In this document: positions 1 through 64,000 of the stretch, one piece after another
Position numbering within the stretch: the stretch's first letter is position 1
How the letters are laid out: each line of letters begins with the position of its first letter
Assembly (NCBI RefSeq): GCF_964204645.1
Contig: NC_134027.1
Coordinates: forward strand, 12,742,485-12,806,484
DNA from: Tubulanus polymorphus
Lineage: Eukaryota > Animalia > Nemertea
DNA length: 64,000 nucleotides
Direction: 5' to 3'
Translations under genes and position numbers: made by a program
The notes under the pieces: model-generated
Told to the model about the DNA's origin: nothing
Databases searched by the model: none
The model's input: the letters and a program-made list of their open reading frames with translations, nothing else

Positions 1-229
1 AATTTTCTTTAACTGTTTTAGGATCTAATATAATAAATTTATTATTTCTAGTAATATTTCTATCATAAGTTTGATTAAATTCATATGTTGGACAAAATAA
101 TACTATATTATCAAAATAGTTTTTATAAATAGTTTCTAATAAATTTAATATAAAATAAGTTTTTCCACAATTTGTTACGCCAGAAATTAACATATTATGA
201 GGTTCAAATATAATTAATTCCTTATTCAT
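1..229 (-). CDS. A32/FtsK-like packaging ATPase, N-terminal part (runs off the window)
   Basis: Manual translation MNKELIIFEPHNMLISGVTNCGKTYF contains Walker A (GxxxxGKT). Paralog of 3727-4206. Confidence 0.85.
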   Translation of the reverse strand, partial: MNKELIIFEPHNMLISGVTNCGKTYFILNLLETIYKNYFDNIVLFCPTYEFNQTYDRNITRNNKFIILDPKTVKEN

Positions 230-1353
230 TTATATATTTTTAATTTTACTTGATAATATCCATTCATTAAATTTATCTGGCCATCCAACCCATTTTACTA
301 AAGAATATTTTTTTCTTTTAACAGTTTTTGTTTTTAATACTTTTTCAATTTTATATTCTTGTTCTAGATTTTCAGTAGTTAAACTCAATTCTTCTTCATA
401 AAAATACCCATCAACTTCTTCACCATCTAAATCTTCTAATTTATAGACATATGGTTTTGTTGTTATTACCTTTTTTATTTTATATATTTTCCTAGTAAAA
501 TTTCGATCGTATCCTTTATCAAATATCTTTTTATATTTAGAAATTCTAACATTTTGACCAACTTTAAATTTAGGTTCACCAAAATCATCTACAAGAAATG
601 CCCCATATTAATTATTCCAAACAATTGCAGCATTTTCAGGTTTTCTAGCATCAATAGGTTTCATTCCAATAGAAGAATGATAAGAATTACTATATCCTTC
701 TATCAATTTTGGTAAAACGTCAATCCATTTAAAAGTATTATTTGCTGTAAAATATTTCCACATTCTTGTTCTTAATGTTCTATCAAATCGTTCAACAACT
801 GCAGCTTTTTTATCCGATTTTGTTGAAAAATATTTACTATTATGATTATCTAAGAGTTCATGAACAAGTGAATTATCAAATTCTTTTCCATCATCAAATT
901 GTATTTTTCCTGGCTTTAGTTTATCATCCGAAAGAAATTTTCTTAAAACATGTAATGTTTGTGCAGCATCTTTTCTATAAAGTGGTAAGCTCCATACAAA
1001 ACGATTAAAAATATCAATTATATTCAATATCCACCAAAAATCATCATTATCTTTCTTAACATTTTTCATATCAATTAAATCTCTTTACCACTGTTGATCT
1101 ACATAACTTACGATAGTTTTACGAGTTTTATATTTTCTAACAATTTTTTATGTGTTGTATATGTTGGTTGTTCTAACATAAATTGATTTATATCTTTATA
1201 TTTAACTAAATTTTGTGGGATTATCTTATCTAATTTATCTTGTTTTACTTGGCGCCATATATTTTTTACAGAAGAATAAGCAACCGAACTCTCAGGGTTG
1301 TAATATAGATTTCTTAAATATTGTTCTTTAGAATTAGTTTTTTTATCCCCCAT
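230..1353 (-). pseudogene. Retroviral-like (rve) integrase with C-terminal chromodomain, copy 1, disrupted
   Basis: IDIFNRF, IQFDDGKEF, VVERFDRTLR motifs; chromodomain-like KYSLVKWVGWPDKFNEWI near 260-310. Frameshift near 1108 and stop at 608. Confidence 0.9.
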
Positions 1354-1383
1354 TTATATATCGTTAATTTTAACTTTATATTT

Positions 1384-1922
1384 CTAATATTGAATACTAT
1401 CTAATTGAGAATTTACAATATTTAATTGCGCGTCAGATATAATATAAATGTGCATTTTGAAATTTAAACTTCCTTTTTTCTTTTTCATGAATAATTGTAT
1501 TCCATCTTTAGTGTTCTGTAGTTTTTTCCCAGAACCATGTAATAAATTATCTTCAGTTGTTCTGAAATCTAACCATAATGCATATTATTGCCGGTATAAT
1601 AATCAATTTGATTAATATTACAATTTTCAGATGATTTTACTTTTTCATTCATAAAATGTTTTCTAATTTCTGGCCATTGATCTATCATTCTCATTCCTTG
1701 ACAAAATATTTTACTTGCTATTCCTTCGATAGTTATTTCTACTTTTGTTATTTCAGGATTATAATAATTATCAACATTTATTGCGCCATTAGAATATGTT
1801 GCAATTGTAAAAAATATTAATACGCCTTAAATAGATCTTCTTGGGAAGTTAATATTCTCATTAATTATTTCATCATTTGCATTAATAGTTACAGTTTTAA
1901 ATTTAAACTCAATATAATCATA
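1384..1922 (-). pseudogene. Major capsid protein (double jelly-roll) 3' part, copy 1
   Basis: Near-identical to 9486-9950 (ALWLDFRTTEDN.LHGSGKKLQNTKDGIQL...SDAQLNIVNSQLDS). Ends at the copy 2 insertion site. Confidence 0.8.
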
Positions 1923-2391
1923 AGTAATAGGGGTAATGGGCTTTCAAGCCAAAGGTCGAAGGGTCGAGCTCATTAAAAAACAAAACATTAAAAGTAATTT
2001 AAAACTATAATATATTTTCATAACCGTGTGTATTTTATATTATAACTAAATATTTATTCTAAGATATTAATAATTTTAATTTTAAAAGCATATTGTATTA
2101 AATCAATTGGTCGCTCCACTTCGCTACCGCTCCGCTCCGCGACCAATTGATTTATTTACAATACACAAATTCATATAATCAAATATATTCAAATAATAAT
2201 AATTATTCTATTATTCAACTGAAATACACACGGTTATGAAAATATATTATAGTTTTAAATTACTTTTAATATTTGTTTTTAATGAACTCGACCATTCAAC
2301 CTTTAACCTGAAAGCCCATTACCCCTATTACTCTTAAAATATTCATGTAAATGAATAACATTTAAATTGACAGATTATTCAATATAAAAGT
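1923..2391. repeat. Left TIR (~469 bp); first 410 bp (1923-2332) form an imperfect palindrome
   Basis: Matches 26914-27382 directly and 22519-22875 in reverse complement. AGTAATAGGGGTAATGGGCTTTCA...TGAAAGCCCATTACCCCTATTACT; inner perfect stem 2099-2114/2139-2154. Confidence 0.95.
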
Positions 2392-2424
2392 GTAAGCTCT
2401 TATAGAATAGATATATAAATAGTT

Positions 2425-4206
2425 ATTTTATAAATTTATATTCATATGGAAATTGTAGTCTCAGTAATAATTTTGAACCTTTATTATTCTTTAATTTATT
2501 CATATATTCATCATGTAATTCAGTAGGTATAATTTGATTTTCTTCCAATGATTGTTGCATAGATTTTTGACGCCTTATAAAACGTTACCATTATGAAACC
2601 TAAACAATGTTAACCATTCAGCGTCATTTTACAAACGACAGCCGTAAATCGATGTGCAAAACGTCACAGGTCTATGTGTACACAATCAAGCTATTTGGCA
2701 AAATATTATTGACATAGACGTAGAATGGCTTCCTGTAATTATATAATGACCTATATTTGAACGTCGAAATGTTATATTGCATTGAATATCATTAGAAGAC
2801 GTATTGTAATAGTAAAGGATGTATGATTATATCAGAAGCGGCAGGCATAAATAGAAATGATAAGTAAATCGGATTATTCGGTTAAATGGCGGATGTATAC
2901 ACGATTTGGAAGTCTGATATAAAAGTCAGACCCTGACGTGGGCATGCCGGTGGAATGACGAAGCTATCTACGATGTGTGTAGGGCCGGCGTGAATTTCAT
3001 CAGCGGCTACAAGCGGTCAATATGAAAATGTGTAAACATATAATTTCAATATTCAAACGTTTTAGAAAATATGTTTGATATTAGGAGTATGCAGGTTTCG
3101 TGAGATTAGCAATTTATAATAGCATAGCTATCATATACGGCTCCGCGTCCTCTGATGGCATGTGTATTAGGTGACAATTCAATTCAATTCTTTATTGATC
3201 CTTATTACATTGAAATTTCGGGATAAAATTCCCAAATTCAATAAATAAAAATTTTAAAATAAATTAATACAACATACATGACACACGGGTAATTCATACA
3301 GAACAACATAAGCATGTTATTTTAAATGACAATGTCTACTTCAACCCACCCAGACTCTAGGATATCGAGTGACAGCCAAACCCGTGGCCCGGGCTGGCTG
3401 GCTAGGCCACACGATATGCTCGAAGTCATGATGAAGCAGACATCAGAAGAGCTCGTTCTTCAACCATGGAGGCAATGAAGTTGCAGACCAGCTTAGAGGC
3501 ATAAGTAAATGAAGTCAGTCGCAAGTTCGCGATCAATTATTGAGAATTTTCAATAAAAAAATTTAAACCACTACTAGAGTAGAAGACCCGCTGTATCATC
3601 TACCCAATCGCCAAATCTCATCATTCCCCAAATTTCTTAAAACTTCGATTTCAAATTTGCAATTCCACATTAGCTTAGCCCAGAAATTATACATTTTTTT
3701 CGCAGGCGTCAAATAATTTTCTAAAATTAATTTTCTTGTTTATCTTTGTTATAAAATAAAACTAGAAATCTTATATTCTCCCTAAAGTCTTTAATAATTG
3801 AATTATATTTTTGACTTAAAACCCATGTTGTTATCCCAAAATGTCTCCCAGAGAAAGCTAGATAACATAACTCACTTTCTCTCACTTTTAAATCATGTAA
3901 ATTTGCGCAATCATCTATAATGAATAATGTATTTGATCCTTTATAAGTATTTATTGCTATTTTAATACAATTATCTAAATTTTCTTTTACTGTTTTAGGA
4001 TTCAATATAATAAACTTTTTCATCTTAACTATATCTCTATTATATGTTTTATTCATTTCATAAGTAGGACAGAATAATATTATATTATCAAAATGATTCT
4101 TATAAATAGTTTCTAACAAATCTAATATGAAATGTGTTTTACCACAATTGGTTACACCAGTAACTAACATATTATGCGGTTCAAATATAAATAAATCTTT
4201 ATTCAT
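2425..4206 (-). pseudogene. Packaging ATPase of copy 2, split by a ~1.17-kb insertion
   Basis: Walker A GVTNCGKT, Walker B FIIDD, GRHFGI motif in 3739-4206. Frame resumes near 2566 as KSMQQSLEENQ...LQFPYEYKFIK*. Confidence 0.9.
2569..3738. other. Unclassified insertion interrupting the ATPase
   Basis: Higher GC than the viral flanks and no long ORF. Removing it restores FYNKDK-KSMQQ. Short inverted repeat TTTGACGCCT (~2566) / AGGCGTCAAA (~3704). Confidence 0.6.
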
Positions 4207-5310
4207 TTATTCTTTTAATTTTACTAGATAAAATCCATTCATTAAATTTATCATCATATCCTTTATATTTCACCAAAGAATACTTTTTCCTTTAAGAGTT
4301 TTTGTTTTCAATACTTTTTCTATTTTGTATTCTATTTCATCTGGGTTTGGCACAAGTGATAATTCTTGTTCATAGAAATAACCTAATATTTCTTCATCTT
4401 TTAGATCTTCTTATTTATAAACAAATGGTTTAGTTAATATTATCTTTTTAATCTTGAATATTTCTTCAGTAAAATTTGGAGTATAACCTTTATAAAAGGT
4501 TTTTCTTTATTTAGATATTCTAACGTGTTGTCCTATTTTGAATTTAGGTTCTCCAAAATCATGTGTAACAAATGCTCCATATAAATTATTCCAAACTATT
4601 TCTGAATTATCTTCTTTTCTAGCTCGTATAGGTTTCATATTTATAGAACTATGTTTAGAATTATTATAACCTTTCACTAAATCATCTCATACATCGATAT
4701 ATTTATATGTTTCATTAGCAGTAAAATATTTCCACATTCTAGTTTTCAATGTTTTATTAAATCTTTCTATAATAGATGCTTTTTTATCTGAGTGTGTTGA
4801 AAAATAATCTACATCGTTATCAGATGATAGTTTTTTTAAATGTTTGTTATAGAATTCCTTACCTTCATCAAATTGTATCTTATCTGGAATAGCTTCTTTA
4901 AATATAGATTTAAAAGCATTTGTTACTTCTATTCCAGTTTTATTTTTGATTGGAATTGACCATGCGTATCTACTGAATATGTCTATAACATTTAATATCC
5001 AGAAATATCCTTTGTTGTATTCCTCTAAGTTCTTCATGTCAATTAAATCTGCTTGCCATTGTTGATCGATATATGAAACCATAACTTTTCTTGTTAAATA
5101 AGTTTTATCCATTTTCTTGTGTATTTGATATGTTGGTTGATTTTGTAACTATGATTTTAATTCACTATATTTTATATCACCATGTGGGCGCCGTACGGCA
5201 CCATTTTCATTATCAGATTTAATTTTATTCCATAATTCTGAAACGTTAGAATATGATACTTCACTTTCTGGGTTATAATATAAATCTCTTAAATATTGTT
5301 CTTTTTTCAT
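4207..5310 (-). pseudogene. rve integrase plus chromodomain, copy 2
   Basis: DDE triad in WQADLIDM, IQFDEGKEF, IIERFNKTLK; chromodomain-like KYSLVKYKGYDDKFNEWI. Premature stops near 5150 and at 4687, plus frameshifts. Confidence 0.92.
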
Positions 5311-5316
5311 CTTATT

Positions 5317-5685
5317 TTAATCCATTAATAATAATCTTGGTTTATTTTCAATGACTTTATCATTTGATTTATTTTCTGGTATAATAGGTTTATTGTCATT
5401 GGAATCATCTTTATCATCAGATTTGAATTTTGATTTATATACTACACCGGATAATATAATAACTGTTACTAATCCAATTGTAATATATAATTTATAATTA
5501 CTTCCAGCATTAGAAGAATCAGATGGATTATTATTTGAATCAATATCAGATAAAGTCTGTGATTCATTTATATCAGTTAATTTCTTTTTCTTAGCTTTTT
5601 TTAATTCTGCAGATCTTTTACCTAATTCTCTTGCCCATTTAATTTGTTTCTCGGATCTAGCGTTTTTCTTAACGCTATCACTCAT
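5317..5685 (-). CDS. Small basic protein with one predicted TM helix
   Basis: 122-aa ORF with TAAATG start, Lys/Arg-rich N-terminus and hydrophobic LYITIGLVTVIILSGVVY. Confidence 0.7.
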   Translation of the reverse strand: MSDSVKKNARSEKQIKWARELGKRSAELKKAKKKKLTDINESQTLSDIDSNNNPSDSSNAGSNYKLYITIGLVTVIILSGVVYKSKFKSDDKDDSNDNKPIIPENKSNDKVIENKPRLLLMD

Positions 5686-6286
5686 TTATTTTAGTTAATT
5701 TTTGTTCTGATTCATTTTTTGTTTCGACGTTTGGTTGTAGTACAGCGACATCTGTTTCGTTCTTACCTGATTTATATTCCATAGGTTTGATGTTCGAAAA
5801 TGTTATGACACCAGTAGAAATTAATGTCATAACCGATCCTAATTGAAATGAAGCATAACCAACCCATTTTTGTAATTCAGTCATAACTAAATAGTCATTT
5901 TTCAAATCACTATATAATTTATTTTCATCATCAATTGGTATTAACTGGTTACATAACTTAGAATAACATTTGACAATGCCATCTGAAATAGAATCATTTA
6001 TTCTAGCTAATCTAGCTTCTTCATAAATCTTAAAATATTTTATTACTTTATCGGGTTTCATAGCATCTAGTTCTTGATAAGTTAAAATTTTTCCTAAGAA
6101 ATCCTTAGATTTCCAGCCAGCAATTAATAATTGAAGATGATGCTTACAATATAAATAGTATTCATAATCAATATTGTTATTAACTTGAATAGAATTAGAA
6201 ACAACTGTATCTTTATTATCACTTATGCCCAAATCATCTAATGTTTTTTCAATATCAATACTATTCTTATTAGATTTCTTTGACAT
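5678..6286 (-). CDS. Polinton hypothetical protein (202 aa)
   Basis: TAAATG start; truncated paralog at 28926; hydrophobic segment near the C-terminus. Confidence 0.75.
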   Translation of the reverse strand: MSKKSNKNSIDIEKTLDDLGISDNKDTVVSNSIQVNNNIDYEYYLYCKHHLQLLIAGWKSKDFLGKILTYQELDAMKPDKVIKYFKIYEEARLARINDSISDGIVKCYSKLCNQLIPIDDENKLYSDLKNDYLVMTELQKWVGYASFQLGSVMTLISTGVITFSNIKPMEYKSGKNETDVAVLQPNVETKNESEQKLTKINE

Positions 6287-6689
6287 TTATATTAGAGAAA
6301 TTTAATAAGAAAAATATTATAAGTATTCTGATACTAGATAGCTAAAGTTAAAGAATTCTAGTATTGACTACTAATACTAGCTATTTGAATTTAAAGAATT
6401 TCTATTTTAATCTATTCAAAATATAAAGTATTCTCTTTTGAAAAGAAAGTATTAAAAATATAATAGAATTCACTAGCTAGTTGAAGTTATTGTTTTTTAA
6501 ATACTTCTTATTTAAATTAGGATTTAGATTATCTCACTACTATTGTTTATCTATAGGAGCAGTAATTACAACTGTCCAGATAAGTCATTTCGGATTCTTG
6601 ATAATAAATCCTAAAACTGAAAATAAATTCAAAGAAACGACTGGTAGAAATACCATTTCATAAACTCATATATTTTATTCTACAATCAT

Positions 6690-7430
6690 TATCGATTTCC
6701 ACATTCCAAGCCGCGCATTGAATGCGCGGTAAGGTATGCGTGGAATGCAGGAATCAATAAAAGTACAATACAACATCTGTCACTGTGTGTCATTAACAAC
6801 AGCTTAATGACGCAATTGAAATTCCGACAAACGTAATGCATTGGAAGGCTATACAGTATGGCTAAACTGCTACATGTCTCATGAGTTGAAATATCCATAA
6901 TGTCTGATTCCACATCCATATATCTTCACTTTCTTGATTCAATGGTCTTCATTTTGTTATCTAAAAGATAAATATCTAGCGTAGAATAAAACTAACTTGA
7001 AGTTGTAGTTGTAAAATATTAATTACAGCACTTAAACATGACCATTTTGTGGCGCATCTTACCAGGATAAGTTTTACATGTTTAACGTTTCCCGGCGCTT
7101 AATAACAACAAAAACAGTACTTACATTTATAACTGTAAATTCCTAAAATTGTGTTTATAGAGAGAATATCCTATACGTTCCTATGCTTATGTGCTGCGCG
7201 TTTATAACTGCCAGTTATTCACTAGCTAAACACTGTCTGGTGCAACAGATGTTCCTTTGTAATGTTATTGATTAATCCTTTTCAACTGAAATAGAACATT
7301 CGATCAATATTCAAATGAGGTACACCCTATTCAACTGAATATAACGTGCGACAGATGCTTTTGTAAACAACCTAATACAATTACATACAGGCTGTTTGAC
7401 ATAGATCGAGAGTAACCGGTTTTCTAAGCG
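6690..7430. other. Probable non-viral insertion between the HNH gene and the 202-aa gene
   Basis: GC content rises; the segment is absent from the equivalent interval of copy 3 (28668-28925); the HNH C-terminus diverges from its paralog at this point. Boundaries approximate. Confidence 0.4.
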
Positions 7431-7431
7431 T

Positions 7432-8085
7432 TTAACATTCAACGTATTTTTCATTATGTGTTGAATTCCATAATTCAACAAATGTCTTTGCTTTATCCAG
7501 TTGATCTAAATATAACTGTAAATCTAGTTTATTAGATTTAATTATGTTTTCCTTCTTTTCTAAAGGCCTTAAATTTTTCCAACTCCAAATAAGTTTTTTA
7601 TTGTATTCATCATTCATGTTAAATTTAGATATTGGTAACACATGATCAATATGAAAGTATTCACCATAATTATCTATATTCATTTTATCATCGAATTGAT
7701 ATATTATCCATGATATGAAAAATTCATCTGTACAACCCAATAACTTAGATAGTGTTTCTGAATGTGTTTCTTTGTTGAATAATTGTGTTAATCTAGATCT
7801 TAAGCATTGTTTCAATCTAAAATTAAGATCAGTTTGATATCTTTCTCTCATATATTCTGTCATATAATCATTATAAGCTTCTCTATTATCTTCTCTGTAT
7901 TGTTTGGTATATAGTTTAGTACAAGTTTTACAGCAATATTGAAAACCATCTTTGCTAATCTTACGCTTATTAGATTCTGTTATAGCTAATTTATCTAATT
8001 CACATTTAGAACACTTCTTGTAATATATATTTATAACACCAGTGTTATTTGTAATATTGATAATTTGTGGTTGTTCTGGTTCCAT
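7432..8085 (-). CDS. HNH-family endonuclease with N-terminal CxxC...CxxC zinc finger (NCLDV/phage type)
   Basis: KKCSKC...CKTC; FHIDHVLPISKF...WKNLRPLEKKENIIKSNK. Paralog at 27885-28667. Confidence 0.85.
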   Translation of the reverse strand: MEPEQPQIINITNNTGVINIYYKKCSKCELDKLAITESNKRKISKDGFQYCCKTCTKLYTKQYREDNREAYNDYMTEYMRERYQTDLNFRLKQCLRSRLTQLFNKETHSETLSKLLGCTDEFFISWIIYQFDDKMNIDNYGEYFHIDHVLPISKFNMNDEYNKKLIWSWKNLRPLEKKENIIKSNKLDLQLYLDQLDKAKTFVELWNSTHNEKYVEC

Positions 8086-8250
8086 TTATTATACATATTT
8101 TTTACTAAATTGATTTTAGAAGTTATTCATTTATATGTTATTCATGAATATATATGAATTATTTCAATAAAACTTTACTAACACTTTTAATGTTTAAAAA
8201 TCTAACTCATACAAATATAAATATTGAAATATGTTTAAAATATACCTATG

Positions 8251-8600
8251 TATTAGATACCCTATTAGACACCCTATTAGATACCCTAATACCTGATACC
8301 CTATTAGATACCTTAAATACTTAAAACCCCCTTTTTAAAAATAAATATTATTTATACAATTTTCAACCAATTTATTTTTATTTTTTCAACTAATATATGA
8401 ATAAGTTTGAAAATAATAAAGGTTATTTATTATTACTGAGGTTTCAATTTCCATATGAATATAAGTTTATAAAATAAGATATTTTATGTATTGAATTGTA
8501 TTAGATTGTATTAGATATGTATTAGATACCTTAAATACTTAAAACCCCCTTTTTTATTTACTATTATTTTATACAATTTTCAACCAATATTATTATTTGT
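8251..8600. repeat. Intergenic 12-bp TATTAGATACCC repeats and a ~90-bp direct duplication flanking an inverted ATPase 3' fragment
   Basis: About five TATTAGATACC(C) units at 8251-8312. TTAGATACCTTAAATACTTAAAACCCCCTTTTT occurs at ~8304 and ~8522. 8394-8477 (+) reads YMNKFENNKGYLLLLRFQFPYEYKFIK*. Confidence 0.75.
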
Positions 8601-8619
8601 GTTAAATATAATTAATATT

Positions 8620-9453
8620 TTAATCACTTTCACTATCAGACCCTAACAATTTATTCAAATTCTCTACCGATTTTTCTTCTTCAAATTCTTTATTATTTTT
8701 ATACTTTTTCATCCTTTCTACCGCATCATCAATAGTTTCTTCTTTATGTTTCATAGAATCTTTATTATCAATATGCTTATCTGTAACTATATCACCATGT
8801 GGGTGCCATACGGCACCATTTTCATTATTATCTTTATTAGTGTTTGCTCCTAATATTTCATTTACAGTGTTTGATTCTAATATTTTATAAGCATCGGTTA
8901 AATCTAATTCATCTTTATTAGGTGTTGCTAATAATAAATCTTCATATATCTTTTCACCATTTACTTTTTTATTTGAAACAAACTTTGTAACATATCTAAA
9001 TGGGTGTTCTAAAAATTCTCTTTTACCAACACGTTCTATAACATTATTTATATGTACCTTTGTATTCATATGTTTATTCAAATTTGATGGAGCGTTTGAA
9101 AATTCACCTTTACAATAATCACAATAATTTCTATTTTCACTAACATTTAATATTATTGCATTATTTGATGTAGAAGGTATTACATTATTAGATGTAGAAG
9201 GTATTAAATTATTAGATGTAGAAGGTATTACATTATTAGATGTAGAAGGTATTACATTATTATCAATTACATTACTTAAATTATCAACAACACCACTTTT
9301 ATTATTATCGATTTCTATTAGTTTAGTTTTATAAATTTTGAAAATAGGATCAAATATCAAAGCTATATTACAAGGTATTACATAATATAAACCATCATTA
9401 TTTTCATGTGTATCGATGTATGGAATATGTTTATATACTTTACCTCCTTCCAC
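8620..9453 (-). CDS. Hypothetical protein with 8-aa repeats and a C2H2-like zinc finger
   Basis: (NN[V/L]IPSTS)x4 from 24-bp tandem repeats; YCDYCKGEFSNAPSNLNKHMNTKVH. Start context TAAGTG looks like a mutated TAAATG. Confidence 0.7.
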   Translation of the reverse strand: MEGGKVYKHIPYIDTHENNDGLYYVIPCNIALIFDPIFKIYKTKLIEIDNNKSGVVDNLSNVIDNNVIPSTSNNVIPSTSNNLIPSTSNNVIPSTSNNAIILNVSENRNYCDYCKGEFSNAPSNLNKHMNTKVHINNVIERVGKREFLEHPFRYVTKFVSNKKVNGEKIYEDLLLATPNKDELDLTDAYKILESNTVNEILGANTNKDNNENGAVWHPHGDIVTDKHIDNKDSMKHKEETIDDAVERMKKYKNNKEFEEEKSVENLNKLLGSDSESD

Positions 9454-9485
9454 TTATTATATAAATATTTATTAAAGTTAAAATT

Positions 9486-10662
9486 TTAATACATAACACT
9501 ATCTAATTGTGAATTTACAATATTTAATTGTGCGTCAGATATAATATAAATGTGCATTTTGAAATTTTTGATTCCTTTATTCTTTGTCATGAATAATTGT
9601 ATTCCATCTTTAGTGTTCTGTAGTTTTTTTCCAGAACCATGTAATGAATTATCCTCTGTTGTTCTAAAATCTAACCATAATGCGTATTTATTACCGGTAT
9701 AATAATCAATTTGATTAATGTTACAATTTTCAGATGATTTCACTTTTTCATTCATAAAATGTTTTCTAATTTCTGGCCACTGATCATTCATTCTCATTCC
9801 TTGACAAAATATTTTATTTGCTATTCCTTCGATAGTTATTTCTACTTTTGTTATATACCTTTAATAGATCTTCTTGGGAAGTTAATATTCTCATTAATTA
9901 TTTCATCATTTGCATTTATAGTTACAGTTTTAAATTTATCAATATAATCATATAATAATGAAAATCCTTGATTGTATTTAGTTTGAATTATACTTGAAAT
10001 ATTTTCATCAGTTACTGTGTCATATTCTAAACATATATTTGATAATTTATAACTCATATCTTTATTAACGCTAGATATTACAATTTCATTTACAGGAGCA
10101 AATGTTATCTCAAATATAACATCTTCTTGAATTGCGTATTTATATAAAGGTGCATTATTATTTATCAATTCAAAGTCTAATGGAATTTTATATTTACTTC
10201 CATATATACTTTTTATCAATTTATCTACAGCATTAGTTAATATTGCATTATGCGCTTCTGATCTTAATTTATTTTGGTTTTCTGATTGGATTCCTTGAAA
10301 TATCATATTATTTCTATTTTCTTTTGTTAACCATAAATCTTTATAATGCATAAATAAATTATAATCATCTAATGAGAAAACTGTTTCTGGACCAATCTTT
10401 ATAGTTAATTTTTTAATCAAATATCTTCCAACATTATCAACAACATAATTATTATTATTACCGATTACTTTTATATCGGCTGATAAATAAATACTATTTG
10501 GAACATAAAAGTATTTTGTGTTAATCTCGGAATTCTAACATATAAAGTTTCATCGGGATTAATATTAGAAGGGTTATGAGTAATTATATGATGAGATCTT
10601 TCTGCTTTAATAGCATTAGATATTCTATGATTCTTAGAAGGATTGATATAACTCCCACTCAT
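9486..10662 (-). pseudogene. Major capsid protein (double jelly-roll), copy 2, frameshifted
   Basis: Three consecutive ORFs (10471-10662, 9851-10420, 9486-9797) join to roughly 390 aa with beta-rich motifs (NPSNINPDETLYVRIP, YKLSNICLEYD, INFPRRSIKGI, ALWLDFR). Size and position fit a Polinton MCP. Confidence 0.8.
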
Positions 10663-10694
10663 TTATTTAACAAAAAAATTAATTATTTATTTTT

Positions 10695-12261
10695 AATCAT
10701 GTTTACTTGATATTTTTTGATATCATATTTATTAACCCAAAAATAATAGCACTTACAACTGTAATTAAAAATAAAATAATATGTTCAGCTGCAAAGTTAA
10801 TAATGTTTCCTGCAGATTTCAATATAAAACCAACAATTGATGCAATAATTCCAGGTAATGCTGCAGCAGATTTTTTAGATAGTTCCCATAAATATTTTGC
10901 TAATTTCTTTAAACCATCCTTAACTTTGGTATTGCTAAACCAATTGTTGTAAATACCATAGTAACAGATGTTAGAATTGAAAGAATTGTTATACCTTCTA
11001 ACTTAAATAATAATCTTATTCTGTCTTTTAATAATATTTCAGAATTTGGTTTTATCAACAAATCTTTAAAAATAACTTTTAATTTTTTAATATGATTAAG
11101 ATCATATGATTTTAATAATGTATCTCTTTCTTCTTTTTGTAATTCTATATTATATTCTAAATCATCTATTTCTTTTACTAAAGCTAACTTTCTGCTTTCA
11201 TAATCAGCTTCATAAACTACTTGACGATCTCTATTTAATTCTAATTGTTTTAATTCTTCATCTGCATTAACTAATTCTTTTTCTAACATGGTTATTTTAT
11301 AAAATCTCATCTTAATATTAGCAATTTCATCAGATGATTCTTGTATACCTTTAATTACTCTACGTGATTGTCCAGGAAATTCTTTTGATTCTTCATCAGT
11401 TAAATCAAGAAATCCTTTTTCTAGTAAAGATAGTATTCGATTTATTCTAGTACTATTCATTTCTTCTTCTGAATCACTTAATCTATCAATTTGTTTTTCT
11501 AATGTTAATTGTAAATGACTTGAATCATTATCAATTTGTTGAATATCTCTTCTCGATGTTTCTGGATCAACATCGGTAGGATTTGGATTTGGATTTTTAA
11601 ATGGTGAATATTTGTTTATATCAATATTAGGAATTGATCCTTCTTTATTTATTCTATCAAGTGCATTCAATATAATTCTGAGAAATTCTGTGCCACCTTT
11701 TGAACGTTCAATTGTAGATCTTGCTAACATTTCAGGTTCAAAAATATTTTCTTGACCCACTTTAGATAATTGAATTGATACAATTTTGTTATGTAAATTA
11801 ACATTATAATACCATGAATCATTTTTATATTCTAAATTATTCGTGAAATATGGGTCATCTTTAAAAATTTGTTCTACAACATCTTCTGTATCAATATCAC
11901 GTATTGCATCTATTTCTAATAATTCGTTAACAATTGTATCTGTTACTCTAGATTTCATTTTAAATAATTCCATAGGTTCATCAGGATATTTTTCTTGTTG
12001 TTTAACTAATAGTTCCATAAATTCTTTTCTTTCTCTTTTAGTTGAAATTCTACCAATTTCAGGAGCTTCTAAATATTTAATTAATTTTTCACGTAATTCG
12101 GAATTAATTCCATCATAATCATCATCTTCACCTAAATTAGTATTATGTGCTGATGAATTATCATCATCAATATTAGTTTCACTAATATCAGGTTGTTGTT
12201 CATCACTTATACCAGGTTCATCTAAAGGGCCCAATGGAAAACCTTCTCCACCTTCTGCCAT
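10695..12261 (-). pseudogene. Large acidic/coiled-coil protein with C-terminal hydrophobic helices (frameshift near 10925)
   Basis: 450-aa ORF continuing in another frame as GLKKLAKYLWELSKKSAAALPGIIASIVGFILKSAG...IILFLITVVSAIIFGLI. Confidence 0.7.
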
Positions 12262-12282
12262 TTACATAATAAAAAAATTAAA

Positions 12283-13603
12283 ATCTAAAATATAATATTC
12301 CTCCTATAACAATTCCTACACAAGTTAAAGCTAATTTAGTATTTTCATGGGATTTATTATCATCATTAGTTTTAATTATATCATGTTGAATATTATCAGT
12401 TTTAATATTTTCTGATGTATTGTAATCTTTTATTTTAGAATCATTATTTAATTTAATATTTTTAGTTTTAGTTTCTGTTGATTGAATATGTTTTTAATTT
12501 TTTTCACCTTCCATTAATTTTGGAGCAGTGATAATCTTTTTATTTATATCATTTAATCGAAATGAATTATTTATTGTTGCAGTTTTAATTAGATTATTAT
12601 AACCAATTATGTTTCCCATCTTTAATACTAAATCATTAGAAATAATTAATAGATTAGGGCCTATACAATAATTTAATCTAATATGTGATTTATCTAAATA
12701 ATTTTGATATCTTACAATGTTTTCCGGAATCGATCTATTTTTATCATTATGAATTGAATCTTCAAATAATACTTTAAATTGTTTCTGCGCATCGAATGAA
12801 GTGTTATCATTTCCAATTATTGGGGATCTTGTTTCAACTTGCGCACCTAAAATACATATCAAATAAGTTCTAATTGATTGATTTATTCTTTGTATTCCAG
12901 CTTTAGTAAAACCTTCACCATTTTCTAAAATGAAATTAACCCAACCATTATTGTTTTTTTGTTGTATATTATTATAATATTTTGGTAATTCATTCCAATT
13001 TAGTGTTCTTATATCTGAATTTGTCATTATTTTTCCAAATTCTTTAGTATACAATATTCCTAATCCACCCATTGTTCCAATTTTTGCTCTAAAATCTTTA
13101 TTTTAATTAATATTAAATTCATTACATATTTTATAAAACTTAGAAAAATTAATATTATTATTCAATTCTTTAAAATATTTTGAACCTGGTAAAGGACATT
13201 CTAATTCATCTAATATTAATTTTATTTGAAAATAAGTTTGAAATCTAAAAAGTGACAACATCAATGGTAAACTTGGTTTGTTTAAATGATCATTCCAACT
13301 TATTCCACACCCTGTTGTTGCGCAATAAACAGCAAAATTTAATTGGTTCCGCCAATACTTCATATTAGATTTTAATAACCATTGTTTTGCCTCATTTAAA
13401 TTTTTGAAATTAATTGTATACACATGAAATATATTTTCCATCTTTCCATGCAAATTATTACTTTCAGTAACATAAATATATAAATCAATTAACGAATTTA
13501 AAACTTCATTTCTATATGTAATATCTTTATTAAAATCTATTGCTGGAATATTATATTTAATTGATTTATTATATTGGAAAGCTTTTGGAAAACTATCTGC
13601 CAT
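12283..13603 (-). pseudogene. Conserved Polinton-family protein with C-terminal hydrophobic tail, frameshifted
   Basis: ORFs 13103-13603 and 12494-13072 (YWRNQLNFAVYCATTGCGIS, GFTKAGIQRINQSIRTYLICILGAQ). Paralog at ~23145-24003. Confidence 0.75.
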
Positions 13604-13619
13604 TTATATAATTAAAAAA

Positions 13620-13940
13620 TTAATAATTTATTAATTCTTTTAATAATTTATCTTGTTCTTCAACTGTTATATGGCCATTTAAACTTATTATATAATCTAG
13701 TGTGTTCTTTAATTTATTAATTTCTTTCATATTAGTTTTAATTTTTTCTTTATTACTTTTTATATTTAATTTTGAACTTATACCAGTTAAAACACTTGAA
13801 CTTAATCCTAATACACCAATTGATATAGCTAAAGGTGTTAATGGACTGAATATTGCTAGAAATGTAATTACAGAACTAATTGTATCCGAACCACTTATAA
13901 TACCAGGAATAATATCAATATCATCAACTTTATCTTCCAT
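13620..13940 (-). CDS. Small two-TM protein, internally deleted relative to 24020-24454
   Basis: ISSVITFLAIFSPLTPLAISIGVLGLSSSVLTGI is shared with the paralog. Confidence 0.7.
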   Translation of the reverse strand: MEDKVDDIDIIPGIISGSDTISSVITFLAIFSPLTPLAISIGVLGLSSSVLTGISSKLNIKSNKEKIKTNMKEINKLKNTLDYIISLNGHITVEEQDKLLKELINY

Positions 13941-13960
13941 TTATTTAGCAAAAAAAATTA

Positions 13961-14383
13961 CTAATTAGTAAATTTATACGCTACAAATATAACAATAACA
14001 GTTCCGCCTAAAATCCATATTAATTCATATTTCTGTTGTTCTTTACTTGGGGTATAATAATCTGATAATTTAGGTTTGTATAGATGTAATTTTTCTTTAT
14101 TGGTTACCGCGTTATATAAACTCATTGCATCATCAACTGATTGAAAATCTCTATGTGAAATCTTCTGATCATATAATTCCTTGTTAATATAATCCATATA
14201 GTTTTGCCTCTTTTCTCTATATTCTTCTGCTGCTTTATTGTATTTCTCTAATGCTAAGTTATGTCTTTTTTGTTCTGTTAATGAACCATTTTTATCAATA
14301 TGCTTAAATAAATATCCACCACCAGTAAATGCTAAAGCGTTAACAATTGCCGATCCTATAATAGTTATAACTGCAGAAGCCAT
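13961..14383 (-). CDS. Small membrane protein with N- and C-terminal hydrophobic segments and a central coiled coil
   Basis: MASAVITIIGSAIVNALAFTGGGYLF...EQKRHNLALEKY...LIWILGGTVIVIFVAY. Paralog at 24474-24882. Confidence 0.8.
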   Translation of the reverse strand: MASAVITIIGSAIVNALAFTGGGYLFKHIDKNGSLTEQKRHNLALEKYNKAAEEYREKRQNYMDYINKELYDQKISHRDFQSVDDAMSLYNAVTNKEKLHLYKPKLSDYYTPSKEQQKYELIWILGGTVIVIFVAYKFTN

Positions 14384-14407
14384 TTATTTAGCAACAAAAT
14401 TATGCAT

Positions 14408-14629
14408 TTATATGGGAGGAATATATTTTTGTTTTTCCAAATAATCAATAGTTAAATTAGATAAAGTAACTGCTAATGTTAATTTTGAAATATCATTTAT
14501 ATCAAATCTATCAACATTAACACTTCCCATTTTAAATACTTTTTTTAATACCATTGAATAACCAACAGTTCCAACTGATAGTAATGCTCCATTATATAAT
14601 CCAGTTATTATCCACTTATTATCACTCAT
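14408..14629 (-). CDS. Small hydrophobic protein (73 aa)
   Basis: TAAATG start; decayed paralog at ~24908-25127. Confidence 0.75.
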   Translation of the reverse strand: MSDNKWIITGLYNGALLSVGTVGYSMVLKKVFKMGSVNVDRFDINDISKLTLAVTLSNLTIDYLEKQKYIPPI

Positions 14630-14986
14630 TTATTTATCAAAAAAATTACTATCTTCAAAATATTTAGTTATCTTAGTAATGATTAATTCAACATTTATTT
14701 CATTACTAGTTTCATTTGTATATATTTCAATTATTATTTTTTTAATATCATCGATGATAAAATCTTCATCTAATTCATAAAATCTTAAAGATTCTCTAAT
14801 TAAATTAGTAATCTTTTCTACATTTAAAGTTTCTTTATCTATTGTTGTTTCATACTCAAATGTTGTTTCATTAGAAAATGTAATATTTTTGATATGTGTA
14901 ATTACATCATTGATGTTAAATTTCATTTCTTTCTCTAGTTTAAAATCAAATCCAAAACATATACTCGGTCCAACAGTTATATTCAT
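14630..14986 (-). CDS. Hypothetical protein (118 aa)
   Basis: TAAATG start; its stop is the TAA of the next gene's TAAATG; C-terminus conserved at 25131-25210. Confidence 0.65.
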   Translation of the reverse strand: MNITVGPSICFGFDFKLEKEMKFNINDVITHIKNITFSNETTFEYETTIDKETLNVEKITNLIRESLRFYELDEDFIIDDIKKIIIEIYTNETSNEINVELIITKITKYFEDSNFFDK

Positions 14987-15002
14987 TTATATAGTGAAAA
15001 AA

Positions 15003-15762
15003 TTACTCTTTACATCTTATAACTAATTCATATATCACAAGAAAGTTATTCAAATCAATTAAATAACCATTATGATTTCTTATTTCTAATTTAAAATTAT
15101 TGAAATGTGGAATACAAGGTTTAAAAGCACATTCAGTTAAATTATAATTTATTTGAGTTCCAAATTGTTTAACATTTTTTAGCGGTAAAATATTTAGTAT
15201 ACTAGAACTACAAATTGTTTCTTTAGTTGCTTCGAAAGTTTTTGTTGGGTCAATTAAATTGCAATAAATATAAAAATGTGTAAAAGGTATTATATTTGAA
15301 TTACCATCTACGTTTCCTGTAACGGTATCTGGTACAATTCCTAACAGTTTAGCTATAGGTTTTTTTACCATAAATGCATGTTGACTTTCATCATATACCT
15401 TTATTTTAATTTTATTTGTGCTATCACTTTTTATAAATCTAATTAAAAATTTATCATCTCTTTTAATTTTCAACCGTGCTCTTCGATTAATTTCTTGAGC
15501 TAATGTTTCTAAATTATATAATCCTGGTTTTCAGAATTAGATGAAACCATTTATCTGCATTTCTAATATGAATTAAAACAGTATTATCTTCAATAGTTTT
15601 ATCCGATATATTATAAAAAGAATTACATAAACTTATATTCACTAATTTTAAATCTACACAATGCTTAAATTCTCTATCTAATTGTACTAGTAAATTATGA
15701 GATTTATAATTTGTAAGTTTTCTAGAATCAACAAATATTCTGTATTCTTTTAATTCCACCAT
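15003..15762 (-). pseudogene. Minor capsid protein (penton, single jelly-roll), frameshifted
   Basis: IFVDS...VQLDRE...LKLVNISLCNSFYNIS and FYIYCNLI...ILNILPL...FKLEIRNHNGYLIDLNN...ELVIR match the Polinton penton pattern. Confidence 0.8.
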
Positions 15763-15776
15763 TTATTTTACATATT

Positions 15777-16130
15777 TTATTCGAAATCTATTTCATGATG
15801 CCCTTTTTCATTCTTACCTTTGTATACGAAATAGAAATCTCCAGAACATAATTCTTCTAAGTCTTCACTTGATAATCTATGAAATCTATCCGGTAAATAT
15901 GTTCTGAATTTATATGTATTTCCTTTTAATCCTTCATATTCTAAGTGTATAACTAATTTATCTCCATAGTTATTAGTAACTGCATCAATATTTGTAATTA
16001 GATATTTCTTATGAATTGTTAATTCTGTTAACTTTTTGAATTTATAATCTACAGATTTTACATTTGTAGTATCTTTTATTCTATCTAGAAATGATTCGTT
16101 GTTCTCACTGTGTGTTTGTTTACTCTCCAT
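15777..16130 (-). CDS. Small Polinton protein, possible OB-fold ssDNA-binding protein
   Basis: KKLTEL..KKYLIT....TNNYGDKL......TYLPDRF pattern, directly downstream of pPolB. Function is inferred. Confidence 0.6.
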   Translation of the reverse strand: MESKQTHSENNESFLDRIKDTTNVKSVDYKFKKLTELTIHKKYLITNIDAVTNNYGDKLVIHLEYEGLKGNTYKFRTYLPDRFHRLSSEDLEELCSGDFYFVYKGKNEKGHHEIDFE

Positions 16131-19100
16131 TTATAATACATATTTTCATTAAAATTTGATTAACACGTTAGAATTCTTTTCATTATCTCGTTCTCTTTTG
16201 TTTCTTCTCTTTTAAATTTTAAGTATTCATCTAAATTGCAACCAAAAGCAACTGTATGAATTCCATCATCTAAAATATATCTTTTATCATCAAATGGGTT
16301 TAGACTTATCTTTTCAATTTCTTCAATAAACATTTCATGATCTTCAGATCTTAAACATCTCATTTTATGTTTTCTAACTTCTTCATTGAATATACAATTG
16401 ATGTAATCTTTGAAATGAATATTCTTTTCTACTACACTTTTGGTTATTCCTTTTAACTTTTTAGCTTCATGTTCTTTAGTTTTATATGAATACATTTTAG
16501 ATCTAATACCTATGAACTCTTTCATTTCTTCACCGCCTTATTCATCCTTAAACTTCCCTGGAACTTTTTTATTATCATTGCTAAACAATTCATGATCTTT
16601 AGGATAGTTACTAAAATCAAAATGATGTTTTAATGTTTTTAAATCATCTGTTATCTATCAGTTTTTATCTTTAATATGTAACTGTCGGTATCAAAATATA
16701 ATATTTCTATATGTTTTTCTCCAAAAAGTGGTTGTAATACATTATAATAGAATTCATACATTAGTAATTTTGATAATTCTAAAACTGAAGCGCCAACATA
16801 GATTGGTTTATTAAATTCCATTGATGTTCTTCTCATCTTAACTGCAGCTAAATTTTCATCAAATATTCTTTTACCTATAAATTTAGGATATGATTGTAAA
16901 TGTCTAATTCTTTTGCCATTACTAACTAACTCAATATCATTTCTATTTCTAATATTTTCACAAGTCTTACCATAGAATGCATTATTCATTAACTTGAAGA
17001 AATCTTTCTCGAAATCAGTTTTAGCTTCAGTTCTCTGTTTGGTGTTAAAATCTATATATTTTTCTAACCACTTAGATTGACTAAATGAAATATATCTATG
17101 CACTTTTTTTAGAATCATTCCTTGATTCAAATAAAACTTTAACATTCTATAATGTACTACATAATTATATTTATCTTCTTGAGTTACCATTAACTTTTCT
17201 GTATGAATATGATTTTCGGGTTTAATTCTTTTTTGATAATTTGATAATTCTTCATGAGTTACGGTTTTATGTTCGGGACAGTAAGCTAGATTTCTAGATT
17301 TAAATTTAATATGTTCAGGATATTCTAAATCTACAACAAAGAAGTAACCAGTATCTGAATCATCTGCAATATCTAGAATTCTTTTCTTTCAATCAAATTT
17401 ATCATTATTTACATTCTGTAAAACTTCACTTATTTCAAATACTCCATAAGGTTGTGGTTCCATCATTGCCCAACCATACAAATTATTTGCATCTATATAT
17501 AATAACTTATATCCAGGGTTATCATTTACATTGAAATATCTATCCCCTAATACACCTGAAACTCCTCCTCTTATAGATTTTTCAAATAATAGTAATTGAT
17601 CTATATTTGTTAACAAATCCATTTTTATATCTGTAAATTCTAAACCACAATCCCATGTTAAACCTGGTGATGAATAACAATGACAAGGATCAATGTCAAA
17701 ATATTTAAGGTTAACATCTCTAAACCTTTCGAATATATCGGTTAATAATAATACATCTGATTTTAAATATATATCTACTAATTGTCCATGATTTTCTATT
17801 TTGAAATGATTCCAAATATTCAATGTTCTATTATATACTTCATCTTTAACATATTCATTTTTTAATTCATCATAGAATTGTTCTTTTAATAATTCAGTTA
17901 TGTTAAAATCATTATGATTTTTATAGAAAGAATATGGAATTGCTCCTTTATATCTCATTAATTGAAAATCATCATTATTTGGATAGTGTTGTTTTAATAT
18001 TTTTAATTCATCATCAACTAATGATTTTGATAAGTTATCTAATGAACTATTTAAAAATCTATATGAATCTATAAATCTTAGGCAACCAAATTGGAATGAT
18101 ATATAATTCTCAGATGTTTTAGCTAACATTCTAAATTTATAAGTTGGTATTTTATCTTTTGATCTATTTGAATTTAATATTTCTATTTCATTATTAATTT
18201 CTTCTATTTTATGACATAACTGTTTGATGAATAAATGTGCATCATATCCTGATAGATTATGAAATATAACTGGTACAAAATTAATTTTCTTAGCTTGTAA
18301 GTTACAATTCTCATGTGCAGCGCATCTAAACTTTCCATTCAAATGATCATGGTCTCTTACTTTTTTATCTTTATAATTAAATATCTTTTCACAATAATAA
18401 CATTTATCTGCAAACGCAAATTCTTCTTTATCTTCTTCTGTCATTATAATTTCTATATTTGTATTCAATAATTTACTAAATCTTATTTCATATTCAATTA
18501 ATAAGTCACAAAAATGATTGATAACATTTTCATTTCTATAATCACAATATTCACTTTCAATTAGTTCTGGATAATCAGATTTTATATATAACCCGAAAGC
18601 AGCAGCTGATTGATGAATCTTTTTAATATTATTTGTTTTTGGTGGTTCATCTGAAAAATCATTTTCATTAGAATTTAATTTCTTTCTTTTATAATATATT
18701 TCTTTTCTATCTTGATCAGTTAATTCTTTATTTAATGATTCAAAATCTCCATATATTACAAATGGAACTTTATTTTTGTAATCATATTTTTTGAATTCTG
18801 AAAATTTTATCCTTTTCATTTGGTAAAACTAATTTACAATAATCATGATTTTCACATAATTGTTTATGATTTAATAATGTACTTTCATTACTGAATCTAT
18901 GTAAACATTTTCTACAAAGATATATTTTATGGTGATCATTTTCTGATTTAAAAAATAAATCGATTTGTTTAATCCACATATAATGATTCTCATAATATAG
19001 TATATCTATAACATCGTTTGAATCATAATCTTTTGATAGATATAAAGGTTCTAATGTATAATGTTTTATATTGTTACCTTTTGTATTTGGTAATTTGATT

Positions 19101-19840
19101 GAATCAAATACATTTATTCTTAAATTATTATCTCTTTCTATCTTTGGGACGTTTTTAATTCTAACAGGATACTTATCTATCTTATAATTATTTTCAAATG
19201 GTTTATAATGAGTTAATCTAAAACTATGTTGTTTATAATCTTCAACTGGGTGTAAACAACTTATTATAGCCCATAGAAAACATTTATCATCTTCATTTTG
19301 TACATTTATTACAGCATTAGTTTTAAATGGTAGTTTGATATAACTCGATGCTTCAATATCTGGTTCTTTATAATATGATACATTATTTTCATCAATTGGT
19401 TTTGATTTAGTTAACTTATTATATTTTGTGTTATAAACATGTAAAGTCATAAATATTATTTCATTAAATATTAAACCAGATCTTTCAAAATATTTCTCTT
19501 CTATTTTAGTTTTTACTTCATTATAACATTTATCTAATTTAGCATCTATATGTTGTTTTGAAATAATATGTTGTGAATGAGAATTTATATTATATATTGG
19601 TTTATCTTCAGATTTTATGAATTTAACTTTAGAAGATATACTAATTTTAGGATATTCAACATCAGTTATTATTTTTATTATTTCTTTCATATTTTCTAAA
19701 TGTTTTTTATTTTCTTCTAATGTTTTTCCTTTATGAAATTTAAACTCGATAGCTGCTAGACCAATATCACTTTTAAATGCTTCGGTTATCTCTATATCTT
19801 TTTTATTATCTAATGAATTAATATAATTTCTTACATCTTC

Positions 19841-22061
19841 CAGGGAAGTGTGATGAGATGGAATACGGACGCTTTTAATTGCCGGATGTAGGCTATTCAA
19901 TTCAGCCCGTACATCAAAGGTTACCGCAACAGCTGTAAGCTACGCTTATCGAGTGTGTGTTACCAGCTGAATACCAGTCAACATCAACTTTGATTCGGTC
20001 GCAGAACAACCCGCAATAGTTTTAGCCCGATAAATGTTCTGCGATCGATACTACGCATGCGCACTGCAGTTCATTGAACCACGTGGAAGTGGCTGTGTAT
20101 ATACATATTTTTGTTTAGAAAATCGGTTGAAATTCAACAATTTCTCGTAAAATTTGTCCAAAAAGGTATGTATTTTTATTCTTCTATATCTCCGAAACCC
20201 GGAATCGGAACATTAAGTATTTATATTGTGATTAAAGTCTGTTTTTATGTGTTAAACATATGTTTTTGCCAGTTCGTTCCGATTCCGGGTTTAGCGTTAT
20301 TTGGGCCTTGAAGATGTCAAATATTTCGGCCCAGACTCGCGCAGCTTTCGTTTCTGACGTCATGTTGCTATGTTACGACACAAACATATACACGAAGTAT
20401 GATCTTTAAAATGTGTATTTACTACATGATAATGTTACTTAATAACGCTTTCATTAGGCCTACAAATTATTGTCCCCCATATAAACCAAGTTACCTAAAT
20501 AGCATCAGCAATCTCATTTAATTAACCTTTTCTTGTTTTTAGTCATGGATCTTTGTCGATTGTGTGGAAAAATGCGAAACCTCCGGATCGTCGTCCTATC
20601 GATAAAAATAATTTCAAAAGCCATGTGAAGGAGTTGTTCAACATTGATTTTGATGATGATACTGAACAGTACCCGATATATATCTGTAATATGTGTCGTG
20701 TCAAATTACAAAAATGGCGTAAGAACAAAAACGTTAAAAAAACTGTCCCTGTGACTATCACAACATGAAACTTTGCCCACATTTTATCCAAATCTTTCGC
20801 AGTGCTTATGTGAATGGCGGAACATAATGTATCTTGAATTTTTGTAAACCACTGGTTAATTCCAAGTCTGGACGGTGACGTATTTGTAGTCAAAGTTTTA
20901 TCGATCGATTTTCCATAATGTACTGCTGCCATTCCATTTGAACTGAATTTAAATACTCGATGGTTAATCACTTCAGTCATAGCCTTTTCCAAATATATAG
21001 TGTTCCTGCGAAAATAATAATAATGATTATAATTTTAACATGTACTTATCTGGATTTTTTATATTATGTTTATATATTATTTTCTGTATTCGTTTATTAT
21101 TTTATAACCTAAAAGGATTGTATTGATTATAAAAATAAATGTAAAAAATACCTGTATGTGTGTTTTCTCGTGTTCAGATCGCAGTCTCTGGTCAGCTGTG
21201 CCTGAGAAGTACCTATATGAAAAAGAAAAGGAAAGAATGAAGTGCCTGCAATTAGGTGGAAACTATTCCGATCTTTCATTGATTTCAAAAGGAATAACAC
21301 TCACAAGAATCGGCCGAATTAGTTGATCCTGATCCAGAGGATTCCCGTAATATTTCCGTATCGATCTGAACCAATTCGTCACTATCAAAGAATAGATCGT
21401 CAAAATCGTCATCATTTATAATTTCGTTGACAACCGTTACCATTTTAATACAGCGGAAAGAACCGATATCACGATTGATAAAACACTATATCCGTCTGAA
21501 GCGATGTAGAGAGAATCCCACAATGATAACGAAAAAGTCCAAAAATGTTAGTAGTTTATTCAACGTTTCGTCTATGTCCTAATAGTCATCTTCAGAAATA
21601 ATGAATACTACAGAAATTATGAGAGATATATACAATCCAGAGACAAAGAGACTAATTCAAGTAATCAGAGATGATACTAACTAAAGGAAAATTAACGTAG
21701 AAACAGTTACACGCTAAAACAGATTAAAGAGAAGCAGTTAAGAGACAAACTAGGGGGCACTTAAATTTAAGACAATTGTGAATACAAGTTGATCGACTAA
21801 AATTGATGAGGGGAAATCAGATGTTGAGTTTAACCAGTTTACAGAGGAATTTTTATATAAGTTTATTATGGGATGAAAAACCGATATTCGGAAACAACTG
21901 AATTATTACGGAGATTCCCGATCTCGCTGGTTATCGCTTATCGGCGCGTTACGTAACAAAGCGCTCGCCGACGAACCGTTATCGGCTTTAGGGCAATTAC
22001 AACGCACATTCGACAAGAGCTGCACAATAGCGTCCGTATTCCATCTCATCACACTTCCCTG
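19841..22061 (+). mobile_element. Non-autonomous cut-and-paste DNA transposon (CAGGG termini; P- or hAT-like, superfamily uncertain)
   Basis: Perfect 33-bp TIRs CAGGGAAGTGTGATGAGATGGAATACGGACGCT (19841-19873, 22029-22061). TSD CATCTTC at 19834-19840 and 22062-22068. Removal restores pPolB RPYMEDVRNY. Confidence 0.92.
20545..20825 (+). pseudogene. RAG1 N-terminal (Chapa)/ZAD-like zinc-binding domain remnant
   Basis: MDLCRLCGK, frameshift, ...VKELFNIDFDDDTEQYPIYICNMCRVKL..., frameshift, TFYPNLSQCLCEW. Preceded by a pyrimidine tract and AG at 20541-20542. Confidence 0.55.
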
Positions 22062-22518
22062 CATCTTCCATGTATGGTCTTTTATTTTTTAATTTATTTT
22101 TTATGCTTTTAATTGTCTTCTGTTTCTTATCATTATCATTATCAAAATATTCTTCACCTAAAATATCATTATTGATATTTCTAATATGACTTTTAGATTT
22201 TAAATGTTCTTTATAATATCTTTTATCACTGAATGATTGATTACATGTATCACATTTGTATGTTTCTTTTCATTCTTTAATTCATCTAATTTAGTTTCTA
22301 ATATATCATCTTCATATTCTAATTTCAATTTATTCTAATTTCAATTTATTCTCTAAATGTGTTTTAGTTTTATTATGTCTTGCTTTCTGGGATTTATCTA
22401 TACTGATATTACATGTTGGACAGTAGTACTTATTTGCTTCCATTTTAATACTAAATTTTTTATTAAAATTGATTTTAGAAGTTCAATGATTTATATCATG
22501 TATTATTTCAATCACACT

Positions 22519-22875
22519 AAAAACAAATATCAAAAGTAATTTAAAACTATAATACATTTTCATAACCGTGTGTATTTCAGTTGAATAATAGAATAATTAT
22601 TATTATTTGAATATATTTGATTATATGAATTTGTGTATTGTAAATAAATCAATTGGTCGCGGAGCGGCGCGGTAGCGAAGTGGAGCGACCAATTGATTTA
22701 ATACAATATGCTTTTAAAATTAAAATTATTAATATCTTAGAATAAATATTTAGTTATATATAAAATACACACGGTTATGAAAATATATTATAGTTTTAAA
22801 TTACTTTTAATGTTTTGTTTTTTAATGAGCTCGACCCTTCGACCTTTGGCTTGAAAGCCCATCACCCCTATTACT
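22519..22875. repeat. Right TIR of copy 2 (inner part deleted)
   Basis: Reverse complement of 1923-2280. Lacks the ~180 bp present in copy 3 at ~27272-27453. Confidence 0.93.
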
Positions 22876-24003
22876 ATCATATAATAATGCAAATCCTTGA
22901 TTGTATTGAGTTTGAATTGAGTTAGCAATATTTTCATCAGTTACTGTATCATATTCTAAACATATATTCGATAATTTATAACCCATATCTTTAACAACGC
23001 TAGATAAAACAATTTCATTTACAGGAGCAAATGTTATTTCGAATATAACATCTTCTTGAATTGCGTATTTATATAAAGGTGCATTATTATTTATCAATTC
23101 AAAATCTAATGGAATTTTATATTCCTTTTTTTTAATTTTTGTTAATATATTTTCTGGAATCGATCTATTTTTATCATTATGAATTGAATCTTCAAATAAT
23201 ACTTTGAATTGTTTCTGTGTATCAAATGATGTATTTAAATTTCCAATTATTGGGGATCTTGTTTCAACTTGCGGACCTAAAATACATATCAAATAAGTTC
23301 TAATAGATTGATTTATTCTTTGTATACCTAATTTAGTAAAACCTTCACTATTTTCTAAAATGAAATTAATCCAACCATTATTATTATCAATTTTATAATT
23401 ATGATAAGCTCCAATTCTATGCATATAATCAATTCTTTTTATTTCATACTGTTCACCAATACCTTGCACTTTACCATGCGCTCTAAAATCGGATTTAATA
23501 TTTCTATTAAATTCATTACATATTTTATAAAACTTAGATAGATTAATATTATTATCCAATTCTTTAAAATATTTAGACCCAGGCAAAGGACATTCTAATT
23601 CATTTAATATTATTCTGATTAGAAAATATGTGTGAAATCTAAATATTGTGTGAATTAATTTTAAATCAGAATAATTCAAATTTTTATCTAAGTTATTTAA
23701 ATGATCATTCCAACTTATACAACAACCAGTTGTTGCACAATAAACAGCAAAAGTTAATTGATTCTGCCAATATTTCATATTAGATTTTACTTTATATATA
23801 TGATATCCATTTCGAGTAAAAGTAACTTCATATGTATTAATTATATTTTCCATTTTAGAAATGAAAAACTCAGTAACATAAATTTCTAAATTAGTTAATG
23901 AATTTAAAACTAAATTTTTATATGAAATATCTTTATTAAAATCTATTGCAGGAATATTATATTTAATTGATTTATTATATTGGAAAGCTTTTGGAAACCC
24001 CAT
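22876..24003 (-). pseudogene. Copy 1 deletion fusion: conserved protein (paralog of 12283-13603) joined to the middle of MCP
   Basis: ...DKNRSIPENI joins YKIPLDFELINNNAPLYKY...QGFALLYD, then runs into the TSD and TIR of copy 2. Confidence 0.8.
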
Positions 24004-24019
24004 TTATATAATAAAAAAA

Positions 24020-24454
24020 TTAATAATTTATTAATTCTTTTAATAATTTATCTTGTTCTTCAACTGTTATATGGCCATTTAAACTTTTTATATAATCTAG
24101 TGTATTCTTCAATTTATTAATTTCTTTTATATTAGTTTTAATTTTTTCTTTATTACATTTTATATTTAATTTTGAACTTATACCAGTTAAAACACTTGAT
24201 GATAATCCTAACACACCAATTGATATAGCTAAAGGTGTTAATGGACTGAATATTGCTAGAAATGTTATTACAGAACTAATTGTAACTGAACCACTGATAA
24301 TAAAATAATATATAATTTTACTTTTTAAATATTTTTTCTTTTTTATCTTTAAGTCACTTTTAAATTCTAATATTTGTTTTTCTAAATATATTTTTAATTT
24401 AGTTTTATTTATATCATGAGGAATAATATCAATATTATCAACTTTATCATCCAT
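24020..24454 (-). CDS. Small two-TM protein, copy 1 (144 aa)
   Basis: Longer paralog of 13620-13940; TAAATG start. Confidence 0.75.
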   Translation of the reverse strand: MDDKVDNIDIIPHDINKTKLKIYLEKQILEFKSDLKIKKKKYLKSKIIYYFIISGSVTISSVITFLAIFSPLTPLAISIGVLGLSSSVLTGISSKLNIKCNKEKIKTNIKEINKLKNTLDYIKSLNGHITVEEQDKLLKELINY

Positions 24455-24473
24455 TTATTTAGCAAATAATTTA

Positions 24474-24882
24474 CTAATTAGTAAATTTATATGCTACAAA
24501 TATAACAATAACTGTTCCACCTAAAATCCAAATTATTTCATATTTCTGTTGTTCTTTAATTGGGGTGTAACAATCTGATAATTTAGGTTTGTATAGATGT
24601 AATTTTTCTTTATTGGTTACCGCGTTATATAAACTCATTGCATCATCAACTGATTGAAAATCTCTATGTGAAATCTTCTGATCATATAATTCCTTGTTAA
24701 TATAATCCATGTAATTTTGTCTCTTCTGCAGCTTTATTATATTTCTCTAATGCTAAGTTATGTCTTTTTTGTTCTGATAATGAACCATTTTTATCAATAT
24801 GCTTAAATAAATAACCACCACCAGTAAATGCTAAAGCGTTAACAATTGCCGATCTTATAATAGTTATAATTGCAGAAGCCAT
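24474..24882 (-). pseudogene. Small membrane protein, copy 1, frameshifted
   Basis: Two ORFs that together match 13961-14383. Confidence 0.8.
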
Positions 24883-24907
24883 TTATTTAACAAAAAAAAT
24901 ATGCATG

Positions 24908-25484
24908 TGTATGGGAGGAATATATTTTTGTTTTTCCAAACAATCAATAGTTAAATTAGATAAAGTAACTGCTAATGTTAATTTTAAAATATCATTGATA
25001 TCAAATCTATCAACATTAACACTTCCCATTTTAAATATTTTTTTAATACCATTGAATAACCAACAGTTCCAACTGATAGTAAGGCTCCATTATATAATCC
25101 AGTTATTATCCACTTATTATCGCTCATTTTTTAATCAAAAAAATTACTATCTTCAAAATATTTAGTTATCTTAGTGATGATTAATTCAACATTTATTTCA
25201 TTACTACTTTTATGATTATCATATATTTTAGATAATATGTTTTTAATATCATCAATAATTCCCAAAAGTTTAGCTTTAGGTTTTTTTACCATAAATTTAT
25301 GTTTTTCAATATTAGACAACCTTATCTTTATTCTATCAGAACTATCACTTTTTAAAAATCTAATACTAAACCCGGAATTACTACCTAACTTGTGCCAGGC
25401 TTTTCTATTAATTTCTTGTGCCAATGTATCTAAATTATATAACCCTGATTTTAAATATATATAGGACCATTCATTTTTACCATT
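24908..25484 (-). pseudogene. Copy 1 remnants: 73-aa gene paralog, and a penton fragment fused to the 118-aa gene C-terminus
   Basis: LKSGLYNLDTLAQEINRK...FMVKKPKAKLLGII joins SNEINVELIITKITKYFEDSNFFD. Confidence 0.7.
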
Positions 25485-26913
25485 TGTTCCCGTAGCTCTA
25501 AGTTAGTTAGTTTTTAAGTTAAGAAGCAAAGTAATTTTAAGATAGTACCAGGCGGTGCTGCCCCAAAAAAAACAGGAAGTGAGGCAGAGCATGCTTCAGG
25601 AAGGAGAATGGAGGCCTCCCAAGAGATAATCAAGAAATATCCAAAGTAATCCTTATGACCAAAGGTAACATTTGGTCCAATCGAGCCGGATAAATGTTTA
25701 TAAGGATGTTCAGAATTACTTTGCTGGGTTTTTGTGGTTTTTTAATGTTTTTAACTAACAAAATATCAGCACTTAAATTCGAGGTGTTCACTCAAGACCA
25801 AAAAGCCTGGTCAAGCTATTATGTCATTATACAGTCCTCTGCTCTGGAAAGTGTATCACTTTGTGTCAAGTTGTTTTAATTCATATTTTTGTCGTTAGAA
25901 TCTGTACAGGTGCGCTAGCCATGAAGTTTTCAATTAAATGAGCTCTCCATGCCAAGTTTATGTATGTTTATAAAACCCTAAATGTGTTAAGCTATGTAAG
26001 ATACACCAGCAGTGCCTTTATATCTCAAGTTAGTGATATTGATATTTAAAGTTTTTTTCCTGCACACAAGAACGGTGCAGCTTTTAAGGAGGTACAGAGG
26101 TGCTTTTGTCGCTGTATGTTAGGGTAAAGAATTGCACATAAGGTGCTATAAAGTCATAAGTCTATTTGTATCCCAGTGCTCAGATTTGCACTCTAGTTCG
26201 CTGCACATAAGGTGCTCGTAAAGTTATAATTTTAGGGATACAGGTGTGCTTGTTGATTTAAGGTTTCAAAGTTTATGCTAAGTTGAGTAAAAGCAGCATA
26301 ATTAATATTAAGTTTATATAAGGTTATAAGTTTTGCACACAAGGTGCCAAGACAAGTTTATACGTTTTATGTAAATACCTGAAAAGTGTTTTTGTACTTC
26401 AGTTTGCCAGTATTTGGTACTAAAGTTCTTGCACACAGGGTGCGGTTTATGTTTTAAGTACTGGGTACAGAAGCGCTCGTCAGCGTATACGTATAAATCA
26501 TCAGGTTTATCATAATAAACTTGTTACACAAAGTTTAAGATAATTTAAGTTACTGTAGCTATAAGTTTTTAAGTTATTCTACAGTTTAAAGTCAAAGAAG
26601 TTTTAAATTTAGTCTATTATTAGATTTAAGTTAAAGTATAATATTTAAAGGTTAAGAACACAAAGTTCAAAGTATTGTTTTATATTAGCCGCTATATTTA
26701 AGAATTAAAATGGCTGATGATCTACAAAAGTTTCTTGACAGTAGACCTATTGCTTGTCGAAAGTTTACGCAGACGCATAAGTTTGTTCATGACCTGCGCA
26801 TCAAAGCAGAAACTTTGTATGATGGTGGAAAACATGATGAGGCCCAAGTAGCTATCGCAAAGGCTATAGCAGCAAGAGCCAACTTACAGAAAGTCTACGA
26901 GGCACTAGAGGTC
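25485..26913 (+). mobile_element. 5' part of a BEL/Pao-like LTR retrotransposon (LTR 25485-25670, PBS 25673-25690, leader, gag start)
   Basis: TGTTCC...GGTAACA LTR ends, followed after 2 nt by TGGTCCAATCGAGCCGGA, close to the tRNA-Tyr-type PBS TGGTCCTTCGAGCCGGA. Leader has repeated GCACA(C/T)AAGGTGC motifs. Confidence 0.72.
26710..26913 (+). pseudogene. Probable gag N-terminus, truncated by Polinton copy 3
   Basis: Helical ORF MADDLQKFLDSRPIACRKFTQTHK... about 1 kb after the PBS. Its last 17 aa in the ORF track come from the TIR. Confidence 0.55.
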
Positions 26914-27382
26914 AGTAATAGGGGTAATGGGCTTTCAGGCCAAAGGTCGAAGGGTCGAGTTCATTAAAAACAAAACATTAAAAGTAATTTAAAACTATAA
27001 TATATTTTCATAACCGTGTGTATTTTATATTATAACTAAATATTTATTCTAAGATATCAATAATTTAAATTTAAAAAGCATATTGTATTAAATCAATTGG
27101 TCGCTCCACTTCGCTCCCGCTCCGCTCCGCGACCAATTGATTCATTTACAATACACAAATTCATATAATCAAATATATTCAAATAATAATAATTATTCTA
27201 TTATTCAACTGAAATATACACGGTTATGAAAATATATTATAGTTTTAAATTACTTTTAATATTTGTTTTTTAATGAACTCGGCCATTCAACCTTTAACCT
27301 GAAAGCCCATTACCCCTATTACTCTTAAAATATTCATATACATGAATAACATTTAAATTGACAGATTATTCAATATAAAAGT
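26914..27382. repeat. TIR of copy 3 with 410-bp fold-back (26914-27323)
   Basis: Near-identical to 1923-2391. Confidence 0.95.
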
Positions 27383-27529
27383 ATATATTTACAACATTAT
27401 TTCAATATTTATATTTGTATGAGTTAGATTTTTAAACATTAAAAGTGTTAGCAAAGTGTGATTGAACTAATGCATGATATAAATCATTGAACTTCTAAAA
27501 TCAATTTTAATAAAAAATTTAGTATTAAA

Positions 27530-27817
27530 ATGGAAGCAAATAAGTACTACTGTCCAACATGTAATATCAATATAGATAAATCCCAAAAAGCAAGACACAA
27601 TAAAACTAAAACACATTTAGAGAATAAATTGAAATTAGAATATGAAGATGATATATTAGAAACTAAATTAGATGAATTAAAGAATGAAAAAGAAACATAC
27701 AAATGTGATACATGTAATCAACCATTCAGTGATAAAAGATATTATAATGAGCATTTAAAATCTAAAAGTCATATTAGAAATAAGAATAATGATATTTTAA
27801 GGAATGAAAAAGGATGA
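27530..27817 (+). pseudogene. pPolB N-terminal double C2H2 zinc-finger fragment
   Basis: YYCPTC...HNKTKTH and YKCDTC...HLKSKSH; same sequence as 22443-22180 on the minus strand. Confidence 0.8.
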
Positions 27818-27884
27818 CGTTAGTCGAAGAAATGGAAGAGGATTCTAAAATGTTAATCAATTTTAATAAAAATATATATTATAA

Positions 27885-28667
27885 ATGGAGGAACAATCAC
27901 AAGCTATACATATAAACAATAATGGTGTAATAAATATATGCTATAAGAAATGTAATAAGTGTGAATTGAATAAATCATTAACAGAATTTCAAAAAAATAA
28001 AACTAAAAAAGATGGCAAACAAACATATTACAAAAGCTGTACTAAACTATACAATAACAAATTTCTTGAAAATAATCCAAATTATTCAACACAATATTAT
28101 ATGGATAATATTGAAAAATTCAAAGTTAGAAATAAACAATGGAGAGAAAATCACTCAGATTATATAACCGAATATATGAGAGAATGGAGGGATAATAATA
28201 GAGAATATTATAAAGCGTATCAAAATAATTATAAGAAAGAAAGATATCGAACAGATTCTAATTACAAATTGAAAAAATGTTTAAGATCTAAAGTATCAAA
28301 ATTATTCAGTAAAGAAAACCACTCAGTTACACTAGCTCATTTATTGGATTGTTCAGATAAATTTTTTAAATCATGGATAATATATCAATTCGATGATAAA
28401 ATGAATATAAATAATTATGGCAATTATTTTCATATTGATCATGTGTTACCAATATCTAAATTTGACATGAATGATGAATATGATAAAAAGTTAATTTGGA
28501 ATTGGAAAAACCTGAGACCTCTTGAAAAGAAGGAAAATATGATTAAACATGACAAACTAAATTTACAGTTATATTTAGAACGGTTAACAAAAGTAAAGAA
28601 ATTCATTGAATTATGGAACAATAATCCAAATAATGAACAATATGTTGAATCTTTATTGAGTGGTTAA
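27885..28667 (+). CDS. HNH endonuclease, intact 260-aa ORF
   Basis: KKCNKC; FHIDHVLPISKF...WKNLRPLEKKENMIKHDK; TAAATG start. Confidence 0.85.
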   Translation: MEEQSQAIHINNNGVINICYKKCNKCELNKSLTEFQKNKTKKDGKQTYYKSCTKLYNNKFLENNPNYSTQYYMDNIEKFKVRNKQWRENHSDYITEYMREWRDNNREYYKAYQNNYKKERYRTDSNYKLKKCLRSKVSKLFSKENHSVTLAHLLDCSDKFFKSWIIYQFDDKMNINNYGNYFHIDHVLPISKFDMNDEYDKKLIWNWKNLRPLEKKENMIKHDKLNLQLYLERLTKVKKFIELWNNNPNNEQYVESLLSG

Positions 28668-28925
28668 AGATTAATACATCTCAAATAAAATATAATAAAA
28701 ATTACATACCTTCAACTAGCCATTATTTCTATTTTAATTTTTAATATTTTCTTTTACAATTCTTTTCAAAAGAGAATACTTTACATCACAAATAAAAAAA
28801 ACAAAAAAAAAAAACAATAACTAATACTAAAATTCTTTACCTTTAACTAAGCTAGTATTAATCTAAAGAGATACTGGTATCATTTATAATACTTATATTT
28901 TTTTCGCTTTTTTTCTCTAATATAA

Positions 28926-29122
28926 ATGTCAAAGAAATCTAATAAGAATAGTATTGATATTGAAAAAACATTAGATGATTTGGGTATAAGTGATAATAAA
29001 AATACAGTTGTAACTAATTGTGCTCAAGTTAATCGTAATATAGATTATGAATACTATTTATATTGTAAGCATCATCTAGAACTATTGATTGCCGGTGGAA
29101 AAACTAAAGAGTTTTTAAATAG
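28926..29122 (+). pseudogene. Truncated paralog of the 202-aa gene
   Basis: MSKKSNKNSIDIEKTLDDLGISDNK...HLELLIAGGKTKEFL, then the junction with the array. Confidence 0.8.
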
Positions 29123-29181
29123 AAATATAGCTGCAAAGCAGCGATAACGGGTTTTCTGCACAGTCTTAGAATCCTGTTCAA

Positions 29182-29415
29182 CGGTGGATTTTAACAAAGC
29201 ATTTGATAAGGTTCAACATCAGCCATTACTAAAGAGTCTATTAGGAAACAGTATCAATGATAGGTCGTTAAAATGGCTCAGCAGTTATCTCTGAACGGAA
29301 ACTTGTAACCGAAATCAACGGAACGCCTCATCTTGGAATGAGACGGTCTAACTAGTGGAGTCACGCAAGGTAGTATCCTAAGTCGTCTTCTGTTTAATGT
29401 CCTGACAAATGACAT
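29182..29415 (+). pseudogene. Non-LTR (CR1/L2-like) reverse transcriptase relic; further copies near 34637, 42821, 49570, 52977, 55896, 60331
   Basis: VDFNKAFDKVQHQPLLKSL...LKWLSSYL and LTSGVTQGSILSRLLFNVLTNDI match DFxKAFD and SGVPQGSxLGPxLF; stops and frameshifts present. Confidence 0.85.
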
Positions 29416-29832
29416 ACACAGTAATCCAAAATATACCAGACCGAGTAAATTTCCAAAACGACCTTAACACACTGTTCGACCAAAAATCTTAATGTTCCGA
29501 CAAAACCACGGGGACAAAACCAAAATTATGAATTGTCGCGGGTGACAAAACCAAAATATTGAATTGTCACGGGCAACAAAACAAAAATAATGAATTGTCA
29601 CGGGCGACAAAACAAAAATAATGAATTGTAGCGGGCGATAAAACCAAAATAATGAATTGTCGCGGGCGATAAAACCACAATAATGAATTGTCGCGGGCGT
29701 TAAAACCAAAATATTGAATTGTCGCGGCGATAAAACCAAAATAATGAATTGTCGCGGACGATAAAAACAAAATATGAATTTTTGCGTGCGACAAAACCAG
29801 AATAATGAATTGTCGCGGGAGACAAAACCAAA

Positions 29833-32100
29833 CTAGGGGTCCAGGGACACCATGCTCACTTGGGAAGTGGTTTCAAATGCTCAACAATCTAACAATTTCA
29901 ATACATAACGCCCTCTAGTGACCATATACAAAAACCGATGACCTTGGAACCCACCACAATCATAGAACATGTGAGCAGCTATGATTTTGTAATTGATTGT
30001 GATAACAAAATATGCCTCGTTACCAATTTAATATGGAAATACTAAGTTATTCTACTATTCAACGCCCCCTGGTGACCATATGCAAAACCCAATGACCTTA
30101 AAACTCACCACAATCGTAGTACATGTCATGAAACACAACGTTGCAATTGATCATAGTAACAAAATATGCCTAGGTACCAATCTAATAAGGGAATACTAAG
30201 CCATTCTACTATTCAGCGCCCCCTGGTGACTATATGGAATAACTAATGTCCTTAAAAACTCACCACAATCATAGACGATGTCATGAACTACAACTTTGCA
30301 ATGGATCATGGTAACAAACTATGCCTAGGTACCAATCTAATAAGGAAAAACTAAGCTTTTCTACTATTCAACGCCCCCTGGTGTCTATATGGAATAACTA
30401 ATGTCCTTAAAAACTCACCACAATCATAGACGATGTCATGAACTACAACTTTGCTATTGATCATGGTAACAATATATGCCTTGGTACAAATATAATATAG
30501 AGATACTAAGTTATTGTATTATTCAACGCCCCCTGATAGCCACATACAAAAACCAATGACCTTGAAACTCACCAAAATCATAGAACTCGTTATGGGCTAC
30601 AACTTTCCAATTGAATATAGTAACACAATATGCTTAGGTATCAATTAATTGTGGAAAAACTTTTTCATACCTACCAATGAGTACTGATGACACCAAGATG
30701 GCCGCCAATTGCGTCATAATTGGCTGATCAAAAATACCTGTCCCAGGTATAAAACATCCCTCTCTAAAGAATATCCATCAGCAATTGCAATGAGAAATGG
30801 CAAACCAGTAGGAAGCTACAGGACCTAGAATTCTGGCCAAAATTGACATTTTTGGGCACTAAAAAGGTCATAGGACGGCCATCTTGAGTCAGATCGACCC
30901 AATTTTCATATGCTGATGGGCCTTTGGTAGATTCAAATATAAACGAAAGATCGAGGTAATTGATCAAAGCGTCTTCAAAATTTCCCACGAAAACTTCGAA
31001 AATGTTAAAAAAGTGCTGATTTTGGCATACAACAATGGCTGCCAGTCGGCCATCTTGAATCTGACAGGGCTAGTTTTTGGGCTGACGATGTGTCTAGGGT
31101 AGACACATGTATAAACCAAATATCAAGACATTACCTTGAAGCGTCTTCAAAACTTTAATATGGAAATACTAAGTTATTCTACTATTCAACGCCCCCTGGT
31201 GACCATATGCAAAACCCAATGACCTTAAAACTCACCACAATCGTAGTACATGTCATGAAATACAACTTTGCAATTGATCATAGTAACAAAATATGCCTAG
31301 GTACCAATCTAATAAGGAAATACTAAGCCATTCTACTATTCAGTGCCCCCTGGTGACTATATGGAATAACTAATGTCCTTAAAAACTCACCACAATCATA
31401 GACGATGTCATGAACTACAACTTTGCAATGGATCATGGTAACAAACTATGCCTAGGTACCAATCTAATAAGGGAAAAACTAAGCTTTTCTGCTATTCAAC
31501 GCCCCCTGGTGACTATATGGAATAACTAATGTCCTTAAAAACTCACCACAATCATAGACGATGTCATGAACTATAACTTTGCCATTGATCATGGTAACAA
31601 AATATGCCTTGGTACAAATATAATATAGCGGTACTAAGTTATTGTATTATTCAACGCCCCCTGATGGCCACATACAAAAACCAATGACCTTGAAACCAAA
31701 ATCATAGAACAGGGCTACAACTTTCCAATTGAATATAGTAACACAATATGCTTAGGTATCGATTAATTGTGGAAAAACTTTTTCCCACCTACGAATGAGT
31801 ACTGATGACACCAAGATGGCCGCCAATTGCGTCATAATTGGCTGATCAAAAATACCTGTCCCAGGTATAAAACATCCCTCTCTAAAGAATATCCATCAGC
31901 AATTGCAATGAGAAATGGCAAACCAGTAGGAAGCTACAGGACCTAGAATTCTGGCCAAAATTTACATTTTTGGGCACAAAAAAGGTCATAGGACGGCCAT
32001 CTTGAGTCAGATTGACCCAATTTTCTTATGCTGATGGGCCTTTGGTAGATTCAAATATAAACGAAAGATCAAGGCAATTGATCAAAGCGTCTTCAAAATT
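29833..32100 (-). mobile_element. HINE/pearl-like non-autonomous Helentron, internally duplicated and 5'-truncated
   Basis: CTAG end with GGTCC/GGAC stem-loop, subTIR GCTCACTTGGGA, and 154-155-bp tandem repeats in two blocks. Confidence 0.75.
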
Positions 32101-35100
32101 TTCTTCGGGCGACAAAACCAAAATAATGTATTGTCGCGGGCGATAAAACCAAAATAATGAATTGTCTCGTGCGACAAAACCAAAATAATGAATTGTCGCA
32201 GGCGATAAAACCAAAATAATGAATTGTCGCGGGCGACAAAACCAAAAAAAAAATTGTCGCTGGCGACAAAAACAAAATATAAAACCAAAATAATGAATTG
32301 TCGCGGGCGTCAAAACCAAAAGAAGAATTGTCGCGGGCGATAAAACCAAAATAATGAATTGTCGCGGGCGATAAAACCAAAATAATGAATTGTCGCGGGT
32401 GATAAAACCAAAATAATGAATTGTGGGGGGCGACAAAACCAAAATAATGAATTGTCGCTGGAGATAAAACCAAAGTAATGAATTGTCGTGGGCGATAAAA
32501 CCAAAATATTGAATTGTCGCGGGCGACAAAACCAAACTAATGAATTGTCGCGGGCGATTAAACAAAAATAATGAATTGTCGCGGGCGACAAAACCAAAAA
32601 AAGAATTGTGGGGGGCGACAAAACCAAAATAATGAATTGTCGCGGGCAACAAAACCAAAATGGTGAATTGTCGCGGGCGACAAAACCAAAATAATGAATT
32701 GTCGCGGGCGACAAAACCAAAATAATGAATTGTCGCGGGCGATAAAACCAAAATAATGAATTATCGCGGGCGATAAAGCCAAAATATTGAATTGTCGCGG
32801 GCGATTAAACCAAAATAATGAATTGTCGCGGGCGACAATACCAAAAAAAAAATTGTCGCGGGCGACTAAAACAAAATATAAAACCAAAATATTGAATTGT
32901 CGCGGGCGACAAAAGCAAAAAGAAGAATTGTCGCGGGCGACAAAACCAAAATAATGAATTTTCGCTGGAGATAAAACTAAAGTCATGAATTGTCGTGGGC
33001 GATAAAACCAAAATATTGAATTGTCGCGGGCGATAAAACCGTAATAATGAATTGTCGCCGGCGATAAAACAAAAATAATGAATTGTGTCGGGCGACAAAA
33101 CCAAAATAATGAATTATCGCGGGCGATAAAACCAAAATATTGAATTGTCGCGGGCGACAAAACCAAAAAAAAAATTGTCGCGGACGACAAAAACAAAATA
33201 TAAAACCAAAATAATGAATTGTCACGGGCGACAAAACCAAAAAGAAGAATTTTCGCGGGCGACAAAATCAAAATAATGAATTGTCGCAAGCGATAAAACC
33301 AAAATAATGAATTGTCGCGGGCGATAAAACCAAAATATTGAATTGTCGCGTGTGACAAAACCAAAATAATGAATTGTCGCGACGACAAAATCAAAATCAT
33401 TGTTTTCTCACATTATTTTAGTTTTGTCGTTTTGTCGTAATGTCGCCCTCATTTGCATATTCGTGTTTTTTTATCTTATCAGCCACCATACTAAAGCCTT
33501 AAGGTCGCGTAAAACTCGATAAACACTTCAAGCGACACAGCGAACGATCTCCTTTCCTCCACAGCGAACGAATTGTCGCGGGCGACAAAAACAAAATATT
33601 GAATTGTCACGTGCGACAAAACCAAAATAATGAATTGTCGCGAGCGACAAAACCAAAATAATGAATTGTCGCAGGCGACAAAACCAAGATAATGAATTGT
33701 CGCCGGCGATAAAACAAAAATAATGAATTGTCGCGGGCGACAAAACCAAAAAAAGAATTGTCGGGCGACAAAACCAAAATAATGAATTGTCGCGGGCGAT
33801 AAAACCAAAATAATGAATTGTCACGGGCGATAAAACCAAAATAATGAATTGTCGCGGGTGACAAAACCAAAATGGTGAATTGTCGCGGGCGACAAAACCA
33901 AAATAATGAATTGTCGCGGGCGATAAAACCGTAATAATGAATGGTCGCCGGCGATAAAACAAAAATAATGAATTGTGTCGGGTGACAAAACCAAAATAAT
34001 GAATTATCGCGGGCGATAAAACCAAAATATTGAATTGTCGCGGGCGACAAAACCAAAATAATGAATTGTCGCGGGCGACAAAATCAAAATCATTGTTTTC
34101 TCGCATTATTTTAGTTTTGTCGTTTTGTCGTAATGTCGCCCTCATTTGCATATTCGTGTTTTTTTATCTTATCAGCCACCATACTAAAGCCTTAAGGTCA
34201 CGTAAAACTCGATAAACACTTCAAGCGACACAGCGAACGATCTCCTTTCCTCCACAGCGAACGAATTGTCGCAGGCGACAAAAACAAAATATTGAATTGT
34301 CACGTGCGACAAAACCAAAATAATGAATTGTCGCGAGCGACAAAACCAAAATAATGAATTGTCGCAGGCGACAAAACCAAGATAATGAATTGTCGCGGGC
34401 GATAAAACCAAAAAGATGAATTGTCTCGGGCGACAAAACCAAAATATTGAATTGTCGCGGGCGAAAAATCCAAAAAATGAATTGTCGCGGGCGACAAATC
34501 CAAAAAATGAATTGTCGCGGCAGAAAAACCAAAATCTTGAATTGTCGCGGGCGAAAAAACCACAGAGTTTTTAAATAGAAATATAGCTGCAAAGCAGCGA
34601 TAACGGGTTTTCTGCACAGTCTTAGAATCCTGTTCAACGGTGGATTTTAACAAAGCATTTGATAAGGTTCAACATCAGCCATTACTAAAGAGTCTATTAG
34701 GAAACAGTATCAATGATAGGTCGTTAAAATGGCTCAGCAGTTATCTCTGAACGGAAACTTGTAACCGAAATCAACGGAACGCCTCATCTTGGAATGAGAC
34801 GGTCTAACTAGTGGAGTCACGCAAGGTAGTATCCTAAGTCGTCTTCTGTTTAATGTCCTGACAAATGACAGTAATCCAAAATATACCAGACCGAGTAAAT
34901 TTCCAAAACGACCTTAACACACTGTTCGACCAAAAAACTTAATGTTCCGACAAAACCACGGGTGACAAAACCAAAATTATGAATTGTCGCGGGTGACAAA
35001 ACCAAAATATTGAATTGTCACGGGCAACAAAACAAAAATAATGAATTGTCACGGGCGACAAAACAAAAATAATGAATTGTCGCGGGCGATAAAACCAAAA

Positions 35101-35283
35101 TAATGAATTGTCGCGGGCGATAAAACCACAATAATGAATTGTCGCGGGCGTTAAAACCAAAATATTGAATTGTCGCGGCGATAAAACCAAAATAATGAAT
35201 TGTCGCGGACGATAAAAACAAAATATGAATTTTTGCGTGCGACAAAACCAGAATAATGAATTGTCGCGGGAGACAAAACCAAA

Positions 35284-37550
35284 CTAGGGGTCCAGGGACA
35301 CCATGCTCACTTGGGAAATGGTTTCAAATGCTCAACAATCTAACAATTTCAATACATAACGCCCTCTAGTGACCATATACAAAAACCGATGACCTTGGAA
35401 CCCACCACAATCATAGAACATGTGAGCAGCTATGATTTTGTAATTGATTGTGATAACAAAATATGCCTCGTTACCAATTTAATATGGAAATACTAAGTTA
35501 TTCTACTATTCAACGCCCCCTGGTGACCATATGCAAAACCCAATGACCTTAAAACTCACCACAATCGTAGTACATGTCATGAAACACAACGTTGCAATTG
35601 ATCATAGTAACAAAATATGCCTAGGTACCAATCTAATAAGGGAATACTAAGCCATTCTACTATTCAGCGCCCCCTGGTGACTATATGGAATAACTAATGT
35701 CCTTAAAAACTCACCACAATCATAGACGATGTCATGAACTACAACTTTGCAATGGATCATGGTAACAAACTATGCCTAGGTACCAATCTAATAAGGAAAA
35801 ACTAAGCTTTTCTACTATTCAACGCCCCCTGGTGTCTATATGGAATAACTAATGTCCTTAAAAACTCACCACAATCATAGACGATGTCATGAACTACAAC
35901 TTTGCTATTGATCATGGTAACAATATATGCCTTGGTACAAATATAATATAGAGATACTAAGTTATTGTATTATTCAACGCCCCCTGATAGCCACATACAA
36001 AAACCAATGACCTTGAAACTCACCAAAATCATAGAACTCGTTATGGGCTACAACTTTCCAATTGAATATAGTAACACAATATGCTTAGGTATCAATTAAT
36101 TGTGGAAAAACTTTTTCATACCTACCAATGAGTACTGATGACACCAAGATGGCCGCCAATTGCGTCATAATTGGCTGATCAAAAATACCTGTCCCAGGTA
36201 TAAAACATCCCTCTCTAAAGAATATCCATCAGCAATTGCAATGAGAAATGGCAAACCAGTAGGAAGCTACAGGACCTAGAATTCTGGCCAAAATTGACAT
36301 TTTTGGGCACTAAAAAGGTCATAGGACGGCCATCTTGAGTCAGATCGACCCAATTTTCATATGCTGATGGGCCTTTGGTAGATTCAAATATAAACGAAAG
36401 ATCGAGGTAATTGATCAAAGCGTCTTCAAAATTTCCCACGAAAACTTCGAAAATGTTAAAAAAGTGCTGATTTTGGCATACAACAATGGCTGCCAGTCGG
36501 CCATCTTGAATCTGACAGGGCTAGTTTTTGGGCTGACGATGTGTCTAGGGTAGACACATGTATAAACCAAATATCAAGACATTACCTTGAAGCGTCTTCA
36601 AAACTTTAATATGGAAATACTAAGTTATTCTACTATTCAACGCCCCCTGGTGACCATATGCAAAACCCAATGACCTTAAAACTCACCACAATCGTAGTAC
36701 ATGTCATGAAATACAACTTTGCAATTGATCATAGTAACAAAATATGCCTAGGTACCAATCTAATGAAATACTAAGCCATTCTACTATTCAGTGCCCCCTG
36801 GTGACTATATGGAATAACTAATGTCCTTAAAAACTCACCACAATCATAGACGATGTCATGAACTACAACTTTGCAATGGATCATGGTAACAAACTATGCC
36901 TAGGTACCAATCTAATAAGGGAAAAACTAAGCTTTTCTGCTATTCAACGCCCCCTGGTGACTATATGGAATAACTAATGTCCTTAAAAACTCACCACAAT
37001 CATAGACGATGTCATGAACTATAACTTTGCCATTGATCATGGTAACAAAATATGCCTTGGTACAAATATAATATAGCGGTACTAAGTTATTGTATTATTC
37101 AACGCCCCCTGATGGCCACATACAAAAACCAATGACCTTGAAACCAAAATCATAGAACAGGGCTACAACTTTCCAATTGAATATAGTAACACAATATGCT
37201 TAGGTATCGATTAATTGTGGAAAAACTTTTTCCCACCTACGAATGAGTACTGATGACACCAAGATGGCCGCCAATTGCGTCATAATTGGCTGATCAAAAA
37301 TACCTGTCCCAGGTATAAAACATCCCTCTCTAAAGAATATCCATCAGCAATAGCAATGAGAAATGGCAAACCAGTAGGAAGCTACAGGACCTAGAATTCT
37401 GGCCAAAATTGACATTTTTGGGCACTAAAAAGGTCATAGGACGGCAATCTTGAGTCAGATCGACCCAATTTTCATATGCAGATGGGCCTTTGGTAGATTC
37501 AAATATAAACGAAAGATCAAGGTAATTGATCAAAGCGTCTTCAAAATTTT
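35284..37550 (-). mobile_element. HINE copy (duplicated/truncated form)
   Basis: Near-identical to 29833-32100. Confidence 0.75.
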
Positions 37551-40500
37551 CTTCGGGCGACAAAACCAAAATAATGTATTGTCGCGGGCGATAAAACCAA
37601 AAATGAATTGTGGGGGGCGACAAAACCAAAATAATGAATTGTCGCGGGCAACAAAACCAAAATGGTGAATTGTCGCGGGCGACAAAACCAAAATAATGAA
37701 TTGTCGCGGGCGACAAAACCAAAATAATGAATTGTCGCGGGCGATAAAACCAAAATAATGAATTATCGCGGCCGATAAAGCCAAAATATTGAATTGTCGC
37801 GGGCGATTAAACCAAAATAATGAATTGTCGCGGGCGACAATACCAAAAAAAAATTGTCGCGGGCGACTAAAACAAAATATAAAACCAAAATAATGAATTG
37901 TCGCGGGCGACAAAAGCAAAAAGAAGAATTGTCGCGGGCGACAAAACCAAAATAATGAATTTTCGCTGGAGATAAAACTAAAGTCATGAATTGTCGTGGG
38001 CGATAAAACCAAAATATTGAATTGTCGCGGGCGATAAAACCGTAATAATGAATTGTCGCCGGCGATAAAACAAAAATAATGAATTGTGTCGGGCGACAAA
38101 ACCAAAATAATGAATTATCGCGGGCGATAAAACCAAAATATTGAATTGTCGCGGGCGACAAAACCAAAAAAAAAATTGTCGCGGACGACAAAAACAAAAT
38201 ATAAAACCAAAATAATGAATTGTCGCGGGCGACAAAACCAAAAAGAAGAATTTTCGCGGGCGACAAAACCAAAATAATGAATTGTCGCTGGCGATAAAAC
38301 CAAAGCAGTGAATTGTCGTGGGCGATAAAACCAAAATATTGAATTTTCGCGGGCGACAAAATCAAAATAATGAATTGTCGCAAGCGATAAAACCAAAATA
38401 ATGAATTGTCGCGGGCGATAAAACCAAAATATTGAATTGTCGCGTGTGACAAAACCAAAATAATGAATTGTCGCGGGCGACAAAATCAAAATCATTGTTT
38501 TCTCACATTATTTTAGTTTTGTCGTTTTGTCGTAATGTCGCCCTCATTTGCATATTCGTGTTTTTTTATCTTATCAGCCACCATACTAAAGCCTTAAGGT
38601 CGCGTAAAACTCGATAAACACTTCAAGCGACACAGCGAACGATCTCCTTTCCTCCACAGCGAACGAATTGTCGCGGGCGACAAAAACAAAATATTGAATT
38701 GTCACGTGCGACAAAACCAAAATAATGAATTGTCGCGAGCGACAAAACCAAAATAATGAATTGTCGCAGGCGACAAAACCAAGATAATGAATTTTCGCTG
38801 GAGATAAAACCAAAGTCATGAATTGTCGTGGGCGATAAAACCAAAATATTGAATTGTCGCGGGCGACAAAAACAAAATATTCAATTGTCGCGGGCGACAA
38901 AACTAAAACTAATGAATTGTCGCGGGCGACAAAACCAAAAAAAGAATTGTCGGGCGACAAAACCAAAATAATGAATTGTCGCGGGCGATAAAACCAAAAT
39001 AATGAATTGTCACGGGCGATAAAACCAAAATAATGAATTGTCGCGGGTGACAAAACCAAAATGGTGAATTGTCGCGGGCGACAAAACCAAAATAATGAAT
39101 TGTCGCGGGCGATAAAACCGTAATAATGAATGGTCGCCGGCGATAAAACAAAAATAATGAATTGTGTCGGGTGACAAAACCAAAATAATGAATTATCGAG
39201 GGCGATAAAACCAAAATATTGAATTGTCGCGGGCGACAAAACCAAAATAATGAATTGTCGCGGGCGACAAAATCAAAATCATTGTTTTCTCGCATTATTT
39301 TAGTTTTGTCGTTTTGTCGTAATGTCGCCCTCATTTGCATATTCGTGTTTTTTTATCTTATCAGCCACCATACTAAAGCCTTAAGGTCACGTAAAACTCG
39401 ATAAACACTTCAAGCGACACAGCGAACGATCTCCTTTCCTCCACAGCGAACGAATTGTCGCAGGCGACAAAAACAAAATATTGAATTGTCACGTGCGACA
39501 AAACCAAAATAATGAATTGTCGCGAGCGACAAAACCAAAATAATGAATTGTCGCAGGCGACAAAACCAAGATAATGAATTGTCGCGGGCGATAAAACCAA
39601 AAAGATGAATTGTCTCGGGCGACAAAACCAAAATATTGAATTGTCGCGGGCGACAAATCCAAAAAATGAATTGTCGCGGGCGACAAATCCAAAAAATGAA
39701 TTGTCGCGGCAGAAAAACCAAAATCTTGAATTGTCGCGGGCGAAAAAACCACAAAAATGAATTGTTGCGGGCGATAAAACCAAAATAATAAATTGTCGCA
39801 GGCGATAAAACCAAAAAAATGAATTGTCGCGGGCGATAAAACCAAAATCATGAATTGTCGCGGGCGACAAAACCAAAATATTCAATTGTCGCAGGCGACA
39901 AAACCAAACTAATGAATTGTCGCGGGCGATAAAGCCAAAATAATGAATTGTCGCGGGTGATAAAACCAAAATATTGAATTGTCGTGGGCGACAAACCCAA
40001 AAAATGAATTGTCGCGGGCGATAAAACCAAAATAATGAATTGTCGCGGGCGAAAAAACCAAACTAATGAATTGTTGCGGGCGATAAATAATAAATTGTCG
40101 CAGGCGATAAAACCAAAAAAATGAATTGTCGCGGGCGATAAAACCAAAATCATGAATTGTCGCGGGCGACAAAACCAAAATATTCAATTGTCGCAGGCGA
40201 CAAAACCAAACTAATGAATTGTCGCGGGCGATAAAGCCAAAATAATGAATTGTCGCGGGCGATAAAACCAAAATATTGAATTGTCGTGGGCGACAAACCC
40301 AAAAAATGAATTGTCGCGGGCGATAAAACCAAAATAATGAATTGTCGCGGGCGATAAAACCAAAATAATGAATTGTTGCGGGCGATAAAACCAAAATATT
40401 GAAGTGTCGCAGGCGATAAAACCGCGACAAAAAGAGAAAAAAATTGTCGCGGGCGATAAAACAAAAATAATGAATTGTCGCGGGCGATAAAACCAAAATA

Positions 40501-41414
40501 TTGAATTGTCATGGGCGATAAAACCAAAATCATGAATTTTCGCGGGCGATAAAACCAAAATCATGAATTGTCGCGGGCGACAAAACCAAAATATTCAATT
40601 GTCGCAGGCGACAAAACCAAACTAATGAATTGTCGCGGGCGATAAAGCCAAAATAATGAATTGTCGCGGGCGATAAAACCAAAATATTGAATTGTCGTGG
40701 GCGACAAACCCAAAAAATGAATTGTCGCGGGCGATAAAACCAAAATAATGAATTGTCGCGGGCGATAAAACCAAAATAATGAATTGTTGCGGGCGATAAA
40801 ACCAAAATATTGAAGTGTCGCAGGCGATAAAACCGCGACAAAAAGAGAAAAAAATTGTCGCGGGCGATAAAACAAAAATAATGAATTGTCGCGGGCGATA
40901 AAACCAAAATATTGAATTGTCGTGGGCGACAAATCCAAAAAATGAATTGTCGCGGGCGACAAAACCAAAATCTTGAATTGTCGCCATTGTCGTGTGCGAC
41001 AAAACCAAAATAATGAATTGTCGCGGGCGATAAAACCAAAATAATGAATTTTCGCGGGCGATAAAACCAAAATATTGAATTGTCATGGGCGACAAATCCA
41101 AAAAAAGAATTGTCGCGGGCGATAAAACCAAAATAATGAAATGCGCGGGCGATAAAACCGCGACAAAAAAAAAATTGTCGCGGGCGATAAAACCAAAATA
41201 ATGAATTGTCGCGGGCGATAAAACCAAAATATTGAATTGGCATGAGCGCCAAAACCAAAATATTGATTTGTCGCGGGTGATAAAACCAAAATATTGATTT
41301 GTCGCGGGTGACAAAACCAAATTAATGAATTGTCGCGGGCGATAAAACCAAAATAATGAATTGTCGCGGGTGATAAAACCAAAATAATGAATTGTCGCGG
41401 GCGACAAAACCAAA

Positions 41415-42760
41415 ATTATTGTTTTGTCGCGTTATTTTAGTTTTGTCGTTTTGTCATAATGTTGCCCTCATTTGCATATACGTGTTTTTTTTTACGCATG
41501 GCCCTTATCAGCCACCATACTAAAGCCTTAAGGTCGCGTAAAACTCGATAAACACTTCAAGCGACACAGCGAACGATCTCCTTTCCCCCACAGCGAACGC
41601 TTTACCTAGTAGAGGCTACTAGCCTATGTAGGCCTATGTATATGCGTAGGCCTAACATCCGGACAGATTGGTCGTAGGCCTATTGAATTTAACAACCCAC
41701 CTAAATATCGTAAATTTTGTTTTGAAGTTCAATCCAATGAGTCCGTTAATAAACGCAACAATTGTACTGTGTTTGTTCGAGACAGTAAAGCTCAGTACCG
41801 GTAGGCCTAAAGCCGCGTCAAACTCGATAAACACTTCAAGCGACACAGCGAACGATCCCTTTCCCCCACAGCGAACGCTTACTCCGAATGTCAAGTGTGA
41901 GTCCAGCATACGGAAAGGATAATGTGTTATATACTTGTATTTAGTAAATACCTTGTGCATTTGACAATGATCGGTATGTACTGTAGGAAATATAGAGTAT
42001 TGATGGTATTGATATAGAGGTTGAAGCCCGCGGCCGAATAAAGTAATATATTCTTTTATTTTGATACCTCGTCGACATAACAGCTTTTCTCCGCTATATC
42101 TCTTCGGCGTGTTTAGTTTAGGCCTACGATTCCTCGGTACACTAAAGATTTATCTTAGTAAATACTCGGTTAATTCGGTAAAGAAAAATATGTATTGTTA
42201 TACTAACTCCTTGAAACCCGCAGCCAAATTACTGGTAGTAATAAATTAATTTGTACTCGATTTGATTCTCATGATAAGGAGAAACTCGCAGCTGATCCCC
42301 GGAACGACGATGTAGTAACACACGTCGATTCGTCGATGTTTACGGCTCGACAGTGCTTTTAAAATCTAAAGTAGTAAATTTCCAGTGTATCGGTAATATG
42401 ATTTGATGAGGAAAATGGGCTATTGTTAAAATCACTGTTTGAAGACCGCGACTGAATTTGAAGTCTGCGGCAATAAATTAGTTCATTTATACTTGAATTG
42501 ATAATCGAAGTGACAGTCGGCCTGCGGGTTGATTTCGGGATGACGACTCGAAAAACATGTCGCCCCATTGAATGGGGCTAAATTTTCGATGTTTACGGCC
42601 CGACAGCGCTTTTGTAACGATAATTCGTGAAAAAACACGCGGGCTATTTGTAGATCTCAGTGAGCTGAACGATATTATATGGATTGTATATGAAACAGCG
42701 GTAAGGTAACAAAGCCTATGTTCTTTTGGTAAAAATAGTGTGGAAGAAAATAATAATAAT
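41415..42760. repeat. Recurrent non-satellite module (also ~48120-49460 and 63285-64000; short versions near 33400, 34090, 38490, 39280; distal half at 52425, 55345, 59780)
   Basis: Satellite blocks end in ...ATTTGCATA...CTTATCAGCCACCATA, followed by a duplicated CAAGCGACACAGCGAACGATC segment, TAGGCCTA motifs and a GCCCCATT/AATGGGGC hairpin. Confidence 0.8.
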
Positions 42761-43348
42761 AAATATAGCTGCAAAGCAGCGATAACGGGTTTTCTGCACA
42801 GTCTTAGAATCCTGTTCAACGGTGGATTTCAACAAAGCATTTGATAAGGCTCAACATCAGCCATTACTGAACAGGATATTAGGAAACAGTATCAATGATA
42901 GGTCGCCCAAATGGCACAGCAGTTATCTCTGAACGGAAACTTGTAACCGAAATCAACGGAACGCCTCATCTTGGAGTGAGACGGTCTAACTAGTGGAGTC
43001 ACGCAAGGTAGTATCCTAAGTCGTCTTCTGTTTAATGTCCTGACAAATGACATACACAGTAATCCAAAATATACCAGACCGAATAAATTTCCAAAACAAC
43101 CTTAACACACTGTTCGACCAAAAACTTAATGTTTCGACAAAACCACGGGCGACAAAACAAAAATAATGAATTGTCGCAAGGGATAAAACCAAAATAATGA
43201 ATTGTCGCGGGCGATAAAACCAAAATATTGAATTGTCGCGTGTGACAAAACCAAAATAATGAATTGTCGCGGACGACAAAAACAAACTATTGAATCGTTA
43301 CGTCCGACAAAACCAAAATAATGAATTGTCGCGGGCGACAAAACCAAA

Positions 43349-45595
43349 CTAGGGGTCCAGGGACACCATGCTCACTTGGGCAGTGGTTTCAAATGCTCAA
43401 CAATCTAACAATTTCAATACATAACGCCCTCTAGTGACCATATACAAAAACCGATGACCTTGAAACCCAACACAATCATAGAACATGTAAGCAGCTATGA
43501 TTTTGTAATTGATTGTGATAACAAAATATGCCTCGTTACCAATTTAATATGGAAATACTAAGTTATTCTACTATTCAACGCCACCACAATCGTAGTACAT
43601 GTCATGAAATACAACTTTGCAATTGATAATAGTAACAAAATATGCCTAGGTACCAATCTAATAAGGAAATACTAAGCCATTCTACTATTCAGCGCCCCCT
43701 GGTGACTATATGGAATAACTAATGTCCTTAAAAACTCACCACAATCATAGACGATGTCATGAACTACAACTTTGCAATGGATCATGGTAACAAACTATGC
43801 CTAGGTACCAATCTAATAAGGAAAAACTAAGCTTTTCTACTATTCAACGCCCCCTGGTGACTATATGGAATAACTAATGTCCTTAAAAACTCACCACAAT
43901 CATAGACGATGTCATGAACTACAACTTTGCCATTGATCATGGTAACAATATATGCCTTGGTACAAATATAATATAGCGATACTAAGTTATTGTATTATTC
44001 AACACCCCCTGATGGCCACATACAAAAACCAATGACCTTGAAACTCACCAAAATCATAGAACACGTTATGGGCTACAACTTTCCAATTGAATATAGTAAC
44101 ACAATATGCTTAGGTATCAATTAATTGTGGAAAAACATTTTCCCACCTACGAATGAGTACTGATGACACCAAGATGGCCGCCAATTGCGTCATAATTGGC
44201 TGATCAAAAATACCTGTCCCAAGTATAAAACATCCCTCTCTAAAGAATATCCATCAGCAATTGCAATGAGAAATGGCAAACCAGTAGGAAGCTACAGGAC
44301 CTAGAATTCTGGCCAAAATTGACATTTTTGGGCACTAAAAAGGTCATAGGACGGCAATCTTGAGTCAGATCGACCCAATTTTCATATGCAGATGGGCCTT
44401 TGGTAGATTCAAATATAAACGAAAGATCAAGGTAATTGATCAAAGCGTCTTCAAAATTTCCCACGAAAGATTCGAAAATGTTTAAAAAGTGCTGATTTTG
44501 GCAAACAACAATGGCTGCCAGTCGGCCATCTAGGATCTGACAGGGCCAGTTTTTGGGCTGACGATGTGTCTAGGGTAGATACATGTATAAACCAAATATC
44601 AAGACATTACCTTGAAGCGTCTTCAAAACTTTAATATGGAAATACTAAGTTATTCTACTATTCAACGCCCCCTGGTGACCATATGCAAAACCCAATGACC
44701 TTAAAACTCACTACAATCGTAGTACATGTCATGAAATACAACTTTGCAATTGATCATAGTAACAAAATATGCCTAGGTACCAAACTAATAAGGAAATACT
44801 AAGCCATTCTACTATTCAGCGCCCCCTGGTGACTATATGGAATAACTAATGTCCTCAAAAACTCACCACAATCATAGACGATGTCATGAACTACAACTTT
44901 GCAATGGATCATGGTAACAAACTATGCCTAGGTACCAATGTAATAAGGAAGAACTAAGCTTTTCTACTATTCAACGCCCCCTGGTGACTATATGGAATAA
45001 CTAATGTCCTTAAAAACTCACCACAATCATAGACGATGTCATGAACTACAACTTTGCCATCGATCATGGTAACAAAATATGCCTTGGTACAAATATAACA
45101 TAGCTATACTAAGTTATTGTATTATTCAACGCCCCCTGATGGCCACATACAAAAACCAATGACCTTGAAACTCACCAAAATCATAGAACACGTTATGGGC
45201 TACAACTTCCCAATTGAATATAGTAACACAATATGCTTAGGTATCAATTAATTGTGGAAAAACTTTTTCCCACCTACGAATGAGTACTGATGACACCAAG
45301 ATGGCCGCCAATTGCGTCATAATTGGCTGATCAAAAATACCTGTCCCAGGTATAAAACATCCCTCTCTAAAGAATATCCATCAGCAATTGCAATGAGAAA
45401 TGGCAAACCAGTAGGAAGCTACAGGACCTAGCATTCTGGCCAAAATTTACATTTTTGACATTTTTGGGCACTAAAAAGGTCATAGGACGGCCATCTTGAG
45501 TCAGATCGACCCAATTTTCTTATGCTGATGGGCCTTTGGTAGATTCAAATATAAACGAAACATCAAGGTAATTGATCAAAGCGTCTTCAAAATTT
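43349..45595 (-). mobile_element. HINE copy (duplicated/truncated form)
   Basis: Same structure and same truncation junction into the satellite. Confidence 0.75.
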
Positions 45596-46110
45596 TCTTC
45601 AGGCGATAAAACCAAAATAATGAATTGTCGCGGGCGATAAAACCAAAATATTGAATTGTCTCTTGTGACAAAACCAAAATAATAAATTGTCGCGGGCAAT
45701 AAAACCAAAATAATGAATTATCACGGGCGATAAAACCAAAATATTGAATTGTCGCGGGGGACAAAACCAAAATATTGAAATGTCGCGGGCGACAAAACCA
45801 AAATAATAAATTGTCGCGGGCAATAAAACCAAAATAATGAATTATCACGGGCGACAAAACCAAAATAATGAATTGTCACGGCCGACAAAACCAAAATGGT
45901 GAATTATCCAGGCGACAAAACCAAAATGGTGAATTGTCGCGGGCGACAAAACCAAAATAATGAATTGTCGCGGCGATGAAACCAAAATAATGAATTGTCG
46001 CGGGCGATAAAACCGTAATAATGAATTGTAGCGGCCAATAAAACCAAAATAATGAATTGTCTCAGGCGATAAAACCAAAATAATGAATTGTCGCGGGCGA
46101 CAAAACCAAA

Positions 46111-47317
46111 CTAGGGGTCCAGGGACACCATGCTCACTTGGGAAGTGGTTTCAAATGCTCAACAATCTAACAATTTCAATACATAACGCCCTCTAGTGAC
46201 CATATACAAAAACCAATGACCTTGAAACCCACCACAATCATAGAACATGTGAGCAGCTATGATTTTGTAATCGATTGTGATAACAAAATATGCCTCGTTA
46301 CCAATTTAATATGGAAATACTAAGTTATTCTACTATTCAACGCCCCCTGGTGACCATATGCAAAACCCAATGACCTTAAAACTCACCCCAATCGTATTAC
46401 ATGTCATAAAATACAACTTTGCAATTGATCATAGTAACAAAATATGTCTAGGTACCAATCTAATAAGGAAATACTAAGCCATTCTACTATTCAACGCCCC
46501 CTGGTGACTATATGGAATAACTTATGTCCTTAAAAACTCACCACAATCATAGACGATGTCATGAACTAGAACTTTGCAATTGATCATGGTAACAAAATAT
46601 GCCTTGGTACAAATATAGCAATACTAAGTTATTGTATTATTCAACGCCCCCTGATGGCCACATACAAAAACCAATGACCTTGAAACTCACCAAAATCATA
46701 GAACACGTTATGGGCTACAACTTTCCAATTGAATATAGTAACACAATATGCTTAGGTATCAATTTAATGTGGAAAAAGATGGCCGCCAATTGCGTCATAA
46801 TTGGCTGATCAAAGATACCTGTCCCAGGTATAAAACATCCCTCTCTAAAGAATACCCATCAGCAATTGCAATGAGAAATGGCAAACCAGTAGGAAGCTAC
46901 GTGACCTAGAATTCTGGCCAAAATTGACATTTTTGGGCACTAAATAGGTCATAGGACGGCCATCTTGAGTCAGATCGACCCAATTTTCTTATGCTGATGG
47001 GCCTTTGGTAGATTCAAATAGAAACGAAAGATCAAGGTAATTGATCAAAGCGTCTTCAAAATTTCCCACGAAAATGTTTAAAAAGTGCTGATTTTGGCAA
47101 ACAACAATGGCTGCCAGTCGGTCATCTTGAATCTGACAGGGCCAGTTTTTGGGCTGACGATGTGTCTAGGGTAGATACATGTATAAATCAAATATCAAGA
47201 CATTACCTTGAAGCGTCTTCAAAACTTCCCAAAACAACTGGATTCCGTCTATGAACGGACGGACGGACGAAAAGTGAACGCAATAGCCCGCTGGGACTAA
47301 AGTCCCAAGTGGGCTGA
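46111..47317 (-). mobile_element. Complete HINE/DINE-1/pearl-like Helentron (~1.2 kb)
   Basis: On the minus strand: 5' subTIR GCCCACTTGGGA with adjacent inverted copy (GGGACT/AGTCCC), (GTCC)n microsatellite, ~155-bp core repeats, 3' subTIR TCCCAAGTGAGC, stem-loop, CTAG. Inserted in a T run with no TSD. Confidence 0.85.
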
Positions 47318-50161
47318 AAAATAATTGTCGCGGGCGACAAAACCAAAATATTGAATTATCGCGGGCGACAAAACCAAACTAATGTATTGTCGCGGGCGAC
47401 AAAACCAAACTAATGAATTGTCGCGGGCGATAAAACCAAACTAATGAATTGTCGCGGGCGATAAAACAAAAATATTGAATTGTTGCGGGCGATAAAACCA
47501 AAATAATGAATTGTCTCGGGCGACAAAAACAAAATATTGAATCGTCGCGGGCGACAAAATCAAAATAATGAATTGTCGCGGGCGACAAAACCAAAATAAT
47601 GAATTGTCGCGGGCGATAAAACCAAAATATTGTCGCGGGCGACAAATCCAAAAAATGAATTGTCGCGGCAGAAAAACCAAATTCTTGAATTGTCGCGGGC
47701 GACAAAACCAAACTAATGAATTGTTGAGGGCGATAAAACAAAAATAATGAATTGTCGCGGGCGATAAAACCGCGACAAAAAAAAATTGTCGCGGGCGATA
47801 AAACCAAATTAATGAATTGTCGCGGGCGATAAAACCAAAATAATGAATTGTCGCGGGCGATAAAAACCAAAATATTGAATTGTCATGGGCGACAAAACCA
47901 AAATTATTGTTTTGTCGCGGGTGACAAAACCAAATTAATGAATTGTCGCGGGCGATAAAACCAAAATAATGAATTGTCGCGGGCGATAAAAACCAAAATA
48001 TTGAATTGTCACGGGCGACAAAACCAAAATATTGATTTGTCGCGGGTGACAAAACCAAATTAATGAATTGTCGCGGGCGATAAAACCAAAATAATGAATT
48101 GTCGCGGGTGACAAAACCAAAATTATTGTTTTGTCACGTTATTTTAGTTTTGTCATAATGTCGCCCTCATTTGCATATACGTGTTTTTTTACGCATGGCC
48201 CTTATCAGCCACCACACTAAAGCCTTAAGGTCGCGTAAAATTCGATAAACACTTCAAGCGACACAGCGAACGATCTCCATTCCCCCACAGCGAACGCTTA
48301 ACCTAGTAGAGGCTACTAGCCTATGTAGGCCTATGTATATGTGTAGGCCTAACATCCGGACAGATTGGTCGTAGGCCTATTGAATTTAACAACCCACCTA
48401 AATATCGTAAATTTTTGTTTTGAAGTTCAATCCAATGAGTCCGTTAATAAACGCAACAATTGTACTGTGTTTGTTTGATACAGTAAAGCTCAGTACCGGT
48501 AGGCCTAAAGCCGCGTCAAACCCGATAAACACTTCAAGCGACACAGCGAACGATCCCTTTCCCCCACAGCGAACGCTTACTCCGAATGCCAAGTGTGAGT
48601 CCAGCATACGGATAGGAGTGTGTTATATACTTGTATTTAGTAAATACCTTGTGCATTTGACAATGATCGGTATGTACTGTAGGAAATATAGAGTATTGAT
48701 GGTATTGATATCGAGGTTAAAGCCCGCGGCCGAATAAAGTAATATATTCTTTTATTTTGATACCTCGTCGACATAACAGCTTTTCTCCGCTATATCTCTT
48801 CGGCGTGTTTAGTTTAGGCCTACGATTCCCCGGTACACTAAAGATTTATCTTAGTAAATACACAGTTAATTCGGTAAAGAAAAATAGGTATTGTTATACT
48901 AACTCCTTGAAACCCGCAGCCAAATCACTGGTAGTAATAAATTAATTTGTACTCGATTTGATTCTCATGATGAGGAGAAACTCGCAGCTGATCCCCGGAA
49001 CGACGATGTAGTAACAAACGTCGATTCGTCGATGTTTACGGCTCGACAGTGCTTTTAAAATCTAAAGTAGTTAATTTCCAGTGTATCGGTAATATGATTT
49101 GATGAGGAAAATGGGCTATTGTTAAAATCACTGTTTGAAGACCGCGACTGAATGTGAAGTCTGCGGCAATAAATTAGTTCATTTATACTTGAATTGATAA
49201 TCGAAGTGACAGTCGGCCAGCGGGTTGATTTCGGGATGACGACTCGAAAAACATGTCGCCCCATTGAATGGGGCTAAATTTTCGATGTTTACGGCCCGAC
49301 AGCGCTTTTGTAACGATAATTCGTGAAAAAACACGCGGGCTATTTGTAGATCTCAGTGAGCTGAACGATATTATATGGATTGTATATGAAACAGCGGTAA
49401 GGCAACAAAGCCTATGTTCTTTTGGTAAAAATAGTGTGGAAGAAAATAATAATAATAATAATAATCACGCGGATATCAATAGGGTTTTCTGTGAAATAAC
49501 AGAAAACGCTAAATATAGCTGCAAAGCAGCGATAACGGGTTTTCTGCACAGTCTTAGAATCCTGTTCAACGGTGGATTTCAACAAAGCATTTGATAAGGC
49601 TCAACATCAGCCATTACTAAACAGGCTATTAGGAAACAGTATCAATGATAGGTCGCCCAAATGGCTCAGCAGTTATCTCTGAACGGAAACTTGTAACCGA
49701 AATCAACGGAACGCCTCATCTTGGAATGAGACGGTCTAACTAGTGGAGTCACGCAAGGTAGTATCCTAAGTCGTATTCTGTTTAATGTCCTGACAAATGA
49801 CATACACAGTAATCCAAAATATACCAGACCGAGTTAATTTCCAAAACGACCTTAACACACTGTTCGACCAAAAAACTTAATGTTCCGACAAAACCACGGG
49901 TGACAAAACCAAAATAATGAATTGTCGCGGGTGACAAAACCAAAATATTGAATTGTCACGGGCGACAAAACAAAAATAATGAATTGTCGCGGGCGATAAA
50001 ACCAAAATAATGAATTGTCGGGGGCGATAAAACCAAAATATTGAATTTTCGCGGGCGATAAAACCAAAATAATGAATTGTCGCGGACGACAAAAACAAAA
50101 TATTGAATTGTTGCGTGCGACAAAACCAAAATAATGAATTGTCGCGGGCGACAAAACCAAA

Positions 50162-51405
50162 CTAGGGGTCCAGGGACACCATGCTCACTTGGGAAGTGGT
50201 TTCAAATGCTCAACAATCTAACAATTTCAATACATAACGCCCTCTAGTGACCATATACAAAAACCAATGACCTTGAAACCCACCACAATCATAGAACATG
50301 TGAGCAGCTATGATTTTGTAATCGATTGTGATAACAAAATATGCCTCGTTACCAATTTAATATGGAAATACTAAGTTATTCTACTATTCAACGCCCCCTG
50401 GTGACCATATGCAAAACCCAATGACCTTAAAACTCACCCCAATCGTATTACATGTCATAAAATACAACTTTGCAATTGATCATAGTAACAAAATATGTCT
50501 AGGTACCAATCTAATAAGGAAATACTAAGCCATTCTACTATTCAACGCCCCCTGGTGACTATATGGAATAACTAATGTCCTTAAAAACTCACCAAAATCA
50601 TAGACGATGTCATGAACTACAACTTTGCAATTGATCATGGTAACAAAATATGCCTTGGTACAAATATAGCAATACTAAGTTATTGTATTATTCAACGCCC
50701 CCTGATGGCCACATACAAAAACCAATGACCTTGAAACTCACCAAAATCATAGAACACGTTATGGGCTACAACTTTCCAATTGAATATAGTAACACAATAT
50801 GCTTAGGTATCAATTTAATGTGGAAAAACTTTTTCCCACCTACGAATGAGTACTGATGACACCAAGATGGCCGCCAATTGCGTCATAATTGGCTAATCAA
50901 AGATACCTGTCCCAGGTATAAAACATCCCTCTCTAAAGAATACCCATCAGCAATTGCAATGAGAAATGGCAAACCAGTAGGAAGCTACGTGACCTAGAAT
51001 TCTGGCCAAAATTGACATTTTTGGGCACTAAAAAGGTCATAGGACGGCCATCTTGAGTCAGATCGACCCAATTTTCTTATGCTGATGGGCCTTTGGTAGA
51101 TTCAAATAGAAACGAAAGATCAAGGTAATTGATCAAAGCGTCTTCAAAATTTCCCACGAAAATGTTTAAAAAGTGCTGATTTTGGCAAACAACAATGGCT
51201 GCCAGTCGGCCATCTTGAATCTGACAGGGCCAGTTTTTGGGCTGACGATGTGTCTAGGGTAGATACATGTATAAACCAAATATCAAGACATTACCTTGAA
51301 GCGTCTTCAAAACTTCCCAAAACAACTGGATTCCGTCTATGAACGGACGGACGGACGAAAAGTGAACGCAATAGCCCGCTGGGACTAAAGTCCCAAGTGG
51401 GCTGA
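50162..51405 (-). mobile_element. Complete HINE copy
   Basis: Same structure and flanks as 46111-47317. Confidence 0.85.
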
Positions 51406-53536
51406 AAAATAATTGTCGCGGGCGACAAAACCAAAATATTGAATTATCGCGGGCGACAAAACCAAACTAATGAATTGTCGCGGGCGATAAAACCAAACTA
51501 ATGAATTGTCGCGGGCGATAAAACCAAAGTAATGAATTGTCGTGGGCGATAAAACCAAAATATTGTATTGTCGCGGGCGACAAAACCAAAATATTGAATT
51601 GTCGCGGGCAACAAAACCAAAATAATAAATAATCGCGGGCGATAAAACCAAAAAAAGAAAATTGTCGCGGGCGACAAAAACAAAATATGAAACCAAAATA
51701 ATGAATTGTCGCGGGCGACAAAACCAAAATAATGAATTGTCGCGGGCGATAAAACCAAACTAATGAATTGTCGCGGGCGATGAAACCAAAATAATGAATT
51801 GTCTCGGGCGACAAAAACAAGATATTGAATCGTCGCGGGCGACAAAATCAAAATAATGAATTGTCGCGGGCGACAAAACCAAAATAATGAATTGACGCGG
51901 GCGATAAAACCAAAATAATAAATGGTCTCGGGCGACAAAACCAAAATAATGAATTGTCGCGGCGATAAAAACAAAATATTGAATTGTCGCGGGCGATAAA
52001 ACCATAATAATGATTTATCGCGGGCGATAAAACCAAAATATTGAATTGTCGCGGGCGATAAAACCAAAATAATGAATTGTCGCGGGCGACAAAACCAAAA
52101 TATTGAATTGTCGCGGAATGATGCAATCGTGAGTTGAAATAATACCTGAACAAATCGATGCACAGACATTTACTTTATATATCTACTTGAACAATCGAGC
52201 CTACTCAGTAATATACTCAGTTTTTACGAAACCTGGAGTTTTTGTTTCAGAGAAATTTGAGTATCAGTATCCGATGCTATATACTAACGTTAACGTTAGT
52301 TATCATCGCTCCGTCATGCTAAGTTATACATTTCCTGTAAACCAGTATCTACAGGCAGCTGTACAGTGTGTACACACTATATCTGAATACGAGGCTGGAA
52401 AAACAGGCTCACTTCACGTAGGTTCATGATGAGGAGAAACTCGCAGCTGATCCCCGGAACGACGATGTAGTAACACACGTCGATTCGTCGATGTTTACGG
52501 CTCGACAGTGCTTTTAAAATCTAAAGTAGTAAATTTCCAGTGTATCGGTAATATGATTTGATGAGGAAAATGGGCTATTGTTAAAATCACTGTTTGAAGA
52601 CCGCGACTGAATGTGAAGTCTGCGGCAATAAATTAGTTCATTTATACTTGCATTGATAATCGAAGTGACAGTCGGCCTGCGGGTTGATTTCGGGATGACG
52701 ACTCGAAAAACATGTCGCCCCATTGAATGGGGCTAAATTTTCGATGTTTACGGCCCGACAGCGCTTTTGTAACGATGATTCGTGAAAAAACACGCGGGCT
52801 CTTTGTAGATCTCAGTGAGCTGAACGATATTATATGGATTGTATATGAAACAGCGGTAAGGTAACAAAGCCTATGTTCTTTTGGTAAAAATAGTGTGGAA
52901 GAAAATAATAATAATAAATATAGCTGCAAAGCAGCGATAACGGGTTTTCTGCACAGTCTTAGAATCCTGTTCAACGGTGGATTTCAACAAAGCATTTGAT
53001 AAGGCTCAACATCAGCCATTACTAACCAGGCTATTAGGAAACAGTATCAATGATAGGTCGCCCAAATGGCTCAGCAGTTATCTCTGAACGGAAACTTGTA
53101 ACCGAAATCAACGGAACGCCTCATCTTGGAATGAGGCGGTCTAACTAGTGGAGTCACGCAAGGTAGTATCCTAAGTCGTCTTCTGTTTAATGTCCTGACA
53201 AATGACATACACAGTAATCCAAATTATACCAGACCGAGTAAATTTCCAAAACGACCTTAACACACTGTTCGACCAAAAAACTTAATGTTCCGACAAAACC
53301 ACGGGTGACAAAACCAAAATTATGAATTGTCGCTGGTGACAAAACCAAAATATTGAATTGTCACGGGCGACAAAACAAAAATAATGAATTGTCGCGGGCG
53401 ATAAAACCAAAATATTGAATTGTCGCGGATCGATAAAACCAAAATAATGAATTGTCGCGGACGACAAAAACAAAATATTGAATTGTTGCGTGCGACAAAA
53501 ACAAAATAATGAATTGTCGCGGGCGACAAAACCAAA

Positions 53537-54772
53537 CTAGGGGTCCAGGGACACCATGCTCACTTGGGAAGTGGTTTCAAATGCTCAACAATACATAACG
53601 CCCTCTAGTGACCATATACAAAAACCAATGACCTTGAAACCCACCACAATCATAGAACATGTGAGCAGCTATGATTTTGTAATCGATTGTGATAACAAAA
53701 TATGCCTCGTTACCAATTTAATATGGAAATACTGAGTTATTCTACTATTCAACGCCCCCTGGGGACCATATGCAAAACCCAATGACCTTAAAACTCACCC
53801 CAATCGTAGTACATGTCATGAAATACAACTTTGCAATTGATTATAGTAACAAAATATGCCTAGGTACCAATCTAATAAGGAAATACTAAGCCATTGTACT
53901 ATTCAACGACCCCTGGTGACTATATGGAATAAATAATGTCCTTAAAAACTCACCACAATCATAGACGATGTCATGAACTACAACTTCGCAATTGATCATG
54001 GTAACAAAATATGCCTTGGTACAAATATAGCAATACTAAGTTATTGTATTATTCAACGCCCCCTGATGGCCACATACAAAAACCAATGACCTTGAAACTC
54101 ACCAAAATCATAGAACACGTTATGGGCTACAACTTTCCAATTGAATATAGTAACACAATATGCTTAGGTATCGATTTAATGTGGAAAAACTTTTTCCCAC
54201 CTACGAATGAGTACTGATGACACCAAGATGGCCGCCAATTGCGTCATAATTGGCTGATCAAAAATACCTATCCCAGGTATAAAACATCCCTCTCTAAAGA
54301 ATACTCAGCAATTGCAATGAGAAATGCCAAACCAGTAGGAAGCTACGTGACCTAGAATTCTGGCCAAAATTGACATTTTTGGGCACTAAAAAGGTCATAG
54401 GACGGCCATCTTGAGTCAGATCGACCCAATTTTCTCATGCTGATGGGCCTTTGGTAGATTCAAATATAAACGAAAGATCAAGGTAATTGATGAAAGCGTC
54501 TTCAAAATTTCCCACGAAAACTTCGAAAATGTTTAAAAAGTGCTGATTTTGGCAAACAACAACGGCTGCCAGTCGGCCATCTTGAATCTGACAGGGCCAG
54601 TTTTTGGGCTGACGATGTGTCTAGGGGAGATACATGTATAAACCAAATATCAAGACATTACCTTGAAGCGTCTTCAAAACTTCCCAAAATAACTGGATTC
54701 CATCTATGGACGGACGGACGGACGAAAAGTGAACGCAATAGCCCGCTGGGACTAAAGTCCCACGTGGACAGA
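53537..54772 (-). mobile_element. Complete HINE copy
   Basis: Same structure; mutated subTIR CCCACGTGGACAG. Confidence 0.83.
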
Positions 54773-56455
54773 AAAATAATTGTCGCGGGCGACAAAACCA
54801 AACTAATGAATTGTCGCGAGTGATAAAACCAAAATATTGAATTGTCGCGGGCGACAAAACCAAACTAATGAATTGTCGCGGCGATAAAAACAAAATATTG
54901 AATTGTCGCGGGCGATAAAACCATAATAATGATTTATCGCGGGCGATAAAACCAAAATATTGAATTGTCGCGGGCGATAAAACCAAAATAATGAATTGTC
55001 GCGGGCGACAAAACCAAAATATTGAATTGTCGCGGAATGATGCAATCGTGAGTTGAAATAATACCTGAACAAATCGATGCACAGACATTTACTTTATATA
55101 TCTACTTGAACAATCGAGCCTACTCAGTAATATACTCAGTTTTTACGAAACCTGGAGTTTTTGTTTCAGAGAAATTTGAGTATCAGTATCCGATGCTATA
55201 TACTAACGTTAACGTTAGTTATCATCGCTCCGTCATGCTAAGTTATACATTTCCTGTGAACCAGTATCTACAGGCAGCTGTACAGTGTGTACACACTATA
55301 TCTGAATACGAGGCTGGAAAAACAGGCTCACTTCACGTAGGTTCATGATGAGGAGAAACTCGCAGCTGATCCCCGGAACGACGATGTAGTAACACACGTC
55401 GATTCGTCGATGTTTACGGCTCGACAGTGCTTTTAAAATCTAAAGTAGTAAATTTCCAGTGTATCGGTAATATGATTTGATGAGGAAAATGGGCTATTGT
55501 TAAAATCACTGTTTGAAGACCGCGACTGAATGTGAAGTCTGCGGCAATAAATTAGTTCATTTATACTTGCATTGATAATCGAAGTGACAGTCGGCCTGCG
55601 GGTTGATTTCGGGATGACGACTCGAAAAACATGTCGCCCCATTGAATGGGGCTAAATTTTCGATGTTTACGGCCCGACAGCGCTTTTGTAACGATGATTC
55701 GTGAAAAAACACGCGGGCTCTTTGTAGATCTCAGTGAGCTGAACGATATTATATGGATTGTATATGAAACAGCGGTAAGGTAACAAAGCCTATGTTCTTT
55801 TGGTAAAAATAGTGTGGAAGAAAATAATAATAATAAATATAGCTGCAAAGCAGCGATAACGGGTTTTCTGCACAGTCTTAGAATCCTATTCAACGGTGGA
55901 TTTCAACAAAGCATTTGATAAGGCTCAACATCAGCCATTACTAAACAGGCTATTAGGAAACAGTATCAATGATAGGTCGCCCAAATGGCTCAGCAGTTAT
56001 CTCTGAACGGAAACTTGTAACCGAAATCAACGGAACGCCTCATCTTGGAATGAGGCGGTCTAACTAGTGGAGTCACGCAAGGTAGTATCCTAAGTCGTCT
56101 TCTGTTTAATGTCCTGACAAATGACATACACAGTAATCCAAATTATACCAGACCGAGTAAATTTCCAAAACGACCTTAACACACTGTTCGACCAAAAAAC
56201 TTAATGTTCCGACAAAACCACGGGTGACAAAACCAAAATTATGAATTGTCGCTGGTGACAAAACCAAAATATTGAATTGTCACGGGCGACAAAACAAAAA
56301 TAATGAATTGTCGCGGGCGATAAAACCAAAATATTGAATTGTCGCGGATCGATAAAACCAAAATAATGAATTGTCGCGGACGACAAAAACAAAATATTGA
56401 ATTGTTGCGTGCGACAAAAACAAAATAATGAATTGTCGCGGGCGACAAAACCAAA

Positions 56456-57691
56456 CTAGGGGTCCAGGGACACCATGCTCACTTGGGAAGTGGTTTCAAA
56501 TGCTCAACAATACATAACGCCCTCTAGTGACCATATACAAAAACCAATGACCTTGAAACCCACCACAATCATAGAACATGTGAGCAGCTATGATTTTGTA
56601 ATCGATTGTGATAACAAAATATGCCTCGTTACCAATTTAATATGGAAATACTGAGTTATTCTACTATTCAACGCCCCCTGGGGACCATATGCAAAACCCA
56701 ATGACCTTAAAACTCACCCCAATCGTAGTACATGTCATGAAATACAACTTTGCAATTGATTATAGTAACAAAATATGCCTAGGTATCAATCTGATAAGGA
56801 AATACTAAGCCTTTGTACTATTCAACGACCCCTGGTGACTATATGGAATAAATAATGTCCTTAAAAACTCACCACAATCATAGACGATGTCATGAACTAC
56901 AACTTCGCAATTGATCATGGTAACAAAATATGCCTTGGTACAAATATAGCAATACTAAGTTATTGTATTATTCAACGCCCCCTGATGGCCACATACAAAA
57001 ACCAATGACCTTGAAACTCACCAAAATCATAGAACACGTTATGGGCTACAACTTTCCAATTGAATATAGTAACACAATATGCTTAGGTATCGATTTAATG
57101 TGGAAAAACTTTTTCCCACCTACGAATGAGTACTGATGACACCAAGATGGCCGCCAATTGCGTCATAATTGGCTGATCAAAAATACCTATCCCAGGTATA
57201 AAACATCCCTCTCTAAAGAATACTCAGCAATTGCAATGAGAAATGCCAAACCAGTAGGAAGCTACGTGACCTAGAATTCTGGCCAAAATTGACATTTTTG
57301 GGCACTAAAAAGGTCATAGGACGGCCATCTTGAGTCAGATCGACCCAATTTTCTTATGCTGATGGGCCTTTGGTAGATTCAAATATAAACGAAAGATCAA
57401 GGTAATTGATGAAAGCGTCTTCAAAATTTCCCACGAAAACTTCGAAAATGTTTAAAAAGTGCTGATTTTGGCAAACAACAATGGCTGCCAGTCGGCCATC
57501 TTGAATCTGACAGGGCCAGTTTTTGGGCTGACGATGTGTCTAGGGGAGATACATGTATAAACCAAATATCAAGACATTACCTTGAAGCGTCTTCAAAACT
57601 TCCCAAAATAACTGGATTCCATCTATGGACGGACGGACGGACGAAAAGTGAACGCAATAGCCCGCTGGGACTAAAGTCCCACGTGGACAGA
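56456..57691 (-). mobile_element. Complete HINE copy
   Basis: Near-identical to 53537-54772. Confidence 0.83.
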
Positions 57692-57971
57692 AAAATAATT
57701 GTCGCGGGCGACAAAACCAAACTAATGAATTGTCGCGAGTGATAAAACCAAAATATTGAATTGTCGCGGGCGACAAAACCAAACTAATGAATTGTTGCGG
57801 GCGATAAAACAAAAACTAATGAATTGTCGCGGGCGATAAAACCAAAATATTGAATTGTCGCGGATCGATAAAACCAAAATAATGAATTGTCGCGGACGAC
57901 AAAAACAAAATATTGAATTGTTGCGTGCGACAAAACCAAAATAATGAATTGTCGCGGGCGACAAAACCAAA

Positions 57972-59207
57972 CTAGGGGTCCAGGGACACCATGCTCACTT
58001 GGGAAGTGGTTTCAAATGCTCAACAATACATAACGCCCTCTAGTGACCATATACAAAAACCAATGACCTTGAAACCCACCACAATCATAGAACATGTGAG
58101 CAGCTATGATTTTGTAATCGATTGTGATAACAAAATATGCCTCGTTACCAATTTAATATGGAAATACTGAGTTATTCTACTATTCAACGCCCCCTGGGGA
58201 CCATATGCAAAACCCAATGACCTTAAAACTCACCCCAATCGTAGTACATGTCATGAAATACAACTTTGCAATTGATTATAGTAACAAAATATGCCTAGGT
58301 ACCAATCTAATAAGGAAATACTAAGCCATTGTACTATTCAACGACCCCTGGTGACTATATGGAATAAATAATGTCCTTAAAAACTCACCACAATCATAGA
58401 CGATGTCATGAACTACAACTTCGCAATTGATCATGGTAACAAAATATGCCTTGGTACAAATATAGCAATACTAAGTTATTGTATTATTCAACGCCCCCTG
58501 ATGGCCACATACAAAAACCAATGACCTTGAAACTCACCAAAATCATAGAACACGTTATGGGCTACAACTTTCCAATTGAATATAGTAACACAATATGCTT
58601 AGGTATCGATTTAATGTGGAAAAACTTTTTCCCACCTACGAATGAGTACTGATGACACCAAGATGGCCGCCAATTGCGTCATAATTGGCTGATCAAAAAT
58701 ACCTATCCCAGGTATAAAACATCCCTCTCTAAAGAATACTCAGCAATTGCAATGAGAAATGCCAAACCAGTAGGAAGCTACGTGACCTAGAATTCTGGCC
58801 AAAATTGACATTTTTGGGCACTAAAAAGGTCATAGGACGGCCATCTTGAGTCAGATCGACCCAATTTTCTCATGCTGATGGGCCTTTGGTAGATTCAAAT
58901 ATAAACGCAAGATCAAGGTAATTGATGAAAGCGTCTTCAAAATTTCCCACGAAAACTTCGAAAATGTTTAAAAAGTGCTGATTTTGGCAAACAACAATGG
59001 CTGCCAGTCGGCCATCTTGAATCTGACAGGGCCAGTTTTTGGGCTGACGATGTGTCTAGGGGAGATACATGTATAAACCAAATATCAAGACATTACCTTG
59101 AAGCGTCTTCAAAACTTCCCAAAATAACTGAATTCCATCTATGGACGGACGGACGGACGAAGAGTGAACGCAATAGCCCGCTGGGACTAAAGTCCCACGT
59201 GGACAGA
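57972..59207 (-). mobile_element. Complete HINE copy
   Basis: Near-identical to 53537-54772. Confidence 0.83.
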
Positions 59208-62200
59208 AAAATAATTGTCGCGGGCGACAAAACCAAACTAATGAATTGTCGCGAGTGATAAAACCAAAATATTGAATTGTCGCGGGCGACAAAACCAAAC
59301 TAATGAATTGTCGCGGCGATAAAAACAAAATATTGAATTGTCGCGGGCGATAAAACCATAATAATGATTTATCGCGGGCGATAAAACCAAAATATTGAAT
59401 TGTCGCGGGCGATAAAACCAAAATAATGAATTGTCGCGGGCGACAAAACCAAAATATTGAATTGTCGCGGAATGATGCAATCGTGAGTTGAAATAATACC
59501 TGAACAAATCGATGCACAGACATTTACTTTATATATCTACTTGAACAATCGAGCCTACTCAGTAATATACTCAGTTTTTACGAAACCTGGAGTTTTTGTT
59601 TCAGAGAAATTTGAGTATCAGTATCCGATGCTATATACTAACGTTAACGTTAGTTATCATCGCTCCGTCATGCTAAGTTATACATTTCCTGTGAACCAGT
59701 ATCTACAGGCAGCTGTACAGTGTGTACACACTATATCTGAATACGAGGCTGGAAAAACAGGCTCACTTCACGTAGGTTCATGATGAGGAGAAACTCGCAG
59801 CTGATCCCCGGAACGACGATGTAGTAACACACGTCGATTCGTCGATGTTTACGGCTCGACAGTGCTTTTAAAATCTAAAGTAGTAAATTTCCAGTGTATC
59901 GGTAATATGATTTGATGAGGAAAATGGGCTATTGTTAAAATCACTGTTTGAAGACCGCGACTGAATGTGAAGTCTGCGGCAATAAATTAGTTCATTTATA
60001 CTTGCATTGATAATCGAAGTGACAGTCGGCCTGCGGGTTGATTTCGGGATGACGACTCGAAAAACATGTCGCCCCATTGAATGGGGCTAAATTTTCGATG
60101 TTTACGGCCCGACAGCGCTTTTGTAACGATGATTCGTGAAAAAACACGCGGGCTCTTTGTAGATCTCAGTGAGCTGAACGATATTATATGGATTGTATAT
60201 GAAACAGCGGTAAGGTAACAAAGCCTATGTTCTTTTGGTAAAAATAGTGTGGAAGAAAATAATAATAATAAATATAGCTGCAAAGCAGCGATAACGGGTT
60301 TTCTGCACAGTCTTAGAATCCTGTTCAACGGTGGATTTCAACAAAGCATTTGATAAGGCTCAACATCAGCCATTACTAAACAGGCTATTAGGAAACAGTA
60401 TCAATGATAGGTCGCCCAAATGGCTCAGCAGTTATCTCTGAACGGAAACTTGTAACCGAAATCAACGGAACGCCTCATCTTGGAATGAGGCGGTCTAACT
60501 AGTGGAGTCACGCAAGGTAGTATCCTAAGTCGTCTTCTGTTTAATGTCCTGACAAATGACATACACAGTAATCCAAATTATACCAGACCGAGTAAATTTC
60601 CAAAACGACCTTAACACACTGTTCGACCAAAAAACTTAATGTTCCGACAAAACCACGGGTGACAAAACCAAAATTATGAATTGTCGCTGGTGACAAAACC
60701 AAAATATTGAATTGTCACGGGCGACAAAACAAAAATAATGAATTGTCGCGGGCGATAAAACAAAAATAATTAATTGTCGCGGGCGACAAAACCAAAATAA
60801 TTAATTGTTGCGGGCGACAAAACCAAAATGTTGAATTGTCGCGGGCGACAAAACCAAAAAAAAAATTGGCGCGGGCGACAAAAACCAAATATAAAACCAA
60901 AATAATGAATTGTCGTGGGCGCTAAAACCAAAATATTGAATTGTCGCCGGCGATAAAACCAAAATAATGAAATGTCTCGGACGACAAAACCAAAATAATG
61001 AATTGTTGCGGGCGATAAAAACAAAATATTGAATTGTCGCGGGTGATAAAACCAAAATATTGAATTTTCGCGGGCGATAAAACCAAAATATTGAATTGTC
61101 GCGGGCGACAAAAAAAAATTGTCGCGGGCGACAAAACCAAAATAATGAATTGTCGCGGGCGATAAAACCAAAATGATGAATTTTCTCGGGTGACAAAACC
61201 AAAATAATGAATTGTCGCCGGCGATAAAACCATAATAATGAATTATCGCGGGCGATAAAACCAAAATATTGAATTGTTGCGGGCGATTAAATTAAAATAA
61301 TGAATTGTCGCGGGCAACAAAACAAAAAATATTGAATTGTCGCGGGCGACAAAACCCAAAAAAAAATTGTCGCGGGCGACTAAAACAAAATATAAAACCA
61401 AAATAATGAATTGTCGCGGGCGACAAAACCAAAAAGAAGAATTGTCGCGGGCGATAAAACCAAAATAATGAATTGTCGCAGGCGATAAAACCAAAATAAT
61501 GAATTGTCGCGGGTGACAAAACCAAAATAATGAATTGTTGCGGGCGACAAAACCAAAATAATGAATTGTTGCGGGCGACAAAACCAAAATGGTGAATTGT
61601 CGCGGGCGATAAAACCAAAATATTGAATTGCCGCGGGCGACAAAAAAAAAAAAATTGTCGCGGGCGACAAAAACAAAATATAAAACCAAAATAATGAATT
61701 GTCGCAGGCGACAAAACCAAAAAGAAGAATTGTCGCAGGCGACAAAACCAAAATAATGAATTGTCGCTGGCGATAAAACCAAAGTATTGAATTGTCGCGG
61801 GCGATAAAACCAAAATATTGAATTTTCGCGGGCGATAAAACCAAAATATTGAATTGTCGCGGGCGACAAAAAAAAATTGTCGCGGGCGACAAAACCAAAA
61901 TAATGAATTGTCGCGGGCGATAAAACCAAAATGATGAATTGTCTCGGGTGACAAAACCAAAATAATGAATTGTCGCCGGCGATAAAACCAAAATAATGAA
62001 TTATCGCGGGCGATAAAACCAAAATATTGAATTGTTGCGGGCGATTAAATTAAAATAATGAATTGTCGCGGGCAACAAAACAAAAAATATTGAATTGTCG
62101 CGGGCGACAAAACCCAAAAAAAAATTGTCGCGGGCGACTAAAACAAAATATAAAACCAAAATAATGAATTGTCACAATGAATTGTCGCGGGCGACAAAAC

Positions 62201-64000
62201 CAAAAAGAAGAATTGTCGCGGGCGATAAAACCAAAATAATGAATTGTCGCGGGCGATAAAACCAAAATAATGAATTGTCGCGGGTGACAAAACCAAAATA
62301 ATGAATTGTTGCGGGCGACAAAACCAAAATGGTGAATTGTCGCGGGCGACAAAACCAAAATGGTGAATTGTCGCGGGCGATAAAACCAAAATATTGAATT
62401 GCCGCGGGCGACAAAAAAAAAAATTGTCGCGGGCGACAAAAACAAAATATAAAACCAAAATAATGAATTGTCGCGGGCGACAAAACCAAAAAGAAGAATT
62501 GTCGCAGGCGACAAAACCAAAATAATGAATTGTCGCTGGCGATAAAACCAAAGTATTGAATTGTCGTGGGCGATAAAACCAAAATATTGAATTTTCGCGG
62601 GCGACAAAACCAAAATAATGAATTGTCGCCGGCGATAAAACCAAAATAATGAATTATCGCGGGCGATAAAACCAAAATATTGAATTGTTGCGGGCGATTA
62701 AATCAAAATAATGAATTGTCGCGGGCAACAAAACCAAAATATTGAATTGTCGCGGGCGACAAAACCAAAAAAAAAATTGTCGCGGGCGACTAAAACAAAA
62801 TATAAAACCAAAATAATGAATTGTCGCGGGCGATAAAACCAAAATAATGAATTGTCGCGGGTGACAAAACCAAAATAATGAATTGTTGCGGGCGACAAAA
62901 CCAAAATGGTGAATTGTCGCGGGCGACAAAACCAAAATGGTGAATTGTCGCGGGCGATAAAACCAAAATATTGAATTGTCGCGGGCGACAAAAAAAAAAA
63001 TTGTCGCGGGCGACAAAAACAAAATATAAAACCAAAATAATGAATTGTCGCGGGCGACAAAACCAAAAAGAAGAATTGTCGCAGGCGACAAAACCAAAAT
63101 AATGAATTGTCGCTGGCGATAAAACCAAAGTATTGAATTGTCGTGGGCGATAAAACCAAAATATTGAATTTTCGCGGGCGACAAAACCAAAATAATGAAT
63201 TGTCGCGGGCGATAAAACCAAAATATTGAATTGTCGCGTGTGACAAAACCAAAATAATGAATTGTCGCGGGCGACAAAATCAAAATCATTGTTTTCTCGC
63301 GTTATTTTAGTTTTGTCGTTTTGTCGTAATGTCGCCCTCATTTGCATATTCGTGTTTTTTTTTATCTTATCAGCCACCATACTAAAGCCTTAAGGTCGCG
63401 TAAAACTCGATAAACACTTCAAGCGACACAGCGAACGATCTCCTTTCCCCCACAGCCAACGCTTAACCTAGTAGAGGCTACTAGCCTATGTAGGCCTATG
63501 TATATGCGTAGGCCTAACATCCGGACAGATTGGTCGTAGGCCTATTGAATAACAACCCACCTAAATATCGTAAATTTTGTTTTGAAGTTCAATCCAATGA
63601 GTCCGTTAATAAACGCAACAATTATACTGTGTTTGTTTGTTTGTTTGAGTAAAGCTCAGTACCGGTAGGCCTAAAGCCGCGTCAAACTCGATAAACACTT
63701 CAAGCGACACAGCGAACGATCCCTTTCCCCCACAGCGAACGCTTACTCCGAATGTCAAGTGTGAGTCCAGCATACGGAAAGGATTGTGTTATATACTTGT
63801 ATTTAGTAAATACCTTGTGGATTTGACAATGATCGGTATGTACTGTAGGAAATAGGCCTATAGAGTATTGATAAATGGTTGAAGCCCGCGGCCGAATAAA
63901 GTAATATATTCTTTTATTTTGATACCTCGTCGACATAACAGCTTTTCTCCGCCTTATCTCTTCGGCCTGTTTAGTTTAGGCCTACGATTCCCCGGTACAC

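Follow-up and report, generated by a model that had tools for sequence, protein, structure and literature searches.

In one clade of Maverick-Polintons almost every gene opens with a two-part signal: TAAATG at the start codon, preceded by an A/T-rich tract that has a fixed T at -12. The first-pass annotation had likened the starts in this DNA to poxvirus post-replicative promoters; the likeness is stronger than it claimed, being restricted to a clade, tied to the fixed T and present at back-to-back starts. These starts probably act as poxvirus-type late promoters, read by a polymerase that a co-infecting poxvirus-like virus would supply in trans. The fixed T at -12, the motif at back-to-back starts and the avoidance of TTTTTNT and T6 on the sense strand are new here.

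A nested Maverick-Polinton

The window, the whole 64,000-nucleotide stretch analysed, contains a decayed 21-kb Maverick-Polinton nested inside an older copy, with a third partial copy besides, in a region of 24% GC (Table 1). Maverick-Polintons are marked by terminal inverted repeats and a target-site duplication of 6 bp, and both are present: the termini read AGTAAT...ATTACT, the inverted ends of 362 bp are 98% alike and the 6-bp duplication ATCATA flanks both. On these features and its PolB, rve integrase, A32 ATPase and double jelly-roll (DJR) major capsid protein (MCP), the element is classified by sequence as a Maverick-Polinton (Polintoviricetes). At the right terminus, 1007 reads extend past position 22875 with an agreement of 0.34; elements of the clade are integrated at many sites in the host genome. 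No free-end pile-up was seen at the terminus in the reads of run X5.

PolB was recognized by Pfam (PF03175, E 1e-11), and the relatives P0056 and P0058 align with it between 22437 and 16163; in Pfam searches the N terminus of the relatives' PolB has C2H2 fingers and no match to the OTU-like domain that marks this end of PolB in group 1 Maverick-Polintons/adintoviruses (Starrett et al.). The MCP is 76% identical to P0001, the model of which matches DJR capsids of iridovirus, PBCV-1 and virophage (E 1e-13). The label of the probable minor capsid protein comes from size and conservation, and the gene groups in a single family that includes L001:565-1329 and 10 ORFs of the outgroup. The HNH gene copy at 27885 matches phrog_1035 (E 2e-14); homologues are few, none with an informative name. 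The zinc-finger gene is present only in the clade, and an atlas search for it returned sub-threshold leads only.

The adenain cysteine protease by which group 1 Maverick-Polintons/adintoviruses are recognized (Starrett et al.) was not found in the element: there was no Pfam match, and a crude motif search was negative in the window and across L001-L073, so its absence is not special to the clade. Gene content suggests group 2. Group 2 Maverick-Polintons/adintoviruses have pPolB, rve, A32 ATPase, a DJR capsid and inverted termini in common with the clade, and an SF1-helicase-type replication gene, a described trait of group 2, occurs in the relative L018; the word 'promoter' is absent from the main texts of both sources (10.64898/2026.06.19.733378; PMC8502044). 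Most related polintons sampled are without TAAATG. Membership of Virophaviricetes was rejected, as no protease was detected and virophage capsids match at 9-12% identity, below other DJR capsids.

Table 1 Features of the window, with the start context of each gene.
Feature	Position	Strand	Remarks
Older outer copy, left part	1..1922	-	MCP end, integrase (TAAATG 1353), ATPase (TAAATG 229)
Full-length decayed Maverick-Polinton	1923..22875		All 16 genes on the minus strand
Left terminal repeat	1923..2332	+	End of ~410 bp, in itself an imperfect palindrome
A32 packaging ATPase	2426..4206	-	Split by ~1.15-kb insertion; TAAATG; PF04665, E 5e-13
rve integrase, in pieces	4205..5310	-	TAAGATG; PF00665, E 7e-9
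122-aa gene with hydrophobic segment	5317..5685	-	TAAATG
202-aa all-helical conserved gene	5678..6286	-	TAAATG; no functional label
HNH/endonuclease VII-like gene	7432..8085	-	TAAATG
277-codon zinc-finger gene	8620..9453	-	TAAGTG here, TAAATG in L002-L004
DJR major capsid protein, in pieces	9486..10662	-	TAAATG and T tract
~485-aa conserved gene, broken near end	10715..12261	-	TAAATG and T tract
~440-aa conserved gene, in pieces	12293..13603	-	TAAATG and T tract
Short membrane-type gene	13620..13940	-	TAAATG and T tract; weak SLATT-like match in 144-aa copies
140-aa conserved gene	13961..14383	-	TAAATG
73-aa conserved hydrophobic gene	14408..14629	-	TAAATG, its TAA being the upstream stop
118-aa gene	14630..14986	-	TAAATG
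Probable minor capsid protein, two pieces	15003..15762	-	TAAATG
117-aa gene	15777..16130	-	TAAATG, T at -12; no functional label
Protein-primed PolB, in pieces	16160..22443	-	N-terminal C2H2 fingers; TAAAATG at 22443
Unrelated 2.2-kb insertion inside PolB	19841..22061		Inverted ends and 7-bp duplication
Right terminal repeat	22515..22875	-	Sharp end; reads show numerous distinct flanks
Older outer copy, right part	22876..25460	-	Remaining MCP and virion block (TAAATG 24003, 24454, 24882)
Third copy, internally deleted	26914..29141	+	Terminus, PolB start (TAAAATG 27530), HNH gene (27885), 202-aa gene start (28926)
Host satellite DNA	29390..64000		31-bp and ~155-bp units; outside the element

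The start signal and its distribution

All 24 starts listed by the first-pass annotation are correctly placed. Exact TAAATG occurs at 20 of them, 18 on the minus strand and two (27885 and 28926) on the plus strand, and the others are variants (TAAAATG twice, TAAGTG and TAAGATG; Table 1). The 20 exact starts are all real but not independent, with 13 in the one element bounded by terminal repeats and seven in two other copies; because the same genes recur in the outer and third copies, the starts reduce to 16 genes. Exact TAAATG is found at 13 of these 16, against 29 of 495 other minus-strand ATGs of the element (binomial p 5e-14), and 20,000 draws of bases from each gene's own upstream 30 nt averaged 1.4 and never exceeded 7, so the proposed enrichment survives comparison with other ATGs and with composition-matched draws. 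Bias from ORF definition is small: among short spurious ORFs delimited by identical rules, TAA precedes ATG in 61 of 728 in the window and 79 of 1398 in clade loci.

The comparison with other polinton clades that the annotation had called for confined TAAATG mainly to one capsid clade (support 100/98): across 15 loci of the clade, 53 of 62 conserved-gene starts carry it, versus 7 of 267 in 58 other loci of related polintons. The base at -3 is T in 87% of clade starts and A or G in 71% of those outside the clade. Clade loci span 20-44% GC and the motif holds at 40-44% GC (L010, 3/4; L011, 2/3); seven AT-rich outgroup loci have TAAATG at 1 of 20 starts. TAAATG starts are also found in two separate lineages, L031 and L046, and one real gene start, L011:2451, is without the motif. 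Across the sampled capsid lineages, start-codon context appears to have changed three times or more. Low GC and the duplicates among the 20 starts might suggest a spurious pattern produced by AT richness, repeated copies and the way ORFs are called, but composition-matched controls fall short by many orders; these counts, the difference between clade and outgroup and the T at -12 refute that reading, to which we give almost no credence.

The T tract noted upstream of the starts is real, and its 3' end is fixed at -12 in 14 of the 16 genes. Among 68 dereplicated clade starts, T stands at -12 in 62 (versus 58 of 153 non-start TAAATG), and in 41 of 42 in the virion block; A stands at -4 in 57 of 68. 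All seven exceptions among the 68 retain TAA at most 6 nt from the start, and three of them read TAAATATG or TAAATAATG, the latter being likewise the final sequence of the A3L and A6L promoters of vaccinia (PMC7117657). Back-to-back clade starts, which are 19-72 bp apart and where no upstream gene ends, have the motif in 15 of 16 cases. Upstream sequences are not enriched for TATA boxes (12/71 starts vs 18.1 expected), the early-promoter motif AAAANTGA (3/71) or the VLE motif ATNTGA (10/71 vs 9.8 expected); TGAAA is enriched (19/71 vs 11.0 expected) without a fixed position.

TAAATG could instead be a translation signal, serving stop-start re-initiation on polycistronic RNA or placing an in-frame stop that blocks upstream read-through. 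The window genes are dense (nine measured gaps of -8 to 29 bp) and mostly co-oriented. As the annotation held, the TAA is mostly not the stop of the upstream gene; it is at 3 of 20 window starts (229, 14629 and 24882) and 1 of 39 tandem starts in the loci. Yet TAG and TGA almost never take its place (among 57 long clade ORFs the triplet before ATG is TAA in 49, and TAG or TGA in 1), although 15 of 57 clade genes end in TAG or TGA. The motif is present where starts lie back to back, and the T at -12 and A at -4 would be left unexplained, so that a translational role seems very improbable. AT content, stop-start coupling and TATA boxes all fail to account for the motif.

Candidate polymerases

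A TAAAT(G) initiator at the start codon and a conserved upstream T in an AT-rich core are features of poxvirus post-replicative promoters. In vaccinia intermediate and late promoters, as in the clade, TAAAT(G) overlaps the start codon with an A/T-rich core upstream (PMC11980589, PMC12917281, PMC5294985, PMC7117657). In late promoters a T is conserved some 10 nt upstream of TAAAT (PMC11980589), a '-10' numbering that rests on that review's sentence and on the sequence of the P11 promoter, in which the T run ends at the same -12 (PMC7117657, Table 1). In salmon gill poxvirus, too, conserved genes bear TAAATG (PMC4542343), and poxvirus RNA polymerase recognizes TAAA directly (PMC12917281). The clade differs from vaccinia in that nearly all genes, replication genes included, bear the motif, no polymerase was detected and the promoters are putative. 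An 'asfar-like' helper, which the annotation had also named, fits less well because the element of ASFV is described as TATATA-type (PMC5294985), and the motif matches the poxvirus TAAAT initiator.

The claim that the element encodes no RNA polymerase agrees with our searches, which detected none in the window or the scanned clade ORFs; sequence searches of Pfam, PHROGs and PDB, together with a single fold search of genes without assignment, returned no poxvirus-type subunits, while leaving room for small divergent ones. Because almost every gene carries a poxvirus late-gene signal, the polymerase would likely be borrowed from a co-infecting poxvirus-type virus, making the clade a provirophage-like parasite. 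Each gene would have its own ~20-bp promoter; transcription would start within AAA, slippage would give the mRNA a 5' poly(A) leader in place of the unfavourable T at -3, and U-rich tracts would terminate transcripts. Copies might gain access to the helper machinery, whether packaged in virions or as free DNA, and insert again by means of their own integrase.

TTTTTNT is the vaccinia early terminator (PMC7117657). On the sense strand of the clade, TTTTTNT/T6 is avoided threefold: TTTTT[ACG]T occurs 10 times vs 30.1 expected, with 0 of 300 shuffles as low, and 13 times vs 13.9 expected in the outgroup. T5NT acts on early genes in vaccinia, yet the virion block avoids it too (5 vs 19.3 expected), which counts against a poxvirus helper. 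The depletion may be a general avoidance of long runs, since mirror TNT5 is depleted as much as T5NT in subclades B, C and D, T5NT is also absent from outgroup L015/L016 (0 vs 2.9 expected) and sense A5 runs are lowered (ratio 0.88). A terminator directly after stops is not general: between -30 and +150, T5NT is present at 13 of 36 gene ends in tandem arrangement and at 4 of 8 in convergent arrangement.

Other observations also weigh against a poxvirus helper. Poxvirus polymerase works in the cytoplasm and cannot simply transcribe a chromosomal copy, and many germ-line insertions would be puzzling if the integrase, too, depended on a helper. The early-promoter motif is not enriched, L011:2451 does without the signal, and the motif could be a shortened host-type context because AT-rich outgroup loci start with TA(3-8)TG. 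No helper emerged from the viral contigs scanned, a collection that may contain no poxviruses: 19 match the promoter pattern, none with at least three TAAATG starts. Scans with the ATPase, the MCP and an MCP alignment gave no matches, and one with the L001 kinase gave a single unrelated contig, L074.

Alternatively, host RNA polymerase II might transcribe the genes in the nucleus, using a compact core promoter specific to the lineage and yielding near-leaderless or read-through mRNAs, with the poxvirus likeness convergent or a relic. The element is present in the nucleus because it integrates at many sites, amplification would need no helper, and the TA(3-8)TG starts of AT-rich relatives are compatible with a host-type A at -3. 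AATAAA overlaps 22 of the 57 starts scored; but AATAAATG is as common at back-to-back (7/18) as at tandem (15/39) starts and so is not the poly(A) signal of the upstream gene, and neither internal AATAAA nor splice-like motifs set the clade apart from the outgroup. T is the least favoured base at -3 for scanning ribosomes, and sister polintons avoid it there. As TATA is not enriched and back-to-back starts 19-30 bp apart leave little space for two Pol II promoters, we regard transcription by Pol II as unlikely.

TAAA initiators are not confined to poxviruses, and a viral-type initiator might serve another polymerase, from a different large DNA virus, a VLE-type cytoplasmic linear element or rare polinton copies with transcription genes. 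Yeast VLEs use a TAAAN initiator with slippage; the linear pGKL1/2 make 5' poly(A) leaders in this way, but have their own RNA polymerase and an upstream ATNTGA, which the clade does not favour (PMC6211774). Outgroup locus L015 has a gene resembling VLTF3 (PF04947, E 4e-5, a marginally sub-threshold match), to which a zinc-ribbon gene of L031 has no detectable relation, and the TAAATG starts of L031 and L046 lie in separate lineages. Published poxvirus late promoters nonetheless match the clade both in the T at -12 and in the fusion of TAAAT with the start codon, and no polymerase subunit was found in the window or scanned clade ORFs. A non-poxvirus polymerase is accordingly given a small chance, and a poxvirus-type polymerase remains our preferred reading.

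Relation to known helper-dependent elements

The entomopoxvirus-associated AHEV_PLV1/2 and CBEV_PLV1 are also small capsid-encoding elements and proposed poxvirus parasites, and one lineage of such polinton-like viruses is a divergent maverick-polinton branch (PMC11296320). They were found physically in entomopoxvirus occlusion bodies, whereas this clade is tied to poxviruses by cis-signals only. They have a cysteine protease and no rve; the clade has rve, no detected protease and many integration sites. The word 'promoter' is absent from the main text describing them, and the likeness is by description only (PMC11296320). The Mavirus/EMALE provirophages of Cafeteria are likewise integrated and have clade-specific promoter motifs that are read as helper specificity, and their reactivation depends on carrying the helper's late promoter; they differ in their protist host, Mimiviridae helper, motif and capsid lineage, and their dependence was shown by experiment (PMC8547959; 10.1101/2025.10.09.676808).

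A broader proposal, put forward tentatively at somewhat less than even chances, is that all polintons of the clade, integrated in the germ line of hosts that to judge from relatives are animals, serve as provirophages to a poxvirus lineage still to be discovered and carry complete poxvirus-type signals, late promoter and U-rich terminator alike. The clade-restricted promoter bears on how polintons, which have no RNA polymerase, are transcribed and on whether those of animals are autonomous or helper-dependent, and makes the question cheaply and directly testable. It predicts a poxvirus-like virus in this host group and offers a way of sorting polintons by likely helper from sequence. If the proposal is true, start-codon context would assign a helper type to any polinton and the provirophage model would extend from protists to animals; poxvirus infection would switch the elements of the clade on, and these may serve as a heritable antiviral defence.

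The start motif and its distribution

All 24 start coordinates and motif variants in the first-pass annotation were found in the window as described. Its 20 TAAATG starts were correct as sequences but not independent: self-comparison of the window and mapping of relatives resolved copy number and placed them across one full element and parts of two other copies. With each gene of the full element counted once, 13 of 16 starts read exactly TAAATG, and the other three TAAAATG (PolB), TAAGTG and TAAGATG. This compares with 29 of 495 other ATGs, and with a mean of 1.4 and a maximum of 7 in 20,000 composition-matched draws; TAA preceded the ATG in 61 of 728 short spurious ORFs defined by the identical rule. 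AT content does not explain the motif (TAAATG at 1 of 20 starts in seven AT-rich outgroup loci), and, given this count and the draws, we see almost no chance that it is an artefact. The observation is real and more structured than first described.

We retrieved 72 metagenome loci and one genome locus with a capsid alignment, a sample biased toward loci retrievable by two peptide patterns. Among ORFs with a homologue in the set, TAAATG occurred at 53 of 62 starts in the 15 closest loci versus 7 of 267 across the remaining 58; for ORFs of at least 80 amino acids in the closest loci, the count was 52 of 61. The base at −3 is T, a poor start context, in 87% of starts inside this clade, versus A or G in 71% outside. 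The window and loci L001–L014 formed one branch (support 100/98) in a capsid tree of 61 of 74 rows, from which 13 short rows, L036 among them, were omitted; the group was drawn up after the motif had been seen, and the tree itself is independent of it. Five of the seven TAAATG starts outside the clade belong to two extra lineages, L031 and L046 (3/3 and 2/2 conserved-family genes), in which T at −12 is inconsistent (2/5). L031 groups with outgroup loci L015 and L016 (support 99/93). In AT-rich outgroup loci L019, L022, L023, L026, L034 and L073, starts read TA(3-8)TG. In 14 of 21 listed, the first T of this motif has another T nine bases ahead of it, possibly a weaker version of the clade promoter.

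In line with the annotation, TAA is mostly not the upstream stop codon; it plays that part at 1 of 39 tandem starts across the loci. TAG or TGA stands ahead of 1 of 57 long ORFs. Stop–start coupling does not explain the motif on these counts, and we think it very improbable that TAAATG is a translation signal. Nor does an upstream poly(A) signal explain it (AATAAATG at 15 of 39 tandem versus 7 of 18 back-to-back starts), or a TATA box (12 of 71 upstream regions versus 18.1 expected). TAAATG was present at 16 of 18 back-to-back starts, and at 15 of 16 within the clade, where these are spaced 19–72 bp apart.

A fixed T at −12

Removing seven starts and collapsing near-copies left 68, with TAAATG at 61 and T at −12 at 62; T at −12 occurred in 58 of 153 non-start TAAATG. 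The T tract noted upstream of structural genes is real, and its 3′ end lies at this fixed position. None of the removed starts carried the motif. Six of them belong to truncated or spurious frames, but the seventh, L011:2451, looks genuine, which makes 61 of 69 the fairer TAAATG count. Both features were present in all four subclades. T stood at −12 in 41 of 42 virion-block genes (our classification), and T count at −17 to −12 was 4.0 in this block versus 2.9 in other genes (P = 0.009; our classes, rows not independent), which loosely echoes late versus intermediate promoter classes. In the vaccinia P11 promoter, a T run ends at −12, ahead of TAAATG (PMC7117657, Table 1). PMC11980589 places a conserved T ten nucleotides ahead of TAAAT, which is −12 or −13 by counting convention, and PMC12917281 describes direct reading of TAAA by poxvirus polymerase.

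Element anatomy and copies

The full element encodes a protein-primed PolB, an rve integrase and an A32 ATPase, and its capsid protein is 76% identical to P0001, a relative whose predicted model is a double jelly roll. Domain and motif searches of the element detected no protease gene and, in agreement with the first reading, domain and sequence searches detected no RNA polymerase. This copy is dead, because PolB, capsid, integrase, ATPase and several further genes are in pieces. In a genomic run with the identical species label from a separate study, 64,180 of the 12.9 million reads read (0.5%) fell on 16.2 kb of the element and 1,007 ran past the terminus into differing flanking sequence, which shows that the family occupies many insertion sites. 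Two observations suggest an animal host: Maverick-Polintons reside almost always in animal genomes (10.64898/2026.06.19.733378), and named PolB relatives came from insects and one coral, except one row labelled Sulfurimonas; PolB relatives P0066 and P0069 contain inteins with LAGLIDADG-type endonucleases.

Features of the window and of related loci
Feature	Position	Details
Full element	1923-22875	362-bp inverted termini; 6-bp target duplication; inserted in capsid gene of older copy
Termini	1923-2332; 26914-27323	~410 bp each
Integrase/ATPase, outer vs inner copy	1-1170 vs 3978-5139	73% alike
Virion block, inner vs outer copy	13905-14758 vs 24419-25259	93% alike
Homology stops at start motif	1350-1751 vs 9450-9854; 16111-16181 vs 27835-27901	beyond, different genes behind one shared promoter
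Element inside PolB	19841-22061	2.2 kb; inverted ends; 7-bp duplication; weak zf-AD match; 34-bp relic of ends in 5 reads of genomic run X5
Satellites	29390-64000	35 kb; 31-bp and ~155-bp units interleaved
VLTF3-like late transcription factor gene	L015:5082-5576	outgroup polinton without TAAATG
Deoxynucleoside kinase gene	L001:10340-10981	clade member; PF01712, E 2e-31; TAAATG start

Each terminus could fold back, because it is an imperfect palindrome in which the terminal motif recurs at the end. The unequal likeness of the two copies suggests module exchange among subfamilies, and gene cassettes appear to swap at TAAATG.

Candidate polymerases

We favour, with some confidence, the reading that each gene has its own ~20-bp promoter for a poxvirus-type polymerase. 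This enzyme, brought by a co-infecting virus, would start transcription within AAA; slippage would add an A leader, which, by extension from vaccinia and yeast virus-like elements, would make good the poor T at −3. The leader step draws on the slippage-made A leaders of the yeast elements (PMC6211774). Against a helper, many germ-line insertions would have to depend on infection, a cytoplasmic polymerase must gain access to DNA, and a scan of viral contigs for the promoter pattern (19 contigs matched) found no helper virus. Another viral polymerase might read the motif, which we think unlikely, and we are equally doubtful that host Pol II transcribes the genes.

A third, weaker signal came from sense-strand pattern counts set against synonymous-codon shuffles in 76 clade and window genes. 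TTTTT[ACG]T, from one of seven patterns first tried, occurred 10 times versus 30.1 expected and TTTTTT 7 versus 29.8, whereas TTT[ACG]TTT was unreduced (35 versus 36.5); in the outgroup at ≤40% GC, TTTTT[ACG]T occurred 13 times versus 13.9 expected. This shortage, present in all six clade subsets, is consistent with a U-rich terminator like the TTTTTNT of vaccinia, although the latter governs early genes (PMC7117657). It may instead reflect general avoidance of long runs: the mirror pattern is equally low in three of the six subsets, A5 runs are reduced too, and L015/L016 have zero TTTTT[ACG]T versus 2.9 expected.

No title in the literature searched (subscription journals lay outside its coverage) reported poxvirus-type promoters in polintons, and the word 'promoter' is absent from the main texts of PMC11296320, PMC8502044, the two PLV preprints of 2026 and a preprint on egovirus. 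The motif is real; the helper virus is hypothetical. By gene content, the element is a Maverick-Polinton, probably of group 2. Although taxonomically no virophage, it may function as mavirus does.

What the first reader, a model, noticed from the sequence alone, without database searches (positions are those of the whole stretch)
1923..2332. Each Polinton terminus is a 410-bp strand-biased fold-back with a GNA mini-hairpin cap
Seen: the TIR is itself self-complementary. The outer stem is 1923-2035/2222-2332, followed by an AT-rich unpaired bubble, a perfect 16-bp stem 2099-2114/2139-2154 and a 24-nt loop. The terminal AGTAATAGGGG... therefore recurs inverted as ...CCCCTATTACT 410 bp inside. 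The structure recurs at 26914-27323 and, partly deleted, at 22519-22875. In the GC-rich outer arm 5 of 6 mismatches are C:A on the top strand, i.e. G:T wobbles on the bottom strand. The bottom-strand loop reads GCGGAGCGGAGCGGTAGCGAAGTGGAGC, a chain of GC-GNA-GC motifs. Established: d(GC-GNA-GC) mini-hairpins are very stable and occur in ssDNA origins; parvoviruses prime from 3' hairpins; pox and asfarviruses have imperfect AT-rich hairpin ends; Polintons are modelled as protein-primed. Inference: the favoured strand is the one with the element's 3' end, and folding would pair its 3'-OH against internal template. That could allow self-priming or resolution steps not in the standard model. All three copies have the same loop orientation, so no flip/flop is seen here.
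Basis: partly seen in the sequence, partly recalled or inferred. Interest (0 to 1): 0.85.

Follow-up and report, generated by a model that had tools for sequence, protein, structure and literature searches.

The report
Strand-specific hairpin caps on Polinton ends
The ends of this virus-like jumping element (a Polinton), and of several very distant relatives, are long self-complementary sequences whose tip is predicted to zip up through G·A pairs only on the strand that carries the element's 3′ end, so they likely act as hairpin caps while the DNA is single-stranded, a step missing from the standard protein-primed model.

Summary
Window 1923-22875 is a decayed Polinton with a 6-bp target duplication, and its termini are 410-bp fold-backs (folding z about -20).

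It is not a one-off duplication:
- Raw reads under the same species label show hundreds of such ends, mirrored changes in both arms, and subfamilies with other interiors that again pair.
- Six more families, with polymerases only 23-52% identical where compared, end in 104-174-bp fold-backs. Two are complete elements with both ends. Four AC-type families covary at 16 of 39 pairs.
- In all seven families the 3′-end strand folds better (G·T pairs 17 vs 2), and its apex fits sheared G·A pairs.

It is not universal: 7 of 14 ends tested lack it, and the positives were found through the palindrome. No 50:50 flip/flop was seen, which argues against parvovirus/pox-style resolution.

Self-priming remains open.

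Terminal palindromes are already in print for protist virophages/PLVs (2026 preprint), and this scan noted end hairpins on other Polintons. I found no report of the strand-specific G·A apex or of the covariation.

The parts
1917..1922 (+). left 6-bp target-site duplication (ATCATA), inside the capsid-gene fragment of an older Polinton
   Evidence: same 6-mer at 22876-22881; the two flanks join into the homologous gene at 9450-10194
1923..2332 (.). left terminal fold-back, 410 bp; the minus strand carries the element's 3′ end
   Evidence: 1819 reads with unlike flanks end at 1923
1923..2035 (+). terminal (outer) arm, starts AGTAAT
2099..2154 (-). inner 16-bp stem (2099-2114/2139-2154) with 24-nt purine-rich apex (2115-2138; 19 of 24 purines on the minus strand), predicted G·A zipper
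   Evidence: variant at 2118 in about 35% of reads turns a G·T of the predicted zipper into G-C
2222..2332 (+). inner arm, inverted copy of the terminus
2333..2394 (+). non-palindromic continuation of the TIR, shared with copy 3
3727..4206 (-). A32-type packaging ATPase, cut by an inserted repeat; its 3′ piece lies at about 2413-2568
   Evidence: Pfam Pox_A32 E 4.8e-13; relatives run through
4687..5148 (-). rve integrase fragment
   Evidence: Pfam rve E 7.8e-9
9486..10534 (-). probable major capsid protein, in two ORFs
   Evidence: Pfam Capsid_N E 0.006, below the curated cut-off; syntenic homologues in relatives
16160..19939 (-). protein-primed family B polymerase, broken into four ORFs; carries an endonuclease-VII-like HNH insert and an N-terminal region with a conserved Cys and His
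   Evidence: DNA_pol_B_2 E 1.2e-11; Endonuclease_7 E 3e-4, below cut-off; N-terminal match to L046
21997..22269 (-). C2H2 zinc-finger ORF inside the right TIR, facing inwards
22519..22875 (-). right terminal fold-back; lacks the last 53 nt of the inner arm and about 130 nt of TIR behind it; apex at 22661-22684
22876..22881 (+). right target-site duplication
26914..27323 (.). terminal fold-back of a second, truncated copy; TIR continues to about 27808 with a zinc-finger ORF at 27491-27817
   Evidence: 1896 reads with unlike flanks end at 26913/26914

Best explanation
The element's ends are long self-complementary sequences that likely fold, on the 3′-end strand while it is single-stranded, into a hairpin cap with a predicted G·A-zipped tip, and this cap would protect the end and hold a second copy of the terminal origin for end repair, while replication likely still starts by protein priming. 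Shown: the palindrome, its position at the true termini, its conservation in distant families, paired changes in both arms, the strand bias, and one fixed orientation. Inferred: (1) strand displacement by the element's polymerase, or excision as a single strand, frees the strand; (2) the 3′ end pairs flush with the inner arm; (3) the G·A apex resists nucleases or is read by an element protein; (4) a shortened 3′ end is refilled from the inner arm, as in Streptomyces telomeres; (5) the terminal protein then primes at the restored end, which leaves the hairpin orientation unchanged.
For: True termini: 6-bp TSD and 1819 and 1896 reads ending at the first base. Within the species, 23 variant rows of the outer arms were tabulated: 14 form 7 partner pairs that stay Watson-Crick, 6 restore a pair, 2 give T·G on the 3′ strand, and 1 goes against. 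Other subfamilies keep the outer 45-57 bp round different interiors that again pair. Six more families carry 104-174-bp terminal fold-backs. These include a complete 15.1-kb AG-type element with a 6-bp TSD (genes) and a 19.4-kb AC-type element. Polymerase identity among four carriers is 23-52%, scattered on the tree. Four AC families (5 ends): 98.4% of cells paired, 16 of 39 pairs changed on both sides, 0 of 500 shuffles as high. The 3′-end strand is the more stable in 7 of 7 families, with G·T pairs 17 vs 2. A GA/GA closure round a covarying mini-stem lies on the 3′-end strand in three AC families, with GA/GG in the fourth. It also appears in the C9 AG element (read by eye) and the short in-species variant. 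The background for a GA..GA closure is 18 of 1422 hairpins on either strand, two of them these termini. A one-base bulge at position 20 of the inner arm recurs in all four AC families, so asymmetries are kept, not erased. Orientation is the same in all 10 complete ends folded and in the window's partial right end. Precedent: TP-capped Streptomyces telomeres with GNA loops and fold-back end repair (PMC5449611, passages).
Against: No experiment shows folding in cells or any role. Mirrored changes can come from one arm being copied from the other without selection. The 150-nt reads do not phase the two arms, and some cross-arm mis-mapping is possible (90-130 reads fit two places). G·T bias can also come from strand-biased mutation; margins are under 1 kcal/mol in 3 of 7 families. 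Seven of 14 ends tested lack the fold-back, among them AG-type L032, the tree sister of a carrier, so it is not needed by all Polintons. The right end in this window has lost 53 nt of the inner arm. A flush 3′ end is a primer junction, and nothing here shows what would stop runaway extension. The terminal-protein domain itself was not tested. Two rows were left out of the table: 27282 G>C, which would break a pair, and 26965, an A-run alignment effect.
Confidence: 0.55

Rival explanations
1. The hairpin is a true primer. The 3′-OH is extended along the excised or displaced single strand, and the closed end is later opened asymmetrically, perhaps by the endonuclease-VII-like domain inside the polymerase, so that one orientation is kept.
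For: The 3′ end pairs flush with the inner arm, which leaves the interior as template. Three of four carriers checked have an Endonuclease_7 match in pPolB. The same model is proposed for protist virophages and PLVs (10.64898/2026.07.28.741278, section 7). One 184-bp palindrome between inward-facing genes (L013) may be a joined terminus.
Against: No 50:50 flip/flop. Any loose-end pile behind the inner arm has fewer than 304 reads against 1896 at the terminus, and strand-switch joints at exact partner positions total 46 reads at a depth near 1600. The C9 AG element has the fold-back but no Endonuclease_7 match, and the domain is common among pPolB relatives in general. All carriers checked keep long N-terminal polymerase extensions.
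Confidence: 0.25
2. The palindrome is a recurring by-product. Strand-displacing polymerases fold back and copy the terminus, arms are homogenised by the same accident, and nothing is selected.
For: Patchy distribution: at least 3 changes are forced on the tree, and the feature is absent in 7 of 14 ends. Lengths vary from 104 to 410 bp. Copying alone explains mirrored changes.
Against: Copying cannot make or keep non-complementary features. Yet the GA/GA step, the covarying 2-bp mini-stem and the position-20 bulge persist while the stems diverge, always on the 3′-end strand, against a background near 1%.
Confidence: 0.08
3. The fold-back is a recognition signal for integration or excision. It gives the integrase a local duplex end on single-stranded or cruciform DNA, and the kept asymmetries mark the outer end from its inner copy.
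For: The palindrome starts exactly at the first base of the element in all seven families. Outer and inner arms keep fixed differences. The inner copy is seldom used as an end.
Against: A cruciform would expose both strands alike, which does not explain a 3′-strand-only apex. The preprint links its palindromes mainly to non-pPolB replication genes as well as to particular integrases. No integrase comparison was made here.
Confidence: 0.12

Closest known systems
Polinton/Maverick (adintovirus-type) elements
   Same: pPolB, rve integrase, A32 ATPase, probable capsid, TIRs, 6-bp TSD and AG…CT ends. The AC-type ends of relatives match the (AC)3A motif in PMC8097293 (passages).
   Different: The TIR begins with a 104-410-bp fold-back. 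The words palindrom- and hairpin do not occur in the main texts of PMC10748475, PMC8097293 or PMC8502044.
Terminal palindromes of Halocafeteria endogenous virophages and PLV subtype 4 (bioRxiv 10.64898/2026.07.28.741278)
   Same: Palindromes within TIRs next to the TSD, with hairpin priming proposed.
   Different: There: protist elements, a 52-nt example, mainly non-pPolB replicases, and no strand bias, G·A apex or covariation in the passages read. Here: pPolB-encoding Polintons with longer imperfect hairpins. The preprint's supplements could not be seen.
Streptomyces linear replicon telomeres (Tap/Tpg)
   Same: Terminal-protein-primed replicon whose 3′ strand folds, with GNA loops closed by sheared G·A, the 3′ end able to pair with an internal copy, and truncated ends repaired by fold-back extension (PMC5449611, passages).
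   Different: Many short palindromes instead of one long one, an internal origin, no family B polymerase and no integrase. No homology is claimed.
Parvovirus/AAV terminal hairpins and poxvirus hairpin telomeres
   Same: The terminal sequence recurs inverted inside; imperfect AT-rich hairpin (recalled; a pox flip-and-flop title was seen in a reference list).
   Different: No 50:50 flip/flop here, no Rep gene found among the window ORFs, and the element integrates with TSDs.
Casposon TIRs
   Same: Self-synthesising pPolB transposons; some TIRs contain internal palindromes (PMC4046053, passages).
   Different: Prokaryotic, Cas1 integrase, and no structure or strand rule described in the passages read.
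DNA mini-hairpins GCGNAGC and guanine zippers of satellite III
   Same: Sheared G·A building blocks with nuclease resistance and a role at ssDNA origins (PMC13037366; PMC11014236; passages).
   Different: The sequence context here (GC spacers, GGA facing GGA or GAA) is not the solved TGGAA context, so the zipper is a prediction.

Membership tests
Polinton/Maverick | protein-primed family B polymerase gene | tested here: met
   DNA_pol_B_2 E 1.2e-11; gene broken into four ORFs
Polinton/Maverick | rve integrase | tested here: met
   E 7.8e-9, above cut-off
Polinton/Maverick | TIRs with AG…CT ends and a 5-8-bp TSD | tested here: met
   6-bp TSD; TIR copies 96-98% identical
Polinton/Maverick | packaging ATPase and capsid genes | tested here: met
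   Pox_A32 E 4.8e-13; the capsid match is weak (E 0.006)
Polinton/Maverick | terminal-protein domain at the pPolB N-terminus | tested here: inconclusive
   A long N-terminal region with a conserved Cys and His fits the TP-vOTU layout of PMC11071308 (section 9); the atlas gave only unnamed clusters; no fold was run
Parvovirus/AAV- or pox-type hairpin terminus | flip and flop isomers in similar amounts (recalled) | tested here: not met
   same orientation in 10 of 10 complete ends; fewer than 304 vs 1896 reads; indirect, since 150-nt reads do not span the hairpin
Parvovirus/AAV- or pox-type hairpin terminus | covalently closed or self-primed free genome ends | not testable with these tools
   no long reads or free-genome data were served
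Streptomyces-type telomere | 3′-strand fold with sheared G·A loops | tested here: inconclusive
   sequence pattern and covariation fit; the structure itself is predicted
Streptomyces-type telomere | Tap/Tpg proteins and an internal origin | tested here: not met
   no such Pfam match among 28 ORFs scanned; the element works like such a telomere at most
MITE or fold-back transposon inserted at the ends | 410-bp unit moves alone with its own TSD | tested here: not met
   TSD flanks the whole 21-kb element; depth continues from about 2290 to 1930 past the inner arm, and no large loose-end pile is listed there

The most novel reading that the evidence does not exclude
A broad set of Polintons replicates through a single-stranded stage primed by its own G·A-capped 3′ hairpin. 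The hairpin is opened asymmetrically by a nuclease domain carried in the polymerase, which makes these elements a hybrid between parvovirus-like hairpin priming and adenovirus-like protein priming.
Probability: 0.2. Interest if true: 0.9.

Novelty: new variant of a known kind. Interest (0 to 1): 0.74.

Why it matters
Polinton replication and excision are modelled mainly from sequence; the papers read describe the elements as characterised primarily in silico and call for experiments on terminal palindromes. A conserved, strand-specific DNA structure at the exact ends of elements with 23-52% identical polymerases points to a single-stranded intermediate and names the strand. It gives short, defined substrates for biochemistry and a clear long-read prediction. 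It also ties eukaryotic protein-primed viruses to the hairpin-telomere logic of Streptomyces and parvoviruses. Short-read assemblies may break at such ends, so the feature may have been under-counted.

Tried and rejected
No whole genome is held for the window, so copies were studied through reads.

Searches that found nothing:
- Exact TIR patterns: nothing in viral contigs or metagenome contigs.
- The small conserved ORF and the ATPase alignment: no relatives in viral contigs.
- The 22 closest loci (ATPase 46-87% identical): none matches the window's TIR, so close relatives remain untested.
- An AG-motif scan of five more genomes: no inverted pair within 600 bp.

Rejected as termini:
- The AC-type pattern scan gave two hits, L095 and L096. 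Neither was shown to be a Polinton end, and they were not counted.
- L045 4288-4654 is an insertion in an integrase gene.
- L027 6855-7022 is a palindromic insert in flanking DNA.
- AT-rich intergenic palindromes in L065-L070.
- L013's 184-bp palindrome is unresolved and was not counted.

Other dead ends:
- Run X1 (share 0.08) laid only 5 records and says nothing.
- The first tree run did not finish and lacked L160. The tree used is the quick one on the polymerase core. It left out P0017 and L062 (too short), and L160's place is unsure.
- The 'hairpins' in bioRxiv 2022.05.25.493380 are protein beta-hairpins.
- Kapitonov and Jurka 2006 was not held.
- Standard DNA parameters favour the apex zipper only slightly: -15.7 vs -14.7 open on the 3′ strand, and -13.1 vs -14.3 on the other. 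To my knowledge they do not model intercalated G·A motifs.

Full report
1. Observation. Both strands fold far better than shuffles (z about -20), and the minus strand is 7.7 kcal/mol more stable. The three copies are 96-98% identical and keep one loop orientation.

2. Context. Window 1923-22875 is flanked by the 6-bp duplication ATCATA, and the two flanks join into a capsid-gene fragment of an older element. Of 28 ORFs scanned, matches include pPolB, rve integrase, A32 ATPase and a weak capsid hit. The genes are broken. The host is an AT-rich eukaryote that I did not identify; an animal is likely from the relatives' taxa, which is inference. The TIR runs about 890 bp and the fold-back is its first 410 bp.

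3. Copies in the species. No genome was held. One raw-read run filed under the same species label as the best holder was laid twice, about 12% of it read each time. Depth is about 1300 over the hairpin interior against 4 reads on the unique flank, so there are roughly hundreds of ends; that baseline is thin. Reads with unlike flanks stop at the first base (1819, 1896), which fixes the terminus.

Each call shows only its 40 best variant rows (123 and 82 hidden). I tabulated 23 rows in the outer arms: 14 form 7 partner pairs that remain Watson-Crick, including a transversion; 6 restore a pair; 2 give T·G on the 3′ strand; 1 goes against. Two rows were left out (27282 G>C, which would break a pair, and an A-run artefact at 26965). 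The reads do not phase the arms. Other subfamilies share only the outer 45-57 bp. In a few reads (3-5 per listed form) the interior is a different short hairpin with an 11-bp stem and a 10-nt loop closed by GA/GA on the 3′-end strand. Larger loose-end piles point to further interiors.

4. Relatives. pPolB searches gave 22, 42 and 16 loci, partly overlapping. Most do not reach a recognisable end. Self-comparison and handle searches found terminal fold-backs in six further families. L046 is 129 bp, AG-type, 150 bp before a 1248-aa pPolB ORF. G001:C9 is a complete 15.1-kb AG-type element with 174 bp at both ends and TSD TAGGAA. G001:C67 is a 19.4-kb AC-type element with 159 bp at both ends, in a TTA repeat compatible with a 5-bp TSD. 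Three single AC-type ends measure 118, 114 and 104 bp; their terminal position is inferred from interior similarity to C67.

In a test of the first 20 nt, these six and the window score 17-20 of 20 against an inverted copy. Seven other ends score 10-13. Only two of those seven start with AGTAGT (L032, L011), neither has a verified TSD, and three are contig ends (L011, L021, L109). The positives were found through the palindrome, so 7 of 14 is not a frequency. Four carriers are 23-52% identical in the polymerase core and do not group; starred branches force at least 3 changes (quick tree).

5. Structure. On five AC-type ends from four families, 98.4% of 193 cells pair and 16 of 39 pairs change on both sides; no shuffle or slide comes close. 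The structure was drawn from these sequences, and two rows are ends of one element. The 3′-end strand is the more stable in 7 of 7 families, with 17 G·T pairs against 2 (naive p 7e-4).

The apex on that strand is C-GA, a 2-3-bp mini-stem with a 2-4-nt loop, then GA-G. This holds in C67, C50, C9-AC, the C9-AG element (by eye) and the short in-species variant. C154 has GA/GG, and L046 ends in a GAA loop. The mini-stem itself covaries (C-G, T-A, T·G). Only 18 of 1422 hairpins in all loci close with GA..GA on either strand, two of them these termini. These represent about four independent lineages, not seven.

In the window the 24-nt loop can zip as GGA/GGA, two pairs, GGA/GAA, two pairs and a GGTA loop. 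A variant in about 35% of reads turns its one G·T into G-C. Such G·A steps and guanine zippers are known in other sequence contexts (PMC11014236; PMC13037366; passages). The opposite strand would carry pyrimidine mismatches. Copying of one arm from the other explains mirrored stems, but not kept asymmetries such as the GA/GA step and the position-20 bulge in all four AC families.

6. Orientation. All 10 complete ends folded and the window's partial right end have the same orientation. In reads, no loose-end pile behind the inner arm is among the six largest (304 or more; 171 smaller rows hidden). Strand-switch joints at exact partner positions number 27 and 19 reads, and 21, 10 and 11 reads. 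They may be rare flips, arm conversions or library chimeras. Symmetric hairpin transfer of the AAV or pox type (recalled) is therefore unlikely, and so is a free-standing 410-bp MITE.

7. Mechanism. I commit, at 0.55, to a 3′ hairpin cap that works with protein priming. The sequence facts are shown; folding in cells, protection and end repair are inferred by analogy with Streptomyces telomeres (PMC5449611, passages). The polymerase keeps a long N-terminal region with a conserved Cys and His, in line with the TP-vOTU layout (PMC11071308, section 9), but the TP fold was not tested. Self-priming with asymmetric resolution (0.25) stays attractive: three of four carriers have an endonuclease-VII-like insert in pPolB (compare PMC10748475), but the C9 element lacks it. 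An integrase signal (0.12) and a neutral by-product (0.08) are less likely.

8. Novelty. Terminal palindromes with a hairpin-priming model are in a 2026 preprint on Halocafeteria virophages and PLVs, mainly non-pPolB (passages and section 7; supplements closed). Internal palindromes are noted for casposon TIRs. Seven searches (listings) and term look-ups in PMC11296320, PMC6431247, PMC11071308, PMC10748475, PMC8097293, PMC8502044 and bioRxiv 2026.10.13.758929 (passages) found no account of fold-back ends in pPolB Polintons of animals, nor of a strand-specific G·A apex. I could not see Kapitonov and Jurka 2006, Pritham 2007, Repbase entries or any supplements, and these could mention it. This scan's notes report end hairpins on three other Polinton-type elements and G·A hairpin modules in a protist; they are unchecked and not counted as support.

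9. Verdict. A real, conserved structural feature of a subset of Polinton termini: a new variant of a known kind, interest 0.74.

Noticed in passing
window 1-1922 and 22876-25500: Fragments of an older related Polinton flank the element, which inserted into that element's capsid gene; 12717-14758 is repeated at 23147-25259.
   Followed up: partly
window 2395-8300: This segment appears inverted relative to copy 3 and to relatives L065/L069, so that the ATPase end abuts the left TIR; sub-terminal sequence is stranded at 8077-8254.
   Followed up: partly
window 2569-3735, 19940-22040, 25500-26913: Higher-GC inserts; the first splits the ATPase gene and is a high-copy repeat in reads (2055 loose ends at 2564).
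   Followed up: no
window 29390-64000: Complex satellite of 31-bp and 154-156-bp units in higher-order blocks; it follows the truncated third copy.
   Followed up: no
L160 (G001:C9) 169-464: An AG-type element sits 8 bp from the end of an AC-type element. Its left interior resembles that of the AC-type C67 element although the two polymerases are only 24% identical, which suggests swapping of ends and polymerase.
   Followed up: partly
L013 4657-4840: A 184-bp branched palindrome lies between an inward-facing small ORF and pPolB; it may be a circular or collapsed junction of two termini.
   Followed up: partly
L027, L032, L039, L046, L062 and their genomes: Prokaryote-labelled assemblies hold eukaryote-like contigs with Polintons; G004 alone has 165 pPolB matches. 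These are probably host DNA binned by mistake.
   Followed up: partly
L094 8357-17345: The AC-type element appears to carry an internal tandem duplication of about 4.7 kb, seen as a repeated ORF series.
   Followed up: no
window 17392-18828: Two of the closest named pPolB relatives are filed under Bartonella sp., possibly host contamination. Some pPolB2 proteins carry a VSR nuclease (PMC10748475), which I recall as T·G-mismatch specific: a lead for T·G-rich hairpins.
   Followed up: no
L065 3033-3105, L068 9082-9359, L069 3554-3636: AT-rich palindromes lie downstream of the ATPase gene in close relatives.
   Followed up: no
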